Of a stretch of 64,000 nt of DNA, positions 1 through 64,000 are shown piece by piece. Source of the DNA: Longimicrobiales bacterium (GTDB taxonomy: Bacteria; Gemmatimonadota; Gemmatimonadetes; Longimicrobiales; Gaopeijiaceae). The stretch is from contig OZ220732.1 of the NCBI GenBank assembly GCA_965116905.1, positions 3,648,001 through 3,712,000 on the forward strand, in the 5' to 3' direction. A program made the position numbers and the translations under genes. Below the pieces are notes generated by a model. That model searched no databases, was not told where the DNA came from, and worked only from the letters and a program-made list of their open reading frames with translations. Within the stretch, counting starts at the first letter, position 1; every line of letters begins with the position of its first letter.

Positions 1-698
1 AGCGGGTCCGCCTCGATCACCTTCAGGGTCTCGTCGTACGCTTCCGCGAGCCGTTCGGTCTGGAAGAGGACGTTGGCGTAGACGAATCTGACCTGCGAGT
101 TGCCCGGGTTCATTTCGAGCGCGGACGTACAGGTTCTTTCGGCCCCTTCCCAATCCTTGGACTGGTAGTAGTCGCCGCAGAACTGTGCCGTGCGGAGCTG
201 GCCGACGTAGGTCTCGAACTCGCCGGCGATCTCCTGGGCCGCAACTTCGTCGTCGTCCTTGTGCCAGGTCTTGTCCTCGATCATGAAGGAGGGCCCGCCG
301 GGGGCGGCGAACTGGATCCCCTGGAGCGAGAAGGTGTCGGCGTCCTTGTCCTCGGTGTAGGTGCCGCAGAACACCACGTTCGCGTTGATCTGAGCGGCAA
401 GCTGCAGCGACCGGACGCAGTCCAGGTCCTCCATGTCGAGGTCGAACCTGTCGGCCGCGTCCCTGATCTCCTTCTCGTCCACCGGCTGGTGGGTGCCGAA
501 CTGGTTGATCAGGTCCCGCAACTCCTCGGCCAGGTCCTTGCCGAAGTCATCGTCGGCGTCGTCGAGGGGCATCAGGTTGGTCACCATCACCCTGAAACGC
601 TCGGACACCTGGGCGCTCGCCGGCGCCGAAAGCAGGGGCCCGAAGAGCAGAACGAGCGCGCCCGTTGCGACAATCCCGATCCGTAGCCAACTCCTCAT
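1..698 (-). CDS. Exported tetratricopeptide-repeat (TPR) protein, 3'-partial (runs off window start)
   Basis: Not in the ORF track because it has no stop in the window. ATG at 698 preceded by AGAGAGGAAAC. Translates MRSWLRIGIVATGALVLLFGPLLSAPASAQ (signal peptide) and later TPR-like helices (DWEGAERTCTSALEMNPGNSQVRFVYANVLFQTERLAEA). Confidence 0.75.
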   Translation of the reverse strand, partial: MRSWLRIGIVATGALVLLFGPLLSAPASAQVSERFRVMVTNLMPLDDADDDFGKDLAEELRDLINQFGTHQPVDEKEIRDAADRFDLDMEDLDCVRSLQLAAQINANVVFCGTYTEDKDADTFSLQGIQFAAPGGPSFMIEDKTWHKDDDEVAAQEIAGEFETYVGQLRTAQFCGDYYQSKDWEGAERTCTSALEMNPGNSQVRFVYANVLFQTERLAEAYDETLKVIEADP

Positions 699-842
699 GT
701 TTCCTCTCTTCTCGATGGTAAGTCCGCAGGACTCTCCGCATGCCGCGACGCACCGCCAACTGCGCCGGGCGGACAACCGCACACAATACGGCAACCGCTG
801 GGCCGTCGCCAGAGCGTCGCAGACTCAGTGGGAAGACTGAGT

Positions 843-872
843 AATGTACGAATCCATTTCCGTCAAGGTCAA
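843..872 (-). promoter_or_regulatory. Putative sigma70 promoter for the TPR gene
   Basis: Minus strand reads TTGACC-N18-TACATT in an AT-rich patch about 145 nt upstream of the ATG at 698. Confidence 0.45.
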
Positions 873-909
873 CATGAGTTTTACATCGGGTCGCCGCAAA
901 AAGATCCCA

Positions 910-2001
910 TCAGCCGCGGCGAATGGTCACGCCCCCGGAGCCCGTGTCGATCACGACGGTTCCCTCGCCGTCGCCCACGGACCCCCGGAAGTACCGCCGC
1001 TTTGAGGTCTCCACTACCCGGTCGGGGATATCGACGCTGATTCCGCCACTGCCGGTATCCAACTCCAGCTCGGCCCCGAAATCGGACGGCACCGCCACCG
1101 ACACGCTGCCGGAACCCGTGTCCACGACCAGCCTGTCCACGTCGGACAGCATGCCGAGGTACACCGAGCCGCTGCCGGTGTCGCACTCGACGTCCGCGGC
1201 GGTCAGCCCCTCGATCCGGATGCCTCCGGAGCCCGTGTCCACGTGCAGTTCCGCGACCGAGACGTTGCTGCCGGCCACCCTGCCCGACCCCGTGTCTGCG
1301 GTCAGCCGGTCCCCACGGATGTCCTCCAGGCCGATCGAACCGGAACCGGTGTCCGCGGTCACGTCGCCCTCCACCTCCGCGATCGTCACCGAGCCGGATC
1401 CCGTGTCGACGTCGACGTCTCCCACGATGTCGGCGACTTCGACGCCTCCGGAAGCGGTCCGGAACGAGAGATCCGATGCGAGTCCGTTGGCACTTCCCGA
1501 CCCGGCCGCCAGGTAGATGGCCACGCTGACCCCTTCCGGCACGCGAACGACCATGTCGGCGTACGCTTCCAGCCCCCGGCCACGTCCCGAAATCCTCACT
1601 TCGTCCCCGTCCCAAAGGCCGCCGAAGGACCTGTTGCGAAAGAACGTCCCGTCGTCCCGCACGCGGATGGTTGTATTCGAACGTCCCATCCGCTCGTACA
1701 CGACACGGTCCTCCGGGTAGATGACGCGCAGGGCCTCGGCGTCTCCCAGGCGCCCGACCTCCACCTGGAGACGGGCACGGTCGGCGCCCCCGCGATCGAT
1801 GTCGACCTGCACCTGGCTCCCCCGCCCCCGTACGACCTCGACTTCGCCCGCGAGGTTGTAGATCGCAACGCGACCGCCGTCCACCCGGTAGGTCTCCTGC
1901 GCGAGCAACGCGGGAGCCGGCGCGAGCCCTCCGGCGAGCAGTATCGTCGGCAGGGCGAATCTTGCCCCGCGGAACGCGAGTGCGACTTTCCTCGTATTCA
2001 T
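910..2001 (-). CDS. DUF4097/adhesin-like beta-strand repeat protein, exported
   Basis: Signal peptide followed by many (D/T)TGSG(S/G)V repeats. Start placed at MNTRK (2001). Confidence 0.8.
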   Translation of the reverse strand: MNTRKVALAFRGARFALPTILLAGGLAPAPALLAQETYRVDGGRVAIYNLAGEVEVVRGRGSQVQVDIDRGGADRARLQVEVGRLGDAEALRVIYPEDRVVYERMGRSNTTIRVRDDGTFFRNRSFGGLWDGDEVRISGRGRGLEAYADMVVRVPEGVSVAIYLAAGSGSANGLASDLSFRTASGGVEVADIVGDVDVDTGSGSVTIAEVEGDVTADTGSGSIGLEDIRGDRLTADTGSGRVAGSNVSVAELHVDTGSGGIRIEGLTAADVECDTGSGSVYLGMLSDVDRLVVDTGSGSVSVAVPSDFGAELELDTGSGGISVDIPDRVVETSKRRYFRGSVGDGEGTVVIDTGSGGVTIRRG

Positions 2002-2113
2002 TCCCAGTATCCTTGTTGGGGTGCCGCGCGCCACCCGGTCACCGCGACCACGGGGCGACAGAGGGACCTACGCTCGGAGCACCGCGAAAGTTTTACGGCC
2101 GAAAGGAGTCACC

Positions 2114-2440
2114 ATGCAGGTACTGCCCATCGACTTCGTAGCGCTCGTCTCGGTCATCATGGGGGTCTCGATCGTGCTGGTCCCCGTGATCGGTTTGACG
2201 GCTCGATACGCGCTCAAGCCCATCGTCGAAGCGCTCGGACGCTACTTCGAGGGACAGGGGACGCAGGAGTCCATCAAGATCGTCGAACGGCGGCTCGGTC
2301 TGCTCGAAGCACAGCTCGACGAGTTGCAGGGATCGCTCAACCGCCTCGTGGATGCCTCGGAGTTCGACGCGCAACTGCGCGCGGCCGACCGGGAACACGC
2401 GCTTCCCCCGGGCTCGGAGGCGGACGAGGAGCCGTCCTAG
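2114..2440 (+). CDS. Small membrane protein with coiled-coil C-terminus
   Basis: AAAGGAG RBS before ATG 2114; one N-terminal TM segment, then an amphipathic heptad region. Confidence 0.7.
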   Translation: MQVLPIDFVALVSVIMGVSIVLVPVIGLTARYALKPIVEALGRYFEGQGTQESIKIVERRLGLLEAQLDELQGSLNRLVDASEFDAQLRAADREHALPPGSEADEEPS

Positions 2441-2495
2441 CAGGCCCGGATGCATCGCCGTTCGAATGCCGGGGGGATTTTGTCCGCGGGCTCCC

Positions 2496-3635
2496 CTAGA
2501 CCTTGATGAAGATCCTGCGGGCGTACATCGCCCACAGCACCGCAAGCCAGAGGAGCACCGTCGCGAGCGCGAACGCCAGGGACCCGTTGAGCGGACCGGC
2601 CCACGAGGCGAAGCCGACCTCGTAGATCCGTTGGTACAACGACGTGGTTCGGTCGCCCGGCCCGGCCGGCACCCTGCTCAGGACCAGCGCCTTGGCGACG
2701 AGCCCCGACGCGACGAAGACGGTGATCGCGTTCATCCCGTACACGACGAGCGGTTTGGCCCAGACGCGCCAGCCCCGCACATCGATCAGCCAGTACAGGG
2801 ACGCGAGCGCCACGAGGGCCCACCCGGTCGTGAACAGCACGTACGAACTGGTCCACAGCGGCTTGTTGATCGGGAACACGGCGTCCCAGGCGAGTCCGGC
2901 CAGGATCAGCACGGCTCCGGCCGCGGCAAGACGGAGCACGGGTCCGAGGCCGTGGTCCGCGGCGGCCCGCCGGGCGCGCAGCCAGTCTCCAGCGAAGAGC
3001 CCCGAAAGCGTGGTCGACACGGCCGGGAGCGTGCTGAGCAGGCCTTCGGGATCGTAGACGCCCCCGCCCCCGCTCCACATGTGCACGCCGAGGATCATGC
3101 GGTCGAGGTGCGCGGCGAGGTTGCCCTCGGGCGACAGGTCACCGGGACCGAACCCCGGGACGGGCACCCACGCCATGAGGGCCCAGTACCCGAACAATAA
3201 CGCGAGCATGACGGCGCCGACGGCCCGCCGGGACAGGCACAGAACCAGTGTGCCCACGACCAGGTAGACCAGGGCGATGCGCGCGAGCACCCCGACGAGC
3301 CGAACGGTTGCGAGGTCGAAGCCGGGAAAGGCCGCCATGAAGAGGCCGAGCCCGTAGATGATGAGGGCGCGCCGCGCGACGTGGGTCCAGAGGTCCCGAC
3401 GCGAGTCTCCCCTTGCCGTCCGCGCCGCGAAGGAGAAGGACAGCGACACGCCGACAGCGAAGAGGAAGAAGGGGAAGACGAGGTCGGTCGGCGTGGCGCC
3501 GTGCCAGGGCGCGTGCCTGAGGGGGCCGTATACGTGCGACCAGCTCCCCGGGTTGTTGACGAGGATCATGCCGGCGACGGCCAGTCCCCGGAAGGCGTCG
3601 AGGGACGCGAGGCGCCCGGGCCGCGGCGTGGTCAA
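2496..3635 (-). CDS. Heparan-alpha-glucosaminide N-acetyltransferase-like (DUF1624/DUF5009) membrane acyltransferase
   Basis: Motifs RLASLDAFRG, MILVN, HAPWHG, DLVFPFF, DPEGLLST, PINKPLWTSSY. TTG start overlaps the stop of the upstream gene. Confidence 0.85.
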   Translation of the reverse strand: MTTPRPGRLASLDAFRGLAVAGMILVNNPGSWSHVYGPLRHAPWHGATPTDLVFPFFLFAVGVSLSFSFAARTARGDSRRDLWTHVARRALIIYGLGLFMAAFPGFDLATVRLVGVLARIALVYLVVGTLVLCLSRRAVGAVMLALLFGYWALMAWVPVPGFGPGDLSPEGNLAAHLDRMILGVHMWSGGGGVYDPEGLLSTLPAVSTTLSGLFAGDWLRARRAAADHGLGPVLRLAAAGAVLILAGLAWDAVFPINKPLWTSSYVLFTTGWALVALASLYWLIDVRGWRVWAKPLVVYGMNAITVFVASGLVAKALVLSRVPAGPGDRTTSLYQRIYEVGFASWAGPLNGSLAFALATVLLWLAVLWAMYARRIFIKV

Positions 3636-4741
3636 AGCAGCGCCTCCTCCGCCACGTCGGCAACGCGCGCCGCCACGTCGGCGGCATCCGGATGCAGTAC
3701 CGGCACGGACCACGGCAGGTCGCGGCGATCCGTGACCACCGCGAGAACTCCCCTCTTCTCCGCTTCTTCCGGTCCCAGCACCGGCTCAGGCTGCGCCTCC
3801 GAGCGGAAGATCTCCACCTTGGGCAGCTCCTCATGGCGATATCCTTCGACGACCACGATCTCGGCCTCTGCCAGGTGACGGCACAGAAGGAGGTCGAGGG
3901 GCGGCTCGACATCGGTCTCCCAGCCACCCATCAGCGCGAACTCGTCCGGGCCGGCGAGCAGCACGCGTTCCGCGCCGCCCTCGTGCCGGTGGCGCCAGGA
4001 ATCCGTGCCGGGCGTGTCCAGCCGAAAGTGGTGACCGTGCTTGACGGACATCACCCTGCGGCCGCGGCGCGCCAGTTCGGCGATCACCGCGACGGTCAGC
4101 GTGGTCTTGCCCGAGTTCTTGTTGCCGACGATGGAGAACGCGGGGGGCGGCAGGTCCCCCGGCCGGTTGACGCTGCGGAAGCGGGCGGCCGCCACGCCCG
4201 TGTCCACCACCACCGGGCTCAGGGACTCCGCGAACGCCCCGGCCTTGCGCTGGCCCCGCCGCAGCGCGTACTCGAGGGTGCCCAGCGAGGAGACGGGATA
4301 GACCGCCGTCAGAGGCTCGAAGCCCCACGGCGGGCCCGCCTCGGCCGCGCAGGCCCTGCCGTGCAACCGCCACTGCTCGGCGAGGCGTACGAGCGCCTTC
4401 TTTGGTACCCACGGTGTGTCGACCGCCAGCACCATGACCCCCTCGCTGCCCAGCTCCGCCGCACGCACGCCTGCCGCGTGCAACCCCCCGAGGGGACCCG
4501 CGTTCGCCATGCAGTCCGGGAACACCCCGGCCGTGGAGCGCACCGCACCGGCCACGCGCGCGTCGTTGGCCGACACCTCCACACGGTCGCACACCGCGCC
4601 AAGCCGCTCCACCGCGACCCGCCACAGGGGCCTGGCGTGCAGCGTGGCCAGCGCCTTGGGCGACCCGAAGCGGCGGCTCTCGCCACCCGCCAGGACGACC
4701 CCGAGCAGCGGCCGTCCGTCGCGACCGGCGCGCTCGCTCAC
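3632..4741 (-). CDS. mobAB: Fused molybdenum cofactor guanylyltransferase MobA / MobB
   Basis: N-terminal LAGGESRRFG and GPLGG (MobA); C-terminal P-loop GNKNSGKTT, KHGHH and VEGY (MobB). Confidence 0.88.
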   Translation of the reverse strand: MSERAGRDGRPLLGVVLAGGESRRFGSPKALATLHARPLWRVAVERLGAVCDRVEVSANDARVAGAVRSTAGVFPDCMANAGPLGGLHAAGVRAAELGSEGVMVLAVDTPWVPKKALVRLAEQWRLHGRACAAEAGPPWGFEPLTAVYPVSSLGTLEYALRRGQRKAGAFAESLSPVVVDTGVAAARFRSVNRPGDLPPPAFSIVGNKNSGKTTLTVAVIAELARRGRRVMSVKHGHHFRLDTPGTDSWRHRHEGGAERVLLAGPDEFALMGGWETDVEPPLDLLLCRHLAEAEIVVVEGYRHEELPKVEIFRSEAQPEPVLGPEEAEKRGVLAVVTDRRDLPWSVPVLHPDAADVAARVADVAEEALL

Positions 4742-5634
4742 TGCTCCGCTCCGTCCCCCCGCACGATCCTGTCTCTACCGGAGTAGACGTTGTAGCCGTC
4801 CCGGTTCGCGAATCCGACCAGGGTCATGTTGAAGCGTCGGGCAAAGGCGACCGCGAGGCTGGACGGCGCCCCCACGGCGACCACCACGGGAAGACCCGCC
4901 ATGGCAGCCTTTTGAAGGATCTCGAACGACGACCGGCCCGACACGACCAGACCCAGGTGCGATCCCGGGAGCGAGCGCGACAGCAGGAGCGCGCCGATCA
5001 CCTTGTCGACGGCGTTGTGGCGGCCGATATCCTCTCGGGCCACGGTGATCTGCCCGCCGTGGTCGAAGAGCCCGGCGGCGTGCAGTCCTCCGGTGCGCTC
5101 GAAGGTCCTCTGCAGCGATCGCAGCCTGTCCGGCAGAGCGCGGAGTTCGTCTTCGCCAATGGCAAAGGTGCCGTCGGCAACCGGCTGGCACCCCATGACC
5201 TCGACGGCCTCCAGCGACGCCTTCCCGCACACGCCGCACGACGAGGTGACGTAGAAGTTGCGCGTCAGGCTGGTGGCGTCGAATGCGGCCGGGTCCCGCA
5301 CCGCGGCGGTCACCACATTGTATTCCTGCGGTTCCACGTTTCGGCAGTAGCGGATGTCCGCGACGGCCGCCGGGTCGATGACCACGCCCTCGGTAAAGAG
5401 GAAGCCCGCGGCGAGTTCGAAGTCCTCCCCAGGGGTCCTCATCGTCACGGAAACCGGGTGTTCCCGAACTCCTTCGTCGCCCGGGACCTCCAACCGCACC
5501 TCCATCGGCTCCTCCACGGCCACGCTGTCGCCGCGTGTCGAGAAGCGGCCATCGCGCATGCGCCCCACACGCACCCGGGCGGCTCTGCGACGAGAACCAC
5601 CCGGAACGCTTCGGCTTGCGCGGCCCTGGGTCAT
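4738..5634 (-). CDS. fdhD: Formate dehydrogenase accessory sulfurtransferase FdhD
   Basis: Motifs VEEP, TMRTPG, SSCGVCG, TGGLHAA, REDIGRHNAVDK, SGRSSFE; adjacent to FDH genes. Confidence 0.95.
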   Translation of the reverse strand: MTQGRASRSVPGGSRRRAARVRVGRMRDGRFSTRGDSVAVEEPMEVRLEVPGDEGVREHPVSVTMRTPGEDFELAAGFLFTEGVVIDPAAVADIRYCRNVEPQEYNVVTAAVRDPAAFDATSLTRNFYVTSSCGVCGKASLEAVEVMGCQPVADGTFAIGEDELRALPDRLRSLQRTFERTGGLHAAGLFDHGGQITVAREDIGRHNAVDKVIGALLLSRSLPGSHLGLVVSGRSSFEILQKAAMAGLPVVVAVGAPSSLAVAFARRFNMTLVGFANRDGYNVYSGRDRIVRGDGAEQ

Positions 5635-5833
5635 TGCGGTTCCTTCCGTTCGGTCCCTTCGGTGTCGCCAAATGTTTCCTGCAACTATTATGTAGAGCCC
5701 GCGGGAATTCCGCGAAAGTCACCCGGTCGCGGACACCGGCCGACCCGCGCACGGGCCCGCCGACGGACCCGCCGAACTCGCACCAGCCCGCCAACGGACC
5801 CCGAACCTTCCCCCCAACGCAAGCTCAGCCCGG

Positions 5834-7582
5834 ATGCCCAACCCGACGGACGAAGTCCTCATCGCTCGCTGGAAGGACGAACCGGCTCCCCTGCTGCCAC
5901 TGCTCCATGCCTTTCACGAGCGCGACGGGTACCTGTCGGAGCAAGCGCTGCGGGCGGTGTCGAAGGGGCTGCGCATCCCGCTGGCGGACCTCTTCGGGAC
6001 CGTCACCTTCTACCACCACTTTTCCCGGGTGGAGGGAGGAGCCGAAAGGCCCCGGGTGTGCGATGGACCGGTCTGCAGCATGCGCGGCTCCGATGTCCTG
6101 ATCGCCAGCCTCCGGGCCGCCGGACACGACCCGCACACGATGCCCTGCCCCGGCAGGTGCGACCAGCCGGTGCCGGTGATCCACGGACGAACGGTCCTGA
6201 CGGGCACGACCGCGGGCAGCCTGGTGACCGGGCCGTCGCCACTGCCGGCCCCCTCACCCGCAGGGGTCGAGGAATGCGTCTTCGCGGGGATCCGCGACGC
6301 CGGGCGCGCCACCCTGGACGGATACCGCGCGCAGGGCGGATACGAGGCACTGACGGGGGCGGTCACGGGAAAGACGCCCGACGAGGTGATCGGCATCGTG
6401 GACAACAGCGGCCTGGCCGGCCGCGGCGGCGCCTGCTTCCCGACCGGCCGGAAGTGGCGCGCGGTCGCCGAAGCCTCCGGCACGCCGAAGACGATCGTCT
6501 GCAACGCCGACGAAGGCGAGCCCGGCTGCTTCAAGGACCGCCTGCTCATGGATCACGACCCCCACGCGCTGGTCGAGGGGATGGCCATCGCGGCCTACGC
6601 GACGGGCGCGGAGCGCGGCTTCATCTACCTGCGCTACGAATACCCCGAGACGCTGGATATCCTGGAGGGCGCGATCGCGGAGGCGGTGGGGGCCGGCCTG
6701 ATCGGCGACGCAGTCCTGGGGACCGGCTTCTCGTTCGACCTTGTGGTGCGGCGCGGAGCCGGAGCCTACATCTGCGGCGAAGAGACATCCCTGCTCAATT
6801 CGCTGGAGGGCAAGCATCCGTTTCCCAGGAACCGCCCCCCCTTTCCCGTCACGCACGGCTACGAGGATCTTCCGACGGTCGTCAACAACGTGGAGACGCT
6901 GGCCTCGGTACCCCCCATTCTGTTGCGCGGCGCGGAGTGGTACCAGGACCTGGGACTCGGGGATCACGCGGGCACGAAGGTGATCAGCCTGTCGGGCGAC
7001 GTTGCGCGGCCGGGAAACTACGAAGTCCCCATCGGGCTGCCTCTCATGGAGCTGCTCGACGGCTGGGCAGGGGGACCTCTGCCGGGACGCTCCATCCAGG
7101 CCGTCACCATGGCGGGCCTGTCCGGGGGCTTTCTGGCGGGACCCGACCTGGACGTCACGCTCGACGAGCCCTCGATCCGGTCCCGGGGCAGCTTCCTGGG
7201 CGCGGGCGGGATCATGGTGTTCGACGACTCGCGCGACATGATCCGGGTCACCCGCGAATCGATGGAGTTCTTCGCCGAGGAGTCGTGCGGGAAGTGCTTT
7301 CCCTGCCGGATCGGCTGTCAGCGTCTGGTGGAGCGGCTGGACGGCGATGGACCGCGCACGGTGGACGCATGGGTGGACGAGGTGAGCGACCTGAACGAGG
7401 TCATGAAAAAGACGAGCGCGTGCGGACTTGGACAGGCCGCGCCCTTGCTTACGGAGAGCCTGATCCGTTATTTCCCGGACCGGATCCGCGCGCACGTGGG
7501 GGACCCGCAGGCCCATGGGGAAGCGCAGGCCCATGGGGACGCGCCAGGGCCCGCAGCGGGCGAGCGTCCAAGGAAGGGGTGA
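5834..7582 (+). CDS. NAD(H)-binding FDH subunit, fused NuoE-like [2Fe-2S] and NuoF-like FMN/[4Fe-4S] domains
   Basis: TFYHHF, CDGPVC and CPGRC (NuoE-like); GRGGACFPTG, NADEGEPG, GAGAYICGEE, ESCGKCFPCR and SACGLG (NuoF-like). Confidence 0.92.
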   Translation: MPNPTDEVLIARWKDEPAPLLPLLHAFHERDGYLSEQALRAVSKGLRIPLADLFGTVTFYHHFSRVEGGAERPRVCDGPVCSMRGSDVLIASLRAAGHDPHTMPCPGRCDQPVPVIHGRTVLTGTTAGSLVTGPSPLPAPSPAGVEECVFAGIRDAGRATLDGYRAQGGYEALTGAVTGKTPDEVIGIVDNSGLAGRGGACFPTGRKWRAVAEASGTPKTIVCNADEGEPGCFKDRLLMDHDPHALVEGMAIAAYATGAERGFIYLRYEYPETLDILEGAIAEAVGAGLIGDAVLGTGFSFDLVVRRGAGAYICGEETSLLNSLEGKHPFPRNRPPFPVTHGYEDLPTVVNNVETLASVPPILLRGAEWYQDLGLGDHAGTKVISLSGDVARPGNYEVPIGLPLMELLDGWAGGPLPGRSIQAVTMAGLSGGFLAGPDLDVTLDEPSIRSRGSFLGAGGIMVFDDSRDMIRVTRESMEFFAEESCGKCFPCRIGCQRLVERLDGDGPRTVDAWVDEVSDLNEVMKKTSACGLGQAAPLLTESLIRYFPDRIRAHVGDPQAHGEAQAHGDAPGPAAGERPRKG

Positions 7583-7586
7583 CACG

Positions 7587-10358
7587 ATGAGGCATAACGG
7601 CGCGGCGCTGACCCTGACCCTCGACGGGGAAAAGGTCGGCTTCACCCGGGGCGAGACGCTGTACGAGGTGGCCGAACGCCACGGCAGGGACATCCCGACG
7701 CTCTGCTACGATGCCCGGCTCGAGCCCTTCGGCGGCTGCCGCCTGTGCGTCGTCGAGCTGGAGGGGGCCCGCAACCCGGTGGCGTCCTGTACGACGCGGG
7801 CCGAGCCCGGCATGGTCGTGCGCACACGGACCGCGAGCATCGAAGTGCAGCGCCGCATCCTCATGGAGATGGTGGCCTCGGAGAACCGCGAAACCGACGT
7901 GGACCCGATGCACGGCTACGCATCGCAGGAAATGGCCGAGCTTCTCGACCGTTACGATGCCCGGACGGGCCGCTTCGCGGGCGCCACCTCGGGCACAAGC
8001 CGTCCGGACGACGACAACCCCTTCATCAAGCGGGACTACGAGAACTGCATCTCGTGCTACCGTTGCGTGCGGGTGTGCGAGGAGCAGGAGGGCGACTACG
8101 CGATCTCGGTGATGAATCGCGGCTTTCAGACCCAGATCACCACCGAATTCGGCGGCCTGCTGAAGGACTCGGCGTGCACCTTCTGCGGGCAGTGCATCCA
8201 GACGTGCCCCACGGGCGCGCTCGGAGACCTGAAGGCGCTCGCCAACCGGGACGTGCCCGGCGAGACCGAGACGACGCGCACGGTATGCCCGTACTGCGGG
8301 GTCGGTTGCTCTGTCGACGTGATGACGCGCGGCGAGAAGATCGTCGGCGTGCTGCCGGCAATGGACGGACCGGCCAATGAAGGCGCGTTGTGCGTCAAGG
8401 GCCAGTTCGCATTCGACTTCGTGCACCACCCCGACCGCCTTTCCACTCCCTTCGTGCGCGACGACGAGACCGGGGAACTCCGCCCGGCGTCGTGGGACGA
8501 AGCGCTGGACCGGGCCGCGGGGAAGCTGCGCAGGGTCGTGAAGGACCACGGTCGCCACGCCGTCTACGGAATCGCCTCCGGACGCGCGCCCCACGAGGCC
8601 GCCTACATGATGCAGCGCTTCATCAGGGCGGGATTGGGGACGAACCACATCGACAACTGCAGCCGTGCCTGACACGCCCCCACAGTCGCCGGTCTGGCGG
8701 CAACAATCGGAAGAGGGGCGATGTCGAACCCTCTCGCCGACATGGACAAGCCCGATGTGATCTTCTGCATCGGCACCAACATGACCGAGTGCCATCCCGT
8801 TGCCGCCACGCGGCTCAAGAGGGCGCTCGCGCGCGGCGCGAAGATGATCGTAGCGGACCCGCGCCGGATCGGGCTGGCCGAGATCGCCGATGTGCATCTT
8901 CCCATTCGCGTTGGCTCGGACGTGTCCCTGTTGCTGGCGATGGCGCACGTCATCGCCCGCGAGGGACTGGTGAACGAGGAGTTTGTCGGCGCGCGCACGG
9001 CCCACGGCGAGGACTTCCTGAAGCACGTGGAGGAGTACACCCCCGAGTGGGCGTCGGAGATCTGCGAGTGCGACCCGGATGACATCGAGCAGGCCGCGCT
9101 GCTGTACGGCGGGGCCGACCGGGGCGCCATCTACTACACCGTCGGGGTCACCGAGCACATCTGCGGCGTCGACAACGTGCAGAGCCTCTGCAACCTGGCC
9201 CTGATGACCGGCAACCTGGGCCGCGAGGGCACGGGGGTGAACCCCATGCGCGGGCAGAACAACATCCAGGGCGCCGGCGACGCGGGCGCGCTCCCGAACA
9301 ACTATCCCGGCTTCCAGACCGTCACCGATCCAGCTCACCAGGAGAAGTTCCACCAGGCGTACGGGCGCAAGGTCGACCTCGAGACGGGCATGACCAAGGT
9401 CACCGCGCTGGACCTGTGCGGCGACGGCATCCACGCGATGATCATCGACGGCGAGAACACCCTCGTCACCGACCCGGACCGCCACCACTGCGAGCACGCG
9501 CTCAAGAGCCTGGACTGCCTGGTCGTGATCGACATCTTCATGACCGAGACGGCCAAGGTGGCCGATGTGGTGTTCCCGGCCACGGCGTGGGCCGAAACCG
9601 ACGGCGTCTGCACCAACACGGAGCGTCGCGTGCAGCGGTTGCGCGCGGCGGTGCCGCCGCCAGGCGAAGCGAAGCCCGACTGGTGGATCCTGTCGCGCCT
9701 TGCCCGGCGGATGGGCTGGAAGGGCTTCGATTTCGGGTCCGCCAAGGAAGTCTTCAACGAGCTCTGCGCCCTCTCACCCCTCTACAACGGCCTCGACTGG
9801 GACCGGATCGACCGGGGCGAGTATCAGTGGCCGGTGCCCACGCACGATCACCCCGGCACGCCGCGCCTGCACGAGGAGCGCTTCGAAAACGGGCGCGGGA
9901 TCTTCAAGATGCTCGAGTACCGCGACCCCGAAGAGACCCTTTCGGACGACTATCCCATGTGGCTCACGACCGGCCGGCGGCTGCCCCAGTACCACACGCG
10001 GACGCAGACCGGACGCTCGGACGGGATCGACTACCTGCTGTCCGAGGAGACGCTGGAGGTGCACCCCGACGACATCGTGCGCCTCGGGCTGGAGGACGGG
10101 GGCTACGCGGAGTTGAGCAATCCCCGGGGCTGCGTCCATGTGAAGATCCGCGCGACCACCAAGTCGCCGAAGGGGACCGTGTTCGCGTCGTTCGCCTTCG
10201 AGGACGTGCCCGTCAACGTGCTGACCGGCGGCGGCTACGATCCGGTGACGCAGACGGCCGCGCTCAAGGCGTGTCCCGTGGCGCTGAAGCCGGTGGGCCC
10301 GCCGCCCGCGCTCCGCCAGGCGGCCGCCGGGCCGGAAACCGCCGCACCGGCCTGGTAG
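7587..10358 (+). CDS. fdhF: Selenocysteine-containing formate dehydrogenase alpha subunit (about 923 aa, Sec at codon 362)
   Basis: ORFs 7515..8672 and 8721..10358 are in the same frame, separated only by TGA 8670-8672 in the context DNCSRA-U-HAPTVAGL, the Mo/W-ligand position. N-terminal Fe-S motifs, CPYCGVGC and RGQNNIQG are present. Confidence 0.95.
8670..8720 (+). promoter_or_regulatory. SECIS element of FDH alpha
   Basis: After the TGA: stem GTCGCC (8685-8690), loop GGTCT, stem GGCGGC (8696-8701); possible lower stem CGCCCC/GGGGCG. Resembles the E. coli fdhF SECIS arrangement. Confidence 0.85.
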
Positions 10359-11169
10359 CCTTCTTCCTTCGCGCCTCCCGCTGCCTGGCGCGGCGCTTCT
10401 CGACCCGGTCGTACATCTCGCGCATCACCTCGACGATGTCGGGTGCCTTGGCGAGAAAGCGCTCTTCCACGACCCGCTGTATCCCTTCGGGAATGCCGTG
10501 CAGCCCCTCTGCGATCGGGCCCGCGATGGCGGCGAGCGTGTCGGAATCGCCGCCCAGGGAGATCGCGTTGCGGATCGCGTCCTCGAAGCAGGTCGACTCG
10601 AGCGCGCAGGTGATCGCCTCGGGGACCGTGTTCTGGCACGTCTCGTCGAAGCGGTAGAACGTCCGTATGTCGTCCACTGACCGCACGAGGTTGTAGCGGT
10701 AGCGGGCCGTGATCGTCCTCCGGATGACGTGCGCTTCCTCGCCTTCGAGCGCCAGCCAGGTCGCGTGGACGGTCGCCCGCGCCCCCTTGATTCCCTCCGG
10801 GTGGTTGTGCGTGATATTCGTGAGCCGGTCGCAGGCGGCGAGTGCGGCGTCGAGATCGTCGTAGTGCAGAAACGCGGCCGGCGAAATGCGCATCGCGGCA
10901 CCGTTTCCGCAGCTGCCGTAGGGCTCGGGGTGGTCGGACCACATCCAGTCGACGAACCAGCCTCCGTAGGACGCCGGATAGCGGCGGCACCACTTCTGAA
11001 GGGTCTCCGGCGCCCTGCGGTCGTGCAGAAGGATGTCGGCGATCGCGGCCGTGCAGACCGAGTCGTCCGTAAAGTGGCCCTCCGAATGGAACAGGTCGAA
11101 GGTCTTCGTCTTTATCCGGTCCCACTCGTAGACGGACCCGACGACGTCCCCGATGATCGCTCCCCACAT
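10264..11169 (-). CDS. ADP-ribosylglycohydrolase (DraG/ARH family)
   Basis: Motifs [42 protein letters not shown]. Start at MWGAII (11169). Confidence 0.9.
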
Positions 11170-11283
11170 TGTGCATCCCCCTTGCTCGCACTTCACATCC
11201 GCGCCAGACTTGGATCGCCGTTTTTCCCGTCCCGGCGTCACCCAGGCCCAACTGCACGCCCCACACTCTCTCCGATAACTACC

Positions 11284-12959
11284 ATGCTTTCCGACATCGA
11301 AATCGCGCAAGCTCACCGAATGAAACCGATCGCCGAGATCGCCGCCGCCGCGGGGCTCGGTTCGGACGAAATCGTACAGTACGGCCACCACAAGGCCAAG
11401 GTCCCGCTGGACGTGGTTCAGGCGCGTCCCGACCGCGGGGCCAGGCTCGTGCTGGTGACCGGGTGCAGCCCGACCGCCGCGGGCGAGGGCAAGTCCACGG
11501 TCTCGGTGGGCCTCGCCGACGCGCTCAACCTGAGGGAACGCAACCCCGTTCTCTGCATCCGCGAGGCGTCGCTGGGACCCGTGTTCGGGATCAAGGGCGG
11601 AGCAGCCGGGGGGGGCTACTCGCAGGTGGTCCCGATGGAGGACATCAACCTCCACTTCACCGGCGACTTCCACGCGATCACGTCGGCGCATGCGCTGCTT
11701 TCGGCGATGCTCGACAACCACCTCTTCCGGCCGAACAGCACCGGGCTGGACCACCGCCGCATCACCTGGGGGCGCGCCGTCGACATGAACGATCGCGCGT
11801 TGCGGAACGTGATTGTGGGGCTGGGCGGGCCCTTCGGCGGGATACCGCGCGAGGACGGCTTCATGATCACGGCGGCATCCGAGGTCATGGCGATCTTCTG
11901 CCTGGCGCGCGACCTGGCCGACCTGGAGCAGCGGCTGGGCAACATCATCATCGGGTACACGCGGGGCCGCGAGCCCGTGCGCTGCCGCGACATCGGCGCC
12001 CAGAAGGCGATGACGATCCTCATGCGCGACGCGTTGCACCCGAATCTGGTGCAGACGCTCGGGGGCACGCCGGCGTTCATTCACGGGGGACCGTTCGCCA
12101 ACATCGCACACGGGTGCAACTCGCTCATCGCCACCCGCGCGGGGCTCAAGCTCGGCGACATCGTGGTGACCGAGGCGGGCTTCGGGGCCGACCTGGGAGC
12201 CGAGAAGTTCTTCGACATCAAGTGTCGCCTTGGCGGACTCCGTCCCGACGCCGTCGCGATCGTCGCGACCATCCGCGCGCTCAAGATGAACGGGGGAGCA
12301 TCCAGGGACAGCCTGGCGACCGAGGACGTGGACGCGCTCCGGCGCGGCATGGAGAACCTCTACGGCCACGTCGAGAACGTGGCGAAGTTCGGGGTCCCGG
12401 CGGTGGTCGCGCTGAACCGGTTCGCGAGCGACACGGCCGAGGAGGTCGCGACCGTCCTGGACGGCTGCGCGGCACGCGGGATCGATGCCGTCGAGGCCGA
12501 TCCCCACGGCGGTGGCGGAGACGGGTGCGTCGACCTGGCCGACGCCGTCTGGGAGCTGGCCAACAGCGGGGACGCCGATTTCCGGCCCCTGTACCCGGAC
12601 GAGATGCCGCTGAAGGAGAAGATCGAGACCGTGGCGACCGAGATCTACGGATCTACGGCGCGGCGGGGGTGGACTTCCAACCCGGGGTGACCGCGGAACT
12701 GGAGCGCCTCGAGTCCTTCGGGCTGGCCGGCGCCCCCGTTTGCATTGCCAAGACGCAGTACTCGTTCTCGGACAACCCGGCGCTGCTGGGGCGGCCGCGC
12801 GGCTTCCGGATCGCCGTCCGGGAGGTCACGCCGTCGGCCGGCGCGGGGTTCGTGGTCGTGAAGACGGGCTCGATCATGACGATGCCGGGCCTCGCGGCAA
12901 GACCGGCAGCGCTGAACATGACGATCGACGACGACGGGGTGATTTCCGGGCTGATGTAG
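11284..12959 (+). pseudogene. fhs: Formate--tetrahydrofolate ligase, frameshifted by an 8-bp tandem duplication (pseudogene or assembly error)
   Basis: Motifs [35 protein letters not shown] in one frame; the C-terminus (IYGAAGV, CIAKTQYSFSD, IMTMPGL) continues in another frame after GATCTACG GATCTACG at 12642-12657. Confidence 0.9.
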
Positions 12960-12967
12960 GGGGGCTG

Positions 12968-13771
12968 ATGAGCAGGGGTGTTCGGGTCGCGAGTTGGCTG
13001 GCGGCGGTGATCATGATCGCCTACGGCTTCGCGAAGCTGACCGGATCCCAGTTCACCGTGCTGGACTCCGAGCTCACGAAGCCGATGGGCCAGGTGAGCG
13101 GGTTCTGGCTGACCTGGTACTACTTCGGATTCTCCTCCACCTACGGAACGATCATTGCCCTGGTCGAGATCGGCGGCGGGCTGCTGCTGGTCTGGCCGCG
13201 GACCTCCCTGCTCGGCGCACTTGTCCTGTTGCCGGTGGTGGGCAACATCATCCTCACGGACATCCTGTTCGGCGTGGGCGCCCTGCCGGCCTCGGTGACG
13301 GTGCTGGTCTGTCTGCTGATCGTGCTGCGACCGCACGCACGGCGGCTGGCAGAGGCCGTGTTGCTCGAGATCAAGTCGTCCAGAAGAGCCGTAACGCTTC
13401 GAGCGGCCGCTGTTGTGGCCGTACTCGCCGGAGCATGGGGATTCGGCTATTGGGCCGCCAACTACAACAATCGCGAGCCTACCCCGATTGATGGCGTTTG
13501 GACGGTCGAGGACTCGCGCGTCGCGATCGAAGACGACGGGGCACGCCTGCAACGCGTGTTCTTCGAATACAATCGCGCCTACATGGCCGTCTTCCGGTTT
13601 GCCGACGGGGATGCCGTCCACCATTTCGAGGTCGATTCGGGTCGGGTGCGTGTGTGGGAGACGTGGAAGGAAAAGGGCACGTTGATCTACGAAGGTGAGA
13701 TCGTCGACACGGGACGGATCGAGTTGCGGCCAAGTGGAGGCGGCTCTCCGGTCGTGCTGGTCAGGGAGTAG
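12968..13771 (+). CDS. DoxX-like membrane protein with soluble C-terminal domain
   Basis: YGFAKL-x-GSQF, LTWYYFGFS and EIGGGLLL TM pattern. Confidence 0.7.
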   Translation: MSRGVRVASWLAAVIMIAYGFAKLTGSQFTVLDSELTKPMGQVSGFWLTWYYFGFSSTYGTIIALVEIGGGLLLVWPRTSLLGALVLLPVVGNIILTDILFGVGALPASVTVLVCLLIVLRPHARRLAEAVLLEIKSSRRAVTLRAAAVVAVLAGAWGFGYWAANYNNREPTPIDGVWTVEDSRVAIEDDGARLQRVFFEYNRAYMAVFRFADGDAVHHFEVDSGRVRVWETWKEKGTLIYEGEIVDTGRIELRPSGGGSPVVLVRE

Positions 13772-13904
13772 GGGTTGGGACGCAACGCCGACGACCGGAT
13801 GAGTCCCTAGCGCCCCATTCAGCAGGACTGGCGAACGGCACCTCGCTTGCCCAAGTTGTGGCCGCATCAAGCCTGCCGGCCTCCTTTCCCCCCAACCCTT
13901 CCCC

Positions 13905-14162
13905 ATGCCCGACTCCAACGCCTACTGGTCCCGCAACCTCCGCTATCTGGGGATTCTGCTGTCCATCTGGTTCGTGGTGTCCTACGGCTGTGCGATCGTC
14001 TTCGCCGACGCGCTCAACACCATCCGGATTCCGGGGACCGGCTTCAAGCTCGGGTTCTGGTTCGCCCAGCAGGGATCGATCTACGTCTTCGTGGTGCTGA
14101 TCTTCGTGTACGCGCGCCTGATGAACCGGCTGGACAGGGAGTTCGGGGTGGCCGAGGAATGA
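13905..14162 (+). CDS. DUF4212 small membrane subunit associated with solute:sodium symporters
   Basis: AYWSRNLR and GFWFAQQGSIYVF; lies directly upstream of an actP-like gene. Confidence 0.88.
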   Translation: MPDSNAYWSRNLRYLGILLSIWFVVSYGCAIVFADALNTIRIPGTGFKLGFWFAQQGSIYVFVVLIFVYARLMNRLDREFGVAEE

Positions 14163-14245
14163 GGGGCCGCCCGAACAGGCCACCCGTCCGGGTCTTGCCA
14201 GTTCCGAGCATACGGCGCGCCCTGACCCCGCGGCACGGCTAGCCC

Positions 14246-15937
14246 ATGGACGTCCGACTCTGGACCTTCATCATGGTGGGGATCTCGTTCGCCCTCTATA
14301 TCGGGGTGGCGATCTGGTCCAGGGCCGGCTCCACCAAGGACTTCTACGTGGCCGGCACCGGCGTGTCGCCCCTCGCCAACGGGATGGCCACGGCGGCGGA
14401 CTGGATGTCGGCGGCGTCCTTCATCTCGATGGCCGGACTGATCTCGTTCATGGGGTACGACGGCTCAGTCTACCTGATGGGATGGACGGGTGGCTACGTC
14501 CTGCTGGCCATGCTGCTGGCGCCCTATCTGCGGAAGTTCGGCGCATACACGGTGCCGGAGTTCGTGGGGCAGCGTTACTACTCGCAGGTGGCACGGGTGG
14601 TGGCGGTGGCGTGCGCGATCTTCGTCTCGTTCACGTATGTCAGCGGCCAGATGCGCGGCGTGGGCATCGTCTTCAGCCGCTTCCTGGAAGTGGACGTGAC
14701 CGTCGGCGTGGTCATCGGGATGGGGATCGTCTTCTTCTACGCCGTTCTGGGCGGGATGAAGGGCATCACCTACACCCAGGTCGCGCAGTACTGCGTGCTG
14801 ATCTTCGCCTACATGGTGCCGGCGTTTTTCCTGGCGATCATGCTGTCGGGGACGTTCATCCCCCAGTTCGGATTCGGGGGCGCGGATCCTGTCAGCGGCG
14901 TCTTCCTCCTCGACAAGCTGGACGGACTCCACCAGGAGTTGGGCTTCACGCCGTATACGGACGGCACCAAGTCGATGATCGACGTGTTCTTCATCACGGC
15001 CGCGCTCATGGTGGGCACGGCCGGGCTGCCGCACGTGATCATCCGCTTCTACACCGTGCCCAAGGTGCGGGACGCGCGGATTTCCGTGGGCTGGGCGCTG
15101 CTCTTCATCGCGATCCTCTACACGACCGCGCCCGCGGTGGCGGTGTTCGCGCGCGCCAACCTGCTGGACACCGTGGCCGGACAGCCGTACGCGGAGATGC
15201 CCGAGTGGTTCAGCAAGTGGGAGGACACCGGGCTGATCACCTACGAGGACAAGAACGGCGACGGCAACATCCAGTACGTTGGCGACGCGGCCACAAACGA
15301 ACTCACGATCGACCGCGACATCATGGTCCTCGCGAACCCCGAGATATCGCGCCTCCCCAACTGGGTGGTGGGACTGGTGGCCGCGGGCGGACTGGCGGCG
15401 GCGCTGTCGACGGCGGCGGGCCTGTTGCTGGTGATCTCGTCGGCGATCAGTCACGACCTGCTGAAACGGGCGTGGAAACCGGACATATCGGAGAAGGGTG
15501 AACTGCGGGCGGCCCGGATCAGTGCGGCCTTCGCCGTGGTCGTGGCGGGCCTGCTCGGGATCTACCCCCCGGGCTTCGTGGCGCAGATCGTGGCGTTCGC
15601 GTTCGGCCTGGCCGCATCCTCGTTCTTCCCCGTGATCATCCTGGGGACGTTCACTCGCACGATGAACCGCGAGGGGGCGATCGCGGGCATGCTTTCGGGC
15701 ATCACCTTCACCGCCGCGTACATCATCTACTTCCGCTTTGTGAACCCGGCGGCGGACTCGCCCGAGAACTGGTGGTTCGGCATTTCGCCCGAAGGGATCG
15801 GCACCGTCGGAATGCTGCTCAACTTCGCGGTCGCGTTTGCGGTGTCGAAGTTCACGCCGTCGCCGCCGGCAAGCGTCCGTGAGCTCGTCGACCGCATCCG
15901 CGTGCCCGGGACGATCAGGACGGGAGGCGGGTCGTGA
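14246..15937 (+). CDS. actP: Cation/acetate symporter (ActP-like, SSS family)
   Basis: Motifs NGMATAADWMSAASF, GGMKGITYTQVAQY, GTAGLPHV, AAALSTAAGLLL. Confidence 0.85.
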   Translation: MDVRLWTFIMVGISFALYIGVAIWSRAGSTKDFYVAGTGVSPLANGMATAADWMSAASFISMAGLISFMGYDGSVYLMGWTGGYVLLAMLLAPYLRKFGAYTVPEFVGQRYYSQVARVVAVACAIFVSFTYVSGQMRGVGIVFSRFLEVDVTVGVVIGMGIVFFYAVLGGMKGITYTQVAQYCVLIFAYMVPAFFLAIMLSGTFIPQFGFGGADPVSGVFLLDKLDGLHQELGFTPYTDGTKSMIDVFFITAALMVGTAGLPHVIIRFYTVPKVRDARISVGWALLFIAILYTTAPAVAVFARANLLDTVAGQPYAEMPEWFSKWEDTGLITYEDKNGDGNIQYVGDAATNELTIDRDIMVLANPEISRLPNWVVGLVAAGGLAAALSTAAGLLLVISSAISHDLLKRAWKPDISEKGELRAARISAAFAVVVAGLLGIYPPGFVAQIVAFAFGLAASSFFPVIILGTFTRTMNREGAIAGMLSGITFTAAYIIYFRFVNPAADSPENWWFGISPEGIGTVGMLLNFAVAFAVSKFTPSPPASVRELVDRIRVPGTIRTGGGS

Positions 15938-16734
15938 CCGTCAGCGCGCGGTCGCGCACCCGGCCTGCCCTGCCCACCCTGCCCGCCGCCCTCCTGCCTG
16001 CGGCCCTCGTCATTGCCGTTGCGCCAACCCCCGCGCACCCCCAGACCGAGATGCACTTCCAGTACGGGAGCCACACCAACCCGTTCGCGGAAACCAGCAC
16101 CGGCACGGTCGTCGTCACCTTCCAGCACGCTTCCTTCTGGAAGTTCGGCGACAACTTCCTGTTCATCGACGTAATCGACGATGGGGTCAACGATGGCTTC
16201 AACGACAACGACTTCTATGGCGAGTGGTACTCGAACATGAGCCTGACCAGAATCCGCGGCGGAGGGTTGGAGAGCGGCCCCGTCGCGGACCTGGGTCTGA
16301 TCTTTGGCTTCGCCGCCGGAGCGGATGCCAACGTCCTTCAGGCGCTGACGGGCGCGCGCATTTCGTGGCGCATTCCGGGTTTCGTCTTTCTCAACACCGA
16401 CTTCATGGGGACCGTCGACTACAGCGGAGGCCTGGACAGCGGGGGAGCCCCGAAGGCCGGCAACCGCTTTGTCTTCGACATCAACGGGCTGCTTCCCTTC
16501 AACCTTGGCAGCCAGTCGTTCTCGATCACGGGTCATGCGGAATACGCCGGCCCCACGACCAACGAACTGGGCAACGACGTGCCGTTCTCGATCCTGGCGC
16601 AGCCGCAGTTGCGCTGGGACCTCGGCGACGAGAACGGTTACTTCGTGGGCATCGAGCATCAGTACTGGCGCAACAAGCTCGGGACCGACGTGGACGAGAA
16701 CATCGTGCAGCTGCTGGTGGTCTGGCAGTTCTAG
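15934..16734 (+). CDS. Tsx/OmpK-like (DUF5020) outer-membrane channel
   Basis: Signal peptide, amphipathic beta strands, GDNFLFID, QPQLRWD, GIEHQYWRNKLG, C-terminal Phe. GTG start overlaps the actP stop. Confidence 0.78.
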   Translation: MTVSARSRTRPALPTLPAALLPAALVIAVAPTPAHPQTEMHFQYGSHTNPFAETSTGTVVVTFQHASFWKFGDNFLFIDVIDDGVNDGFNDNDFYGEWYSNMSLTRIRGGGLESGPVADLGLIFGFAAGADANVLQALTGARISWRIPGFVFLNTDFMGTVDYSGGLDSGGAPKAGNRFVFDINGLLPFNLGSQSFSITGHAEYAGPTTNELGNDVPFSILAQPQLRWDLGDENGYFVGIEHQYWRNKLGTDVDENIVQLLVVWQF

Positions 16735-16758
16735 TTGTCCCGCAGTTGTGGTGCGCCG

Positions 16759-18138
16759 TCAGGGGCGGCGGCCGTCCCGCGACCACGCCGGACCCTGGCA
16801 GTTGCAGAGCGTGCGGATGTAGGCGACCAGCGACCGGATCCGACCGTGGTCCAGCGATTTTCCGAACCCGGGCATGCGGTGGCTCTTGCCCAGAATCCAG
16901 CCACCCGCGTGGATGCCGTCGTACAGCGTATCGTCGGGTCGAAGGGACATGGCCGCCGAATCGGAATGCGCGACCGGGGGGACGGGCATGAACGGCGCGT
17001 TGAAGCCGTCTCCGCCACCCTGCACGCCGTGGCAGGTTGCACAACGCGACAGGTAGAGCGTCTCGCCCGTCTGTAGCGTGGCGGACACGGCGGGCGGGGT
17101 GGGCGCGGAGGGCAGGGCGGGCATTCCCGGGACGGGATCGCTGCCGGTCCACGCCGCCTCCCGGCCAAGCAGGAAGGATGCGATCAGATCGAGCCGGTCC
17201 GGCTGCTCCAGCGACCCCGGCATGACGATGTCGGCCGCCAGATGAGCCGGGTCCTCGATCAGCGAACGCACGTACCCTGGCTGAAGCCGATGAGCGATGC
17301 CATCGAGGCGGGGCCCGATCCGGCCGCCGTCGTCACCGAGTTGATGGCACCCCAGGCAACTCCATCGATCCCGCAACAGCGTCTCGGCCTTATCCATGGA
17401 GAACGCAGACAGTTCGGCCGGCTCCCACGGCGCTGCGGCCGAGGCCGAGCGTGCCATCAGATACCCGGAGATCGCGTTCACCTCGGCGGACGCCAGGCGG
17501 AAATCGGGCATTTGCCCGCCGAGGCCGGGAACAGGCCCGGAGGGGCGGATCGTCACCGGGTCGGACAGATACCCGGACAGCCAGTCCGCAAGCACCCTCG
17601 ATCCCTGGAAGCTCAGGTCGGGCGCGCTGCGGCGCGGTGCCACCTCCGGGTGCGCGTGGCATCCGGCGCAGTTCAGGGTTTGAAACAGGACCCGGCCCTC
17701 GGCCCGATCCGCGTCCGGGTGACGGGCCCGCGCCGCGAGAAACGCATCGTCGACACCTCTGAGCTCGCGCTCGTTCGTAACAAAAAGCGCGAGGGCCACA
17801 CGCTCCCGTTCCGTCAGGTCGTAGCGAGGCATGCGCGCCGGCGCGATGTCGGGCCGGATCGTCTGTGGATCGGCCATGTAGTGGAAGATGTAGGCCGGTG
17901 CCAGGGGCGCGGCGCCTTCTCCCATCGCGGGCGTTACCCGACGGATGTCCTCCGCTTCGGGGACGCCTTCGTGACACGCGCCGCATCCAAGCGACGCCAC
18001 CAGCCGCTCCCCGTCCGGTTGGGCCGGTTGGGGCCACGGTCCGGCCGGCGGCAGCCCCTCGGTGCCGGCAGACAACACCCCGGCCGCCAGCACGGCCACG
18101 CCGCCGATTGTCCACCGAACCACCCTTCGTGCTCGCAT
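16759..18138 (-). CDS. Exported tetraheme c-type cytochrome
   Basis: Four CxxCH motifs (CGACH, CAGCH, CLGCH, CATCH), each followed by an MP distal-ligand motif; N-terminal signal or anchor. Start at MRARR (18138). Confidence 0.88.
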   Translation of the reverse strand: MRARRVVRWTIGGVAVLAAGVLSAGTEGLPPAGPWPQPAQPDGERLVASLGCGACHEGVPEAEDIRRVTPAMGEGAAPLAPAYIFHYMADPQTIRPDIAPARMPRYDLTERERVALALFVTNERELRGVDDAFLAARARHPDADRAEGRVLFQTLNCAGCHAHPEVAPRRSAPDLSFQGSRVLADWLSGYLSDPVTIRPSGPVPGLGGQMPDFRLASAEVNAISGYLMARSASAAAPWEPAELSAFSMDKAETLLRDRWSCLGCHQLGDDGGRIGPRLDGIAHRLQPGYVRSLIEDPAHLAADIVMPGSLEQPDRLDLIASFLLGREAAWTGSDPVPGMPALPSAPTPPAVSATLQTGETLYLSRCATCHGVQGGGDGFNAPFMPVPPVAHSDSAAMSLRPDDTLYDGIHAGGWILGKSHRMPGFGKSLDHGRIRSLVAYIRTLCNCQGPAWSRDGRRP

Positions 18139-18152
18139 GAAAGCCCGACCCG

Positions 18153-18689
18153 TCAGTGAAGGTAGAAGAGTTGAACGGCCCAGTACGGTACCATTCCCAC
18201 GAGGGTTGTCACCACTGCCCGCCAGGTCCCGAAGCCCATGGTCCGGCGCAGCCCCGCCGTGCCGGCCACGAGCACCCACCCCTGCGCAGCCAGATGGATC
18301 CCGCCAACCAGCGGTGTCAGGGCCGCGAGAACGCCCGGCGCCCTTGCAAAGCCCAGGACGCGAATCAGCGCTCCCCAGTCGGCGCGGCCCCCCAGGATCT
18401 TCCCGCCCACGACGTAGGCGATGCCCGCCCAGACCCACCACTGCAGAATGCCGGCGGCCGCGGCCTGTGCCATCTCCAGCCATCCCAGCGGGTAGTCGGT
18501 GCTCGCCACCGCCAGCGAGGCAAGAACGACCACGCAGGCGGCCTGGACGGTGGCACGCCGATCTTCGGCCACCTCTTCGTACACGCTCCCGTCCAGGAGC
18601 GCCGCACCGCGGATCCTGGCCCAGACGCCTCTGCGGACGGCGTCGCCGCGACCGGATGAATCCGACGCCTTGTTGGAGTCGACGGACAT
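18153..18689 (-). CDS. Yip1-family membrane protein
   Basis: GAALLDGSVYEEVAED followed by about five TM segments. Confidence 0.7.
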   Translation of the reverse strand: MSVDSNKASDSSGRGDAVRRGVWARIRGAALLDGSVYEEVAEDRRATVQAACVVVLASLAVASTDYPLGWLEMAQAAAAGILQWWVWAGIAYVVGGKILGGRADWGALIRVLGFARAPGVLAALTPLVGGIHLAAQGWVLVAGTAGLRRTMGFGTWRAVVTTLVGMVPYWAVQLFYLH

Positions 18690-18735
18690 GATGGGAAAGA
18701 TGGGGTCAGCCCGTGCAAGCCGCCAACACCGCCCG

Positions 18736-20505
18736 GTGAACCCGTTCCTCCGGCCTGTTGCGCGCACGGATCTCCCCGCAAACTTCGGGGTTGCCACGAA
18801 CACCCTCCCCTCCAGACCCCGCAGCCTTCCGATCGCACACGACATCAACACCCTCCCGGCCCGGCTCGCACGACCCTCCTGCTCCGACCGAACGGCCCTG
18901 ATCGACGGCGGGGGCAGCTGGACCTACGCCGACCTGCTGGCCAACGCGACCACGGCCCGTGACCGCCTGATGGAAGCAGCGATCTCGGGCCCATCCGCGG
19001 AACCGGCATACGCGAGCCCCTCCGCTGCGCCGCGAGGGTCGCCCGACGCACCCCTGGCCGGCGAGCGCGTGGCCTACCTGATACCGCCCGGAGCAAGCCA
19101 CGTGGCGGTGCAGGTGGGCGCGTGGCTGGCGCGAGGCGTCGCGGTGCCGCTGGCGGTGTCGCATCCGCCCCCGGAGCTCGAGTACGTGCTCGCCGACGCC
19201 CAACCGCGTGTCGTCGTGCTGGATCCGGCGCTGCCGCACTCGTCCGCGCTGGCCGCCGCCGCGTCGGCGCGGGGCATTCCCGTGCTGGAAGCCCCCGACG
19301 GAATCTCCCTGCTCCAACCCGGCTCGCACCCGGATGGCGCCGACGCGCCCCCACCCCACCCCACCGACCCCACACACACCACCCGCCCCGCCGACCCCGC
19401 CTTCATCATCTACACCAGCGGCACCACGGGTCGGCCCAAGGGAGTCGTCACCACCCACCAGAACCTCGCGGCCCAGATCACCGCGCTGACCACCGCGTGG
19501 GCCTGGCACGAGAGCGACCGCATTCTGCACACCCTCCCCCTCCACCACGTCCACGGCCTCGTCAACGCCCTGGCCTGCGCCCTCTGGTCCGGCGCCGCAT
19601 GCGAATTCGGCCCGGGGGCGCCGGCCGCCACCTGGGAGCGCTTCGCGTCCGGCGGCATCACGCTGTTCATGGCGGTGCCCACGGTCTACGCCCGCCTGAT
19701 CCGCGCCTGGGAGGACGCTCCACGCTCCACGCGGCAGCGGTGGGCGCGGGGGGCGCGGCGGCTCCGCCTCATGGTGTCGGGTTCGGCGGCGCTTCCCACG
19801 GCCGCCTTTCACCGCTGGCGGGAAATCACCGGCCACACGCTGCTCGAGCGGTACGGCATGACGGAGATCGGCATGGCGCTCTCCAATCCGCTGGAGGGCG
19901 AACGCCGTGCGGGGCACGTGGGGCATCCGCTGCCCGGGGTCGACGTGCGGGTCGTCGACGGCGAAGGGCGGCCGGTCGCCGCGGGCGGCCAGGGCGAGAT
20001 CGTCGTCCGCGGTCCTCAGGTCTTCCGCGAGTACTGGCGGCGTCCCCGGGAGACCGGCGCGTCCTTCCGCGACGGCTGGTTCCGCACCGGTGACGAAGGA
20101 CTGGTGGGCGACGAGGGCTACCACCGGATCCTCGGACGGCGCAGCGTGGACATCGTCAAGACCGGAGGGTACAAGGTGTCGGCGCTGGAGGTGGAGGAGA
20201 CCTACCGGACGCACGGAGCGATCCGCGACCTTGCCGTGGTCGGCGTGCCGGACCCGGAATGGGGCGAGCGGATCTGCGCGGCATGGGTCCCGGCGGACGG
20301 CTTCGGCACAGTCGACGGGCCGGCGCTACGCGCGTGGGGCAAGGAGCGATTGGCCCCCTACAAGGTGCCCCACGACTTCCTTCCGGTCGGCGATCTGCCC
20401 CGCAACGCGATGGGGAAAGTGCGAAAAGACGCCGTCTCCCGCATGTTTACGCGGCCCGACGCGCCGGACCCCCAGCCGACCCAGCCGAACGAGGAGCCCG
20501 CTTGA
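18736..20505 (+). CDS. Acyl-CoA synthetase (MatB/ACSF3 malonyl-CoA synthetase-like); start uncertain
   Basis: Motifs YTSGTTGRPKG, LPLHHVHG, ERYGMTE, GWFRTGD, LPRNAMGKV. Confidence 0.85.
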   Translation: MNPFLRPVARTDLPANFGVATNTLPSRPRSLPIAHDINTLPARLARPSCSDRTALIDGGGSWTYADLLANATTARDRLMEAAISGPSAEPAYASPSAAPRGSPDAPLAGERVAYLIPPGASHVAVQVGAWLARGVAVPLAVSHPPPELEYVLADAQPRVVVLDPALPHSSALAAAASARGIPVLEAPDGISLLQPGSHPDGADAPPPHPTDPTHTTRPADPAFIIYTSGTTGRPKGVVTTHQNLAAQITALTTAWAWHESDRILHTLPLHHVHGLVNALACALWSGAACEFGPGAPAATWERFASGGITLFMAVPTVYARLIRAWEDAPRSTRQRWARGARRLRLMVSGSAALPTAAFHRWREITGHTLLERYGMTEIGMALSNPLEGERRAGHVGHPLPGVDVRVVDGEGRPVAAGGQGEIVVRGPQVFREYWRRPRETGASFRDGWFRTGDEGLVGDEGYHRILGRRSVDIVKTGGYKVSALEVEETYRTHGAIRDLAVVGVPDPEWGERICAAWVPADGFGTVDGPALRAWGKERLAPYKVPHDFLPVGDLPRNAMGKVRKDAVSRMFTRPDAPDPQPTQPNEEPA

Positions 20506-22049
20506 TTCAGGCAATCCTGGACAACCTGCGTACCTACTGGATCGTCCACGCGCTCCTGCTCGTGTACACGATCCTGCTCGCCTACCACGCCTGGCACGGG
20601 AACCGCAAGACGAGCGGCGTCGCCGACTACTTCGTCGGTGGACGCTCCATGGGGCCCATCGCCATCGGACTCTCGTTCTTCGCGACCTATTCCAGCACCA
20701 ACTCGTTCGTCGGATTCTCGGGACAGGCATACGACTGGGGGGTCACGTGGTTCCTGCTGGTCCCCGCCGTGGTCGGCTTCTCGCTGTTCGCCTGGATCGC
20801 GGTGGCACCGCGGCTGAGGACCTTCACCGAATCCCTCGGTTCGCTGACGATCCCCGACTTCATCGGCTTCCGGTTCGGCAGCACGTCCGCACGCGTGCTC
20901 GCGGCCCTGATCGTCATCTTCGCGTCGTTCTTCTACATGACGGCGGTGTTCAAGGGAATCGGGAATCTGCTCGAAGTCTTCCTCGAGATTCCGTACCGGA
21001 CGGCGATCATCATCGTCTTCTTCATCGTGATGATCTACACGGTGGTGGGCGGCTTCATCTCGGTGGTGAAGACCGATGCCGTGCAGGGCGTGGTGATGAT
21101 CGTGGCGGGCATCCTTCTCTTTCGCGGGGCCGTGGCGGCCGCGGGCGGACTCGATTCCGTCGGCGCGTTGGCGAACGACCCGTCCACGGAACCCCTGCTG
21201 CGATGGGGCGGCGGCGTGTCCGTACCGCTCGCCCTGGGGGTCGTGTTCGCGGGCACCGTCAAGTTCGCCGTGGAGCCGCGCCAGCTGTCGCGCTTCTATG
21301 CGCTCGAGAGCCGGGCGGCGATCCGGAAGGGCGTGTGGGTGTCCACTGCCGCGTTCATCCTGGTGTATTCGCTTCTGATCCCGGTCGGCCTGTACGCGCG
21401 CAACATCATTCCCGGCGGTCTGGCCGACACCGACCTGGTCGTGCCCCGCCTGCTCGCCGCCCCGGAGGTCTTTGCCGCCGGCACGAGCGCCTTTCTTCTC
21501 CTGGCCATGGTCGCGGCGGCGATGTCGTCGCTGGACAGCGTGCTCCTCGTCCTGGCGTCGACCGTGCAGCGGGATCTGGTGGGCGTGGCCTTCGGAGCGG
21601 CCTCGGAACGCGGCACCCTGACCGCTACCCGGTGGTACGTCGCCCTGTTCGCCCTCATCACCGCCATCATCGCGCTCAACCCTCCCGACGGCGTCGTGGC
21701 CCTGACCGCGTTTTCGGGAGCCGTCTACGGTGCCTGCTTCGGTCCCGCACTTCTCATGGGGCTCTACTGGCGGAGGGGCAATGGGACCGCCACCGTGGCG
21801 TCGTTCACCGTCGGGCTTGCGGTGCTGCTCCTGTGGACCCGTCTCCCGGGCACCGACGGCATTCACCAGGTCTTCCCCGGCGTCGCGCTCTCGTTCCTGG
21901 TGTACTGGGCGGTGGCGAAATGGACGCCGGCGTACAAGTCAGCGGAGATCGACCGTCTCTTCGCGGCCGAGAGGCGAGGCGGGGGGCCAGGAGGCGAGGG
22001 GTCAGGGGGTGGGGGGCCAGGGAGCGAGGGGCGTCGCAGCTCAGTGTGA
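20502..22049 (+). CDS. Sodium:solute symporter (PanF/PutP-like)
   Basis: DYFVGGRS, STNSFVGFSG, TDAVQG, AAAMSSLDS; TTG start overlaps the synthetase stop. Confidence 0.88.
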   Translation: MIQAILDNLRTYWIVHALLLVYTILLAYHAWHGNRKTSGVADYFVGGRSMGPIAIGLSFFATYSSTNSFVGFSGQAYDWGVTWFLLVPAVVGFSLFAWIAVAPRLRTFTESLGSLTIPDFIGFRFGSTSARVLAALIVIFASFFYMTAVFKGIGNLLEVFLEIPYRTAIIIVFFIVMIYTVVGGFISVVKTDAVQGVVMIVAGILLFRGAVAAAGGLDSVGALANDPSTEPLLRWGGGVSVPLALGVVFAGTVKFAVEPRQLSRFYALESRAAIRKGVWVSTAAFILVYSLLIPVGLYARNIIPGGLADTDLVVPRLLAAPEVFAAGTSAFLLLAMVAAAMSSLDSVLLVLASTVQRDLVGVAFGAASERGTLTATRWYVALFALITAIIALNPPDGVVALTAFSGAVYGACFGPALLMGLYWRRGNGTATVASFTVGLAVLLLWTRLPGTDGIHQVFPGVALSFLVYWAVAKWTPAYKSAEIDRLFAAERRGGGPGGEGSGGGGPGSEGRRSSV

Positions 22050-22067
22050 ACGCCCCGGCGCCGCCCC

Positions 22068-23276
22068 TCAGCGCGCGACCAGCACCCCGTCCCGCACCCA
22101 GACCTCCCCGCCCACCGCCACCGTGGCGTCGGTGAAGAAGTTCCAGCGAACGTATCCTCCGCCGACCGCCCCGCCGAGTTCGGTATTGTCGCCGAGCGAG
22201 AGCCTCACCACCCCGGCGCCGTACCCGTAGTACGGGATCCATTCCTCTCCGTCGGGAATCGCGAGCAGCGGATTGAATCCCACGGCAAGCTCGCGGAACG
22301 TGCGTCCCGCATCGCCGGCGGCATCCATCTCCGCGATCACCCCCTCCCTGCCGTTGTCCGCCTCCACCTCGACCACACGGCCCTCCTCGAAGCTCAGCAC
22401 CAGTCCGTCGACCGCGCTGCCACCCCACTGCGCCGGCGGAAAGGCGATCCTCCCCTCGACGGTCGCCAGCACCGGCGATACGCGCGCGGCCCCGGCGGGG
22501 AGCTCGACTTCGCGGTCGATCAGGTTCCGGGCCTCGGCCATTCGCGCCGCCGAGGCGTCCCCGTCCTGGCGCGTCACCGGCCGGTCGGCCACCTCGAAGC
22601 TGATGTCGGTGCCGGCTGGAGTGGTCACCCTCACCACCCCCTCGCGCAGCGCGGCCTCGAACGCGTTCAGCGTCGCGGCCAGCGCCTCGTAGTCGGTCTC
22701 CAACAGCGCCCTCTGGTACACCATGTCGACGTTGGCGTCCACGGGAAGCTCCTCCATCCCGAAAGAGGTCGCCCCGGCCCAGTGAAAGTGCACGGTGCGG
22801 GCGCGATCCCCGCGCAGCACATCCTGCATGGCGCGGTAGACGTCGTATTCGACGTCGGGAGAAGGCGTGGCGCCCGGGAGCTTGATCGCGAGATCCACAT
22901 CGGCCAGCGCGGTCCTCCAGCCGTCCGGATCCGGACCGAGCGCCGTTGCGAACTCTGCCGGCTCCGCACCGGGGAGCGGTGCCCCGAAGATGTCCACCGC
23001 GCCCAGGTAGTCGGCTCCGGCCTCCCGGATCCCTCCGCTCAGCAGGGGCAGAATCGCGTCCCAACGGGTCCCGGGCTGTCCCATCAACAGCACCCGCTCA
23101 CCGGGTTGCGGCGCAGCGCGATCCATCACCGAGGCGGCGATGGCAGGAATGTCGAGCGTCTCCCCGGCTCCCGCGTCGGCGTATTGCCCGGATTCGGGGC
23201 CGCACGCACCGGCCGCGAGCAGGCAGGTGAGTGCGGTGAGCGCAGAAAGCGTCGTTAGATTTGGCTGGCGTGGCAT
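22068..23276 (-). CDS. M29 (AmpT/AmpS) aminopeptidase-like lipoprotein
   Basis: Lipobox LLAAGAC; VQPGE-like N-domain (PQPGERVLL), TPAGTDISF, FEEGRVVE, RELAVGFNP, LSLGDN. Metal ligands appear altered. Confidence 0.7.
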   Translation of the reverse strand: MPRQPNLTTLSALTALTCLLAAGACGPESGQYADAGAGETLDIPAIAASVMDRAAPQPGERVLLMGQPGTRWDAILPLLSGGIREAGADYLGAVDIFGAPLPGAEPAEFATALGPDPDGWRTALADVDLAIKLPGATPSPDVEYDVYRAMQDVLRGDRARTVHFHWAGATSFGMEELPVDANVDMVYQRALLETDYEALAATLNAFEAALREGVVRVTTPAGTDISFEVADRPVTRQDGDASAARMAEARNLIDREVELPAGAARVSPVLATVEGRIAFPPAQWGGSAVDGLVLSFEEGRVVEVEADNGREGVIAEMDAAGDAGRTFRELAVGFNPLLAIPDGEEWIPYYGYGAGVVRLSLGDNTELGGAVGGGYVRWNFFTDATVAVGGEVWVRDGVLVAR

Positions 23277-23411
23277 CGGGACGCGTCCTCCGGGCCGGTT
23301 GTCGTTGTTGCGGGGTCGTTGTTGCGCGGTGGTCGTTGCACGTTGGTCGTTGCGGGGGGAACGTACACGACCCAGGATAGTACTTCAAAGGCGGAAAGAC
23401 AGAGGCCCTGT

Positions 23412-24272
23412 ATGCAATTCAGAGTGGTCGCGTGCGTGCTGGCGGTCCTGGCGGGCTCGCTCCCGGCGTGGCAGGGGGGCGTCGCCCAGACGGTACGGGG
23501 CACCGTGACCGACCCCGTCTCCACGCGTCCCGTCGGGAATGCGCTGGTCGTGCTCGTCAACGAAGCCGGCGAGCGCGTGGCCAGCGTCCTCACCGACGAC
23601 GGGGGCACCTTCGCGATCGACACGCCGGGCAGCGGTTCCTACATGCTGGGCGTCGCGCAGATCGGGTACCAGCACGCGATTTCCCCGCAGCTCGCGGTGG
23701 GCACCGAGGACGTCACCGTCGACATCCTGCTCCCCCCGACGCCCATCACGCTCGACTCGCTCACGGTCCGGTCAACCCGCAACACTCCCGACGCCGGGCG
23801 CCTGCGGGGCCTCCTGACGCAGGAGCGCCACCGAGGCACGCTGGTCGGGCGGCTGACCCGCGCCGAGATCGAGTCGAGAGGACCCCGCAGCGACCTGGTC
23901 TCGCTCCTGGCGACCATGAACATCCCCGGGCTCCGCGCGCGCCGCATGGCGCTCTCCACCGGAGCTCCCGAGACCGGGCTTTGCGTCGAATTGGGGCGGA
24001 ACCGCTCGGTCCTGAACAAGACGAGCAGCCGGCTGACCGGCCCGCGGGATCAACTGGGCTTCGCCAACGAGGACGACATCGCCGCGCGCGCGGGCGCTTG
24101 CGCCATGATGGCGGTCGTCGTGGACGACGTTCCCGTGCCGGATCCTGCGCAGGTCCTCGGAAGCATCACGCCGGCGGATCTGGAAGGCCTGGAGGTCATA
24201 CCGCCCCTGGAAGCACTCGCCCGCTACGGTGCCCGTGCGGCGAACGGCGCGCTGCTCCTCTGGACGCGCTAG
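23412..24272 (+). CDS. Exported carboxypeptidase-regulatory-like domain protein with TonB-plug-like C-terminus
   Basis: Signal peptide; VRGTVTD, TDDGGTF, IGY; C-terminal LEGLEVI...RYGARAANGALLLWTR. Confidence 0.75.
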   Translation: MQFRVVACVLAVLAGSLPAWQGGVAQTVRGTVTDPVSTRPVGNALVVLVNEAGERVASVLTDDGGTFAIDTPGSGSYMLGVAQIGYQHAISPQLAVGTEDVTVDILLPPTPITLDSLTVRSTRNTPDAGRLRGLLTQERHRGTLVGRLTRAEIESRGPRSDLVSLLATMNIPGLRARRMALSTGAPETGLCVELGRNRSVLNKTSSRLTGPRDQLGFANEDDIAARAGACAMMAVVVDDVPVPDPAQVLGSITPADLEGLEVIPPLEALARYGARAANGALLLWTR

Positions 24273-24320
24273 GGCCGTAGGGCCGGACGCGCGAGCCCGC
24301 GGACGGGTCTGCCGCCGGAA

Positions 24321-25127
24321 CTACTCCTGCTCGCCGTAGAGGAGCATGATCACCCCGCTCCCATCGTCTTCCCGTCCGGCCACCACGGAGAGCTTCCGCC
24401 CCTCGTCCTCGCCCGACGTCACCTCCAGGCGTCCACTGTGGGGACCCACGACCACCACCGACGTCTCGTATCCCGCGTCCTCCAGCCGGTCACCGTACCA
24501 GGCGACGACGTCACCAGCGGCCGCGTCGGTGGTCAGCATCACGGCGCCCGACCGCCCCGAATCCGTTCGCTTGGAGAACAGCACGTCCTGCACTCGCGCG
24601 CCGGGATACACCGGAACCCAGTTCGGCAACTCCCGGGCCTCGCCGCCGGTTCCCAGCCGCACCTCGCCGTCGGGCGTGTCTATGTGCAGGAAGCCGCCGT
24701 CACTGTCTCCACGGAGCTCGATCCGGGTCTCGCCGTCGGCCGTCCGGAAGCGGATCCGCCCGCCGGACTCGTCCGCTTCGCCTTCGAATCGAACGCCTTC
24801 CCGGATCCGGTCCACGGCCTGGGCAAGGTCCACCGTGAGCACCTCGCCCTCGTCGCCGAAGCGCAGGGTTACCTGTTGCGCGCTCTCGTCCGTCGCCACG
24901 ACCGTAACGTCCTCGGCGAACGTTTCGGCCATCTCCGCAAAGGCCTCCGCCGGATTCTCGCGGAAGTCGACAGCCCTGTCGGACGCCTTGCGCACGAACA
25001 ACAGACCGACGACGAATAGTGCCGTCATGCACAGCGCGGCACACCCCGCCACCACCACCATGATCTTGGCCAACGGCGACATTCCCCGCCGGTCGTAACG
25101 AGTCGCTTCTGAATAGGGATCGGACAT
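24321..25127 (-). CDS. Hypothetical single-pass membrane protein
   Basis: One N-terminal TM segment, acidic beta-rich region, LPNWVPVYPGA motif; GGAGAG RBS. Confidence 0.7.
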   Translation of the reverse strand: MSDPYSEATRYDRRGMSPLAKIMVVVAGCAALCMTALFVVGLLFVRKASDRAVDFRENPAEAFAEMAETFAEDVTVVATDESAQQVTLRFGDEGEVLTVDLAQAVDRIREGVRFEGEADESGGRIRFRTADGETRIELRGDSDGGFLHIDTPDGEVRLGTGGEARELPNWVPVYPGARVQDVLFSKRTDSGRSGAVMLTTDAAAGDVVAWYGDRLEDAGYETSVVVVGPHSGRLEVTSGEDEGRKLSVVAGREDDGSGVIMLLYGEQE

Positions 25128-25239
25128 GAGTTGCTCTCCGGGTCTTCAACTGGTTGCACGCACCTGATGTTACGTGAGATCGAAGCGGTTTGTTTCGCGG
25201 CACGCCGCCTTCCCCGCGCCCCTTGCACCGCCTGGGCCC

Positions 25240-26049
25240 ATGCAGTGTGAAGAGCCCCGGCAGCAGGGGTTGCGGGCAGGCGAATGGCTCCGCGCTATCC
25301 GCCGGACGGTTGCGGTGTTCACGTGGACCACGGCCATCGCCGCGGCGATGCTTACGGCGTGGTTGCCCACGCTCGCGATGCGGGCCGCGGGGCCGTCCCT
25401 TCGATCCCGGATACGGCGCCGCGCGGTCGGTACCTGGGGGCGGGGGATGATGCTCGCCACCGGCGTCCGCGTATCGACCGAGGGCAAGCCGCCGCCGGAG
25501 GGCGTTCTGGTCGTCTCCAACCATCTCGGCTACCTGGACATCGTGGCCGTGAACTCCGTCGCGCCCACGGTCTTCGTCTCCAGGGCCGATGTGCGACGCT
25601 GGCCGTTCTGGGGAGCCATGGCGGCGCTGGGCGGCACCGTGTTCGTCGACAGGGCCCGGAAGCGCGACGTGATCCGTGTAAGGCGCGACATGGAAGCCGC
25701 CCTGGAGCGTGGCGACCGCGTCCTGGTCTTCCCGGAAGCCACCACCACCGACGGGTCGGCCATTCGCCCGCTGAAGCCGGCTCTTCTGGCGGGCGCCGCC
25801 GAGCGCAACCTGCCCGTCTACTGGCTGACGATATCCTATCGAACGCCCCCCGGCGGCCCTTCGGCCCGCGACCGGGTCTGCTGGTGGCAGGGGATCGGCT
25901 TCGTGCCGCATGTCCTGGCGCTGTTCGGACTCAAGCGCGTCTATTGCACCATCCGTTTCGGGGACGCGGCCGTGCGCGCCACGCATCGCAAGGAGCTCGC
26001 GGAGGCATTGCGCACCCGGATGCTGCAGCGATTCGAGCCGGTCGCCTGA
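25240..26049 (+). CDS. Lysophospholipid acyltransferase (PlsC/OlsA-like); start uncertain
   Basis: NHLGYLD (HX4D), FVDR and FPEATT motifs. Confidence 0.88.
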   Translation: MQCEEPRQQGLRAGEWLRAIRRTVAVFTWTTAIAAAMLTAWLPTLAMRAAGPSLRSRIRRRAVGTWGRGMMLATGVRVSTEGKPPPEGVLVVSNHLGYLDIVAVNSVAPTVFVSRADVRRWPFWGAMAALGGTVFVDRARKRDVIRVRRDMEAALERGDRVLVFPEATTTDGSAIRPLKPALLAGAAERNLPVYWLTISYRTPPGGPSARDRVCWWQGIGFVPHVLALFGLKRVYCTIRFGDAAVRATHRKELAEALRTRMLQRFEPVA

Positions 26050-26066
26050 TGCGAAAGGACTGAGCC

Positions 26067-26651
26067 TTGGCCTGGATCGAGGAAATCCCGCCCACCGAGG
26101 CCACCGGACTCCTCCGAAGGGAGTTCGACGCGGCCGTGGCGCGCTCCGGTCGCGTCTGGAACATCGTGCAGGTGATGAGCCTGAACGCGCCGGTCCTCAG
26201 GGCCACCATGGCGCAGTACGGCGCCATCATGTTCGGTCCGTCCCCCCTGTCCAGATTCCAGCGCGAGCTTCTGGCCACGGTGGTCTCGGCCGAGCTGGAC
26301 TGCTTCTACTGAACCCAGGCGCACGCGCATGACCTCCGGGCAGAGGTCGAGGAGATGGGCATGGACGAAGGGGAGGGCGACCGGCTCGTGCACCGGATCG
26401 TGGCCGGGTGGCGCGAGGCGCCGCTCTCGCCGGCCGACCGGGCCCTGTGCGAGTACGCTGCGCGGCTGACCGCCAAACGGACCGTCATGACCGAGACCGA
26501 TCTGGACCGGCTGCGCGGCGAGGGTCTGAGCGACCGGGCAATCCACGACGCCATCCAGGTCATCGCGTTCTTCAACTACATCACGCGGGTGGCGGATGGC
26601 CTGGGAGTGCAGCCGGAGACCTTCATCGACAAATGGGGGCTGGACGAGTGA
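26067..26651 (+). CDS. AhpD/carboxymuconolactone-decarboxylase-like peroxidase-related selenoprotein (CxxU, about 194 aa, Sec at codon 82)
   Basis: ORFs 26067..26312 and 26355..26651 are in the same frame, joined by TGA 26310-26312 in LSRFQRELLATVVSAELD-CFY-U-TQAH (family motif CxYCxxxH). C-terminus FNYITRVADGLGV. Confidence 0.88.
26310..26349 (+). promoter_or_regulatory. Putative SECIS element of the AhpD-like gene
   Basis: Perfect stem GACCTC (26331-26336) / GAGGTC (26343-26348) with loop CGGGCA, starting 19 nt after the TGA. Confidence 0.72.
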
Positions 26652-26725
26652 CCCCGTCTTGTCGTACCTTGACGCCGACCGTTGCCCGGGTGTCTCGGGC
26701 CCACAACCAAGGGAGCTAGGCGGAA

Positions 26726-27166
26726 ATGACTGCAAAGGGCGGAACGCGGATCAGAGTTACGTTGCGGTGGCTGCAGGTCCTCGACAACCTGGAACCGTTC
26801 TTCAAGGAGAAGGGCGAGTTCGTCTTTTGGGCCAAGGTGATCACGGACAACCATGGCGGTCAGGTGCAGGAGACCCGGATGCCCGGTCAGGGTCACTACT
26901 CGATCTCCGATCGCCCGCGTTGGAACCGCCTCAAGAACCTCGACAAGGTGCTCTTCGAGGGCGAGGTGACCGATCACCTCGTCGTCGAGCTGCGGGGCGA
27001 GGAGCTCGACCAGTTCAGCGCCAACGACCAGCTGGATACCTACCGGAGGACCTTCACGGGCCCCATCGGTGATCACGTTGCCCTGATTCAGCCCGGCGAC
27101 GAGGGATCCGACGACCCCGAGAACATGTCCAACTGGCGCATCGGCTACGAGATCGAGGCGGTCTGA
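26726..27166 (+). CDS. Hypothetical protein (beta-sandwich, possibly C2-domain-like)
   Basis: Clean coding-like composition; acidic loops between predicted strands (LDNLEPF, EELDQFSANDQL). Confidence 0.65.
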   Translation: MTAKGGTRIRVTLRWLQVLDNLEPFFKEKGEFVFWAKVITDNHGGQVQETRMPGQGHYSISDRPRWNRLKNLDKVLFEGEVTDHLVVELRGEELDQFSANDQLDTYRRTFTGPIGDHVALIQPGDEGSDDPENMSNWRIGYEIEAV

Positions 27167-27173
27167 TAAGCCT

Positions 27174-27584
27174 TCACGCGAGTGAGGCCGCCACCCTGCG
27201 GATCTTCTCGACCATCGAGTAGAACCCGTTGCGCCGGTTCGGGCTCAGAGCCTCACCCAGCCTGAGACGATCGAAGATGTCGGAGAGGTCCACCGCGAGG
27301 GCCTCCTCCGGCGGCTGGCCGTTGTAGACCTCCGCGAGGATCGCGAAGAGTCCCTTCACGATGACGGACTCCGAGTCCCCCACGAAGCGGAGGACCGGAG
27401 GGTTATCTCCTTCAAGGCCTCCGGCGAGCCACGCCGGGCTCATGCACCCGCGCACCTGATTCTCCTCCGTCTTCAGCTCGACGGGCATCGGGGGCAGCCG
27501 CCGGCCCAGCTGGATGATGTAGTGGTATCTCAGCGTGCGGTCGGCCAGGCTGTTCAGCCTCTTTTCGAGCTGTTCCAACGTCAT
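27174..27584 (-). CDS. sufE: SufE-family Fe-S assembly sulfur acceptor
   Basis: YIIQLGRRLP, VRGCMS, DSESVIVKG, LSPNRRNG; AAGGAG RBS. Confidence 0.9.
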   Translation of the reverse strand: MTLEQLEKRLNSLADRTLRYHYIIQLGRRLPPMPVELKTEENQVRGCMSPAWLAGGLEGDNPPVLRFVGDSESVIVKGLFAILAEVYNGQPPEEALAVDLSDIFDRLRLGEALSPNRRNGFYSMVEKIRRVAASLA

Positions 27585-27632
27585 TCGGAGCGATCTCCTT
27601 GCCAAAACCCGAATAAAGTCCGAAATTGGGGA

Positions 27633-28742
27633 ATGCGGATACTACCTGTCAAACTTCGGACGGATCCGGCCCGTCCCCGGAGGGCCCTTGCGATCCGTCC
27701 TCGGCTCAAGGGGCGTGCCGTACCTTACGATCCTCCGAACCGTTTCGAAACGGTCCACGCGGAGATCGACCCCGAAGACCTCGCCCGCGAAGCGCCCCGT
27801 ACCGAGTTTCTTCCGGATGCCACGCGGGAGATCCTGGCCACGAACAGCAGCCCGGACATTCCCTTCGACGCGTCGGTCAACCCGTACAGGGGCTGCGAGC
27901 ACGGCTGCGTCTACTGCTACGCGCGTCCGACGCACGAATTCCTCGGCTTCTCTTCCGGCCTGGACTTCGAGAGGAAGATCCTGGTCAAGCACCGGGCGCC
28001 CGAGTTGCTGCGGGAGGCCCTCTCGGCGCGCTCCTGGCGGCCCCGGCTGATCGGCCTTTCCGGAGTCACCGATCCCTACCAGCCGGTCGAGCGGCGCCTG
28101 GGCCTGACCCGGGGCTGTCTGGAGGTGCTGAGGGACTACAGAAACCCGGTGGCCATCGTGACCAAGAACCATCTTGTGACCAGGGATGTGGACCTGTTGG
28201 GCGATCTGGCCGCCCACAACTGCGTGCAGGTGACCCTGTCCGTGACCACCCTGAAGAACGACCTGCAGCGTGTGATGGAGCCCCGCACCTCCATTCCCGC
28301 AAGGCGGCTCGATGCGATCTGGCAGCTCTCATCCGCGGGGATACCGGTCGGCGTGTTCGTCGCGCCCGTGATTCCCGGCCTGAACGACGAGGAGATCCCG
28401 GCAATCCTGGAGGCGACCGCCGAAGCCGGGGCCGCCAGCGCGTCCTTTCTGCTCCTGAGGCTGCCGATGGGGGTGGCCGACCACTTCAAGAACTGGCTGG
28501 AGACCCATTTCCCGGACAGGAAGGCCAGGGTCCTCCACCGGATCAGGGAGGTTCGTGGCGGCAGGCTGAACGACTCCGGGTTCCACACCCGTTTCCGGGG
28601 CGAGGGACAATACGCGAAACAGATTCAGCGGCTGTTCCGCGCCACCGCCCGCAAGCTCGGGCTGGACGGGAAGCCGCCGCGGCTTTCGACGAACGGGTTC
28701 CGCAGACACGGAGGAGCTCAGGGGGATCTGTTCGAAGGCTAG
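27633..28742 (+). CDS. Radical SAM protein, PA0069/Rv2578c (SplB-like) family
   Basis: NPYRGCEHGCVYCYAR (CX3CX2C), TDPYQPVE, EPRT, APVIPGLND. Confidence 0.9.
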   Translation: MRILPVKLRTDPARPRRALAIRPRLKGRAVPYDPPNRFETVHAEIDPEDLAREAPRTEFLPDATREILATNSSPDIPFDASVNPYRGCEHGCVYCYARPTHEFLGFSSGLDFERKILVKHRAPELLREALSARSWRPRLIGLSGVTDPYQPVERRLGLTRGCLEVLRDYRNPVAIVTKNHLVTRDVDLLGDLAAHNCVQVTLSVTTLKNDLQRVMEPRTSIPARRLDAIWQLSSAGIPVGVFVAPVIPGLNDEEIPAILEATAEAGAASASFLLLRLPMGVADHFKNWLETHFPDRKARVLHRIREVRGGRLNDSGFHTRFRGEGQYAKQIQRLFRATARKLGLDGKPPRLSTNGFRRHGGAQGDLFEG

Positions 28743-28779
28743 TTCCAGGTGTTCGTCCGCCCGTGTTTGCCCGGTTGTC

Positions 28780-29271
28780 CTACAGTCGGCTCAGAATGTA
28801 CGCGTAGGCGGCAACCGCCTCCACCTGCTCGTCGGTCAGTGGCATGCCGGCACGCGGCAGCATCGCGCCCGGATGCTCGATGGGCTGCGAGACCCCGGTC
28901 TTGACCAGCTCGATGATCGACTGGTATTCGCCGTCCACGTTGATCCAGGTATCATCGGTCAGGTCGGGTGCGAGCGGTCCGCCCGTGGCCTCCACCGTAT
29001 GACAGGTGTAGCAGATGCCCCCGCCGTTGAAGAGATCGCGTCCCTGCTCCACCATCGCCACCGTCACGCCTTCCGGAAGGAGTGCCGCGTCGAGCCCGGC
29101 CAGCAGGTCGACGGCCTCGGTGGCGGCCGCCGTCGCCGGATCCGCGTCCGCGGTCGCCGCCTCTTCCGAGCCTGTCGAACCGGAATCGCCTCCGCCGCAG
29201 GCGGCGGCCGCGAGGAGCGCCGTGGCGGCGATCGCCAGGTGGAGCGATGCATGCCCCTTGTTCCCAGTCAT
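28780..29271 (-). CDS. Monoheme cytochrome c lipoprotein
   Basis: Lipobox LAAAAC, CYTCH, APDLTD and distal Met in AMLP. Confidence 0.85.
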   Translation of the reverse strand: MTGNKGHASLHLAIAATALLAAAACGGGDSGSTGSEEAATADADPATAAATEAVDLLAGLDAALLPEGVTVAMVEQGRDLFNGGGICYTCHTVEATGGPLAPDLTDDTWINVDGEYQSIIELVKTGVSQPIEHPGAMLPRAGMPLTDEQVEAVAAYAYILSRL

Positions 29272-29387
29272 TATCTTCGTTCCTCGGATCAGTGTGTTTT
29301 CCAAGTCGTGCGACCGGAAGCTCGCCTGTGGGCGTGGCACCGGTCAACCGTACACCGCCCCAATACCGTCCAGGGATCCTCGATACC

Positions 29388-30788
29388 GTGACCACCTCGC
29401 CGACGCGCATCGCGATCATAGGAGCCGGGCCGGCGGGATTCTTTGCGGCAGAGGCGCTGCTGAAGCGTGATGACCCCGTCGCGATCGACATGATCAACAA
29501 CCTGCCCGCGCCCTATGGGCTGGTCCGCGACGGGGTGGCTCCGGACCACCAGGCCATCAAGTCGGTCGCGCGCGTCTACGCGAAGCTGCTCGGCAGGGAC
29601 GAGGTTCGCTACTTCGGCAACGTCACGCTCGGCGAGGACGTGACGCTGGACGATCTTCGCTCCCGCTACGACCAGATCGTCTACGCGGTCGGGGCGCAGA
29701 GCGACCGCCGCCTGGGCATCCCGGGAGAGGACCTGGCCGGGAGTCACGCCGCGATGCGCTTCGTGGGCTGGTACAATGCGCACCCGCACTTCCGGACCGA
29801 GTCGTTCGATCTCGATTGCGAGGACGTGGTGGTCGTCGGGAACGGCAACGTCGCGATCGACGTTGCGCGCATCCTGGTGCTGCAGCCCGACCGTCTGGCG
29901 ACGACGGACATCGCCGACCACGCGCTGGCCGCGCTGCGCACGAGCCGCGTGAGGCGCGTCACGCTGCTGGGTCGCCGTGGCCCGGCGCAGGCGTCCTTCA
30001 CCAACCCCGAGCTGCGGGAATTCGGTCGCCTGGACGGGGTCGCGGCAGAGGTGGACGCCGCTGAACTGGAGCTGGACGCCGCGAGCGCGGCCGAAATCGA
30101 GGACAACGCGGTGCGCAAGCGCAACATGAACACGCTGCGCGGGTACGCCGAGGCCGTCCCGGGGGACGGGGACCGGGTTGTGCGGTTCCGCTTCCTGGTG
30201 TCGCCGCTCGAGGTGGTGGACAAGGGCGGCAAGGTGTGCGGCGTGCGCGTGGAGCGGAACCGCCTGGTCGCGCAGGACGACGGCTATCAGCGCGCCGAAG
30301 GCACCGGCGTCGTGGAGACGATCCCGTGCGGGATGCTGATCCGCTCCGTGGGATACCGGGGCGCTCCGCTGCCGGGCGTGCCCTTCGACGGGCGCGCCGG
30401 CATCGTGCCGAACGAGGGCGGCCGCGTGCTGGCGCGCGCCGGTGGTGACGAGGTCGTCCCGGGCGAATACGTGGTGGGCTGGGCGAAGCGCGGGCCGTCG
30501 GGCGTGATCGGCACCAACAAGGCCGACGCGGCGGGAACGGTCGCCCTCATGGCCGAGGACCGTGGCGCGGGGATCTCCGCCGTGAGGGGGGACGCCGCCG
30601 GGAGCGGGCTCGAACGCGCGGACGATCTGTCGCAGCTGCTGGAGCGGCGCGGCGTTCGCTGGGTCGACAAGGTGGGGTGGGAGCGCATGGACGCCTGCGA
30701 AACCGCGCTCGGCAAGGCTCAGGGGCGCCCGAGGGTCAAGTTCTGCCGCGTACCGGAGATGCTCGAGGCGGCGAGGGCGGACAGCTGA
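29388..30788 (+). CDS. Ferredoxin/adrenodoxin--NADP+ reductase (FprA-like)
   Basis: IIGAGPAG, YGLVRDGVAPDH, GNGNVAIDVAR, GWAKRGPSGVIGTN. Confidence 0.9.
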   Translation: MTTSPTRIAIIGAGPAGFFAAEALLKRDDPVAIDMINNLPAPYGLVRDGVAPDHQAIKSVARVYAKLLGRDEVRYFGNVTLGEDVTLDDLRSRYDQIVYAVGAQSDRRLGIPGEDLAGSHAAMRFVGWYNAHPHFRTESFDLDCEDVVVVGNGNVAIDVARILVLQPDRLATTDIADHALAALRTSRVRRVTLLGRRGPAQASFTNPELREFGRLDGVAAEVDAAELELDAASAAEIEDNAVRKRNMNTLRGYAEAVPGDGDRVVRFRFLVSPLEVVDKGGKVCGVRVERNRLVAQDDGYQRAEGTGVVETIPCGMLIRSVGYRGAPLPGVPFDGRAGIVPNEGGRVLARAGGDEVVPGEYVVGWAKRGPSGVIGTNKADAAGTVALMAEDRGAGISAVRGDAAGSGLERADDLSQLLERRGVRWVDKVGWERMDACETALGKAQGRPRVKFCRVPEMLEAARADS

Positions 30789-30806
30789 CCGAACGCGGGC
30801 GCTCCG

Positions 30807-33089
30807 TCAGACGCCCCCGGCGAGCCGCCAGAACTGAGCCACAAGGAAGCAGACCACAAACCCCATGGCCAGCGGCAACAGCGCGGACAGCGCCGTCCAG
30901 CGGCCGCTCTTCGTTTCCTTGTAGATCGTGTAGATGGTCGTGGAGCAGGGGTTATGCAGCAGGCTGAACAGCATGAGGTTCACGCCGGTCAGCAACGTCC
31001 AGCCACCCGCGCTCAGCAGTCCCGCCATGTCGCCGGCGGAGTCCCTCTCGAACATCACGCCGGCCCCCTCGCCAAGCTCGGGTGTGCCCAGCATCAGGAC
31101 GGTGAGCATCAGGATGGTCGGGATCACGATCTCGTTGGCCGGGATCGCGATGATGTAGGCGAGCAGGATCACCCCGTTGAGCCCGAGCAGCACGCCGAAG
31201 GGGTCCATGCCGTTGATCGCGTGTTCGGCCAGTGAGGCGCCGCCGACGGAGATGTTCGAAATCAGCCAGATCACCGCACCCGCGGGGACCGCAAAGAGGA
31301 CCGCGCGCCAGAGGATGATCAGGGTGCGGTCGATGATCGAGGTGTACAGCGTCTGCAGGACCCGGGGCGGGCGGTAGGGCGGCAGTTCGAGCGAGAAGGT
31401 CGTCGCCTCGCCCTTCAGCACGGTGTTGGAGAGGCCCCACGACGTGATGAACATGAAGAAGATCCCCAGCAGGGCGATCGTGACGACGGCGCCGGCGGAG
31501 ACGAAGCCCGCAAGGTGCGGCGGCACGAGCGCGCCGATGAAGATCGTCGCGATCAGGATCTGGGTCGGCCAGCGCCCGTTGCACAGCGAGAAGTTGTTGG
31601 TGATCACGGCGATCAGGCGCTCCCTGGGGCTGTCGATCACGCGCGTGGCGACGACCCCGGCCGCGTTGCAGCCGAAGCCCATGCTCATGGTCAGCGCCTG
31701 CTTGCCGTGGGCGCCTGCACGCCTGAAGAGCGAGTCCAGGTTGAAGGCGACGCGCGGCAGGTAGCCGAAGTCCTCCAGCAGGGTGAATAGCGGGAAGAAG
31801 ATGGCCATGGGCGGCAGCATGACGCTCACCACCCAGGCCGTCGCCCGGTACACCCCATCGAAGAGAAAGCCGCTGAGCCACCAGGGCATTCGGGCCCACT
31901 CGCCGAAGCCCATCAGAACGGGGTGCAGGGTGTCGATCAGAAGCGTGGCGAGCATCGCCGAGGGGACATTCGCGCCGGCGATCGTCAGCCAGAAGACGAC
32001 GGCCAGGATGCCCAGCATGAGCGGGAAGCCGAATACACGGCTGGTAAGCCAGCGATCCAGGCGACGGTCCAGGCCCGCACCCGCCTTCTTGAGTCCCCGA
32101 TGCACGCTCGCCTCGCCGATCCGGGCGGCTTCCCGGTAGAGGTTCTCCGCCACTGCATCCTGAAAGCCGGGACGCAAGGTCCAGCGCTGACGGGTGGCGG
32201 CATCCAGGATTCGCGCCCTCGCCGCGGTCGCCTCCGATGGCGACGCGGGGGCCGGATCGTCCTGCCGCGCCCCCTCGCCCGCGGCGGGACCAGGGGTTTC
32301 CGGGGCCGCATCCCGGTTGAGATCGCCGATCTCGCCGGAGCGCACGGCTTCGGCGACCCGCTCATCGGCGTTCAGCAGCCGGAGCGCCACCCACTTCGCG
32401 TTGGGAAGCTCCGGAAACGCCTCCACGATCAGGGGCTTGAGGGCGTCGACCGCATCCTCCACGCCGGCCGGGTGCGACCGCAGGCGGCGGGGCGCGGTCT
32501 TGCGTGCGCCCGTGGCGACTTCGTATGCCATGCGCAACAGCGCGTCGATCCCTTCCCCCTGACGGGCCACCGTCGGCACCACCGGCACACCGAGTTCCCT
32601 TTCCAGGCGCGCCGGATCCACGGAGACGCCGTGCCGCCGGGCCTCGTCGACCAGATTGAGGCAGACGACCACCCGATCGGTGATCTCGAGGATCTGCAGC
32701 ACCAGGTTGAGGTTGCGCTCCAGGCGCATGGCATCCACCACCACGACGGTCACATCCGGCTGCCCGAACAGGATGAAGTCGCGCGCGACCTCCTCGTCGA
32801 CGCTGCCGGCCTGGAGGGAATAGGTGCCGGGCAGGTCCACAACCTTGACCCGGCTGCCGTCGTACAGAAACGCGCCCTCGGCCCGGGTCACGGTCTTCCC
32901 GGGCCAGTTGCCGGTATGCTGCCGGAGCCCGGTCAGCGCGTTGAACACCGTGGTCTTGCCGACATTGGGATTGCCGGCCAGCGCGATCAGGTGATCCCAC
33001 TTGTGGGGACTCAGGCCAAGACGGACCAGGTTGCGGTTGCGCTGCGGTCCCGGCCCATGACACGCCGCGGCTGCGGTTTGCGCGGTCAT
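30807..33089 (-). CDS. feoB: Ferrous iron/manganese transporter FeoB
   Basis: GTPase motifs [23 protein letters not shown]; gate motifs GFGCN and NPC; ELPPYR. Confidence 0.95.
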
Positions 33090-34117
33090 GCCGCATCCTC
33101 CGGCCAGTCGCCGTTGACATGGATCATGGCGGCCTGTTCACGGCGCAGGGCAATCAGCGCGCCCCGGATGTCGTACGCGACCGGATCGCCGCCCGCGCTG
33201 CGCATCCGGGGCCGCACGACCGTGCCCGGGACGACCCCGAGGTCGAGGAGGCGCCTGCGGGCCGGACCACGACACCGGGTCGAGATCCCGACCACGGTGG
33301 CCGAGTCGCCCGGCTCGATCTCGGCCAGCGTCCGGGACCATCGCGGACCGGCCACGTCCTCCGCGATCTCGACCGTAACGTTGCGGGCCAGCGCGCTGGA
33401 CACCTCGTACTGCCGGTCGCCGGTCTGGAAATGGACCCTCCCCGCCTCGCCTTCCAACCGCCGCACGGGCTCCATCAGTCCGAGCCCCAACGCGACAAGC
33501 TGACCGTAGATCTCGGGGGGCTCGTCCTCGAGGTGAACGATGACGGCCTGGTCCCCCGGTCTGAGAGAGGACAGCGGCACCCCCGACCGGGCGGGGATTT
33601 CGCCCGACGCCGTGGGAATCGGATCGCCGTGCGGGTCGTAGACGGGATTCCCCAGCGACGCGGCCAGGTCCTCGGTCTCCTCCTCCGACAGCGTGTGCTC
33701 GCGCGTTTCGGCCTGTTCATGCCACTCCTCGGGACGCGTTCCCGTCCTGTCCGCCAGGAAGCGCTCCCACAGGCGGTGGGTGCGAACGATCCGCAGGGCC
33801 TGTCCGCGGCCGGACTCGGTGAGGCTGAACCGGTTCCCGCTTGCGGTCACCAGACCCTCTTCCTCGAGCCGCTGGAGCAGCCGGATGGCCTGGCTTCGCG
33901 GGATCTGGACGCCGCCGGCCACGCTGTCCGCGGTGGCGGGATGCCGGTCGTACTCCAGCTTGTGAAGCTGCTTGAGCATGTCTTCCAGCCGCACACGCTC
34001 GGTCAGGCGAGCCAGTCGCCGCACCCGTGCGACGACGCCGGACCCGGGCCACAGGACGACGCACCCGAGCGCGGCCAGGCCCGCAAAGACGGCGAGGGCG
34101 AGAATCGGTTCGGGCAT
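33086..34117 (-). CDS. DtxR/MntR-family metal-dependent regulator with N-terminal TM helix and two FeoA domains
   Basis: EDMLK, w[28 protein letters not shown]; two FeoA-like repeats ([18 protein letters not shown]...ALRREQA). Confidence 0.9.
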
Positions 34118-34176
34118 GGGAATCGGGGACCGGGCGGTAGGCTGCACGTTGCGTGTTGGTGTGGAATCGCCCGAAA

Positions 34177-34192
34177 TTTAGGCAAGCCTAAA
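34177..34192. promoter_or_regulatory. DtxR/SirR/MntR-type operator palindrome
   Basis: TTTAGGC-AA-GCCTAAA inverted repeat about 60 nt upstream of the regulator start; resembles the TTAGGTTAACCTAA SirR-type box. Confidence 0.8.
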
Positions 34193-34212
34193 AATATCCG
34201 CAACCCTGGGGC

Positions 34213-34257
34213 CCGTGGGTCCGCTGGTCGGCCCGTCCGTGGGTCCGCTGGTCGGCC
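34213..34257. repeat. Intergenic direct repeat, 21 bp x2, period 24
   Basis: CCGTGGGTCCGCTGGTCGGCC at 34213-34233 and 34237-34257. Confidence 0.85.
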
Positions 34258-34311
34258 GGAGTTGGCCAGACCCGCGCGAACACCTATTCTAGATGGATGG
34301 GAGGACAGAGT

Positions 34312-34845
34312 ATGACGCGCGGTCTGCTGCCAATCGCCCTCGTGCTGTCGGCGAGCCTGATTCCGGCGGCCGCCGAAGGGCAGCGGCGACACCCTGGGGC
34401 TCCGGGGAGCGACGGGTTCTCGGCGGCGGCCGCCAGGGCCGAGTTCTACGCCGACGTCCTTGAGCACACCAACGAGGTCCTCGCCAAGTGGCGTGCGGCG
34501 TGGGCGGCGGACGACCTTGACGCCCTGCTGGAACTCTACACCGAAGACGCCAGCTTCATCTTCACCAATGACGCCCCGGTTCAGGGACGCGAGGCGATTC
34601 GCGAGAAGCTGGTGACGCTCCTTGAGAGGACCGGCGAGGTGCAGGCGGCCTTTACCGACTTCGACGCGAGCGGGCGCATGGGACTCGTCTCCGGCCTGCT
34701 GACCTTCCAGATGCGCGAAGCGCGAAGGTCGCGAACGGTCGGCGGGATCCATATGACCGTCCTGATCCGCCAGGGACGCGACTGGAGAATCCGCGCTCAG
34801 CTCTTCAGGCTCGACGAGGAAGTGCCCAGCCCGCCGTCGGGCTAG
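34312..34845 (+). CDS. Exported NTF2-like/SnoaL (DUF4440) protein
   Basis: Signal peptide; AWAADDLDALLELYTEDA, GREAIR and WRIRA motifs. Confidence 0.8.
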   Translation: MTRGLLPIALVLSASLIPAAAEGQRRHPGAPGSDGFSAAAARAEFYADVLEHTNEVLAKWRAAWAADDLDALLELYTEDASFIFTNDAPVQGREAIREKLVTLLERTGEVQAAFTDFDASGRMGLVSGLLTFQMREARRSRTVGGIHMTVLIRQGRDWRIRAQLFRLDEEVPSPPSG

Positions 34846-34882
34846 AGCAGGCTCCCTCAGCCCCGGCTGACCACGCGCGCGG

Positions 34883-34898
34883 CGTTTCAGCTGAAACG
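34883..34898. repeat. Perfect 16-bp palindrome CGTTTCAGCTGAAACG (parS-like), copy 1
   Basis: Lies between convergent genes; second copy at 53274-53288. Function is inferred only. Confidence 0.6.
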
Positions 34899-34916
34899 TG
34901 TTTCCGGGAGTTCCGG

Positions 34917-36206
34917 CTACTTGTTGATCCGGTACATCCGCACGTACTGAACGTCCAGTTCGTCGGTCCAGACGCCGAGGATGTAGTCCTCTCCGATCTC
35001 CATGTAGGGTGCCTGGTACTGGACGAAGGCGCGCTCGAGGCCGGGGGGCAACGACACGCTGCCCAGCCAGGAGCCGTCGGGGGCGTGGACCTCGAAGGGC
35101 GGGGGTTCGGCGCCGGCGACGTAGTAGGGCTGTAGCCAGAGGTGTCCGGTGGCGTCGACGTGGATGGAGCGGAGGACGGGGAGTTGTGGTGCTCGCGGCC
35201 GGTCACGCCACATTCGGCGTAACCCCTCCACATCTTCTGGCGCGGCGGCGTCCGGATCCGGAAATGCGATTGCCACAATACCGTCCAGATGGAGGTTGAG
35301 GAGGGCGCCGGTCACTTCGCGTGGAGCTACGTCGCGCCGGTAGACCGCGGTGATCGCGGCGTCACGTGGGGAGACCAGACGGACTGACCAGGCTTCGGTG
35401 TCGATCACCGCGACACGTCCTGCTGCGGCACCGTACTCCGGCCCCTTGAAGAACACGTACGAGCTGATCGACCAGCGTCCTCCCTCTCGCACGCGCACCT
35501 CCGCTTCGTGGCCTGGCAAGACCATCAGGGACCTGGCATTGCCATCCGAAAGGTCCGCCGCTGCCAGACGTTCCAGGGGCCAGCGCACGATGCCGGTGGG
35601 CATCTCGTTGCTGTCGCCATACTCGATGAAGCGGAGGATCAGCAGGCCGTCCACGACACCTACCGCCTTGTCGGCTGCAGCGGTCCGGCCAGCGGTCTCG
35701 CCGTCGGTCAGGGCCACCCGCAGCGTCCTCGCCGGGTCGCCGTCCGGCCCGAAAACCTGCGCGTGCATCAGCGCGGCGTCGTAGGTCACCAAAGAATCAC
35801 CAGTCGTGGTTCCGAGGAAGTCCAGGCTCTCGAACTCGCCGGGGCCCTGTCCGAATCTTCCCGCGCGCCACCGGAAGGTCCCTGCTGCGTCGTAGCTCCG
35901 CAGTTCCGAAGCGCCGCGGTCCGCGACCACGATGTCGCCGTTGCCCAGGCGCACTGCGGCCACGACTTCGCTGAACTGGTACTCGAGGGCGCCGGTCACC
36001 GTGCCGATCTCGACGACGGGCTCCGGGTCAACCGTCCAGGCGTCATCGGGTCCCCAGATCGGGGCGACGGCGGTGACGATGGGGATCCCGGCGGAGTCGT
36101 TGTGTAGAATGTGTAAAGTATGTATTTCGTCCGAGTCGCAGGCGGTTGATGCGATCAGGCCTGCCAGAGCGAAGGATGCCACGAGTGCTCGTCCGGGGTC
36201 GGGCAT
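34917..36206 (-). CDS. 6-bladed beta-propeller (NHL-like) lipoprotein, paralog A
   Basis: Lipobox LIASTAC; GRFGQGPGEF, DATGHLW and DELDVQYV motifs. Confidence 0.82.
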   Translation of the reverse strand: MPDPGRALVASFALAGLIASTACDSDEIHTLHILHNDSAGIPIVTAVAPIWGPDDAWTVDPEPVVEIGTVTGALEYQFSEVVAAVRLGNGDIVVADRGASELRSYDAAGTFRWRAGRFGQGPGEFESLDFLGTTTGDSLVTYDAALMHAQVFGPDGDPARTLRVALTDGETAGRTAAADKAVGVVDGLLILRFIEYGDSNEMPTGIVRWPLERLAAADLSDGNARSLMVLPGHEAEVRVREGGRWSISSYVFFKGPEYGAAAGRVAVIDTEAWSVRLVSPRDAAITAVYRRDVAPREVTGALLNLHLDGIVAIAFPDPDAAAPEDVEGLRRMWRDRPRAPQLPVLRSIHVDATGHLWLQPYYVAGAEPPPFEVHAPDGSWLGSVSLPPGLERAFVQYQAPYMEIGEDYILGVWTDELDVQYVRMYRINK

Positions 36207-36213
36207 TGGCCGG

Positions 36214-37512
36214 CTACTTGTTGATCCGGTACATCCGCACGTACTGAACGTCCAGTTCGTCCGTCCACACGCCGAGGATGTAGTCCTCTCCGATCTCCAT
36301 GTAGGGCGCCTGGTACTGGATGAATGCGCGCTGGAGGCCGGGGGGCAGGGATACGCTGCCAAGCCACGTGCCATCGGGCGCGTGGATCTCGAAGGGAGGG
36401 GGGTCGGCGCCGGCCACGAAGTAGGGCTGTAGCCAGAGGTGTCCGGTGGCGTCGACGTGGATGGAGCGGAGGACGGGGAGCACCGGGGCTCTGGGGAAGT
36501 CGCGCCACATCTGTTGAACGCGACCGACTTCCTCGCGGGGAACGTCGCCGATCATGTCCATGATACCGGCCAGATGCTCTTCGAAGATGGCGTTGGTCAC
36601 CTCCCGCGGCGCCACGTCGCGCCGCACGATCCGCTCGATGGTGCCGTCGGCCGGGGAGAGCACGCGGACCGTGTAGGCTTCGGTATCGATGACGGCGACG
36701 CGGTCAGCAGCAGCTCCGAATTCGGGCACGTTGCCAAAGGCGTACCGGCCCCCCCTGCGGCCGCCCCGAAAAAAGACCTCCTCGCCGGCGACCACAATCA
36801 GGTCATTGGCCAAGCCGTCCCCCAGTGCGATAGCCACCGGGCGTTCGTCGACCCACCGCACGGCACCGCTTGTCCCTTGGTCGCCCAGTTCAGCGAAGCG
36901 AACGATGAGTTGGCGTCCCACAACGCCGACGGCCTTGTCAGGACCCGACAGGTCCTCCGGGGATGGCGTGCCGCCGCCAGGATCGGGGTCGAATCGCTGC
37001 GGACGCACGTCGAAGCTCCGCGCCATTTGCCCCCCGGCATCGAAAAGCTGCACGCGCATCAGTTCTCGGTCGTAGGTCACCAGCGAATCGCCGGTCGTGC
37101 TTCCGAGAAAGTCCAGGCTCTCGAACTCGCCCGGACCCTGTCCGAATCTTCCTGCGCGCCACTGGAAGGTCCCTGCTGCGTCGTAGCTCCGCAGTTCCGA
37201 GGCGCCGCGGTCCGCGACCACGATGTCGCCGTTACCCAGGCGCACCGCGGCCACGACTTCGCTGAACTGGTACTCGAGGGCCCCGGTCACCGTCCCGATC
37301 TCGACGAGGGGCTCCGCGTCGACCGTCCAGGCGTCGTCGGGTTCCCAGATCGGGGCGACGGCGGTGACAATGGGGATCCCGGCGGAGTCGTTGTGTAAAA
37401 TGTGTAAAGTATGTATTTCGGCGGGGTCGCAGGCGGTGGCTGTGAGCAGGATCGCGGTCGCGGCTGCGGTGGTCGCGAAGGACACGATGGGCCCTTGGGC
37501 GGGCGCGTTCAT
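36214..37512 (-). CDS. 6-bladed beta-propeller lipoprotein, paralog B
   Basis: Lipobox LLTATAC; N- and C-terminal blocks nearly identical to paralog A. Confidence 0.82.
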   Translation of the reverse strand: MNAPAQGPIVSFATTAAATAILLTATACDPAEIHTLHILHNDSAGIPIVTAVAPIWEPDDAWTVDAEPLVEIGTVTGALEYQFSEVVAAVRLGNGDIVVADRGASELRSYDAAGTFQWRAGRFGQGPGEFESLDFLGSTTGDSLVTYDRELMRVQLFDAGGQMARSFDVRPQRFDPDPGGGTPSPEDLSGPDKAVGVVGRQLIVRFAELGDQGTSGAVRWVDERPVAIALGDGLANDLIVVAGEEVFFRGGRRGGRYAFGNVPEFGAAADRVAVIDTEAYTVRVLSPADGTIERIVRRDVAPREVTNAIFEEHLAGIMDMIGDVPREEVGRVQQMWRDFPRAPVLPVLRSIHVDATGHLWLQPYFVAGADPPPFEIHAPDGTWLGSVSLPPGLQRAFIQYQAPYMEIGEDYILGVWTDELDVQYVRMYRINK

Positions 37513-38639
37513 GCCGGCTCCGGCACGAGTTGGGCGGTGATCGGGTTCACCAGTGCGCCCACGCTGGGGACATCCAACTCATCCCTGGCCACGCCGTACA
37601 GGAGGTCGCCCCGCACGTCCGTGAGCCTGAACCGCTCGGGGAGGATCACCACCCACTTCCGCATCGTCTCGATATCGACGACGACCCAGTGCCCCCGCTC
37701 GTCGTCAACGCCCTGGCGCAGCCAGAACACATGATCGCCGGCGGGGACGAGGCGTGTCGCGACGGACCAGTATTCGGGTGCGTCGATCTCGATTTCTCGG
37801 GGCAGATCCCGACTGGTGCCTTCCCTGATGTCCCGCTCCACGTCATCCAGGTCCCGCTCCGTAACCGCTCGTCCCGCGAATCCCAGGTCGACGGTGTCGG
37901 CTCGGATTGAAGCCGCTTCCGGTGAGACGATCGTGATTTCACCATTGACACCGTCGCCGATAACGACGGCGGTATCTCCGAGAACGCCCCACGCTCCGGA
38001 CGCGCCGAAATGGGTGTTCTGGACAGCTCCCACCACGTCCGTCGTCCAACCCGCCGCTCCCCAGTTGAAGGAGAGGAGCGTGTCGGCAGACTCGCCTCCG
38101 GGTGCCACAAGAACGACGTGGTTTCGCAAATCGTAGACGACATCTCGCGAGAAGGAGACCCGGTAGTTTGCGGGGATCATGCCGACCGTGAAACCACCCT
38201 GCAGAGGTACCGCATCGACGAGTGGCTTCTCGCCCCCACCCGGGTCGGCGAAGTGGCGGGCCCGCACCGTTTCCAGGTGGCGACCGTCCAGCCGGTAGCG
38301 GACGTACCGGCCTTGTCGGGAATCGCCGACCGTGAGTATGGAGTCGATGCTGACGATTCCCGGGGTCATCCATTCACCGGGCCCGCTCCCCTCCCGGCCA
38401 TAGCGGGACAGCAGGTCCCCACCGGTGTCGAACCACAGGACTTCGTTGTTCCCGGGGTCTGCGACCCATATCCCGAGGTCGTTGACCACGACATCTCCGA
38501 TCCTGGCGAAGAAGCCGCCGTCGTATTCCGCAGGGACGACGGTGGCAATCGGGTCCCCGGACAGGTCCAGGGTGTCCATCTGCGCCGACGCCGGCTGTGC
38601 GCCCGCGACCAGCAGGAACACGACTGTCCAGCTTCTCAT
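37509..38639 (-). CDS. 6-bladed beta-propeller exported protein, divergent paralog C
   Basis: Signal peptide; GREGSGPGEW and DELDVPSV motifs; ATGA overlaps with both neighbours. Confidence 0.78.
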   Translation of the reverse strand: MRSWTVVFLLVAGAQPASAQMDTLDLSGDPIATVVPAEYDGGFFARIGDVVVNDLGIWVADPGNNEVLWFDTGGDLLSRYGREGSGPGEWMTPGIVSIDSILTVGDSRQGRYVRYRLDGRHLETVRARHFADPGGGEKPLVDAVPLQGGFTVGMIPANYRVSFSRDVVYDLRNHVVLVAPGGESADTLLSFNWGAAGWTTDVVGAVQNTHFGASGAWGVLGDTAVVIGDGVNGEITIVSPEAASIRADTVDLGFAGRAVTERDLDDVERDIREGTSRDLPREIEIDAPEYWSVATRLVPAGDHVFWLRQGVDDERGHWVVVDIETMRKWVVILPERFRLTDVRGDLLYGVARDELDVPSVGALVNPITAQLVPEPA

Positions 38640-41600
38640 CCCGGCCACCTCGGAATCGGCCGGCCCGGGGTCCACGGCACGCCCGCGGCCTCCATTTCCG
38701 CTTCCAGCGCGGCCAGGTCGCCCTCCACCAGCGCCCGCAGCGCCTCCGACATCTCGGCCAACTGCGCCGACGCCACCGCGTAGCTGTCGCGCTGGGTGGT
38801 TGTGGGCGCGGACGTCGCCCTGAACTGCGCCCCCACGACGCGCGAGACGCGCTGCATGACCGACGGGGGCGCGAACTCGGCCCGATCAAGCGCGGTGCGG
38901 TCGCGCGACAGCACGCGCCGGATCTCGAAGAGCCGCGCCTCGAAGGCGGTGATGCGCGTCTCGTAGGGGGCCGCATCCATGCCGGGAGCGGCGCGCACCG
39001 CACGGCGTAGCAGTGTCAGCCGCTCCGAGGTCTCCCTCGCCGCGCGGTCCACCGCGACGGCGGCCCGCTGCAACTCGGCGACCTCGCGCTGGAAGGCCAG
39101 CAGCGCGTCGCGGTCGGCGGCGGCGAGGGTGGCTGTGCCGAGCGGCTTCACGGTGAAGGACCGGGGCGCGGTGAGATCCTCGTGGCCGTCGCCGGTCACC
39201 AGGACGACTCGCGCCGAGAACTCGCCGGGGGCCACCATGGGGCCATCCGCCTCGCCGCCCCCGGGCGAAGGCGGCTGCAGCGACGCGTACCGCAGGTCCC
39301 AGGCAATGCGGTGCAGCCCCGCCCTTCCCGGAGCGGGCACGCGCCGCACCACATCGCCCGCCGCGTCGGATACCACCACGAACACCTCGGGCGGCCGTTC
39401 CATGTCTTCGGCGGTCAGCGTGGCCTGGTCGGGGTAGGCAATGTCTTCGCCCCGTGCCAGGGCCTCCCGCTCCAGCCGCTGGCGCTGCTCCTTCAGCGAC
39501 TCGTAGCCGTCGCGCAGGTAGTAGGTGAATACGGCGCCGAAGGGCGGGTTGGGTGCCGTGAAGAAGGCGTCGCCAAATGTCCCCTTCTGCTGGCCGCCCA
39601 GCGGCCGCGCCGGGATGTAGGCCCAGGGGTCCTTCACGGGGAAGAAGTGGGCGGCGACCGACACGCGGGCGGCGGCCGACGGGCCGGCGGCACCTGCGTC
39701 GCCCGCCGCACCCGGTTCGCTGGCCGCGCCCGCCACCGCCTCGTCCATCTCGCGGAGTGGCGAGTAGTCGTCCAGGATGTAGAAGCCGCGGCCGAAGGTC
39801 GCGAGCACGAGGTCGTCCTCACGGCGCTGGATCTCGAGGTCGCGCACCGCGATCGTCGGCAGTCCTCCGCGCAGGCGCACCCACGAGGTGCCTCCGTCAC
39901 GCGTCACGAAGAGCCCGAACTCGGTGCCCAGGAAGAGCAGGTCCGGGTCGACGTGGTCCTCCATGAGCGTCCAGGTCGACTGCCCGTCGGGGACGTCTCC
40001 GGTGATGTTCGTCCAGCTCGCGCCCCGGTCGTCGCTCCGCGCCACGTACGGCGTGAAGTCCCCCTCCTTGTGGTTGTTGAAGACGGCGTAGACCCGGTCC
40101 GCCATGTGCCGGGACGCCACCACGTCGGCCACGTACGCTCTCGCAGGCACACCGGGAAAGGCCTCCTGCCGGCGCCACCCGCCACCTCCGTCCTCGCTCA
40201 CCTGCACGAGTCCGTCATCCGTGCCTACATACAGCAGCCCTTCGGCCAGGGGCGACTCGTCGAGCGCCACGATCGTGCCGTAGGGGGAAGTGAAGACGTT
40301 CTTCCAGACGGCCTCGGGCGGCCAGATCCGGCCCATCACCGGCCGCTGGTTGCGGTCGAGCCCGCGGCTGAGGTCCCCGCTGACGGCGGTCCACGTCTCG
40401 GCACGGTCGTCGGAGCGGAAGAGCTTCTGGGCCGCGAAGTAGATGCGGCGCGAGTTGTGCGGGCTGATGATCAGCGGCGAGTCCCAGTGCCAGCGGAGCG
40501 CCCCCTCCCCCGCCTCCGGCTGCGGCTGGATGTCCAGCTCCTCGCCGCTCGCCCGGTCGTAGCGGACGATGCCCGCATACTGGGACTGCGTGTAGACGAT
40601 GTTCGGGTCGTCCGGATCGACGCGCGCCTGGAACCCGTCGCCGCCGTGGGTGATGAACCAGTCGCTGTTGCGGATCCCGTGCACGTTGTCGGTGCGCGAC
40701 GGCCCGCCCACGGAGGAGTTGTCCTGCGTGCCGCCGTACACCGTGTAGAAGGGCGACATGTTGTCGATGCCGACGCGGTAGAACTGCATCAGCGGCATGT
40801 TGCCGGAGACGTAGCGCCAGGTGCGGGTGCCGTCGAAGGTCTCGTAGAGCCCGCCGTCGCTGCCGACCAGCATGTAGTCGGGGTCGTCCGGGTCGAAGAC
40901 GATCTCGTGGTTGTCGACGTGCTTGAAGCGCGTGTTGACCTGGTCGAAGGTGCGGCCCCCGTCGTTGGTGACGTGGATGATCACGTCCACCGCGTAGACC
41001 CGGTCCATGCGGTGGGGGTCCGGGTAGAGCTCGCCGTAGTACTGCGGGTCGACGACGATGTAGTCCGACATGCGCACCCACGTCTCGCCCCGGTCGGGGG
41101 AACGGTAGAAGCCGCTCCGGTCCTCGGTGGCGGCGGCATTTGCGTAGAGCACGTCCGGGTCAATGGGGGAAACGGCCAGCGCGATGCGGCCGAGGTCGCC
41201 GGCCGGCAGCCCGCTCGTGATGTCGCGCCAGGTCTCGCCGCCGTCGGTACTCTTCCAGACGCCGGACTCGGGCCCGCCGGCGACGAGCACTCCGACGTGG
41301 CGGCGCCGCTGAAAGGCCACCGCGTATAGCACGTCGGGGTCGCGCGGGTCGAGGTGCACGTCCGCGATGCCGGTGTTTTCGCTGATCTCCAGCACCGGGG
41401 TCCAGGTGGCGCCGCCGTCGGTGGTCTTGAAGAGGCCGCGGTCGCCGCCGGGAGCCCACAGCCCGCCCATGGCCGCCGCGTACACCACGTCCGGGTCGCG
41501 CGGATCGATCAGGATCTGGCCGATGTGCTCCGAGGTCCCCAACCCCGTGTTGGTCCAGCTGCGCCCGCCGTCGAGGCTCTTGTAGACGCCGTCGCCCCAG

Positions 41601-41968
41601 CCGACGCTGCGCTGGCTGGTGTTCTCGCCGGTCCCGAGCCAGATCACGTTCGAATCGGTGGGATCGATGGCGATGGAGCCGGTGGAGTAGGACGGATAGT
41701 CGTCGAAGATGGGCGTCCAGGTCGTGCCGCGGTTCTCGGTCTTCCACACGTTCGACGAGGAGGTCGCGACGTACCAGACGCTCCGGTTGGAGGGGTCGAC
41801 CGCCACGTCCGCGATCCGGCCGGACATGAAGGCCGGTCCGATGCCGCGGAGTTCTAGGGCGGAGAGGAGGGCCTCGTCGACGGCGGGGGATTGGGCGTGG
41901 AGCGGGGCTAAGGTGGTGCAGAGGGCGGCCGCGAGGGTGAGGGTGGTGGTGGTGGTGAAGCGACTCAT
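38636..41968 (-). CDS. VPS10/BNR-repeat glycosyl hydrolase-like exported protein
   Basis: Signal peptide; IGPAFMSGRI; many Asp-box repeats (SxDGGxTW); C-terminal coiled coil. Confidence 0.88.
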   Translation of the reverse strand: MSRFTTTTTLTLAAALCTTLAPLHAQSPAVDEALLSALELRGIGPAFMSGRIADVAVDPSNRSVWYVATSSSNVWKTENRGTTWTPIFDDYPSYSTGSIAIDPTDSNVIWLGTGENTSQRSVGWGDGVYKSLDGGRSWTNTGLGTSEHIGQILIDPRDPDVVYAAAMGGLWAPGGDRGLFKTTDGGATWTPVLEISENTGIADVHLDPRDPDVLYAVAFQRRRHVGVLVAGGPESGVWKSTDGGETWRDITSGLPAGDLGRIALAVSPIDPDVLYANAAATEDRSGFYRSPDRGETWVRMSDYIVVDPQYYGELYPDPHRMDRVYAVDVIIHVTNDGGRTFDQVNTRFKHVDNHEIVFDPDDPDYMLVGSDGGLYETFDGTRTWRYVSGNMPLMQFYRVGIDNMSPFYTVYGGTQDNSSVGGPSRTDNVHGIRNSDWFITHGGDGFQARVDPDDPNIVYTQSQYAGIVRYDRASGEELDIQPQPEAGEGALRWHWDSPLIISPHNSRRIYFAAQKLFRSDDRAETWTAVSGDLSRGLDRNQRPVMGRIWPPEAVWKNVFTSPYGTIVALDESPLAEGLLYVGTDDGLVQVSEDGGGGWRRQEAFPGVPARAYVADVVASRHMADRVYAVFNNHKEGDFTPYVARSDDRGASWTNITGDVPDGQSTWTLMEDHVDPDLLFLGTEFGLFVTRDGGTSWVRLRGGLPTIAVRDLEIQRREDDLVLATFGRGFYILDDYSPLREMDEAVAGAASEPGAAGDAGAAGPSAAARVSVAAHFFPVKDPWAYIPARPLGGQQKGTFGDAFFTAPNPPFGAVFTYYLRDGYESLKEQRQRLEREALARGEDIAYPDQATLTAEDMERPPEVFVVVSDAAGDVVRRVPAPGRAGLHRIAWDLRYASLQPPSPGGGEADGPMVAPGEFSARVVLVTGDGHEDLTAPRSFTVKPLGTATLAAADRDALLAFQREVAELQRAAVAVDRAARETSERLTLLRRAVRAAPGMDAAPYETRITAFEARLFEIRRVLSRDRTALDRAEFAPPSVMQRVSRVVGAQFRATSAPTTTQRDSYAVASAQLAEMSEALRALVEGDLAALEAEMEAAGVPWTPGRPIPRWPG

Positions 41969-42190
41969 GCGTGGCCTCGGTTTCGGTTGCGGCTGGATTC
42001 GGCGCGTTCAGCTAGCAGGATGCTTCCGGTGGCACGCCCCCGCAATCACCGCCGAACCGGCACCCTACCGCGTCTTCGCCTCGCCGATGTTGTTTCGCGC
42101 CAACGAGAGCGCGCGTCCCGGGGGTCAGGGGGCTGACGCTGGACGGTGCGGGCGGTCCGGCGCTCGGCGTCGGCAACCACACGCGCTTAA

Positions 42191-42207
42191 CTGGCACTCC
42201 TCGTGCG
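42191..42207 (+). promoter_or_regulatory. Possible sigma54 -24/-12 promoter
   Basis: CTGGCAC-TCCTC-GTGC fits GG-N10-GC; no annotated plus-strand gene follows directly. Confidence 0.35.
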
Positions 42208-42351
42208 CATATCTCTATAAGTTACTGTTTGGTAGTAATTTACAATGTGCGCACAAATGCCGCCGCGACGATCATATTGCCGTCCAACTGACAAAGACAC
42301 TGAAGGGGTCGTCTCGCCCTTACTGGACTGATGCGATCGCGAACCCCGCAA

Positions 42352-43083
42352 TCATCCCAGCTCCCAGAACTCCCCGCTCAACCCCGCGTCCCGCAGCAGC
42401 GCCTGCCTGGCCCGGGCCGAATACGGCCGCCATGCGTCGTCGAGCCGCCCCGCGTACCAGTCGTGGCTCAACTCGCCCAGCACCTCGACCGGGACGATGG
42501 CGCCGGGATCCCCGCCCCGCCCCCGCTCCCACGCTCTCGCATCCGCTTCCGACCGGAAGGCCACGATGTTGCGTCAGGTGAAGCCGATGTCGTCCCAGAA
42601 GTCGCGCACGGGCACGGCCAGGCGGACAACGGCTCCGCGAGGCCCGGCCCGGCCACGCGTCATGGTCAGGTCGAAACGCGTGCCCGACTGGGGACAGCTG
42701 GCGCGCGTCCGGCCATCGGTGTCGAGAAGCAGGGGAATCGCCAGCGCGTCCCAGGCGCAGTTCGCCCAATACGCGGCGGCAGGCGTCTCGACCCGGTACG
42801 GCGTGGGCACAGCCGAGAACGGGTGGGCCATCCAGACTTCGCCGCGTCGATCCAGCGCCAGCACGCGGGCGTCGGCGAGGAAGCGAAGGGCCCCCTCGAT
42901 CCCGGTTTCGGCCGCGCCAGTTTCGACTGCGCCAGTTCCGGCCGCGCCGGTTTCGGCCGCGCCGAGGTCGGCGGCAAGCTCGGCGGCGAGTTCGGCGCGC
43001 GATGGCACCGTCCCGGTGTCCCGGATCCGGCGGTAGAGGTGGCCGCGCAGGCGCCAGGCGAAGGCTTCGGCGGGCGCGGTCAT
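42352..43083 (-). CDS. merB: MerB-like organometallic (alkylmercury) lyase selenoprotein (about 243 aa, Sec at codon 170)
   Basis: AHPFSAVPTPYRV, WANCAWDAL (MerB Cys96/Asp99 equivalent), SCPQSG, then FWDDIGFT-TGA-RNIVAFRSEADARAW in frame with ORF 42352..42564. The TGA (42574-42576) sits at the position equivalent to the second catalytic Cys. Confidence 0.82.
42537..42576 (-). promoter_or_regulatory. Putative SECIS element of the MerB-like gene
   Basis: Minus strand: TGA CGCAACATCGTGGC CTTCC GGTC GGAAG CGGATGCG. Upper stem CTTCC/GGAAG with GGTC loop 20 nt after the TGA; lower CATC/GATG pairing. Confidence 0.7.
42902..42961. repeat. In-frame 15-bp tandem repeat x4 in the MerB-like gene
   Basis: CCGGTTTCGGCCGCG / CCAGTTTCGACTGCG / CCAGTTCCGGCCGCG / CCGGTTTCGGCCGCG, encoding AAETG-AAGTG-AVETG-AAETG. 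Confidence 0.9.
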
Positions 43084-43517
43084 GGGTTCGGCGACGCCGT
43101 CCGGCGTCTCCAGTCCAGCCATGCATCCAGGCTCAGGCGGTCCTCTTCGAACAGGGCCAGCACCACGATCAGCAGCAGGACGCGCGGGATGACGTGGGTG
43201 TGGAACGCGTACAGCGGCTCGGCCAGGAGATGCCCGAAGGTGACGAGCATGAGGACGCATCCCAGCCCGACCGCCGCCGCGAAGCGCTTCCAGCCGGTCA
43301 GCATGAGGGCGCCGCCGATCAGTTCGACGTAGGGGACCACGACGCCGGTAAACCAGAGCGACCACTCGGGCAGCGGGCCCGAGGCGTAGGGCTCCACGAA
43401 GAGGCTCCTGGCATGCTCGACCGCGCCGAGCTGGAACACCTTCCAGAAACCGGCGGCGAAGAAGATGAGGCCCAGGATCACCCGTGCCACGAACACGGCC
43501 CAACACTTCGGTGTCAT
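43080..43517 (-). CDS. DoxX-family membrane protein
   Basis: RVILGLIFFAAGFWK, PYVELIGGALMLTG, SLDAW; its stop overlaps the MerB-like start (ATGA). Confidence 0.85.
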   Translation of the reverse strand: MTPKCWAVFVARVILGLIFFAAGFWKVFQLGAVEHARSLFVEPYASGPLPEWSLWFTGVVVPYVELIGGALMLTGWKRFAAAVGLGCVLMLVTFGHLLAEPLYAFHTHVIPRVLLLIVVLALFEEDRLSLDAWLDWRRRTASPNP

Positions 43518-43622
43518 CGTCTGTCCTCTCCCAACCGGGCCCGCCGAAACCTCGTCGGTGGCCGCTCCGTAGTAACCGATTCACGCAGGTGGACAACCTT
43601 CACTCTCGATACACGGCGAGCA

Positions 43623-43688
43623 ATGAGACCGACGACCCACAAGGCCAGGGACCGCGTCGCATCCGCGACCAGGGGGAGAGCGCCATAG
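43623..43688 (+). CDS. Putative leader peptide MRPTTHKARDRVASATRGRAP
   Basis: 21-codon uORF ending 30 nt before a terminator hairpin in the ABC transporter leader; RBS is weak. Confidence 0.45.
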   Translation: MRPTTHKARDRVASATRGRAP

Positions 43689-43718
43689 AACGGTAGCCAG
43701 GACGTTCATCGGGACCGC

Positions 43719-43765
43719 ATCGGCCCTCAGGCGCTCGCATCGCCAGGGGGCCGATTTCTTTTTTT
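43719..43765 (+). terminator. Intrinsic terminator (attenuator) directly upstream of the ABC transporter
   Basis: Stem ATCGGCCCTC/GGGGGCCGAT with inner GGCG/CGCC, followed by TTCTTTTTTT, ending 18 nt before ATG 43784. Confidence 0.85.
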
Positions 43766-43783
43766 GGGGAGCCAGCAGAACAC

Positions 43784-46117
43784 ATGTCACACCTGACACA
43801 AGACCTGAGAATCATCGAGCGCTACACGGATCAGCCGGCGCGCATGCCCGCCGAGCTGCGGCGGCGCATCGAGGACCGCTGGGACGGGGAACCCGTGCAG
43901 CTCTACGCGATGGCCGACCTGGACGAGGCCATGACGCTCACCGAGCGGTGGTTCGCCGTGGGACCCTCGCGTGGGGCAACCGCGACCCGGCGCAGCGACG
44001 GCTCATGGAGGATCGACTCCTTCGAGCGCCGCGATGTGGAGGGCGTCCGGGAGATACCCGGCCTGAGCAGCACGGTCCTCCTGGTCCTGGGCCCCGCGGG
44101 TGAGCGGCCCCTGGCGAGCCTGCGCTACACGCATCGCCAGCGGCGCGCGATGGAGAATCTGCGCTTCGTGCTGGAACACGGGATCGCGCCGGCGGCCGCC
44201 GTGCTCAGCGCGGATGGCGAGGACGGCGCGGAGCTCGATGGCGAGGACGCCAGGTCACTCGCCGACGCGGACCTCGAGTACGAACGAGGCGTGGCCGGCC
44301 CCGTGCGGGAGGCGCAGGCCCTGGTGGGCGGTACGCGCAGGGCGGTTCTGTGGAGGCTGCTCAGCTACCTGGGGCCATACAAGACCCGGATGCTGGCCGG
44401 TTTCGCCGCGGCCGCCCTCATCACCGGGGTGAGCCTCGTGCCGCCCTTCCTGGCGGGCTACCTGATCGACGAGGTCGTCCGGCCCGCCCGTGACGGGTCG
44501 CTCGCGATGGCCGACGCTCTGCGGACGGCGTGGATCGCGGTCGCCGCCATGGCCCTGCTGTACCTGGTGCGGGAGGGGGCGGCCCACGTCCGCCTGAAGC
44601 AGATGAGCGTGCTCGGAGAATTCGTGGCGCGGGACCTGCGCACCGAACTGTACGAGCACCTGCAGCGTCTGAGTCTGAGCTTCTATGCCCGGAAGAAGAC
44701 GGGCGGCCTCATCACCCGGGTGAGCTCGGACACGGACCGGCTGTGGGAGTTTCTGGCGTTCGGGATCGTGGACGTATCGCTGTCGGCGGTGATGCTCGCG
44801 GGGCTGAGCGCTGTGCTGCTCAACCTGGACTGGCGGCTGGGGCTCGTCATGATCCTTCCGGTGCCTCTGCTGTGCTGGTCGATCTTCCGGCACGGCGAGC
44901 GCATCCACCGCCTGTTCGCGCGGGCGTGGCGGAAGTGGTCGGGCCTTACGGACATCCTGTCGGACACGATCCCCGGGATGCGCGTCGTGAAGGCGTTCAA
45001 CCAGGAGGACCGCGAGAAGCAGCGCTTCAACGCCAGCAACGACGCCGCGATGGGCGAGTTCAACCGCATCCACCGCGTCTGGACCTTCTTCTGGCCGGCG
45101 CTGATGCTGGGTGTGCACGTCATGACCATGGCCGTGTGGGCGCTGGCGGTTCCGCGGCTCCTCGGTACACCGGGAAGCTCCGGCAACCTCACCCCGGGCA
45201 CGTTCGTCTCGTTCCTCCTGTACATGACGATGTACGTGCAGCCCATCGAGGTCATCGGCCAGATGGCCAGGGTGATGAACCGGGCGACGAGTTCCGCCCA
45301 CCGCGTCTTCGAGGTGCTGGACACCGAACCGGAGGTGCGGGACAGGGCGCGCCCCGTGCGGCTGGAACCGGTCCGCGGGGCCGTGGAGTTCGACTCGGTG
45401 ACCTTCGGCTACGACGGCGTCAAGCAGGTGGTGAAGGGCGTGTCCTTCTCGGTCCAACCCGGCGAGATGATCGGACTCGTAGGGCCGTCGGGCGGCGGAA
45501 AGACGACCGTCACCAACCTCATCGCGCGCTTCTACGACGCCACGGGCGGGCGCGTGCTGATCGACGACACCGACGTTCGCACACTCGACACGGGCCACTA
45601 TCGGCGCCAGATCGGGATCGTGCTGCAGGACCCGTACCTGTTCCACGGCTCCATCCTCGAAAACATCCGCTACGGCGACCCGGAGGCGTCGCTCGACGCG
45701 GTGGTGGAGGCGTCGCGGGCGGCCAATGCGCACGACTTCATCTGCCGGCTGCCGCTGGGCTACGACACGGTTGTCGGGGAACGCGGGCAGACGCTGTCCG
45801 GGGGTGAGCGCCAGCGCGTGTCGATCGCCCGCGCGATCCTCCACGACCCGCGGATCCTGATTCTGGACGAGGCGACGTCGGCCGTCGACACCGAGACCGA
45901 GCGCAAGATCCAGGAGGCCATCGACCGGCTGGTTTCCGGCAGGACCGTGTTTGCCATCGCGCACCGGCTGTCCACGCTGGCGCGCGCGAACCGGATCTTT
46001 GTCATGAAGAACGGCTACCTCGTCGAGGCGGGTACCCAGGGAGAGCTGTTGGCGATCGAGAACGGCGTCTACCGGAGGCTTTACGAGTTGCAGATCGAAA
46101 TACGAAAGGACGATTGA
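43784..46117 (+). CDS. ABC exporter (fused TMD and NBD) with extra N-terminal domain, DUF1854-associated type
   Basis: Walker A GPSGGGKT, LSGGERQR, ILDEATS, IAHRLST; about 180-aa soluble N-terminal extension. Confidence 0.92.
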   Translation: MSHLTQDLRIIERYTDQPARMPAELRRRIEDRWDGEPVQLYAMADLDEAMTLTERWFAVGPSRGATATRRSDGSWRIDSFERRDVEGVREIPGLSSTVLLVLGPAGERPLASLRYTHRQRRAMENLRFVLEHGIAPAAAVLSADGEDGAELDGEDARSLADADLEYERGVAGPVREAQALVGGTRRAVLWRLLSYLGPYKTRMLAGFAAAALITGVSLVPPFLAGYLIDEVVRPARDGSLAMADALRTAWIAVAAMALLYLVREGAAHVRLKQMSVLGEFVARDLRTELYEHLQRLSLSFYARKKTGGLITRVSSDTDRLWEFLAFGIVDVSLSAVMLAGLSAVLLNLDWRLGLVMILPVPLLCWSIFRHGERIHRLFARAWRKWSGLTDILSDTIPGMRVVKAFNQEDREKQRFNASNDAAMGEFNRIHRVWTFFWPALMLGVHVMTMAVWALAVPRLLGTPGSSGNLTPGTFVSFLLYMTMYVQPIEVIGQMARVMNRATSSAHRVFEVLDTEPEVRDRARPVRLEPVRGAVEFDSVTFGYDGVKQVVKGVSFSVQPGEMIGLVGPSGGGKTTVTNLIARFYDATGGRVLIDDTDVRTLDTGHYRRQIGIVLQDPYLFHGSILENIRYGDPEASLDAVVEASRAANAHDFICRLPLGYDTVVGERGQTLSGGERQRVSIARAILHDPRILILDEATSAVDTETERKIQEAIDRLVSGRTVFAIAHRLSTLARANRIFVMKNGYLVEAGTQGELLAIENGVYRRLYELQIEIRKDD

Positions 46118-46118
46118 A

Positions 46119-46616
46119 GTGAACGACGCGAGAATGCAGAAGGGGACTTCAGACCGAGGCGCGGTCGTGCTCCGTTGGGGACCCGACGGCCAGCTGTGGG
46201 CCGAAACCGGGGGACGCCGCGCCCCCGTAGTGGTTCACCGGTGCTTTCCGTGGTCCGATCCGGCCCGGCACATCTCCCTGCGGGATCATGACGAGGAGGA
46301 GTTCGCCTACGTCCCCGACGTGTCGGAGCTGGAGGAGGAGTCGCGCGCGGCGCTGAAACGTGCGCTTGTCGCGGCCGGGTTCCTCCTGGAGATTACCGCG
46401 GTCGAAGACGTTACCGAGGAGGTTGAGATCCGGAACTGGGCAGTCCGAACACGCCAGGGATCGCGCCGGTTCCAGACACGGCTGGACGACTGGCCGGTCC
46501 GGATCGCCGGCGGGGGCCTGCTGATCCGCGACCTGGCCGGAGACCTCTATCACGTCCCCGATCCGGAGGCGCTGGATCCGGCCAGCCGCAAATGGCTCTG
46601 GGCGTACGCGGGGTAA
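46119..46616 (+). CDS. DUF1854 domain protein
   Basis: RCFPWSDP, WAVRTRQG, LLIRDLAGDLYHVPDPEALDPASR; follows the ABC exporter. Confidence 0.8.
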   Translation: MNDARMQKGTSDRGAVVLRWGPDGQLWAETGGRRAPVVVHRCFPWSDPARHISLRDHDEEEFAYVPDVSELEEESRAALKRALVAAGFLLEITAVEDVTEEVEIRNWAVRTRQGSRRFQTRLDDWPVRIAGGGLLIRDLAGDLYHVPDPEALDPASRKWLWAYAG

Positions 46617-47065
46617 TGATGCAGCGCGACTACATCCTGCGGATGATCGAGGAGCTGGGCGCGGTGCTCGTCGCGCTGCGCAACGCGATCCTGGGCCGAA
46701 CGGCGCGGGCCACCGACGTGGAGGACACGCTGCGCCGCGCGTCGGCAGGCGCGGGCATGGACCTGGATCTCGCCCGAGCGGCGTCCATCGACGCGCTGCC
46801 CGCGATGATGGCGCCGACGGGCGAGGTCGATCCCGCGCGCTGCTGGCTGCTGGCCGAGGTACTGATGACGGACGGGGTCAGCCGGCTGTCCTCGGGAGAG
46901 CCGGAGCTGGCCCGCTCCTCCCTGGCCAAGGCCGCCGCGCTCTTCACGCTGGTCGCGCCCGAAGGCGCCTTTCTGGCGGGATTCCCGGAGGCCGGCGAGC
47001 GCATCGAGGAGATCGAAGCGATGTTGGCCGGGATCACCCCCTCCGGAAACGGACGGTCATCCTGA
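46616..47065 (+). CDS. Hypothetical helical protein (DUF6483-like)
   Basis: N-terminal QRDYILRMIEELG; TAATG coupling to the DUF1854 gene. Confidence 0.7.
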   Translation: MMQRDYILRMIEELGAVLVALRNAILGRTARATDVEDTLRRASAGAGMDLDLARAASIDALPAMMAPTGEVDPARCWLLAEVLMTDGVSRLSSGEPELARSSLAKAAALFTLVAPEGAFLAGFPEAGERIEEIEAMLAGITPSGNGRSS

Positions 47066-47121
47066 CGGCCGATCTGGTCACCTGACAGACCGAGCCCGGC
47101 CACCTCGACGGTCCGAGCCCT

Positions 47122-48171
47122 TCACCCCGCCGGACCGAGCCCCGGCATCACTTCGCGAATCACCCGGGCCGCGCGCTCGGCGTCGCTCATCGAGACGTCC
47201 CGGTGCATCACCGCCCGCACATCGTGGCGTCCCGAGACCAGCATCGCGACGCCGCGCTCGATGCACGCGTCCACGAAGGCGCCCGCGGGACAGTGCACGG
47301 AAAAGCGGAGGATGTTGGTCTCCACGTGCTCCCGAACCAGGTCCACGCCCGGCACAGCGGCCAGCACATCGGCAAGCAGGGCCGCCTTGGCGTGGTCCTC
47401 CGTGAGGCAGCCGCGGTTGTTCTCCAGCGCGTACAAGGCCCCCGCCGCAATGATGCCCGCCTGCCTGAACCCGCCGCCGAAGAGTTGCTTGAACCGCCTC
47501 GCCCGCTGAACGAACTCCCCGGAGCCGGCCAAAGCCGACCCCACCGGCGCACCCAGTGCCTTTGAAAAGCACACCGAGACGCTGTCGAAGTCGCGCGCAT
47601 AGCGGGCCGGCGTGATGCCGGTCGCGGCGGAAGCGTTCCAGATCCTGGCTCCGTCGAGGTGGCAGCGGAGTCCGGCGGCGCGGGCGACATCGACGACCGC
47701 ATCCATCTGCTCCAGCGGCCAGATGCTGCCTCCCCCGCCGTTGTGCGTGTTCTCGACGCAGAGCAGGGTTGGCGGTGGGGCGAGCGTCGAGGGCGATCCC
47801 GGGTGGGACGTTCCCAGCGCGTCGCGCACCTGATCGGCCGTGAAGATCCCCCGGTCGCCGGCAATGCGCTGAGCGGTAACCCCCGAGAGCGCCGCCGGCG
47901 CGCCCCCCTCCGAGCGCACGACATGGGACGCGGCGTCCATCAGGACCAGGTCGCCCGGCTCGGTGTGGGCGCGGATGGCCACCTGGTTCGTCATCGACCC
48001 GGTGGGCATGTAGACGGCCGCCGCCTTGCCGAGCACCTCGGCCGTGCGGGCCTCCAGGCGCCTGACGGTCGGGTCGTCCCCGTAGACGTCGTCGCCGACG
48101 GCGGCGTGGGCCATCGCCTCGCGCATGGCCGGCGAAGGGCGGGTGACGGTGTCGCTGCGGAGATCGATCAT
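47122..48171 (-). CDS. ltaE: Low-specificity L-threonine aldolase
   Basis: IDLRSDTVTRP, GDDVYGDDP, ENTHN, HLDGAR, CFSKALGAPVG. Confidence 0.92.
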   Translation of the reverse strand: MIDLRSDTVTRPSPAMREAMAHAAVGDDVYGDDPTVRRLEARTAEVLGKAAAVYMPTGSMTNQVAIRAHTEPGDLVLMDAASHVVRSEGGAPAALSGVTAQRIAGDRGIFTADQVRDALGTSHPGSPSTLAPPPTLLCVENTHNGGGGSIWPLEQMDAVVDVARAAGLRCHLDGARIWNASAATGITPARYARDFDSVSVCFSKALGAPVGSALAGSGEFVQRARRFKQLFGGGFRQAGIIAAGALYALENNRGCLTEDHAKAALLADVLAAVPGVDLVREHVETNILRFSVHCPAGAFVDACIERGVAMLVSGRHDVRAVMHRDVSMSDAERAARVIREVMPGLGPAG

Positions 48172-48180
48172 GCGAGAAGA

Positions 48181-49191
48181 CTACTCAAAGTCGACATCCA
48201 TGACATCCTGGAGCGGACGGTATCCGACCTCACGGTAGATCTTGTTGGACGTGGGGTTCGCGAGATCGGTGTAGAGGACGCAGTGGCTGAATCCCAGGTC
48301 GAGCGCGTGGCCGCTCAGTTGGGCCACCAGCGCGGTGGCGTAGCCCCGGCGGCGATGCTCGTCGGGGGTGTAGACATAGCCGATCCGAACCCCGTGGCGA
48401 GTGCGCGCCGGGAAGCCGGCCATCGAGACGGGCTCCTCATTCACCCATAGTGCCAGCAGGCGGTTGCCGCGCTCGCCGCCACACAACCGGCGGGCGTGCT
48501 CAACGGGGTCTCCCGGATCACTCAGACCGCTCTCCCGCACGAACGATTCCAGCCACCGGGCGACAAGCGGGATGTCCGCGGGTCCGGCAGGCCGCATTGT
48601 TCCCGGGGCCATGCGCGCAGGGGGTACCACGCGCTCGAGGATGTGAATGCGCTGCCGGGCTCCGGGCGTGGCCCGCACCCCCTTGAGCCGGGTCCAGGTG
48701 TCGCCGAAGGCGGAAACCGCAGCGACGGGGCCGAGAGCCGCGGGAATCTCTTCGTAGACATCGGCCACGTCCCGGGCCAGCAGCGGAACTGCGTCCAGCG
48801 GCATGCGCGTCAACCCCACTTTGTAGGGCGGCGTGCGGAAAGCGCACCCGACGACGTCGCCTCCCGACTCGATCGTCGCGAAGTAGAGAGGGGGTGGGGA
48901 TGCCGGCGCGGGACCCGAGGACGACCCCGTGGAGTGTGGGGATGCCGGCGCCGGGTCCAACGACGACGCCGGGCGGGTCCCCGCCAGCGACGCCGCCACC
49001 CCGAGGGGCAGGTTGTTCTCGGCTTCGCGCTGCAGCAGCCAGGGCTCCGCTCGGTCGAGGAAGGCCCGGGGGTCTGCGTGGCGCACCACCCGCAGACCAC
49101 GCACCCTCCGCGGGCCGCACACGCTCTGCGGATCGCTGCCGGCCGGCCGGCGGCGTGGTGGCCTACCCGTCCGACCCTTCGCCCTTGACAA
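48181..49191 (-). CDS. GNAT-family N-acetyltransferase; start uncertain
   Basis: REAENNL, RIGYVYTPDEHRRRGYA, LYTDLANPTSNKIY. Confidence 0.85.
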   Translation of the reverse strand: MSRAKGRTGRPPRRRPAGSDPQSVCGPRRVRGLRVVRHADPRAFLDRAEPWLLQREAENNLPLGVAASLAGTRPASSLDPAPASPHSTGSSSGPAPASPPPLYFATIESGGDVVGCAFRTPPYKVGLTRMPLDAVPLLARDVADVYEEIPAALGPVAAVSAFGDTWTRLKGVRATPGARQRIHILERVVPPARMAPGTMRPAGPADIPLVARWLESFVRESGLSDPGDPVEHARRLCGGERGNRLLALWVNEEPVSMAGFPARTRHGVRIGYVYTPDEHRRRGYATALVAQLSGHALDLGFSHCVLYTDLANPTSNKIYREVGYRPLQDVMDVDFE

Positions 49192-49867
49192 GCTTCCGGA
49201 TGAAGTCGCCGACGCCGGAGAGGCGGGCCATCAGAGTGATGTGAATGTCGTGCACGCGGCTCTCGCCGCCGTTTCTGCCGTAATAGTCACCCACCTCGAA
49301 AACGGCCGCGCCTCCGCGCATGGGCGCCTCGATCCCGAAACCGCCGTGGAGAGTGCGTGCCCGCTGAGCGCCGACGAGGGAATAGGGCAGGATGGGTGTC
49401 TGTTCCGGAGAGCCGATGATCTTGGACCCGAAGCCCGAGAACATGTAGCCCCGGACGCCTTCGTAGGCCGGGGTGTGGGCCATGAGGTCCACAACCACGG
49501 TCTCGAAGTACTGCGAGTCCTGCGGGTCGTCGAACATGGACAGGCCGCCGGGCACGATGCGGGCCGGGTCCTGTTGCGGGGCCCAGCGCGTCGACCGCTC
49601 GAACAGCGCCCTGGCACCGTACCAGGAGCCCCTGCGCTTCGCTGCCAGCTCCATGCCGTAGGTGGGCCGCCGCGCGGTGCTCTGGCCCCCGCCGTGCTGC
49701 GGCAGGAAAAACCCGAGCCTGGGCGCAAACGAGATCGCCCAGCCGTCCGGTTGGGAGGCGCGGCTCATCGCTTCCGGGCGCGCCTGGGCCGACCCGGCGT
49801 CGGGCAGGGCGATCATGGCGAGGCCGGCGACGGTAGTGGCGATGGAGAGGCGGAAAAGCGACTTCAT
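49163..49867 (-). CDS. Exported hypothetical protein, probable outer-membrane beta-barrel
   Basis: GAGGAG RBS, signal peptide MKSLFRLSIA...AGSA, alternating amphipathic strands. Confidence 0.65.
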   Translation of the reverse strand: MKSLFRLSIATTVAGLAMIALPDAGSAQARPEAMSRASQPDGWAISFAPRLGFFLPQHGGGQSTARRPTYGMELAAKRRGSWYGARALFERSTRWAPQQDPARIVPGGLSMFDDPQDSQYFETVVVDLMAHTPAYEGVRGYMFSGFGSKIIGSPEQTPILPYSLVGAQRARTLHGGFGIEAPMRGGAAVFEVGDYYGRNGGESRVHDIHITLMARLSGVGDFIRKLVKGEGSDG

Positions 49868-49968
49868 CGGCGACTCCTCAGGCTTGGACGTTCGGACGCA
49901 CCAGCGCAACCGGGTTCGTGACCACTGCAACATACTGCGGCCGCCGCGATGCGGGCCAGTTCGCCGTG

Positions 49969-50012
49969 GGACTTCAGCGGGACTCCGGCGAGGCTTCAGT
50001 AGGACTTCAGGC
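49969..50012. promoter_or_regulatory. Four phased 11-bp direct repeats, putative response-regulator boxes
   Basis: GGACTTCAGCG GGACTCCGGCG AGGCTTCAGTA GGACTTCAGGC upstream of the 49867 gene. Confidence 0.55.
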
Positions 50013-50025
50013 CGATCGGCGTGGA

Positions 50026-50904
50026 TCAGATCAGCCGGAAGACCCCGTTCAGCCTGGTGCGCAGTACGAGGCGGTATCCCCTGGCGGCCAGCCACCCTTT
50101 CAACCCAACCGACCGCCGGCCGTCGTTCCGTCCGGCCTTGAGTTCGACGATGAGGTGCCGGGGCCACAGCTGGCGGGGCGCATCACGCAGAAAGGGGCGG
50201 ATGACGTCGGATTCGTGCCCCTCCACGTCGACTTTGAGACAGTCGACGCGGTCAAGCCCCGCGTCATTCACGATGTCGGCCAGGGGGACGACCGCCACGG
50301 GAAAGCCGCGGTCCGGGTCCGGCAAGACCCCTGCCCCGACCAGCCGTCCCTCGCCCGAGTTCCGCGGGTTGACCGCGAGCGTGCCGCGGCCCCGGGCCGC
50401 GCCAACCGCCGCCTCGACCACCCGCACGCGGTCCTGTGCGCCGTTGACGCGCACGTTGAACCGGAGCTGGCGCGCCACATCGGGGTTGGGCTCCACGGCC
50501 ACGATCCGCGCGGAGGCCCCGACGAGGGAAAGGACCCAGAAGGAATAGCCGCCGACGTTGGCGCCGATGTCCACGAAGGTGAATCCCGGCTGTGCCCACT
50601 TCGCGAGAAGCGTGCGTTCGGCCCGGTCCCAGGAACGGGGCAGAAACAGGATCCTGGCCTCCGAGACCGAGCGGTCCGCGAAGAGGCGCAGGCGCTGTCC
50701 CCAGACCACGGTGTCGACGGGGGCAGACAGGTGCCGCCGGGCGGCGCGGCGGGCGAGAAGCGCGAGCCGGCTCCACGGCCAGCCAGCGGGAAGGGAGCGC
50801 GCGACGCGCAGCCAGAACGCGCCCTGTCCGCCCGGACGGCACGCACCCCAGGCGCTGGTCTCGCCGAAGGCGTCGGCGGCGTTATCGTAGTTGCTGTCGT
50901 TCAT
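50026..50904 (-). CDS. FkbM-family methyltransferase
   Basis: FVDIGANVG, VEPNP, LKVDVEGHE. Confidence 0.9.
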   Translation of the reverse strand: MNDSNYDNAADAFGETSAWGACRPGGQGAFWLRVARSLPAGWPWSRLALLARRAARRHLSAPVDTVVWGQRLRLFADRSVSEARILFLPRSWDRAERTLLAKWAQPGFTFVDIGANVGGYSFWVLSLVGASARIVAVEPNPDVARQLRFNVRVNGAQDRVRVVEAAVGAARGRGTLAVNPRNSGEGRLVGAGVLPDPDRGFPVAVVPLADIVNDAGLDRVDCLKVDVEGHESDVIRPFLRDAPRQLWPRHLIVELKAGRNDGRRSVGLKGWLAARGYRLVLRTRLNGVFRLI

Positions 50905-50948
50905 TCCCAATCATGCGGCCGTCCGGTCCGCGCGGAGACTGATTCAAC

Positions 50949-52253
50949 ATGAACCCCGCTCCAGGCGGGACGCTCACTTCCGGCCACATCGCGCGTTTCT
51001 GGTCCCCCCTGGCCGCGACCTGGGTCATGATGGCGCTCGAGGGCCCGCTCATCGCGGCCACCATCGCACGCCTTCCCGAGGCCAAGATCAACCTGGCGTC
51101 GCACGGTGTGGTCTTTGCCATCGCGATCCTGGTCGAGGCGCCGGTGATCATGCTCCTGACGGCCGCTACCGCACTGGTGCGCGACCGGGACAGCTATCGC
51201 AAGCTGCGCCTTTTCGCCCATGGACTCAACGCGCTGGCTACCCTTCTGGTCCTGCTCCTGCTGGTTCCGGCCGTTTTCGAGCCGCTGATCCTGGGACTCC
51301 TCGATCTTCCGGGCGAAGTCGCGGACATCATCTATGGGGCGCTGTGGATCTACCTGCCCTGGCCGGCGGCAATCGGCTACCGCCGCTTCATCCACGGCGT
51401 GATGATCAGTACCGGCCAGACGCGGCAGGTCGCGGTAGGTACGGTGTTCCGCCTGGCGTCCATGGCGGGAACCGCATTCGCCCTGCCTGCGTTCACCGAT
51501 CTGCACGGTGCCTGGGTGGGTGCGGCAAGCCTTACCGTCGGCGTGTGCGTAGAGGCGGTGGCAGCTCGCATCATGGCGACCGGCTCGATTCGGCAGGTGC
51601 TCGCGACCGCCCCGGAGGGGAGCGGGGCCGCCGCGATCAGCTATCGCGGCATCCTCGAGTTCTACTACCCGCTGGCCCTGACCTCGCTGGTCGCCCTGGC
51701 CACCCATCCGCTGCTCACATTCTTCGTGGGGCGCGCGCGCGATCCGCTCGAGTCGCTGGCCGTCCTCCCGGTCGTGCACTCGCTCTCGTTCCTTTTCCGC
51801 GCCGCGGGGCTCAGCTACCAGGAGGCCGCGATCGCGCTCACGGGGAAGGACTTCGAGCACCGCCGCCCCGTGGGGCGCTTCGCGCTCCGCATGGGTCTGG
51901 CGGCCACTGCGGCCTACGCGCTGATCGTCCTCACCCCGCTCTTCGGCGTCTGGTTCGAAACCGTGTCCGGGCTGACACCCGAGTTGTCCGGCTATGCACG
52001 GATCCCGGCACTCGTGCTGATCCCGGTGCCCGGGCTCGCCTTCTGGCTGGCCCACCAGAGTGCGATTATGGTGTTGTTGCGCCGCACCAAGGCGATCACG
52101 ATGGCCACGACCCTGGGACTGCTCGGCATCGTCGCCATCTTCCCCGTGCTGGCCTGGGGGCTGGGATGGGTCGGGGCCACGGCCGCCGTCGTGGCCTTCC
52201 TGGGCGGGCGCCTCGCGTCGAACATCTACCTGCACCGGACCGAATCACGATGA
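50949..52253 (+). CDS. MATE/MOP-superfamily (ANKH-like) membrane transporter
   Basis: About 12 TM segments with internal two-fold repeat (FWSPLA / FYYPLA). Confidence 0.7.
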   Translation: MNPAPGGTLTSGHIARFWSPLAATWVMMALEGPLIAATIARLPEAKINLASHGVVFAIAILVEAPVIMLLTAATALVRDRDSYRKLRLFAHGLNALATLLVLLLLVPAVFEPLILGLLDLPGEVADIIYGALWIYLPWPAAIGYRRFIHGVMISTGQTRQVAVGTVFRLASMAGTAFALPAFTDLHGAWVGAASLTVGVCVEAVAARIMATGSIRQVLATAPEGSGAAAISYRGILEFYYPLALTSLVALATHPLLTFFVGRARDPLESLAVLPVVHSLSFLFRAAGLSYQEAAIALTGKDFEHRRPVGRFALRMGLAATAAYALIVLTPLFGVWFETVSGLTPELSGYARIPALVLIPVPGLAFWLAHQSAIMVLLRRTKAITMATTLGLLGIVAIFPVLAWGLGWVGATAAVVAFLGGRLASNIYLHRTESR

Positions 52254-53266
52254 GTTCGATGAGCCCGAGGAGCACGAGGAGCACGAGGAGCACGAGGAGC
52301 ATCAGCCGCCGCCGCTTCGTCACTGCCTCCGCCGGCTGCGCCTCGTACCTGACCGCCGCGGGGCCCCTGCTGAGCGCGCCAGCGCTGCGCCGGTGGCGTG
52401 GCGTGGGGGCGCGCCGGATCGTCGCGCAGACGCCCTTCGCGCGCATCGAGGAGCTGGGAGACGGGATGTTCGCGATCATCTCCACGCCGCTGGACGGGGA
52501 CTACACCACGGTGTGCAACGGCGGCATCATCGGCGGGTCGTCGGGGACGGTGGTGGTCGAGGCGTTCGCCACGCCCGAGGGTGCGAGGTGGGCGGCGGAG
52601 CAGGCGCGGGCGCTCACGGGACGGTGGCCCTCGCAGGTGGTGGTCTCGCACTATCACGGCGACCACTCCGCCGGGCCCGCCGGCTTTGCGGCGGACGGCG
52701 AGAGCACACCGCAACTTCGGGCCACCGCGACGACCCGCGACCTGGTCCAGGGCTCGCCGGGCGACGAGGCCGCAAAGGCCCCCTGGGCCGACGTGGTGGT
52801 CGTGCCGGAGGACGGTCCGGTCGAGATCGACCTCGGCAGCCGCACGTTGACGGTTGTGCCGCGCAGAGGCCACACCGCCAGCGATCTCTCGGTGCAGGTG
52901 GACGGAGGCGATGGACCGGTCTGGTGCGGCGACTTGGTGTGGAACGCCATGTTCCCCAACTACATGGACGCGGTGCCGTCACGGCTGTCGCGCGCGGTCC
53001 GGGCGCTGCAGGCCATCGACGCCGGCACCTTCGTCCCCGGCCACGGCCCGCTGGCGGACGCCGAGGGCATGGCGCGATACGTGGCGCTGATAGACTCGGT
53101 CGAGGAGGCGGCGCGGAACGCGTGGCGGCGCGGCGTCAACTCGGAGGACGCGGCCGCGGCCTACGAAGTGCCCGCCGAGCTGGGAGAGTGGATGATGTTC
53201 AGCCCGAACTACCACCAGCGCGCGATCCAGGCCTGGCTGGACGAGCTGGCCGGCGCCGAAGGCTAG
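52250..53266 (+). CDS. Tat-exported MBL-fold metallo-hydrolase
   Basis: ISRRRFV Tat motif; SHYHGDH, GHT, GDL and PGHG motifs. Confidence 0.88.
   Translation: MSSMSPRSTRSTRSTRSISRRRFVTASAGCASYLTAAGPLLSAPALRRWRGVGARRIVAQTPFARIEELGDGMFAIISTPLDGDYTTVCNGGIIGGSSGTVVVEAFATPEGARWAAEQARALTGRWPSQVVVSHYHGDHSAGPAGFAADGESTPQLRATATTRDLVQGSPGDEAAKAPWADVVVVPEDGPVEIDLGSRTLTVVPRRGHTASDLSVQVDGGDGPVWCGDLVWNAMFPNYMDAVPSRLSRAVRALQAIDAGTFVPGHGPLADAEGMARYVALIDSVEEAARNAWRRGVNSEDAAAAYEVPAELGEWMMFSPNYHQRAIQAWLDELAGAEG
52266..52301. repeat. In-frame 9-bp tandem repeat x4 (CGAGGAGCA) in the Tat leader
   Basis: Encodes RST-RST-RST-RSI. Confidence 0.9.
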
Positions 53267-53273
53267 CCGACAA

Positions 53274-53288
53274 CGTTTCAGCTGAAAC
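53274..53288. repeat. Palindrome CGTTTCAGCTGAAAC (parS-like), copy 2
   Basis: Between convergent MBL and aminotransferase genes; identical core to 34883-34897. Confidence 0.6.
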
Positions 53289-53337
53289 TGAACAATAATG
53301 TTAAGTATTGGGGTCGCGAGTACTCGGGCCGGATGCC

Positions 53338-54549
53338 TCAGAGCCGAAGCGCCCGCCTGAACCGCTCGCCCAGACCCCGCAGGCGCGCCACCGGCTCGTT
53401 GCTGAAGACGATCCGCACGAACCGGTCCGCGTTCTCCAGGCCCCAGTGGGTCATGGGCGTGGCCGCCACCTTGCCGTGCTCCAGAAGCCGCGTCGACGCC
53501 TCCGCCCCGTCGTAGCCGAGCGCTCCCGTATCCACCAGCAGCGACCAGCCCCCGTCCGCGCGCACGACATGGAGGCCGTGCAGCTCGGTCTGCACGGTGT
53601 CGCGCCTGCGCTCCCACTCGGCAACCGCGTCCGCCACACCGCATCCCGCAGGCTCAACGAGGGCCGCCAGCGCGCCGGGCTGCGCGATACCCACGGGTGT
53701 GACGACATTGTAGATACTCACCAACCCAATTCGGTTCATGATCCGGCGGGGTCCGGTCACCCAGCCGACGCGCCAGCCGATCATGCGGTATTCCTTGGAG
53801 ACGGAGCCGACCGTGATCGTGAGGTCCCCGAGTCCGCCTACGCTGGCGGGGTGGATGTGGCGGCGGCCGTCGAAGAGGATGCGCTCCATCGCGGCGTTGT
53901 AGAGCAGCCAGATCCCGCGCTCCTCGCAGATGCGGGCGATTTCTTCCCAGTCCTCGCGGGTCAGCACGGCGCCCGACGGGATGGACGGGTTCATGAGGAA
54001 GATCACGCGGGTGCGGTCGGTCACGGCGTCGCGGAAGCGGTCGAGGTCGAGGGTCCAGCCGCCGTCGCGGATCGTGAACGGCGCGAAGCGGGCCACGCCG
54101 CCCGCCAGGCGGACGCGGTAGAGCATGCCGGCGTAGGTGGGATCGGTCACAACGACCTCGTCGCCCGGCTCGATGAGGGCGAGCAGCGCGTTGAACAGCC
54201 CCTCGGTGCCGCCGGCCGTGACGATCGTCTGCGCGTCGGCGTCGTAGGGGACGCCGCTCAGGCGGGAGACGTGGGCGGCGGCCGCGGCGCGGAGATCGCC
54301 GGTGCCCAGGAAGGGGAGGTAGCTGTTGGCGTCGTCGTGCCCGACGGCGGCGCGGGTGGCATCGACCGCGGCCGGTGGCGGAGGGATGTCGGTGTCGAGG
54401 TTCTCCAGGCGGAGGACTTCCGGGTCGGCCTCTGCGGCCTGCGCGACGCGGTCGATCGAGAAGCCGACGATGTCGCCCAGGCGGGACGGCCGGGACGGTC
54501 GGGACGGCTGGGACGGCTGCGACGGCCGGGAGGGTGCTGGCGGGGACAT
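53338..54549 (-). CDS. PLP-dependent class I/II aminotransferase
   Basis: TAGGTEG, DPTY, NPSIPSG, GSVSKEYRMIGWRVGW. Confidence 0.9.
   Translation of the reverse strand: MSPPAPSRPSQPSQPSRPSRPSRLGDIVGFSIDRVAQAAEADPEVLRLENLDTDIPPPPAAVDATRAAVGHDDANSYLPFLGTGDLRAAAAAHVSRLSGVPYDADAQTIVTAGGTEGLFNALLALIEPGDEVVVTDPTYAGMLYRVRLAGGVARFAPFTIRDGGWTLDLDRFRDAVTDRTRVIFLMNPSIPSGAVLTREDWEEIARICEERGIWLLYNAAMERILFDGRRHIHPASVGGLGDLTITVGSVSKEYRMIGWRVGWVTGPRRIMNRIGLVSIYNVVTPVGIAQPGALAALVEPAGCGVADAVAEWERRRDTVQTELHGLHVVRADGGWSLLVDTGALGYDGAEASTRLLEHGKVAATPMTHWGLENADRFVRIVFSNEPVARLRGLGERFRRALRL
54483..54527. repeat. In-frame 9-bp tandem repeat x5 (G[G/C]GACGGYY)
   Basis: Encodes PS(R/Q) repeats at the aminotransferase N-terminus. 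Confidence 0.85.
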
Positions 54550-54556
54550 GGCGGCC

Positions 54557-55150
54557 CTACTGCTGAGCGCCGCCCTGCCGCGGAGGCACGTGCGTCTCCG
54601 GTTGCCGCTGTTGGGCGGCGGACGGCAGGCCCGCATCGAACAGCGAGCGCCTGACGAACGCGATGACCTCGTCGACGGTCGAGGCGGTGGCGACCCGCCG
54701 GGGCAGGCTCCGCGCCCGCTCGAGATCGCCCAGGAGAACCAGGGGCCGGCCGTACCGGATGGCCAACTCGACCTCCGAGGCCGTGCCCGCGCTCCCCGGC
54801 AGCGCCACGACGACATCCGAGGTGAGCACGTTGACGTGGTTGCGCGAATCCGGCGCCAGGCCCTCCTTCCCCAGCTGCGTGCGGACCGGCAGCTCGACCC
54901 AGCGGTTGGGATAGCCCGGCGGCGAGGCCGACCCGCCGTCCTCCTCCAGGTGCGGAAGAACCCCGATCACCAGCCCGGCGCGCGGCTCCACGGCGGCGAA
55001 CGCACGGGAGACCGAAGCCATGACCCCACGCCCGCCTCCGGTCAGCAGGTGGACCCCCAACAGGGCCAGACGGCGCCCCAAAGGCGCGGCCAGATCTGCG
55101 TGCTCGCGGGCGCCCGAGCCCATGACTCCGACAATGGGTAGCTGCTTCAC
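54557..55150 (-). CDS. LOG/SLOG-family nucleotide-binding protein (TIGR00725/MoCo carrier-like)
   Basis: GVMGSG, TGGGRGVM, SRNHVNV, LPGSAGTASE. Confidence 0.82.
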   Translation of the reverse strand: MKQLPIVGVMGSGAREHADLAAPLGRRLALLGVHLLTGGGRGVMASVSRAFAAVEPRAGLVIGVLPHLEEDGGSASPPGYPNRWVELPVRTQLGKEGLAPDSRNHVNVLTSDVVVALPGSAGTASEVELAIRYGRPLVLLGDLERARSLPRRVATASTVDEVIAFVRRSLFDAGLPSAAQQRQPETHVPPRQGGAQQ

Positions 55151-55221
55151 CGCTGGATCGAACCGTGCAAACAGGAGACTATTGGGGGCCCCAATCTCGC
55201 AACTCAGGAGGTGAAGCGCCA

Positions 55222-56523
55222 ATGAACGGCGTGCGGGCGGGCGGGTACGGACCCTACGCAGCGCTGTCGGTGGTGGTCGCCAACATGATCGGCACCGGCG
55301 TCTTCACCAGCCTGGGGTTCCAGCTTCTCGACCTTCAGTCCACTTTTCCGCTGCTGCTGCTCTGGGTCGTCGGCGGCGTCGCGGCCTTTTGCGGTGCGAT
55401 CTCATACGCCGAACTGGGTGCGGCCATTCCCCGATCGGGAGGCGAATACACCTTCCTGTCGCGGATCTATCATCCCGTCGCGGGCTTCGTCTCGGGCTGG
55501 ATCTCCGCCACGATCGGATTCGCGGCCCCGACCGCGCTGGCCGCCATCACCTTCGGGACGTACCTGGCCTCGGTCTTCCCCGCCCTCTCACCCACCTGGA
55601 TGGGCGCGGGGCTGGTCGTTGTGCTGACCGCGGTCCACGCCACGACCTACCGCAGCTCCAGCCTCTTCCAGCGCTCCTTCACGACGGTGAAGGTCGTGCT
55701 GATCGCGGCCTTCTGCGTTGCCGCCGCCACCATGGTCGACGCGCCCCAGCCCGTGTCGCTGCTCCCCGTCTCCGGCGACGGCGCGCTCGTCTTCAGCGGC
55801 GCCTTCGCCGTCTCGCTCATCTACGTCTCGTACGCCTACACCGGCTGGAACGCGGCCACCTATCTCACGGGCGAGGTGCGCAACCCCGCCCGCACCCTGC
55901 CCCGGGTGCTCGGTGCCGGCACGCTCCTGGTCATGGTGCTCTACGCCGCGCTGAACTACGCCTTCCTGCGCGCGGCCCCGATGGCCGAACTGGAGGGCAG
56001 GCTGGAGGTCGGCTACGTGGCCGCGACCCATGTCTTCGGCCCCGTGGGAGCGGCGATCATGGGCGTCACCCTCGCCACGCTGCTCGTCTCCACCGTGAGC
56101 GCGATGGTCATGGCCGGACCTCGCGTGCTCCAGGTGATCGGCGAGGACTATCACGCGTTCCGGCAGCTGAGCCGCGTCAATCGGCACGGGATCCCCGCGG
56201 TCGCGATCGCGACCCAGGCCGTGCTTACCCTCACCTTCATCGTCACGGCCTCTTTCGAGTCCATCCTGGTCTTTGCCGGGTTCACACTCGGGCTGAACAG
56301 CCTGTTGGCGGTCGCCGGCGTCCTCGTGCTGCGCGTGCGGGAGCCCGATGCGCCGCGTCCGTACCGCGCGTGGGGGTTCCCGGTCACGCCGCTCGTCTAC
56401 ATCGGGCTGACGCTGTGGACCCTGGTCTACATTGCGATCGACCGGCCGGCCGAGGCCGCGATGGCCCCGGTGGTCGTCGGCGCCGGGCTCGTGTTCTACG
56501 TGGTCGCGGGGCGGAGGACGTGA
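55222..56523 (+). CDS. APC-family amino acid permease
   Basis: NMIGTGVF, YAELGAAIPRSGGEY, YAYTGWN, RPYRAWGFP; AGGAGG RBS. Confidence 0.9.
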   Translation: MNGVRAGGYGPYAALSVVVANMIGTGVFTSLGFQLLDLQSTFPLLLLWVVGGVAAFCGAISYAELGAAIPRSGGEYTFLSRIYHPVAGFVSGWISATIGFAAPTALAAITFGTYLASVFPALSPTWMGAGLVVVLTAVHATTYRSSSLFQRSFTTVKVVLIAAFCVAAATMVDAPQPVSLLPVSGDGALVFSGAFAVSLIYVSYAYTGWNAATYLTGEVRNPARTLPRVLGAGTLLVMVLYAALNYAFLRAAPMAELEGRLEVGYVAATHVFGPVGAAIMGVTLATLLVSTVSAMVMAGPRVLQVIGEDYHAFRQLSRVNRHGIPAVAIATQAVLTLTFIVTASFESILVFAGFTLGLNSLLAVAGVLVLRVREPDAPRPYRAWGFPVTPLVYIGLTLWTLVYIAIDRPAEAAMAPVVVGAGLVFYVVAGRRT

Positions 56524-56527
56524 GAGC

Positions 56528-57223
56528 CTACTGCACGCCCAACAGCTCGATCTCGAAGATGAGCACCTGGTTGGGGCCGATGTCGGGCGGCGCTCCGGCC
56601 GAGCCGTAGGCCAGCTCGCTGGGGATCGCCACCCGGATGCGGCTGCCCACGGTCATCAGCTTGAGCGCCTCGGAGAAGCCCGCGATCACGTTGTCGACGC
56701 CAAAGCTGGCCGGCTGGTCGTCGGTGGCCGGGTCATCGTCGTAGGAGGAGTCGAAGACGGTCCCGTCGGGGAGTGTGCCCCGGTAGTGCAGAATGGCGAT
56801 CTGGCCCGACTCGATGCCGGGGCCGTCGCCCTCCTGCAGCACCTCGTACTGCAGTCCCGACTCGGTGGTGACGACGCCTTCCCTGGCCCCGTTGCTGGCG
56901 AGGAACGCTTCACCTTCCACTCGGCCTTCCTCCTCGGCGGCCGCCTGGATCGCGTCGCCGAACGCCGTCATGGCCGCCTGGATCTCCTCGTGTGACAACG
57001 CCGGCTCCACGTCGCCCAGGCCGTCGGTAAACCCGTTCATCAGCGCGGGCATGTCCACCTGATCCATCACGTCGACGAGCGACCGGCCCATGTTCAGGCC
57101 TATTCCGTAACTGGCCTTCTGTGCGTCGGTCTCCAGCGCCGCCTCGGGCACGCAGGCGGCAAGGGGCACAAACAGGGGCGGGAGCAGCAGGAGCGGCAGG
57201 GACGGGCGGCGGCGAGCGGACAT
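56528..57223 (-). CDS. FKBP-type peptidyl-prolyl isomerase (FkpA/Mip-like), lipoprotein
   Basis: ASYGIG, TESGLQY, HYRGTL..GTVFDSS, VIAGF, LAYG, LIFEIEL. Confidence 0.92.
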   Translation of the reverse strand: MSARRRPSLPLLLLPPLFVPLAACVPEAALETDAQKASYGIGLNMGRSLVDVMDQVDMPALMNGFTDGLGDVEPALSHEEIQAAMTAFGDAIQAAAEEEGRVEGEAFLASNGAREGVVTTESGLQYEVLQEGDGPGIESGQIAILHYRGTLPDGTVFDSSYDDDPATDDQPASFGVDNVIAGFSEALKLMTVGSRIRVAIPSELAYGSAGAPPDIGPNQVLIFEIELLGVQ

Positions 57224-57299
57224 CGGGATCAACCTTCTCCAGGGAAGCCGGGGCACGAAGCAGCCCCGGACAGGCAGTCAAGATAAGCCCCGCGGGCGT

Positions 57300-57911
57300 T
57301 CACGTCAGCAGCGCGGTCAGTTCCCGGAGGTCGTGGATGACGGAGACGGCCGCCGCCTCCGCGGCGGAAGATGCCAGGCCGGCGGGATTGTGCCACACCA
57401 CCGTGAGGCCGGCGGCGTCCGCTCCCACGACATCGAACGGAGATCCCGCCACGAACAGAACCTCTGCCGGCGCGGCGTCCATCGCCTTCACGCCAGCCGC
57501 GTAGATCCGTGCGTCCGGCTTGTAGAAGCCGGCGGACTCGGCGGTGACGACCGTCTCGAAGGGTGCGCCCACCAGCTCGGCCGCCCGCAACCCCATGGCC
57601 TCGGAACAGTTGGTTACGACGCCCAAGGGCCTGTCCTCCGCCAGCCGGCGCAGCACCGTGGCGGCACCGGGCCATGGAGCGAGTTCATCCCACCGGGCTT
57701 CGAGTGCGTGCGCGGACCCGGCGGGAAGGCCCACGGCTCTCGCCGAATCGGTGACGAGGTCCAGGTACGGGACGTACGCGCCCGCCGCATAGGTGAGCCT
57801 CAGGTACTCCATCCGCCAGCGGCGCCCGGCCGCGCGGCCCCCCGCGATGTCGTCCCAGAGCGACCAGGAGTCGAGCAGCGCCGACAACAGGTCGAAGAGG
57901 ATCACCTTCAC
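57300..57911 (-). CDS. HAD-superfamily hydrolase (haloacid dehalogenase type II-like)
   Basis: ILFDLLSALLDS, VTNCS, YKPD, FVAGSPFDVVGA. Confidence 0.85.
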   Translation of the reverse strand: MKVILFDLLSALLDSWSLWDDIAGGRAAGRRWRMEYLRLTYAAGAYVPYLDLVTDSARAVGLPAGSAHALEARWDELAPWPGAATVLRRLAEDRPLGVVTNCSEAMGLRAAELVGAPFETVVTAESAGFYKPDARIYAAGVKAMDAAPAEVLFVAGSPFDVVGADAAGLTVVWHNPAGLASSAAEAAAVSVIHDLRELTALLT

Positions 57912-59407
57912 GACAGCTCCGCGTCCGCTTCGATTTCAACGAGAAGGTCGTCGTCCACCGTGTTCGCCCGTACGAGCGTGTTGGCGGGACGAATGCGGGC
58001 GAATCGCAGACCGTGGGCCCGAGCCACCGGCTCCCAATCCACGCCGTCGCGAATGAAGACCCGGGTGCGCACGACATCCGCCAGCGACCCACCCAGCGAT
58101 TGCAGCGCCCCGTCGATCTTGTCGATGATGAAGTGGGTCTGGGCCGCGGGATCGCGGCCGCCGATCACCCGGCCGGCATGGCTCGAGGTCGTGCCCGACA
58201 CGTGGATCCGGCCGCCCTTGCGCACGGCGCGGCTGTAGCCCGCCAGCGCTTCCCAGGGCGTGCCCGTGGAAACCCGCGCGGCCCCGTGACTGGAGGTGAC
58301 CGGCCACGGAGCGGGAAAGTGCGTGATATGGTGGCTGAGGTCCCCCGAAGCAGTCAGGAAGGGAGGGCGCCGGTACTCGTCACCGCAGTCGCCCGGGATC
58401 GGATCGAGGGCCTCGCACGCCGCCTCCAGCTCCCGGCGCGCCTCGGCGTCGAGCGCAAACCGGAAAAGCCGGAGGTTGTCCTCGATGTGGCTTCGCTCCC
58501 CGGGCCTGGCGCCCACGATGATGCCGCCGACCGCGGGCTGATCGAGCACGTAGCGGCAGGCCACGTTGGCTATGGAGACGTTCTTTTCCGCTAACCCTGA
58601 CGTAACGTCAGGGTCCCCCTCAGGGTCCGCCTCAGGGTCCGCTCCGCCGAGCCGATCCGCGATCCGGCGCACGGTCTGGAGCAGCGTCTGAAACCGCTCC
58701 CACCCCCCCGCCTGGTCGACGAAGCGACGGTACTTCATCTGCGACCAGGTCAGCGATTCGTCGATCGCCGGCTCCGCGCGCCCGAGCCAGCGATCGCTGA
58801 GCAGACCGCCCGCCAGCGTCCCGTAGGCGAGCAGCTTCACGCCGTGCTCCCGGCAGACGCGCGACATCGCACCCGATGCCCGGCGGTCGATCAGCGAGAA
58901 GCACACCTGGTTGGACACGATGGGGACGCCGCTCCGGATCGCCATGTCGAGGTGGACGGCGTCGCAGTTGGTGAGTCCGAGGTGCAGGATCCGGCCCGCA
59001 GCCTGGTGCTCGGCGAGCAGGAAGAGGTTGTCCAGCCAGCTCGGATCCGCGTAGCTCCACGCGTGGAACTGCAGCAGATCGATGCGGTCGGTGCCAAGCC
59101 GCTTGCGCGCCCGGTCAACCGCGGCCGCGACCGCCTCCGGGTTGGCGGGGCCCGGCTCGGGCACCCACTTGGTGAGGAGCTGGATGTCGCGGCGGCGCTC
59201 CGCCAGCCGCCCGGCGATGACCTCGGCCGAGCCGTAGTGGTCCGCCATGTCGAAGCTGGTGAGGCCCGCGTCGGCGTGCGGCCCCAGGGCCCGCGAGGCG
59301 GCATCCGGGTCGAGCGCCCGCCCGCCCCGCTCCTGGTCGGCAACCTGCCAGAGTCCGGTCAGGACACGGGACACCTCGAGTCCCGGACCCAGCGTTGTGC
59401 GCTCCAT
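57908..59407 (-). CDS. Aldo/keto reductase fused to a C-terminal RidA/YjgF domain
   Basis: GLWQ, FDMADHYG, TKW, IDLLQFH (AKR); GYSRAVR, VSGTT, VVRTR, RPANT, VEIEA (Rid). Confidence 0.88.
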   Translation of the reverse strand: MERTTLGPGLEVSRVLTGLWQVADQERGGRALDPDAASRALGPHADAGLTSFDMADHYGSAEVIAGRLAERRRDIQLLTKWVPEPGPANPEAVAAAVDRARKRLGTDRIDLLQFHAWSYADPSWLDNLFLLAEHQAAGRILHLGLTNCDAVHLDMAIRSGVPIVSNQVCFSLIDRRASGAMSRVCREHGVKLLAYGTLAGGLLSDRWLGRAEPAIDESLTWSQMKYRRFVDQAGGWERFQTLLQTVRRIADRLGGADPEADPEGDPDVTSGLAEKNVSIANVACRYVLDQPAVGGIIVGARPGERSHIEDNLRLFRFALDAEARRELEAACEALDPIPGDCGDEYRRPPFLTASGDLSHHITHFPAPWPVTSSHGAARVSTGTPWEALAGYSRAVRKGGRIHVSGTTSSHAGRVIGGRDPAAQTHFIIDKIDGALQSLGGSLADVVRTRVFIRDGVDWEPVARAHGLRFARIRPANTLVRANTVDDDLLVEIEADAELS

Positions 59408-60942
59408 CAACCCCGCGGCAGCTCCCGGAAGAGGGCGCCGGTGTCCGCTCCCTCCCTCCGCATCCGCGCAACGCGCACGAAGAAGATCGCCGAGGCGACA
59501 GCCATCACGCCGATCCACACCCAGGTGGAGTGGAAGTACCACGCGCTTACGTCGGCGCTCAGGTCCTTGTGGATGTGGACGGCCAGGAAGACGGTGAGCA
59601 GCACGACGCCGGTGGTCCCCGCCACGAGCTGGCCCGCGCGTCCCCTGAGCACCTGCATGCGCGCCGCGTGTTCCGGGTTGCGGCGCGCCAGGTTCAGGAG
59701 CGACAGGCACATCAGGATAAAGTTGACCAGCATCGCGGTGACGAGGATGTCGATCCCGAGGAAGAAATCGCCGGCCAGATGGCTCCCCAGGATGCCCACC
59801 GTCGCCATCAGGCCGCTTGCGAGAAGCGCCGCGTGCGGAGTCCGCCAACGCGCATTCACGCTTGCGACCGCGCGCGGGAAGATCCCGTCCTCGCCCCAGG
59901 CGAACATGAGGCGCGAGACGGCGAGCAGCATGGCGGGCAGGTCGTTGATGAGCGCGACGGCCGCCCCCGCGACAATCGCCACCGTCCAGCCCGTCGGAAG
60001 CAGGTAGCCGAGCAGGCCGGGCGCGGTGAGGTCGCCGAGCTGCGCCTCCTGGGCCACGAAGCTCCACGGGACCGCGTGATAGATCGCGGCCGTGAAGAGG
60101 ATGTAGAAGGCGCCCACCGTGACGACGGCGAGGCAGGTCGCGAGCGGCAGGTTGCGGGCCGGATTGCGGGCCTCGCCACCCGCCTGGGCGATGGAGTCGA
60201 AGCCGATGAAGCTCGAGAAGAGAAGCGCGGCGGCCGCGAGAAACGGGCCGATGCGGAAGGGGGCCGCGGGCTCGGGCGGAACGGCTCGCCCCTCGGTGGC
60301 CATCAGCGCCGCGCCGAAGTCCCCATGATCGAAGAGGAAGCCCGCCACGATGACCACGCTGCCGAGCACGAACATGAGGAACATCATGGGGACGAGCGTG
60401 ACCTGGTACACGCCAAGGCCGCGCACGTTCACCAGCACGAAGGTCCACAGGAACGCGAGCGCGAGGCCAACGCGGATCGGGCCGGTATCGAGCGCAGCCG
60501 CGGTTCCCGCCCATCCCACGGTATCCGCGATGTCCCTCAGGAACGGGATGAGCACGTAGGACACGACGCCAATCGCGATCGACAGCCCGAACCACTGCGA
60601 GAAGCTGGCCACGAACCCCCAGAAGGGGCTGAGCGAGCGGCTCACGTAGATGTAGCTTCCGCCCGCGCGCGGCATGGCCGACGACAGGCTTGCGTAGGCG
60701 AGCGCGGCCACCAGCGCCGGGATCGCGGCGAAGAGGTACGCGGGAAGGACGTGGGGCCCGATCCCGGGCACGTTCCGCTGCAGCATGATCGGGATGATGT
60801 TGATCGCGGCGCCCAGCATCGCGCAGATGCCGGTCGCGGTCAGCCCCAGCAGCCCGAGGCGTCTGCTGAGTCCCGGCGACGGTTGCGCGCCGCTCGTGCC
60901 GCCGTCCGAAGGCTCAGCCGTGCCGGTCGTGGCTCTCTTCAT
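59407..60942 (-). CDS. APC-family amino acid permease
   Basis: LSRRLG, MPRAGGSY, FIGFDSIAQAGGE, TPH. Confidence 0.88.
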   Translation of the reverse strand: MKRATTGTAEPSDGGTSGAQPSPGLSRRLGLLGLTATGICAMLGAAINIIPIMLQRNVPGIGPHVLPAYLFAAIPALVAALAYASLSSAMPRAGGSYIYVSRSLSPFWGFVASFSQWFGLSIAIGVVSYVLIPFLRDIADTVGWAGTAAALDTGPIRVGLALAFLWTFVLVNVRGLGVYQVTLVPMMFLMFVLGSVVIVAGFLFDHGDFGAALMATEGRAVPPEPAAPFRIGPFLAAAALLFSSFIGFDSIAQAGGEARNPARNLPLATCLAVVTVGAFYILFTAAIYHAVPWSFVAQEAQLGDLTAPGLLGYLLPTGWTVAIVAGAAVALINDLPAMLLAVSRLMFAWGEDGIFPRAVASVNARWRTPHAALLASGLMATVGILGSHLAGDFFLGIDILVTAMLVNFILMCLSLLNLARRNPEHAARMQVLRGRAGQLVAGTTGVVLLTVFLAVHIHKDLSADVSAWYFHSTWVWIGVMAVASAIFFVRVARMRREGADTGALFRELPRG

Positions 60943-61165
60943 AGCGGATGCGCTCGTGCATCCGGTCCCGGGCCTGACCCGCGTCGCGCTTCCTGGCGGC
61001 GCGCATCGCCATCTCGCGGGTGGTGGAGGACTTGACGCGCGGCAAGGACAGGTGCCGCGCCAGGTTCTCGCTCGCGCACTCCGGGCAGGACGGGGTGCGG
61101 CCGCCGAGCACGAGGCGCTCGAAGTCGAGGCCGCAGTCCTCGCAGGTGTATTCGTAGATGGGCAT
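60914..61165 (-). CDS. FmdB-family zinc-ribbon protein
   Basis: MPIYEYTCEDCG...CPECAS. Confidence 0.88.
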   Translation of the reverse strand: MPIYEYTCEDCGLDFERLVLGGRTPSCPECASENLARHLSLPRVKSSTTREMAMRAARKRDAGQARDRMHERIRYEESHDRHG

Positions 61166-61191
61166 GGCTGGAAAGTAAGCGTCGGGCGAGA

Positions 61192-62169
61192 CTAGAACCA
61201 GCCGCGCATGAGCCGCGGCTCGAACTCAAGAAAGCTCGCTGCGACGGTGTCGACGACCACGCGCACCCAGCCGATGTCCGGAGACCCGAAGGTCTCGAGG
61301 CGGGTGAAGTTGGCGTGGACCACGCCCGCGCTGTCGCGGAGCGGCTGGTCGACCCGCTGCTCGTGCGAGTCGCCGTGGATGAACAGCACCGGCCCCGGGA
61401 ACCCCGCCACCTGGTGCTCGAGCGCCGACACAAAGGGTGCGTACGGCTCCGATCCCCAGTCGCCCCACGCACCTCCGCGTTCCAGGGCGACGTTGCCGTG
61501 GGCGACGATCACCACGCCGGCGGCGCTGTCGGCGTGGGCCGCGGCGAAGGTCTCATCCAGCCAGGCCACCGCGGCCTCCGTGCGGCGGACCACTTCGGCG
61601 TCGTGCGCGGCGGTGCGGCCCGGGAAGGCCAGCGTCCCGTTCGCGGATCCGACGATGTGCACCGTGGCGAAAACGAAGCCGCCGCGGCTCCAGCGCGCGT
61701 TCTCGGGGAAACCGGAGTAGTCCGGCGTGCCGGCCTGCGACAGCAGCTGCATCGGACGCCCGCCCAGGCTCCGCTCCGGATGGTCGAAGAAGACGCGCCG
61801 AAGGGCGTCGAGGCGTTCGAGAGGGTCGTGGCCGCCCGGTCCTTCCTCGTGACAGTCGGTCCACTCGTTGTCCCCGGGCGTATACACCACCGGGAGCTCC
61901 AGCGCGTCCAGGAGCGCCCGGCGGTCATGCAGGGCGTCGTCCGTGCAGGGCACCCAGAGGAGGTCCCCGACGTGAATCAGCCAGTCCAGATCGGAGGCCG
62001 CGGCATCCGCGAGCAACCGCCGGTGCCGTCCGTTTTCCCAGAAGAAGTAGGGGCCGTCCCCGTAGACGCCGAACGCGAAAGCGTCCGAGGGCGGCGGCTC
62101 CGCCGCGGGCGGCGTGCAGGCGGCCATGACCACGAGGATGGCTGCTGTTGCTCCGAAGGTGCGCTTCAC
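61192..62169 (-). CDS. Calcineurin-like metallophosphoesterase lipoprotein; start uncertain (62169 or 62208)
   Basis: Lipobox VMAAC; GDGPY, HVGD, PGDNEW, HGDSH. Confidence 0.82.
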   Translation of the reverse strand: MKRTFGATAAILVVMAACTPPAAEPPPSDAFAFGVYGDGPYFFWENGRHRRLLADAAASDLDWLIHVGDLLWVPCTDDALHDRRALLDALELPVVYTPGDNEWTDCHEEGPGGHDPLERLDALRRVFFDHPERSLGGRPMQLLSQAGTPDYSGFPENARWSRGGFVFATVHIVGSANGTLAFPGRTAAHDAEVVRRTEAAVAWLDETFAAAHADSAAGVVIVAHGNVALERGGAWGDWGSEPYAPFVSALEHQVAGFPGPVLFIHGDSHEQRVDQPLRDSAGVVHANFTRLETFGSPDIGWVRVVVDTVAASFLEFEPRLMRGWF

Positions 62170-62255
62170 GCCACGACACCTGCCGTCACTGTCCCGTATC
62201 GCTATCATGCCCAACCGCCATTTGCCCTTGTGGATCGGCCCGTCGTGGTGCTGCG

Positions 62256-64000
62256 CTAGGACACCCTTCGCTTCACCTCCAGCCCCAGGGTCTTCCCTTT
62301 CAGGATCGCCGGCACGCCTTCCTCCATCCACACGGGCGCCGGCGCGTCCATGAGGTAGTGGTCGAAGAACTGCTGCATGCGGATCGCCCAGTCCTTGCGG
62401 TCGGCCTCGCGGCTCAGCCCATGCCCCTGCCCGTTGTAGTTGAGCATCCACACCGGCTTCTGCAGGCGGCGCATGGCGACGAACATCTCGATCCCCTGGT
62501 ACCAAGGCACCGCGCCGTCCTCGTCGTTGTGCATCATGAGCAAGGGGGTGTGGATCTTGTCGGCGTAGAAGACCGGCGAGTTGTGCAGGTACTCGTTGGT
62601 GGACTCCCACAGCGTACCGCCGATCCGGCTCTGGGTGCGCTCGTACTGGAACATGCGGCTCATGCCGGACTGCCAGCGGATGCCGCCATAGGCGCTGGTC
62701 ATGTTGCTGACCGGCGCGCCCGCCTCGGCCGCGGCGAAGAGGTTCGTCTTGGTGACCATGTACGCGATCTGGTACCCGCCCCAGGAGTGGCCCTGCACGC
62801 CGATCCTGTCCTCCTCGACGAAACCGCGGGCGACGAGACTCAGGACACCGGGCACCACCGCGTCAAGCGCGCTCTCGCCGGGATAGCCGATTTCGTAGGG
62901 GATGTCGGGGATGAAGACGACGTATCCGCGGCTGACGTAGAAGGGCACCGAGACGGAGGAGCCCCCCGGCCGGACCGAGCGGTGCTGGTGGATCCCGTCG
63001 GACATGCGCTCGTAGAAGTACACCATCATCGGGTACTTCTGCGCGGGGTCGAAGTCGTCCGGCGTGAAGAGGATGCCCTGCAGCGGGGTCCCGTCGTTGG
63101 AGTGCCACTCGACGATCTCGGCCGATCCCCAGCGGTAGTCCGCCTGCTGGGGATTGGCGTCGGACATCCTGACCATGTCGGAAAACGCGATGTCGGTGCC
63201 CTCGCCACCGGTCACCCACAGATCCGGGAACTCGCGGAAGTCCTCGCGGGTGATCAGCCAGCGGTCCGCGTCTTCGGCCTTCCCCCGGAAGCGGAAGGTC
63301 TTGTCGGCCATGATGACCGGCTCCGGCGTGGCGGCGCGGTCGGTGCGGCCCCGGTGGAAGCCCGACTGCTTGCCGAGGTAGTGGAAGGCCTGCCAGAGTG
63401 CCTCGCCCTCCGCGATGGCGGGGTCCTCGAAGTCCGTGCGGGCGTACCGGAATCGGGTGCCGGACGCCCGCCCGGCGCCATCGGTGAGATTGGTGGTCTC
63501 GCCGGTGGCGGGCTCGAAGCGCCAGACGTCGTAGCGGTCGTAGAAGAGGAATGCCTCGTCGTCCTCGGTCCAGCCGGCGGAACCGTACGGAGGCGGCAGA
63601 TCCGGGTGATCGTCGAGTTCGTTCCAGACCGCGTGGGGCACGTCCGCGCTGGCCGCAACGGGATCACCGCCGGCAGTCGCGGCGACGACCCAGTGCCGGG
63701 CTTCCCCGTCCCACCATGACATGTAGCCGCCGGCCGGCGACATCGACGCGCCGAAGAAGCCCTTCACCTTTTCGGCGATCCTCCGATGCTCCCCGGTCGC
63801 GATGTCGATCGCGTAGATGTCGTTGTAGCGCCCGTCCCAGGAGATGAGCTGCCGGTACGGCATGTCGGTCGTGCCGATGGCATGTGTGGCGTCGCCCTCG
63901 GCGGCGAAGCGCACGGTGGCAACGTCGGGAGTGCCCAGCTGGACGACCCGGCCGCCGGCAGCGTCGCCGTCCACGTGCACGACTGCCGCATAGGTGCGAT
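62256..64000 (-). CDS. S9 prolyl oligopeptidase-family serine peptidase, 5'-partial
   Basis: GHSWGG nucleophile, HNDEDGAV and GHGL catalytic motifs; frame stays open to the window end. Confidence 0.92.
   Translation of the reverse strand, partial: RTYAAVVHVDGDAAGGRVVQLGTPDVATVRFAAEGDATHAIGTTDMPYRQLISWDGRYNDIYAIDIATGEHRRIAEKVKGFFGASMSPAGGYMSWWDGEARHWVVAATAGGDPVAASADVPHAVWNELDDHPDLPPPYGSAGWTEDDEAFLFYDRYDVWRFEPATGETTNLTDGAGRASGTRFRYARTDFEDPAIAEGEALWQAFHYLGKQSGFHRGRTDRAATPEPVIMADKTFRFRGKAEDADRWLITREDFREFPDLWVTGGEGTDIAFSDMVRMSDANPQQADYRWGSAEIVEWHSNDGTPLQGILFTPDDFDPAQKYPMMVYFYERMSDGIHQHRSVRPGGSSVSVPFYVSRGYVVFIPDIPYEIGYPGESALDAVVPGVLSLVARGFVEEDRIGVQGHSWGGYQIAYMVTKTNLFAAAEAGAPVSNMTSAYGGIRWQSGMSRMFQYERTQSRIGGTLWESTNEYLHNSPVFYADKIHTPLLMMHNDEDGAVPWYQGIEMFVAMRRLQKPVWMLNYNGQGHGLSREADRKDWAIRMQQFFDHYLMDAPAPVWMEEGVPAILKGKTLGLEVKRRVS

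What the first reader, a model, noticed from the sequence alone, without database searches (positions are those of the whole stretch)
8670..42576. Three Sec-UGA genes in about 34 kb share a SECIS core, defining a lineage SECIS model
Seen: the hairpins after the three TGAs read GTCGCC-GGTCT-GGCGGC (FDH), GACCTC-CGGGCA-GAGGTC (AhpD-like) and CTTCC-GGTC-GGAAG (MerB-like). All contain CCGG(T/G)C, with the first loop G 19, 26 and 20 nt after the TGA. Inference: the organism is selenoprotein-rich, and this motif could be used to find further unannotated selenoproteins across the genome.
Basis: partly seen in the sequence, partly recalled or inferred. Interest (0 to 1): 0.7.

Follow-up and report, generated by a model that had tools for sequence, protein, structure and literature searches.

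The report
Three real selenoproteins, no lineage SECIS

Summary
In detail: three in-frame TGAs with hairpins at +19, +26 and +20, in a Gemmatimonadota genome with selA, selB, selC and selD. The interpretation does not. I found 12 predicted selenoproteins; CCGG(T/G)C fits the 3 seed genes and 0 of the other 9, and 3 of 224 rule-positive TGAs are Sec sites. All 12 show the published G[G/U]-loop bacterial SECIS form. The motif follows the gene family, not the lineage.

FDH-alpha and the AhpD-like protein are known selenoprotein families. The MerB-like gene ([FY]T-U, U at MerB Cys159) is not SaoL (24 versus 140 bits; no CU). Its TGA is present in 80 of 80 best loci from at least seven phyla, with CCGGTC at +20 in 75. 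In Chloroflexota, selA accompanies 15 of 15 TGA and 1 of 9 Cys members. 117 of the 120 best database homologues stop at that codon. I did not find it in the catalogues I could read. This scan noted it before on other DNA (16 earlier findings). No readthrough or enzyme activity was measured.

The parts
7587..10358 (+). Formate dehydrogenase alpha subunit gene, predicted selenoprotein (NCSRA-U-HAP, U = residue 362)
   Evidence: One frame when TGA is read through; TIGR01591 732.9 bits, over the 666.25 cut-off. FdhD, MobA-MobB and a NuoEF-type partner lie upstream.
8670..8672 (+). In-frame TGA of fdhA, predicted Sec codon
   Evidence: same U-H-x-P motif as E. coli fdhF
8685..8701 (+). SECIS-type hairpin GTCGCC-GGTCT-GGCGGC, loop G at +19
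   Evidence: E. coli fdhF has the same GGTCT at +19 but no CCGG
26067..26651 (+). AhpD-like (CMD family) gene with CFY-U (CxxU), predicted selenoprotein; likely TTG start
   Evidence: TGA at this site in 27 of 27 loci parsed, from 30 fetched (this gene and its orthologues)
26310..26312 (+). In-frame TGA of the AhpD-like gene
26330..26349 (+). SECIS-type hairpin TGACCTC-CGGGCA-GAGGTCG, loop G at +26
   Evidence: second loop base varies G/T among orthologues
42352..43083 (-). MerB-like gene of the [FY]T-U branch, predicted selenoprotein, 243 aa from the ATG at 43083 (another ATG at 43122); C109, D112, C130 and U170 align with MerB C96, D99, C117 and C159
   Evidence: AlphaFold model pLDDT 93.6, best Foldseek hits all MerB/MerB2
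42574..42576 (-). In-frame TGA of the MerB-like gene
   Evidence: TGA in 80 of 80 best related loci
42546..42559 (-). SECIS-type hairpin CTTCC-GGTC-GGAAG, loop G at +20, coding F-R-S-E

Best explanation
Three unlinked genes each carry an in-frame UGA that is likely read as selenocysteine, directed by an ordinary bacterial SECIS hairpin in the coding sequence just downstream. SelB would bind the small G[G/U] loop 18-34 nt after the UGA and deliver Sec-tRNA (established mechanism; inferred here, not measured). The letters CCGG(T/G)C shared by the three loops are not a lineage code. They arise where the general G[G/U] loop meets a C-G closing pair in a 68% GC genome, within the codons each protein allows (A-G-L, L-R-A, F-R-S), and the genome's other nine predicted Sec genes use other loops. 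The MerB-like gene belongs to a wide, stand-alone branch in which Sec likely replaces the Cys159-equivalent metal ligand while Cys96 and Asp99 equivalents are kept. It most likely binds a soft metal and cleaves a metal-carbon bond as MerB does; substrate and activity are untested.
For: Machinery: tRNA-Sec; selB, selA and selD over their cut-offs, selD itself with a TGA; SelB has both winged-helix domains. The U sites sit at Cys/Sec catalytic motifs of the matching families. Seven of the nine were found without any hairpin filter. MerB-like branch: TGA in 80 of 80 best loci, loop G at +20 in 77, CCGGTC in 75. CGG-TCG codons in 75 of 77 loci against 9.6 expected from the same genes' codon use. 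Pairs +16/+27, +17/+26 and +18/+25 hold in 80 of 80, with 4 C-G, 53 T-A and 23 T-G at +16/+27. selA is over the cut-off in 49 of 50 carrier genomes tested. In Chloroflexota, 15 of 15 TGA members are in selA genomes with the +20 hairpin; of 9 TGC members, 1 is in a selA genome and 0 have that hairpin. 51 of 61 cluster representatives that run past the site have Cys there.
Against: No protein-level or ribosome evidence of readthrough. The generic rule's thresholds were set after seeing these hairpins, and it fires at 14% of true TGA ends, so 12 of 12 is partly circular; ArsC and UGSC were first found with a hairpin filter. SelD's best G-loop hairpin is far out at +34, and a closer one at +16 has a CAG loop. 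One Cys-coding canonical MerB (L029) also has CCGGTC at +20, so the codons alone can give the motif. selA is common in the lineages sampled (110 of 151 in one class; 37 of 50 Chloroflexota without the gene), and kin are not independent. For function: no MerA over the cut-off (best 371.9 of 454.45 bits, not identified further) and no conserved neighbours, which does not point to mercury resistance.
Confidence: 0.88

Rival explanations
1. CCGG(T/G)C is the lineage's SelB recognition core and can be used to find its selenoproteins.
For: Present in 3 of 3 seed genes; with a stem it is rare after true TGA stops, 6 of 1921. Kept in 19 of 19 MerB-like members that span the site among relatives and in 20 of 27 AhpD loci.
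Against: 0 of 9 held-out Sec genes; 3 of 224 rule-positive TGAs are Sec sites. 7 of 27 AhpD loci in the same search break it. The MerB-like form is identical in Actinomycetota, Chloroflexota, Acidobacteriota and others, so it is not lineage-bound. E. coli fdhF shares GGTCT at +19.
Confidence: 0.04
2. The CCGG(T/G)C hairpins are a stronger subclass of SECIS that gives these genes priority for selenium, while the other nine are weaker.
For: Near-total nucleotide fixation in the MerB-like branch, beyond what the protein needs; FDH has the E. coli-type loop.
Against: AhpD orthologues swap GG for GT freely; other hairpins in the genome are as stable or more so; no expression or binding data.
Confidence: 0.06
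3. The TGAs are real stops (split genes, pseudogenes or assembly errors), or UGA is a general sense codon in this genome.
For: Gene callers and databases split all three; many MerB-like relatives have a Met codon shortly after the TGA; 2 full-length representatives show W at the site.
Against: TGA ends 872 of 1458 long training genes, so it is the main stop codon. The site is TGA, never TAA or TAG, in 80 of 80 loci and alternates with TGC according to selA presence. The break falls on the catalytic Cys, and the joined protein folds as one MerB.
Confidence: 0.02

Closest known systems
Bacterial SECIS consensus model as given in PMC13188914 section 5 and Fig. 2A legend
   Same: 3-9 nt apical loop, G in the first two loop positions followed by G or U, 16-37 nt from the UGA, in the coding region. 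All 12 hairpins have such a loop at +18 to +34.
   Different: Nothing essential. The three seed hairpins add a CC before the loop. I did not compute the model's -7.5 kcal/mol criterion in its published form; apical stems alone range from -4.1 to -10.2.
Formate dehydrogenase alpha (UHxP) and AhpD-like/CMD-like (CxxU) selenoproteins, Table 1 of PMC13188914
   Same: Same motif, same family models over cut-off; FDH loop GGTCT at +19 as in E. coli fdhF.
   Different: None of note. The AhpD-like protein is below the cut-off of the longer NF041238 CFYUT model (69.8 of 175 bits).
SaoL, MerB-like organometallic lyase selenoprotein (NF040728; Haft and Gwadz, 10.1101/2022.07.06.499078)
   Same: PF03243 fold; Sec aligned with MerB Cys159; Cys96 and Asp99 equivalents kept; truncated at the UGA in databases.
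   Different: TU not CU; 24.5 bits against a cut-off of 140; no conserved nine-gene SAO neighbourhood; found in Gemmatimonadota, Actinomycetota, Chloroflexota, Acidobacteriota and others, whereas SaoL is described from anaerobes.
MerB / MerB2 organomercurial lyase (PDB 3F0O, 5C17; NF033555, NF009710)
   Same: Fold (Foldseek E 5.3e-10, TM about 0.55); C96, D99, C117 and C159 positions all matched.
   Different: Sec predicted at position 159; about 20% identity; below both NCBIfam cut-offs (36 of 200, 42 of 193); longer C-terminal part; no mer operon genes nearby and no MerA over cut-off.

Membership tests
Bacterial SECIS element | Hairpin in the coding region, 16-37 nt after an in-frame UGA, loop 3-9 nt with G in position 1-2 followed by G/U | tested here: met
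   3 of 3 window hairpins and 12 of 12 in the genome; thresholds of my rule were set after seeing them
Bacterial SECIS element | Genome encodes SelA, SelB, tRNA-Sec and SelD | tested here: met
Bacterial SECIS element | Binds SelB and drives Sec insertion | not testable with these tools
   needs binding or reporter assay
Lineage-specific SECIS core CCGG(T/G)C | Shared by the organism's other Sec genes | tested here: not met
   0 of 9 held-out genes
Lineage-specific SECIS core CCGG(T/G)C | Confined to, or typical of, this lineage | tested here: not met
   same CCGGTC in 75 of 80 MerB-like loci from at least seven phyla; varies among AhpD orthologues
Formate dehydrogenase alpha selenoprotein | TIGR01591 over cut-off and UHxP motif | tested here: met
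   732.9 versus 666.25 bits; U-H-A-P
AhpD-like selenoprotein | TIGR01926 over cut-off and CxxU motif | tested here: met
   122.1 versus 81.8 bits; C-F-Y-U
SaoL (NF040728) | HMM score over 140 bits | tested here: not met
   24.3-24.5 bits; best E-value among 41 aligned relatives 1.4e-17
SaoL (NF040728) | CU dipeptide at the Cys159 site | tested here: not met
   T-U here; 117 of the 120 best homologues end in FT or YT
SaoL (NF040728) | Nine-gene SAO neighbourhood | tested here: not met
   neighbours are DoxX, a BNR-repeat protein and an ABC transporter; no conserved neighbours in 80 loci. The genome-wide SaoB search found nothing but its control rang nowhere, so it adds little.
MerB organomercurial lyase | MerB fold and C96/D99/C117/C159 positions | tested here: met
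   position 159 is the UGA
MerB organomercurial lyase | Equivalog models over cut-off; mer operon or merA context | tested here: not met
   36 of 200 and 42 of 193 bits; no MerA over cut-off; no mer genes called nearby
MerB organomercurial lyase | Cleaves Hg-C bonds | not testable with these tools
   needs enzyme assay

The most novel reading that the evidence does not exclude
The MerB-like gene is one member of a large, uncatalogued selenoenzyme family, with two-Sec sister branches, that cleaves methylmercury or another organometal in uncultured sponge, soil and groundwater bacteria without a mer operon. Because databases cut it at the UGA, merB surveys that require Cys159 miss this whole pool of demethylators, and its phylum-spanning UUCC-GGUC-GGAR hairpin is a near-universal SECIS that many different SelB proteins read.
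Probability: 0.2. Interest if true: 0.75.

Novelty: new variant of a known kind. Interest (0 to 1): 0.4.

Why it matters
The proposed lineage motif should not be used for gene finding: it would miss three quarters of this genome's predicted selenoproteins. What is worth keeping is an annotation gap. A MerB-like branch with predicted Sec at a catalytic ligand is spread over many phyla, stored as truncated 'organomercurial lyase' fragments, and has no model of its own in NCBIfam 20.0. If it is active on organomercury, surveys that screen MerB by Cys159 (the signature used in PMC8261052) undercount potential demethylators. If it acts on another organometal, it points to undescribed selenium-dependent chemistry. 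The scan has already flagged this family on other genomes, so this window adds a Gemmatimonadota member and controls, not a first sighting.

Tried and rejected
Rfam at gathering thresholds found nothing in the window. The published-style SECIS rule is too loose alone at 68% GC: 645 of 3194 pre-filtered TGAs passed. Rejected Sec candidates: genome +584793 (the YpdA model ends at residue 312, before the TGA); many TGAs followed by an in-frame start of the next gene; repeated-element stops seen only as TGA-TGA pairs; -2525838/-2524995, -3802124, +1900035 and -2062641 (no convincing frame; judged by eye). Family searches of the genome showed no internal stop in rhodanese (8 matches) or thioredoxin (5 matches), and no Rdx match. 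A double-TGA pass and a C-terminal pass gave no new candidate by eye. The list of 12 is a lower bound; small or atypical genes can be missed. Sequencing runs: contigs of a sponge metatranscriptome (X3) cover the MerB-like gene of a related strain, but contigs cannot show transcription or readthrough; small-share runs were not used. The tree is the quick one, has no SaoL row, and seven Cys rows (L127, L140, L142, L143, L149, L150, L151) carry a wrong _U label; it only suggests that Cys and Sec members are intermixed. No read check of the fhs break was obtained. Haft and Tolstoy 2025 (PMC12013261) and the journal version of Haft and Gwadz (PMC9879109) were not held. No complex prediction was run.
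Full report
Observation. Read through, the frames are formate dehydrogenase alpha (7587-10358, +), an AhpD-like protein (26067-26651, +) and a MerB-family protein (43083-42352, -). The genome is one 4.21 Mb contig of 67.7% GC. Names of the closest homologues and record titles place it in Gemmatimonadota. It has tRNA-Sec and selB, selA and selD over their curated cut-offs, selD with an internal TGA. TGA is the main stop codon, 872 of 1458 long training genes, so this is not a reassigned code.

The genome's selenoproteome. I trained a dicodon model and examined 87,938 TGAs. Besides the three window genes I accept nine (genome coordinates of the TGA): two OsmC-like (-1254176, +169688), three Prx-like (-3903242, -3912652, -1303924), a second AhpD-like (-3369960), SelD (+641802), ArsC-like (-3713653) and UGSC-like (+3311187). 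Four came from coding potential alone, two from paralogue alignment, one from an HMM, and two from a pass that used a hairpin filter; those two also appear in a motif pass without it. HMM matches span the TGA for the three Prx-like and both AhpD-like genes. NCBIfam gives ArsC 109.5 bits (cut-off 85), UGSC 110.9 (cut-off 125), OsmC1 31.9 (cut-off 95) and nothing for OsmC2, which rests on its alignment to OsmC1 and on coding scores. All these families are in Table 1 of PMC13188914. Twelve is a lower bound.

Test of the lineage model. Motif alone: 3 of 12 Sec sites, 83 of 1921 true TGA ends, 168 of 5000 random places. Motif plus stem: 3 of 12, 6 of 1921, and 224 of 87,938 TGAs, of which 3 are Sec sites. 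On the nine genes not used to define it, both rules score 0 of 9. A plain G[G/T]-loop hairpin scores 12 of 12 against 270 of 1921; its thresholds were set after seeing these hairpins. This is the published consensus: G in the first two loop positions, often followed by G or U, 16-37 nt from the UGA (PMC13188914 section 5). E. coli fdhF has the same GGTCT at +19 without the CC. In 27 AhpD loci parsed from 30 fetched, the six bases are CCGGGC 20, CCGTGC 5, CCGGGA 1 and CCGAGC 1, which is the G[G/U] pattern. The genes are somewhat clustered (P = 0.039 for 3 in 34 kb, 0.004 for 4 in 57 kb, post hoc). They are on different strands with unrelated genes between, so they are not an operon.

The MerB-like gene. 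C109, D112, C130 and U170 align with MerB C96, D99, C117 and C159 (numbering from passages of PMC8261052 and 10.1101/2022.07.06.499078). The model has pLDDT 93.6 and its 11 Foldseek matches at E up to 0.001 are all MerB or MerB2. Among 61 related genomes, 21 match. All 19 branch members that span the site have TGA and CCGGTC; the twentieth spanning hit is a Cys MerB in a mer-type cluster, which also has CCGGTC at +20 but not the same stem. Of the best 120 of 374 database homologues, 117 end in FT or YT just before the codon and 3 continue with TC. Of the best 150 of 1161 cluster representatives, 88 end at or before the site (81 in T; 85 keep C-x-x-D), 61 run past it (51 Cys, 6 other, 4 gapped) and 1 is the C-terminal piece. 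All 80 have TGA with 64-89 open codons behind; the best hairpin has its G at +20 in 77 and CCGGTC occurs in 75. Titles span Gemmatimonadota, Actinomycetota, Chloroflexota, Acidobacteriota, Marinimicrobia, Calditrichota and KSB1. The search pattern lay about 60 codons upstream, so it did not select the hairpin. The Arg-Ser in the loop is CGG-TCG in 75 of 77 loci against 9.6 expected, and against 583 of 5367 Arg-Ser pairs in this genome. Three stem pairs hold in 80 of 80.

Controls for Sec. selA is over the cut-off in 49 of 50 carriers tested, 50 of the 80 having been sent. In a 151-genome draw from the class of G065, all 12 close TGA carriers are among the 110 with selA (P = 0.019); I saw the site in sequence for 4 of the 12. 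In a 301-genome draw from the phylum of G069 (Chloroflexota), 37 matched and 24 had close members (E below 1e-55). Fifteen have TGA: all have selA and the +20 hairpin, 14 with CCGGTC. Nine have TGC: one has selA and none has the +20 hairpin (Fisher P = 1.2e-5, overstated because kin are not independent). selA was in 37 of 50 genomes of that draw without the gene.

How it likely works. Shown: in-frame TGA at conserved catalytic positions, conserved hairpins under synonymous constraint, co-occurrence with sel genes. Inferred from established knowledge: SelB binds the loop and inserts Sec. Inferred from homology: FDH uses Sec as a Mo/W ligand, the AhpD-like protein uses CxxU for thiol-type redox chemistry, and the MerB-like protein uses Cys, Asp and Sec to bind a soft metal and cleave a metal-carbon bond. 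The last step is the weakest: there is no MerA over the cut-off, the neighbours are DoxX, a BNR-repeat protein and an ABC transporter, and no neighbour family occurs in more than 8 of 80 loci.

Comparison and novelty. The SECIS form and two of the three proteins are known. The MerB-like protein works like SaoL on paper but fails its tests: 24 versus 140 bits, TU not CU, no SAO neighbourhood. NCBIfam 20.0 gave no dedicated model for it or for 40 aligned relatives. What I read: PMC13188914, abstract, section 5 and parts 1-2 of 3 of section 7 with the full table, which lists only SaoL (CU) for this fold; 10.1101/2022.07.06.499078, passages and section 13; passages of PMC9312934, whose MerB-like representative is the same accession as SaoL's, PMC7435645 and PMC8261052. 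Term searches gave no MerB in the main texts of PMC2398784, PMC13326102, PMC12013277, PMC13745706 and PMC5029168. Supplements: PMC5029168 lists 'Organic mercuric lyase MerB2' in 17 organisms without showing me which branch; PMC2398784 gave no MerB; the PMC13326102 file was cut and gave no MerB. Library searches were made, seen as listings. Two papers that could bear on novelty were not held, and BSepDB itself could not be queried, so 'uncatalogued' is limited to these sources. This scan had noted the family before: 16 findings in at least 16 other genomes, 8 shown; I looked after my own analysis, and they are leads, not support.

Verdict. Real features, ordinary SECIS elements, no lineage model. 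The residual interest is a known-fold selenoprotein variant with wide spread and unknown substrate. Interest 0.4.

Noticed in passing
L146:239-994(-), L147:1471-2178(+), L152, L153, L156:1931-2623(+), L155:1711-2355(+); L154:1762-2484(-): MerB-like genes with two in-frame TGAs, at both the Cys96 and Cys159 equivalents, each followed by a G[G/T]-type hairpin (6 loci in 4 genomes); L154 has Cys at the first site and TGA at the second. In L155 the second hairpin keeps the GGTC loop with a T-A closing pair. All are PF03243, all below the NCBIfam MerB and SaoL cut-offs. The scan noted this type before.
   Followed up: partly
window 11284-12959: Formate-tetrahydrofolate ligase gene just after fdhA is in two frames (Pfam positions 2-459 and 462-556), with a short tandem duplication at the break near 12640-12660. 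Real frameshift or assembly error is undecided.
   Followed up: partly
L032:4331-4702(-) (genome 3713653, 1.7 kb past the window end): ArsC-family selenoprotein (U-T-S-C, NF041106 over cut-off); a fourth Sec gene within 57 kb, with a GTT loop and no CCGG.
   Followed up: yes
L025:980-2094 and L029 (genome G042): One relative has the TGA-type MerB-like gene abutting an acetyltransferase-like gene (resemblance to arsenic-related GNAT enzymes is recalled, not tested), and separately a Cys MerB in a mer-type cluster. A similar acetyltransferase-like neighbour recurs in 2 of 80 other loci.
   Followed up: no
window 26310 and 42576; relatives G001, G003, G005, G007, G009, G014, G016, G020, G021, G025, G027, G029, G030, G036: The AhpD-like and MerB-like Sec genes stay on one contig about 13-23 kb apart in these genus members: conserved synteny without an operon.
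   Followed up: no
genome C1:1296478-1298432: An array of 17 tRNA genes in 2 kb on one strand.
   Followed up: no
L004 (genome 641802): SelD's nearest strong hairpin (+16) has a CAG loop without an early G; the G[G/T]-loop hairpin lies at +34. Which one acts as SECIS is open.
   Followed up: no
L033:2425-3903(+): A 493-aa gene with a C-x-x-C near its start, directly upstream of the UGSC-like Sec gene; no Pfam match.
   Followed up: no

Follow-up and report, generated by a model that had tools for sequence, protein, structure and literature searches.

The window analysed here (the whole 64,000-nt stretch of DNA) carries on its minus strand, at 42352..43083, a MerB-fold gene that encodes 243 aa when an in-frame TGA is read as selenocysteine (Sec). 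The frame begins at an ATG (43083), contains one TGA (42576-42574) and ends with the stop codon at 42354-42352. Translation with table 11 divides it into two ORFs, and a GTG at 42564 starts a 70-aa ORF 3′ of the TGA. The suggestion of an earlier reading of the letters (the sequence-only reading), that the two ORFs are one frame broken by TGA, is thus borne out. In the product an N-terminal winged helix is followed by a MerB catalytic domain and then by a C-terminal extension specific to the family (W-Y-x-x-R ... L-x-G-x-F-W), and the three motifs noted earlier, NCAWD (residues 108-112), CP (130-131) and FT-U-RNIVAFRS, are all present in the read-through translation. The C-A-W-D motif (42748..42759, minus strand) holds Cys109 and Asp112, which align with Cys96 and Asp99 of MerB and are invariant in 72 of 72 alignment rows, and the C-P motif (42691..42696, minus strand) holds Cys130, which aligns with the structural Cys117 of MerB and is Cys in 53 of the 72 rows. 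The TGA itself (42574..42576, minus strand) is residue 170, a putative Sec codon aligned with MerB Cys159, and it is followed at +15..+28 by a SECIS-like upper stem-loop, CUUCC-GGUC-GGAAG (42546..42559, minus strand), that codes for F-R-S-E.

In-frame 15-bp and 12-bp tandem repeats (42902..42997, minus strand) lengthen the winged-helix domain of the present copy by about 19 low-complexity residues, close relatives being 224 aa long, and the AlphaFold2 model has lower confidence at residues 41-60. At 79-84% identity, the closest relatives carry for the most part the label Gemmatimonadota or Longimicrobiales. On the same strand, the ORF of a DoxX-family membrane protein of 145 aa (43517-43080; 28.5 bits with Pfam DoxX, cut-off 23.6) shares an ATGA overlap with the ATG at 43083, as had been pointed out. 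An Rfam scan of 41900-43900 gave nothing meaningful, and a promoter and terminator scan returned 0 and 0. Relatives of the region were present in one run recorded as a sponge metatranscriptome, but since its contigs span intergenic DNA, and the divergent gene as well, at equal depth, the run shows neither transcription nor co-transcription.

The TGA is conserved among homologues. We kept 80 of 113 genome loci, of which 79 cover the TGA column, and here the codon is TGA in 78 and TGC in one. In 80 metagenome loci, kept from 539, it is TGA in 79 and TAG in one (L181). Together this makes TGA in 157 of 159 loci, a fraction valid for this subfamily only, because the loci were gathered with patterns from the same subfamily. 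The homologue genomes are labelled Gemmatimonadota, Acidobacteriota, Chloroflexota, Myxococcota and Gammaproteobacteria. Because of the in-frame TGA at a catalytic Cys position, the called protein is too short in databases: among the matches listed, 117 of 120 database homologues, the window's own called protein included, end exactly at the TGA codon, and the product is given as 150-182 aa. That standard pipelines would call a truncated gene had been anticipated, and GenBank does hold an ‘organomercurial lyase’ of 150-163 aa. When 1.84 billion representatives were searched with a profile, 363 matched at E <= 1e-30, and in the best 150 of these 363 the column holds Cys in 70, Trp in two and other residues in five, while 66 end just before it and seven leave it uncovered. 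A non-Cys residue or TAA/TAG at this position had been named as counting against Sec; the column holds the 157 TGA codons, and Cys in the Cys-form homologues.

Could the TGA instead be a true stop in a truncated or split MerB relic, or be reassigned to Trp or Gly? The short database product, the 70-aa ORF from the GTG at 42564, the TAG in L181 and the Trp in two representatives would fit such readings, but a relic is hard to reconcile with the near-invariance of the TGA or with what follows it. In 76 of 78 genome loci the frame 3′ of the TGA has 71-90 further codons without a stop (of the other two, one runs off its contig and one continues into a GNAT domain), and aligned homologues share invariant W, L, F and W residues there; the downstream frame is thus conserved, as Sec would lead one to expect. 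Reassignment is countered by the use of TGA as terminator in six of seven neighbouring genes checked, and by the TCA anticodon of the tRNA-Sec. We regard both readings as very improbable.

The hairpin downstream of the TGA has its GGUC loop at +20..+23, and the formate dehydrogenase gene in the window (TGA at 8670-8672) has GGUC at +19..+22, which agrees with the earlier remark that the two spacings are almost the same. The Sec site of this formate dehydrogenase was overlooked by our motif search and recovered by a family search. Neither folding energy nor a loose motif can serve as proof of a SECIS, and we rejected both: the hairpin folds no better than shuffled sequences (z +0.1 to +1.5), and a loose rule of TGA plus GGT loop gave 360 matches in the genome and did not pick out selenoproteins. 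The significance of the hairpin therefore lies in the conservation of the TGA and in frozen synonymous codons, not in the hairpin alone. Among 78 TGA sequences, Arg+7 is CGG or AGG in 76 of 77 (against 484 of 1208 as background in the same genes), Ser+8 is TCG in 72 of 74 (against 228 of 636) and Glu+9 is GAA in 53 of 75 (against 275 of 799), whereas upstream residues of equal conservation use mixed codons; as the sequences are related, these counts are not independent. The 157 loci yield 143 distinct segments, in which each of the five stem pairs is kept in 94-100%; 129 of them have a GGUC loop, and in four a C-G pair has become A-U through two synonymous changes. The peptide FRSE is found in 60 of the 72 alignment rows (69 Sec and 3 Cys) but in only 5 of 70 Cys-form representatives, and since it is frequent with Sec and rare with Cys this suggests that the RNA imposes the peptide. 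On these codon and pairing patterns the hairpin is, we conclude, under selection as RNA. Judged by its conservation, its synonymous freeze, one compensatory pair and a spacing like that in formate dehydrogenase, it is what would be called a SECIS-like hairpin of a bacterial selenoprotein.

The source genome has the machinery to use such an element. The sequence-only reading had proposed looking for selA, selB, selC and selD, and all four are present, as SelA, SelB, SelD and a tRNA-Sec. The SelD gene of this genome carries an in-frame TGA of its own. SelA and SelB were also searched for in 48 distant genomes, 47 of them carrying the TGA form and one the TGC form: SelA gave a strong match in 45 of the 47, and SelB was found in the remaining two. 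The genome with TGC (locus L078, genome G041, completeness not given) has no SelA, SelB wing domain or tRNA-Sec over cut-off, and the hairpin codons of this homologue have decayed. In a sample of 201 genomes of the phylum, the Sec form occurs in 23, and SelB or SelA in 23 of these 23. Alone this co-occurrence is a weak test, because at least 153 of the 201 genomes have SelB (a tally that includes G203, flagged as unpublished) and so does G185, a genome with the Cys form. At a threshold of E 1e-8 the SelB wing domain missed five carrier genomes with borderline scores, and SelA is present in all five. We consider it very likely that Sec is inserted at the TGA to give the full-length protein, with SelB binding the hairpin; this we hold with far more confidence than any view of what the protein does.

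The read-through protein matches PF03243 with 90.2 bits against a cut-off of 27 (E 1.3e-25) over positions 1-125 of the 126 of the model, and the portion 5′ of the TGA reaches only positions 1-79. When aligned to the solved structures of MerB and MerB2, Cys109, Asp112, Cys130 and residue 170 pair with Cys96, Asp99, Cys117 and Cys159, so that the TGA does lie at the second catalytic Cys of MerB, where it had been placed from the motif. An AlphaFold2 model built from the 72-row alignment has a mean pLDDT of 94.4. Foldseek gave 11 matches to it at E <= 0.001, every one MerB or MerB2, and a structure search of 48,161 chains retrieved MerB2 (5c17; Z 17.3, rmsd 3.6, 190 residues aligned) and MerB (3f2g; Z 14.2, rmsd 4.3, 184 aligned), with the next row at Z 7.9. 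Sequence identity to solved MerB is 18-24%. By its score over the cut-off and its predicted fold, the protein is a member of the MerB superfamily (PF03243). The conserved TGA at the Cys159 column, the hairpin, the Sec machinery and the MerB fold together uphold the proposal of a hidden MerB-like selenoprotein: this is a real, intact gene of a MerB-fold selenoprotein subfamily, for which SaoL is a precedent.

The same proposal had coupled the gene to doxX in a two-gene module, and this part did not survive comparison with other genomes. A doxX gene is found near the Sec gene in 23 of 80 genome loci, all among the 32 closest; it is adjacent in 13, separated by an insert of 1.1-2.6 kb in eight, 4 kb downstream in one (L019) and a remnant in one (L009). 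An HMM search found doxX in none of 48 distant genome loci, 45 of which have at least 1.5 kb of upstream sequence, and the 4 of 80 metagenome loci with doxX are the four closest. In the phylum sample, this doxX occurs in 22 genomes and the Sec gene in 23, with both in five and adjacent in two, so that 17 of the 22 doxX genomes are without the Sec gene and 18 of the 23 Sec genomes without this doxX. Synteny in close relatives takes in the whole 10 kb, and genes for an ABC transporter, a threonine aldolase and VPS10 are as syntenic there as doxX; no linkage holds across lineages. A translationally coupled pair, in which DoxX would supply or remove substrate or electrons at the membrane, could nevertheless be argued from the ATGA overlap, the 13 directly adjacent genome loci and the four metagenome loci, from a Shine-Dalgarno-like GGAGAGGA in front of doxX with none before the downstream ATG of the Sec gene, and from L036, a locus with the label Acidobacteria, where the two genes abut although the six other syntenic marker genes are missing. 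With the 48 distant loci devoid of doxX, the inserts and the remnant, the scarce co-occurrence, neighbours that are equally syntenic and the absence of any invariant Cys in 23 aligned DoxX rows, we think this very improbable, and doxX is probably no partner of the Sec gene but a local neighbour. What had been put forward as an undescribed system therefore stands as regards the novelty of the protein family, but not as a gene pair.

No mer system accompanies the gene. In the source genome (97% complete, one contig) no MerA was found over the cut-off, the best match reaching 372 of 454 bits; on inspection, the best MerA-like matches prove to be a dihydrolipoamide dehydrogenase and a flavoprotein that has no C-terminal Cys pair, a hallmark of MerA. 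MerT is absent from the source genome, and its three MerR-type genes all lie outside the window. The window is thus free of merA, merR and merT and the gene lies outside any mer operon, both as first read. Among 69 carrier genomes, for each of which 19 candidates were scored, MerA exceeds the cut-off in four. Clustering of 4564 ORFs from the neighbourhoods revealed only lineage-bound synteny. Of 102 picked neighbours, 65 were scanned with Pfam, family repeats and some others being set aside, and no function recurs among them. Metal-related genes among 65 ORFs neighbouring the distant loci are limited to a chromate transporter, a cation-efflux protein and a ferritin-like protein, and no other neighbour recurs across lineages at these loci. 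When plasmids were searched with two Cys forms, most of what came up was Ralstonia megaplasmids, and no mer label appears among the 70 matches listed.

MerB binds R-Hg with two Cys thiolates and protonates the carbon from Asp99, and Hg(II) then passes to MerA, as reported in PMC10114901. By analogy, Cys109 and Sec170 could clamp a soft metal(loid) and so weaken its bond to carbon, and Asp112 could deliver the proton with release of the hydrocarbon. Selenols are largely ionised at neutral pH, so that water rather than residue 170 would have to supply the proton. Somewhat less firmly, we would expect that MerA does not usually receive the substrate, as MerA is rare in carrier genomes, and that the metal would remain bound or go to cellular thiols. 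Since the first Cys and the Asp are kept in all 72 rows, protonolysis would be the most likely activity. Against this stand the low identity to MerB (18-24%), an Asn in place of a Trp of MerB, scores against the MerB models that stay far under their cut-offs, and neighbours that lend no support to a metal role. Among genomes with merB, about half are without merA, and turnover without MerA is described as a difficulty for those with MerB only (PMC8261052). Weighing this, we find the case evenly poised for the Sec protein acting as an organometal(loid) lyase on its own, with neither DoxX nor a mer operon. Lyase activity need not extend to the wider family, because of 70 Cys forms 29 have C-x-x-C as the first motif (31 have C-x-x-D), as opposed to C-x-x-D throughout the 72-row, mostly Sec alignment.

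Two other activities deserve mention. The protein could bind or sequester a soft metal (Hg, Cu, Ag, Cd) or an organometal without turnover, as a scavenger or sensor. The rarity of MerA (4 of 69 carriers, none over cut-off in the source genome) would suit such a role, as would the LuxR-type DNA-binding domain fused to Cys-form relatives in 5 of 21 long proteins scanned, the binding of Cu(II) by MerB D99S through two cysteines (PMC10114901) and the very tight hold of selenium on mercury noted in the SaoL preprint (bioRxiv 10.1101/2022.07.06.499078). Pure binding has no need, however, of the proton-donor Asp that is invariant in 72 of 72 rows, the LuxR fusions are Cys and not Sec forms, and no metal transporter is a conserved neighbour; we hold this reading to be unlikely. 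Alternatively, the MerB fold may have been reused for a thiol/selenol redox catalyst that forms a Cys109-Sec170 selenenylsulfide and acts on peroxides, disulfides or electrophiles. The review PMC13188914 expects most uncharacterised bacterial selenoproteins to be redox proteins, and the C-x-x-C of the 29 Cys forms, the fusions of Cys forms to GNAT, glyoxalase and PhzF domains and the scattering of the Sec gene without metal genes point the same way. Against it, the protein has no thioredoxin fold, the strong structural matches are MerB only, Asp112 is kept in the Sec forms, and neither a reductase nor a thioredoxin is a conserved neighbour, for which reasons a redox role seems to us rather unlikely too.

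SaoL is the only MerB-like selenoprotein that we found in the full-text literature. Table 1 of the review PMC13188914 has a single MerB-like entry, SaoL with C-U, whose accession also appears in PMC9312934. The term ‘MerB’ is absent from the main text of PMC2398784 and MerB from that of the deep-Sep paper (PMC12013277), the supplement of which holds two C-U representatives. Apparently, then, the T-U subfamily is uncatalogued, though the family table of BSepDB (PMC13326102) or the journal version of the SaoL work could still list it. We likewise found no functional study of the Cys-form proteins.

With 23 of 201 sampled genomes of the phylum and several other phyla carrying it, the Sec subfamily is widespread. 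Surveys of mercury demethylation keep only MerB with Cys96, Asp99 and Cys159, as they are described in PMC8261052 and PMC12484752, and because the called protein ends short of the Cys159 column, the Sec genes would be filtered out. Should the Sec forms prove to be working lyases, the potential for demethylation is being underestimated; if they are not, the ‘organomercurial lyase’ labels in GenBank are wrong. The subfamily also bears on the role of MerB-like proteins in genomes without MerA, which PMC8261052 brings up, and the near-identical Sec and Cys forms are a natural pair for the role of selenium at a metal-binding catalytic site. The furthest-reaching possibility, which we offer tentatively and hold to be doubtful, is that this is a second Sec-MerB family, separate from SaoL and much more widespread, with which bacteria of soil, sediment and the sea would break carbon-metal bonds independently of MerA. 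Methylmercury or other organometal(loid) compounds would then be broken down by a route that is thrown out in every merB survey.

The relation to the Cys forms can be followed in a quick, unrooted IQ-TREE tree of 92 proteins. Here 74 Sec, Cys and Trp forms fall on one side of a branch (SH-aLRT 99), and this group stands apart from MerB and from nine SaoL-like proteins (SH-aLRT 97). Within it the Sec and Cys forms interleave, with seven changes, at least two of them forced by strong branches, and the TGC copy sits inside a Chloroflexota Sec group (99). Cys-form proteins annotated ‘alkylmercury lyase family’, such as HET9796281.1 and the Ralstonia megaplasmid homologue L199, have the same length and C-terminal extension as the Sec protein. 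They differ in having T-C rather than T-U at the column, FRSE in only 5 of 70, and a first motif that varies between C-x-x-D and C-x-x-C.

Compared with MerB (PF03243; PDB 1s6l, 3f0o, 5c17), the Sec protein has the same fold and all four signature positions map. PMC8261052 gives the canonical signature as Cys96, Asp99, Cys117 and Cys159; three of these match and Cys159 is the TGA. The residue before the first catalytic Cys is Asn and not the Trp of MerB, the part alignable to MerB stops at residue 215-219 of 243 with the C-terminal extension beyond, and the MerB models score 36.4 of 200 bits (NF033555) and 42.5 of 193 bits (NF009710), both below cut-off. Unlike the MerB of mer operons, it has no merA, merT or adjacent merR with it.

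SaoL, which the sequence-only reading had named as a precedent, is indeed reported with Sec at the Cys159 column of MerB, in a nine-gene operon of anaerobes (bioRxiv 10.1101/2022.07.06.499078). As described there, SaoL (NF040728) and the present protein have in common the MerB fold, Sec at that column, the first Cys and the Asp, a database product truncated at UGA and a location outside mer operons. Identity with SaoL was considered and ruled out: the protein scores 24.5 bits against the cut-off of 140 of NF040728 (NCBIfam release 20.0), has T-U instead of C-U (T precedes the Sec site in 72 of 72 aligned rows) and lies in no SAO operon, and three distant Sec members score 37.6-47.8 bits against the same cut-off. 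No Sao model was among the NCBIfam hits of the four neighbours scanned. The SaoL side of our tree is a stand-in group, the SaoL-like hits scanned for it lying at 82-112 bits in 15 of 16 cases and at 49.5 in one, all below 140; with this group in place of a true SaoL, two long-branch MerB rows and no root, the tree does no more than suggest that Sec at the Cys159 column arose here independently of SaoL. The two proteins further differ in their motifs, C-U and M-C-A-V-D in SaoL as against T-U and N-C-A-W-D here, and in the length after Sec, about 50 residues as against 73, and whereas SaoL belongs to its nine-gene operon of anaerobes, the gene described here has no conserved neighbours.

Besides the MerB-like Sec gene, the window contains, on the plus strand, a gene for a Sec-containing formate dehydrogenase alpha subunit (window 7515-10355), with its TGA at 8670-8672 in the context CSRA-U-HAP and an accompanying hairpin with a GGUCU loop. 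The formate dehydrogenase cluster also holds a NuoEF-like subunit, fdhD, mobAB and formate-tetrahydrofolate ligase. SelD of the source genome is a selenoprotein in its own right (G000:C1:641772-642698, motif G-U-A-C-K), and a strong hairpin is found 3′ of the TGA in its gene. Elsewhere in the genome, 17 tRNA genes form an array on one strand within 2 kb (G000:C1:1296478-1298432).

Divergent from doxX, the DoxX-family gene adjacent to the MerB-like Sec gene, lies a plus-strand pair encoding an ABC transporter and a DUF1854 protein (window 43784-46616), and many close relatives have this pair too. Its best models, NF052233 and NF052234, are cyanophycin-associated, and both scores are below cut-off. 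At 8 kb from the MerB-like Sec gene, a FeoB gene follows a regulator of the DtxR/MntR type that carries FeoA domains (window 30810-34147, minus strand).

Several proteins of the subfamily of the Sec gene (P0108, P0136, P0171, P0183 and P0200) have a C-terminal LuxR-type DNA-binding domain joined to the MerB-like domain, and we regard these fusions as candidate sensors for a metal or organometal. At one locus the reading frame of a Sec-form gene extends to include a GNAT acetyltransferase domain (L066:4881-6053), and in the Cys forms P0144 and P0167 the GNAT domain is N-terminal. In the 320-aa protein P0382, the MerB-like domain is fused to an N-terminal match, below cut-off, to NF049942, a model of a DF-family (seleno)protein.

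At the protein level, the full-length members P0124 and P0134 (cluster of 8) carry Trp at the Sec column, a residue that would result if TGA had changed to TGG or if the genes had been called under another code. A Cys-form member occurs on Ralstonia solanacearum-complex megaplasmids (98 records; for example NC_003296.1, about 1415.3-1416.0 kb), where C-x-x-C replaces C-x-x-D and the annotation is mostly hypothetical.

Finally, a full-length MerB-like group with a C-C motif in most members (locus L111 and proteins P0298-P0381) scores 82-112 bits against the model of the MerB-like selenoprotein SaoL, whose cut-off is 140, and could possibly represent a Cys sister group of SaoL.
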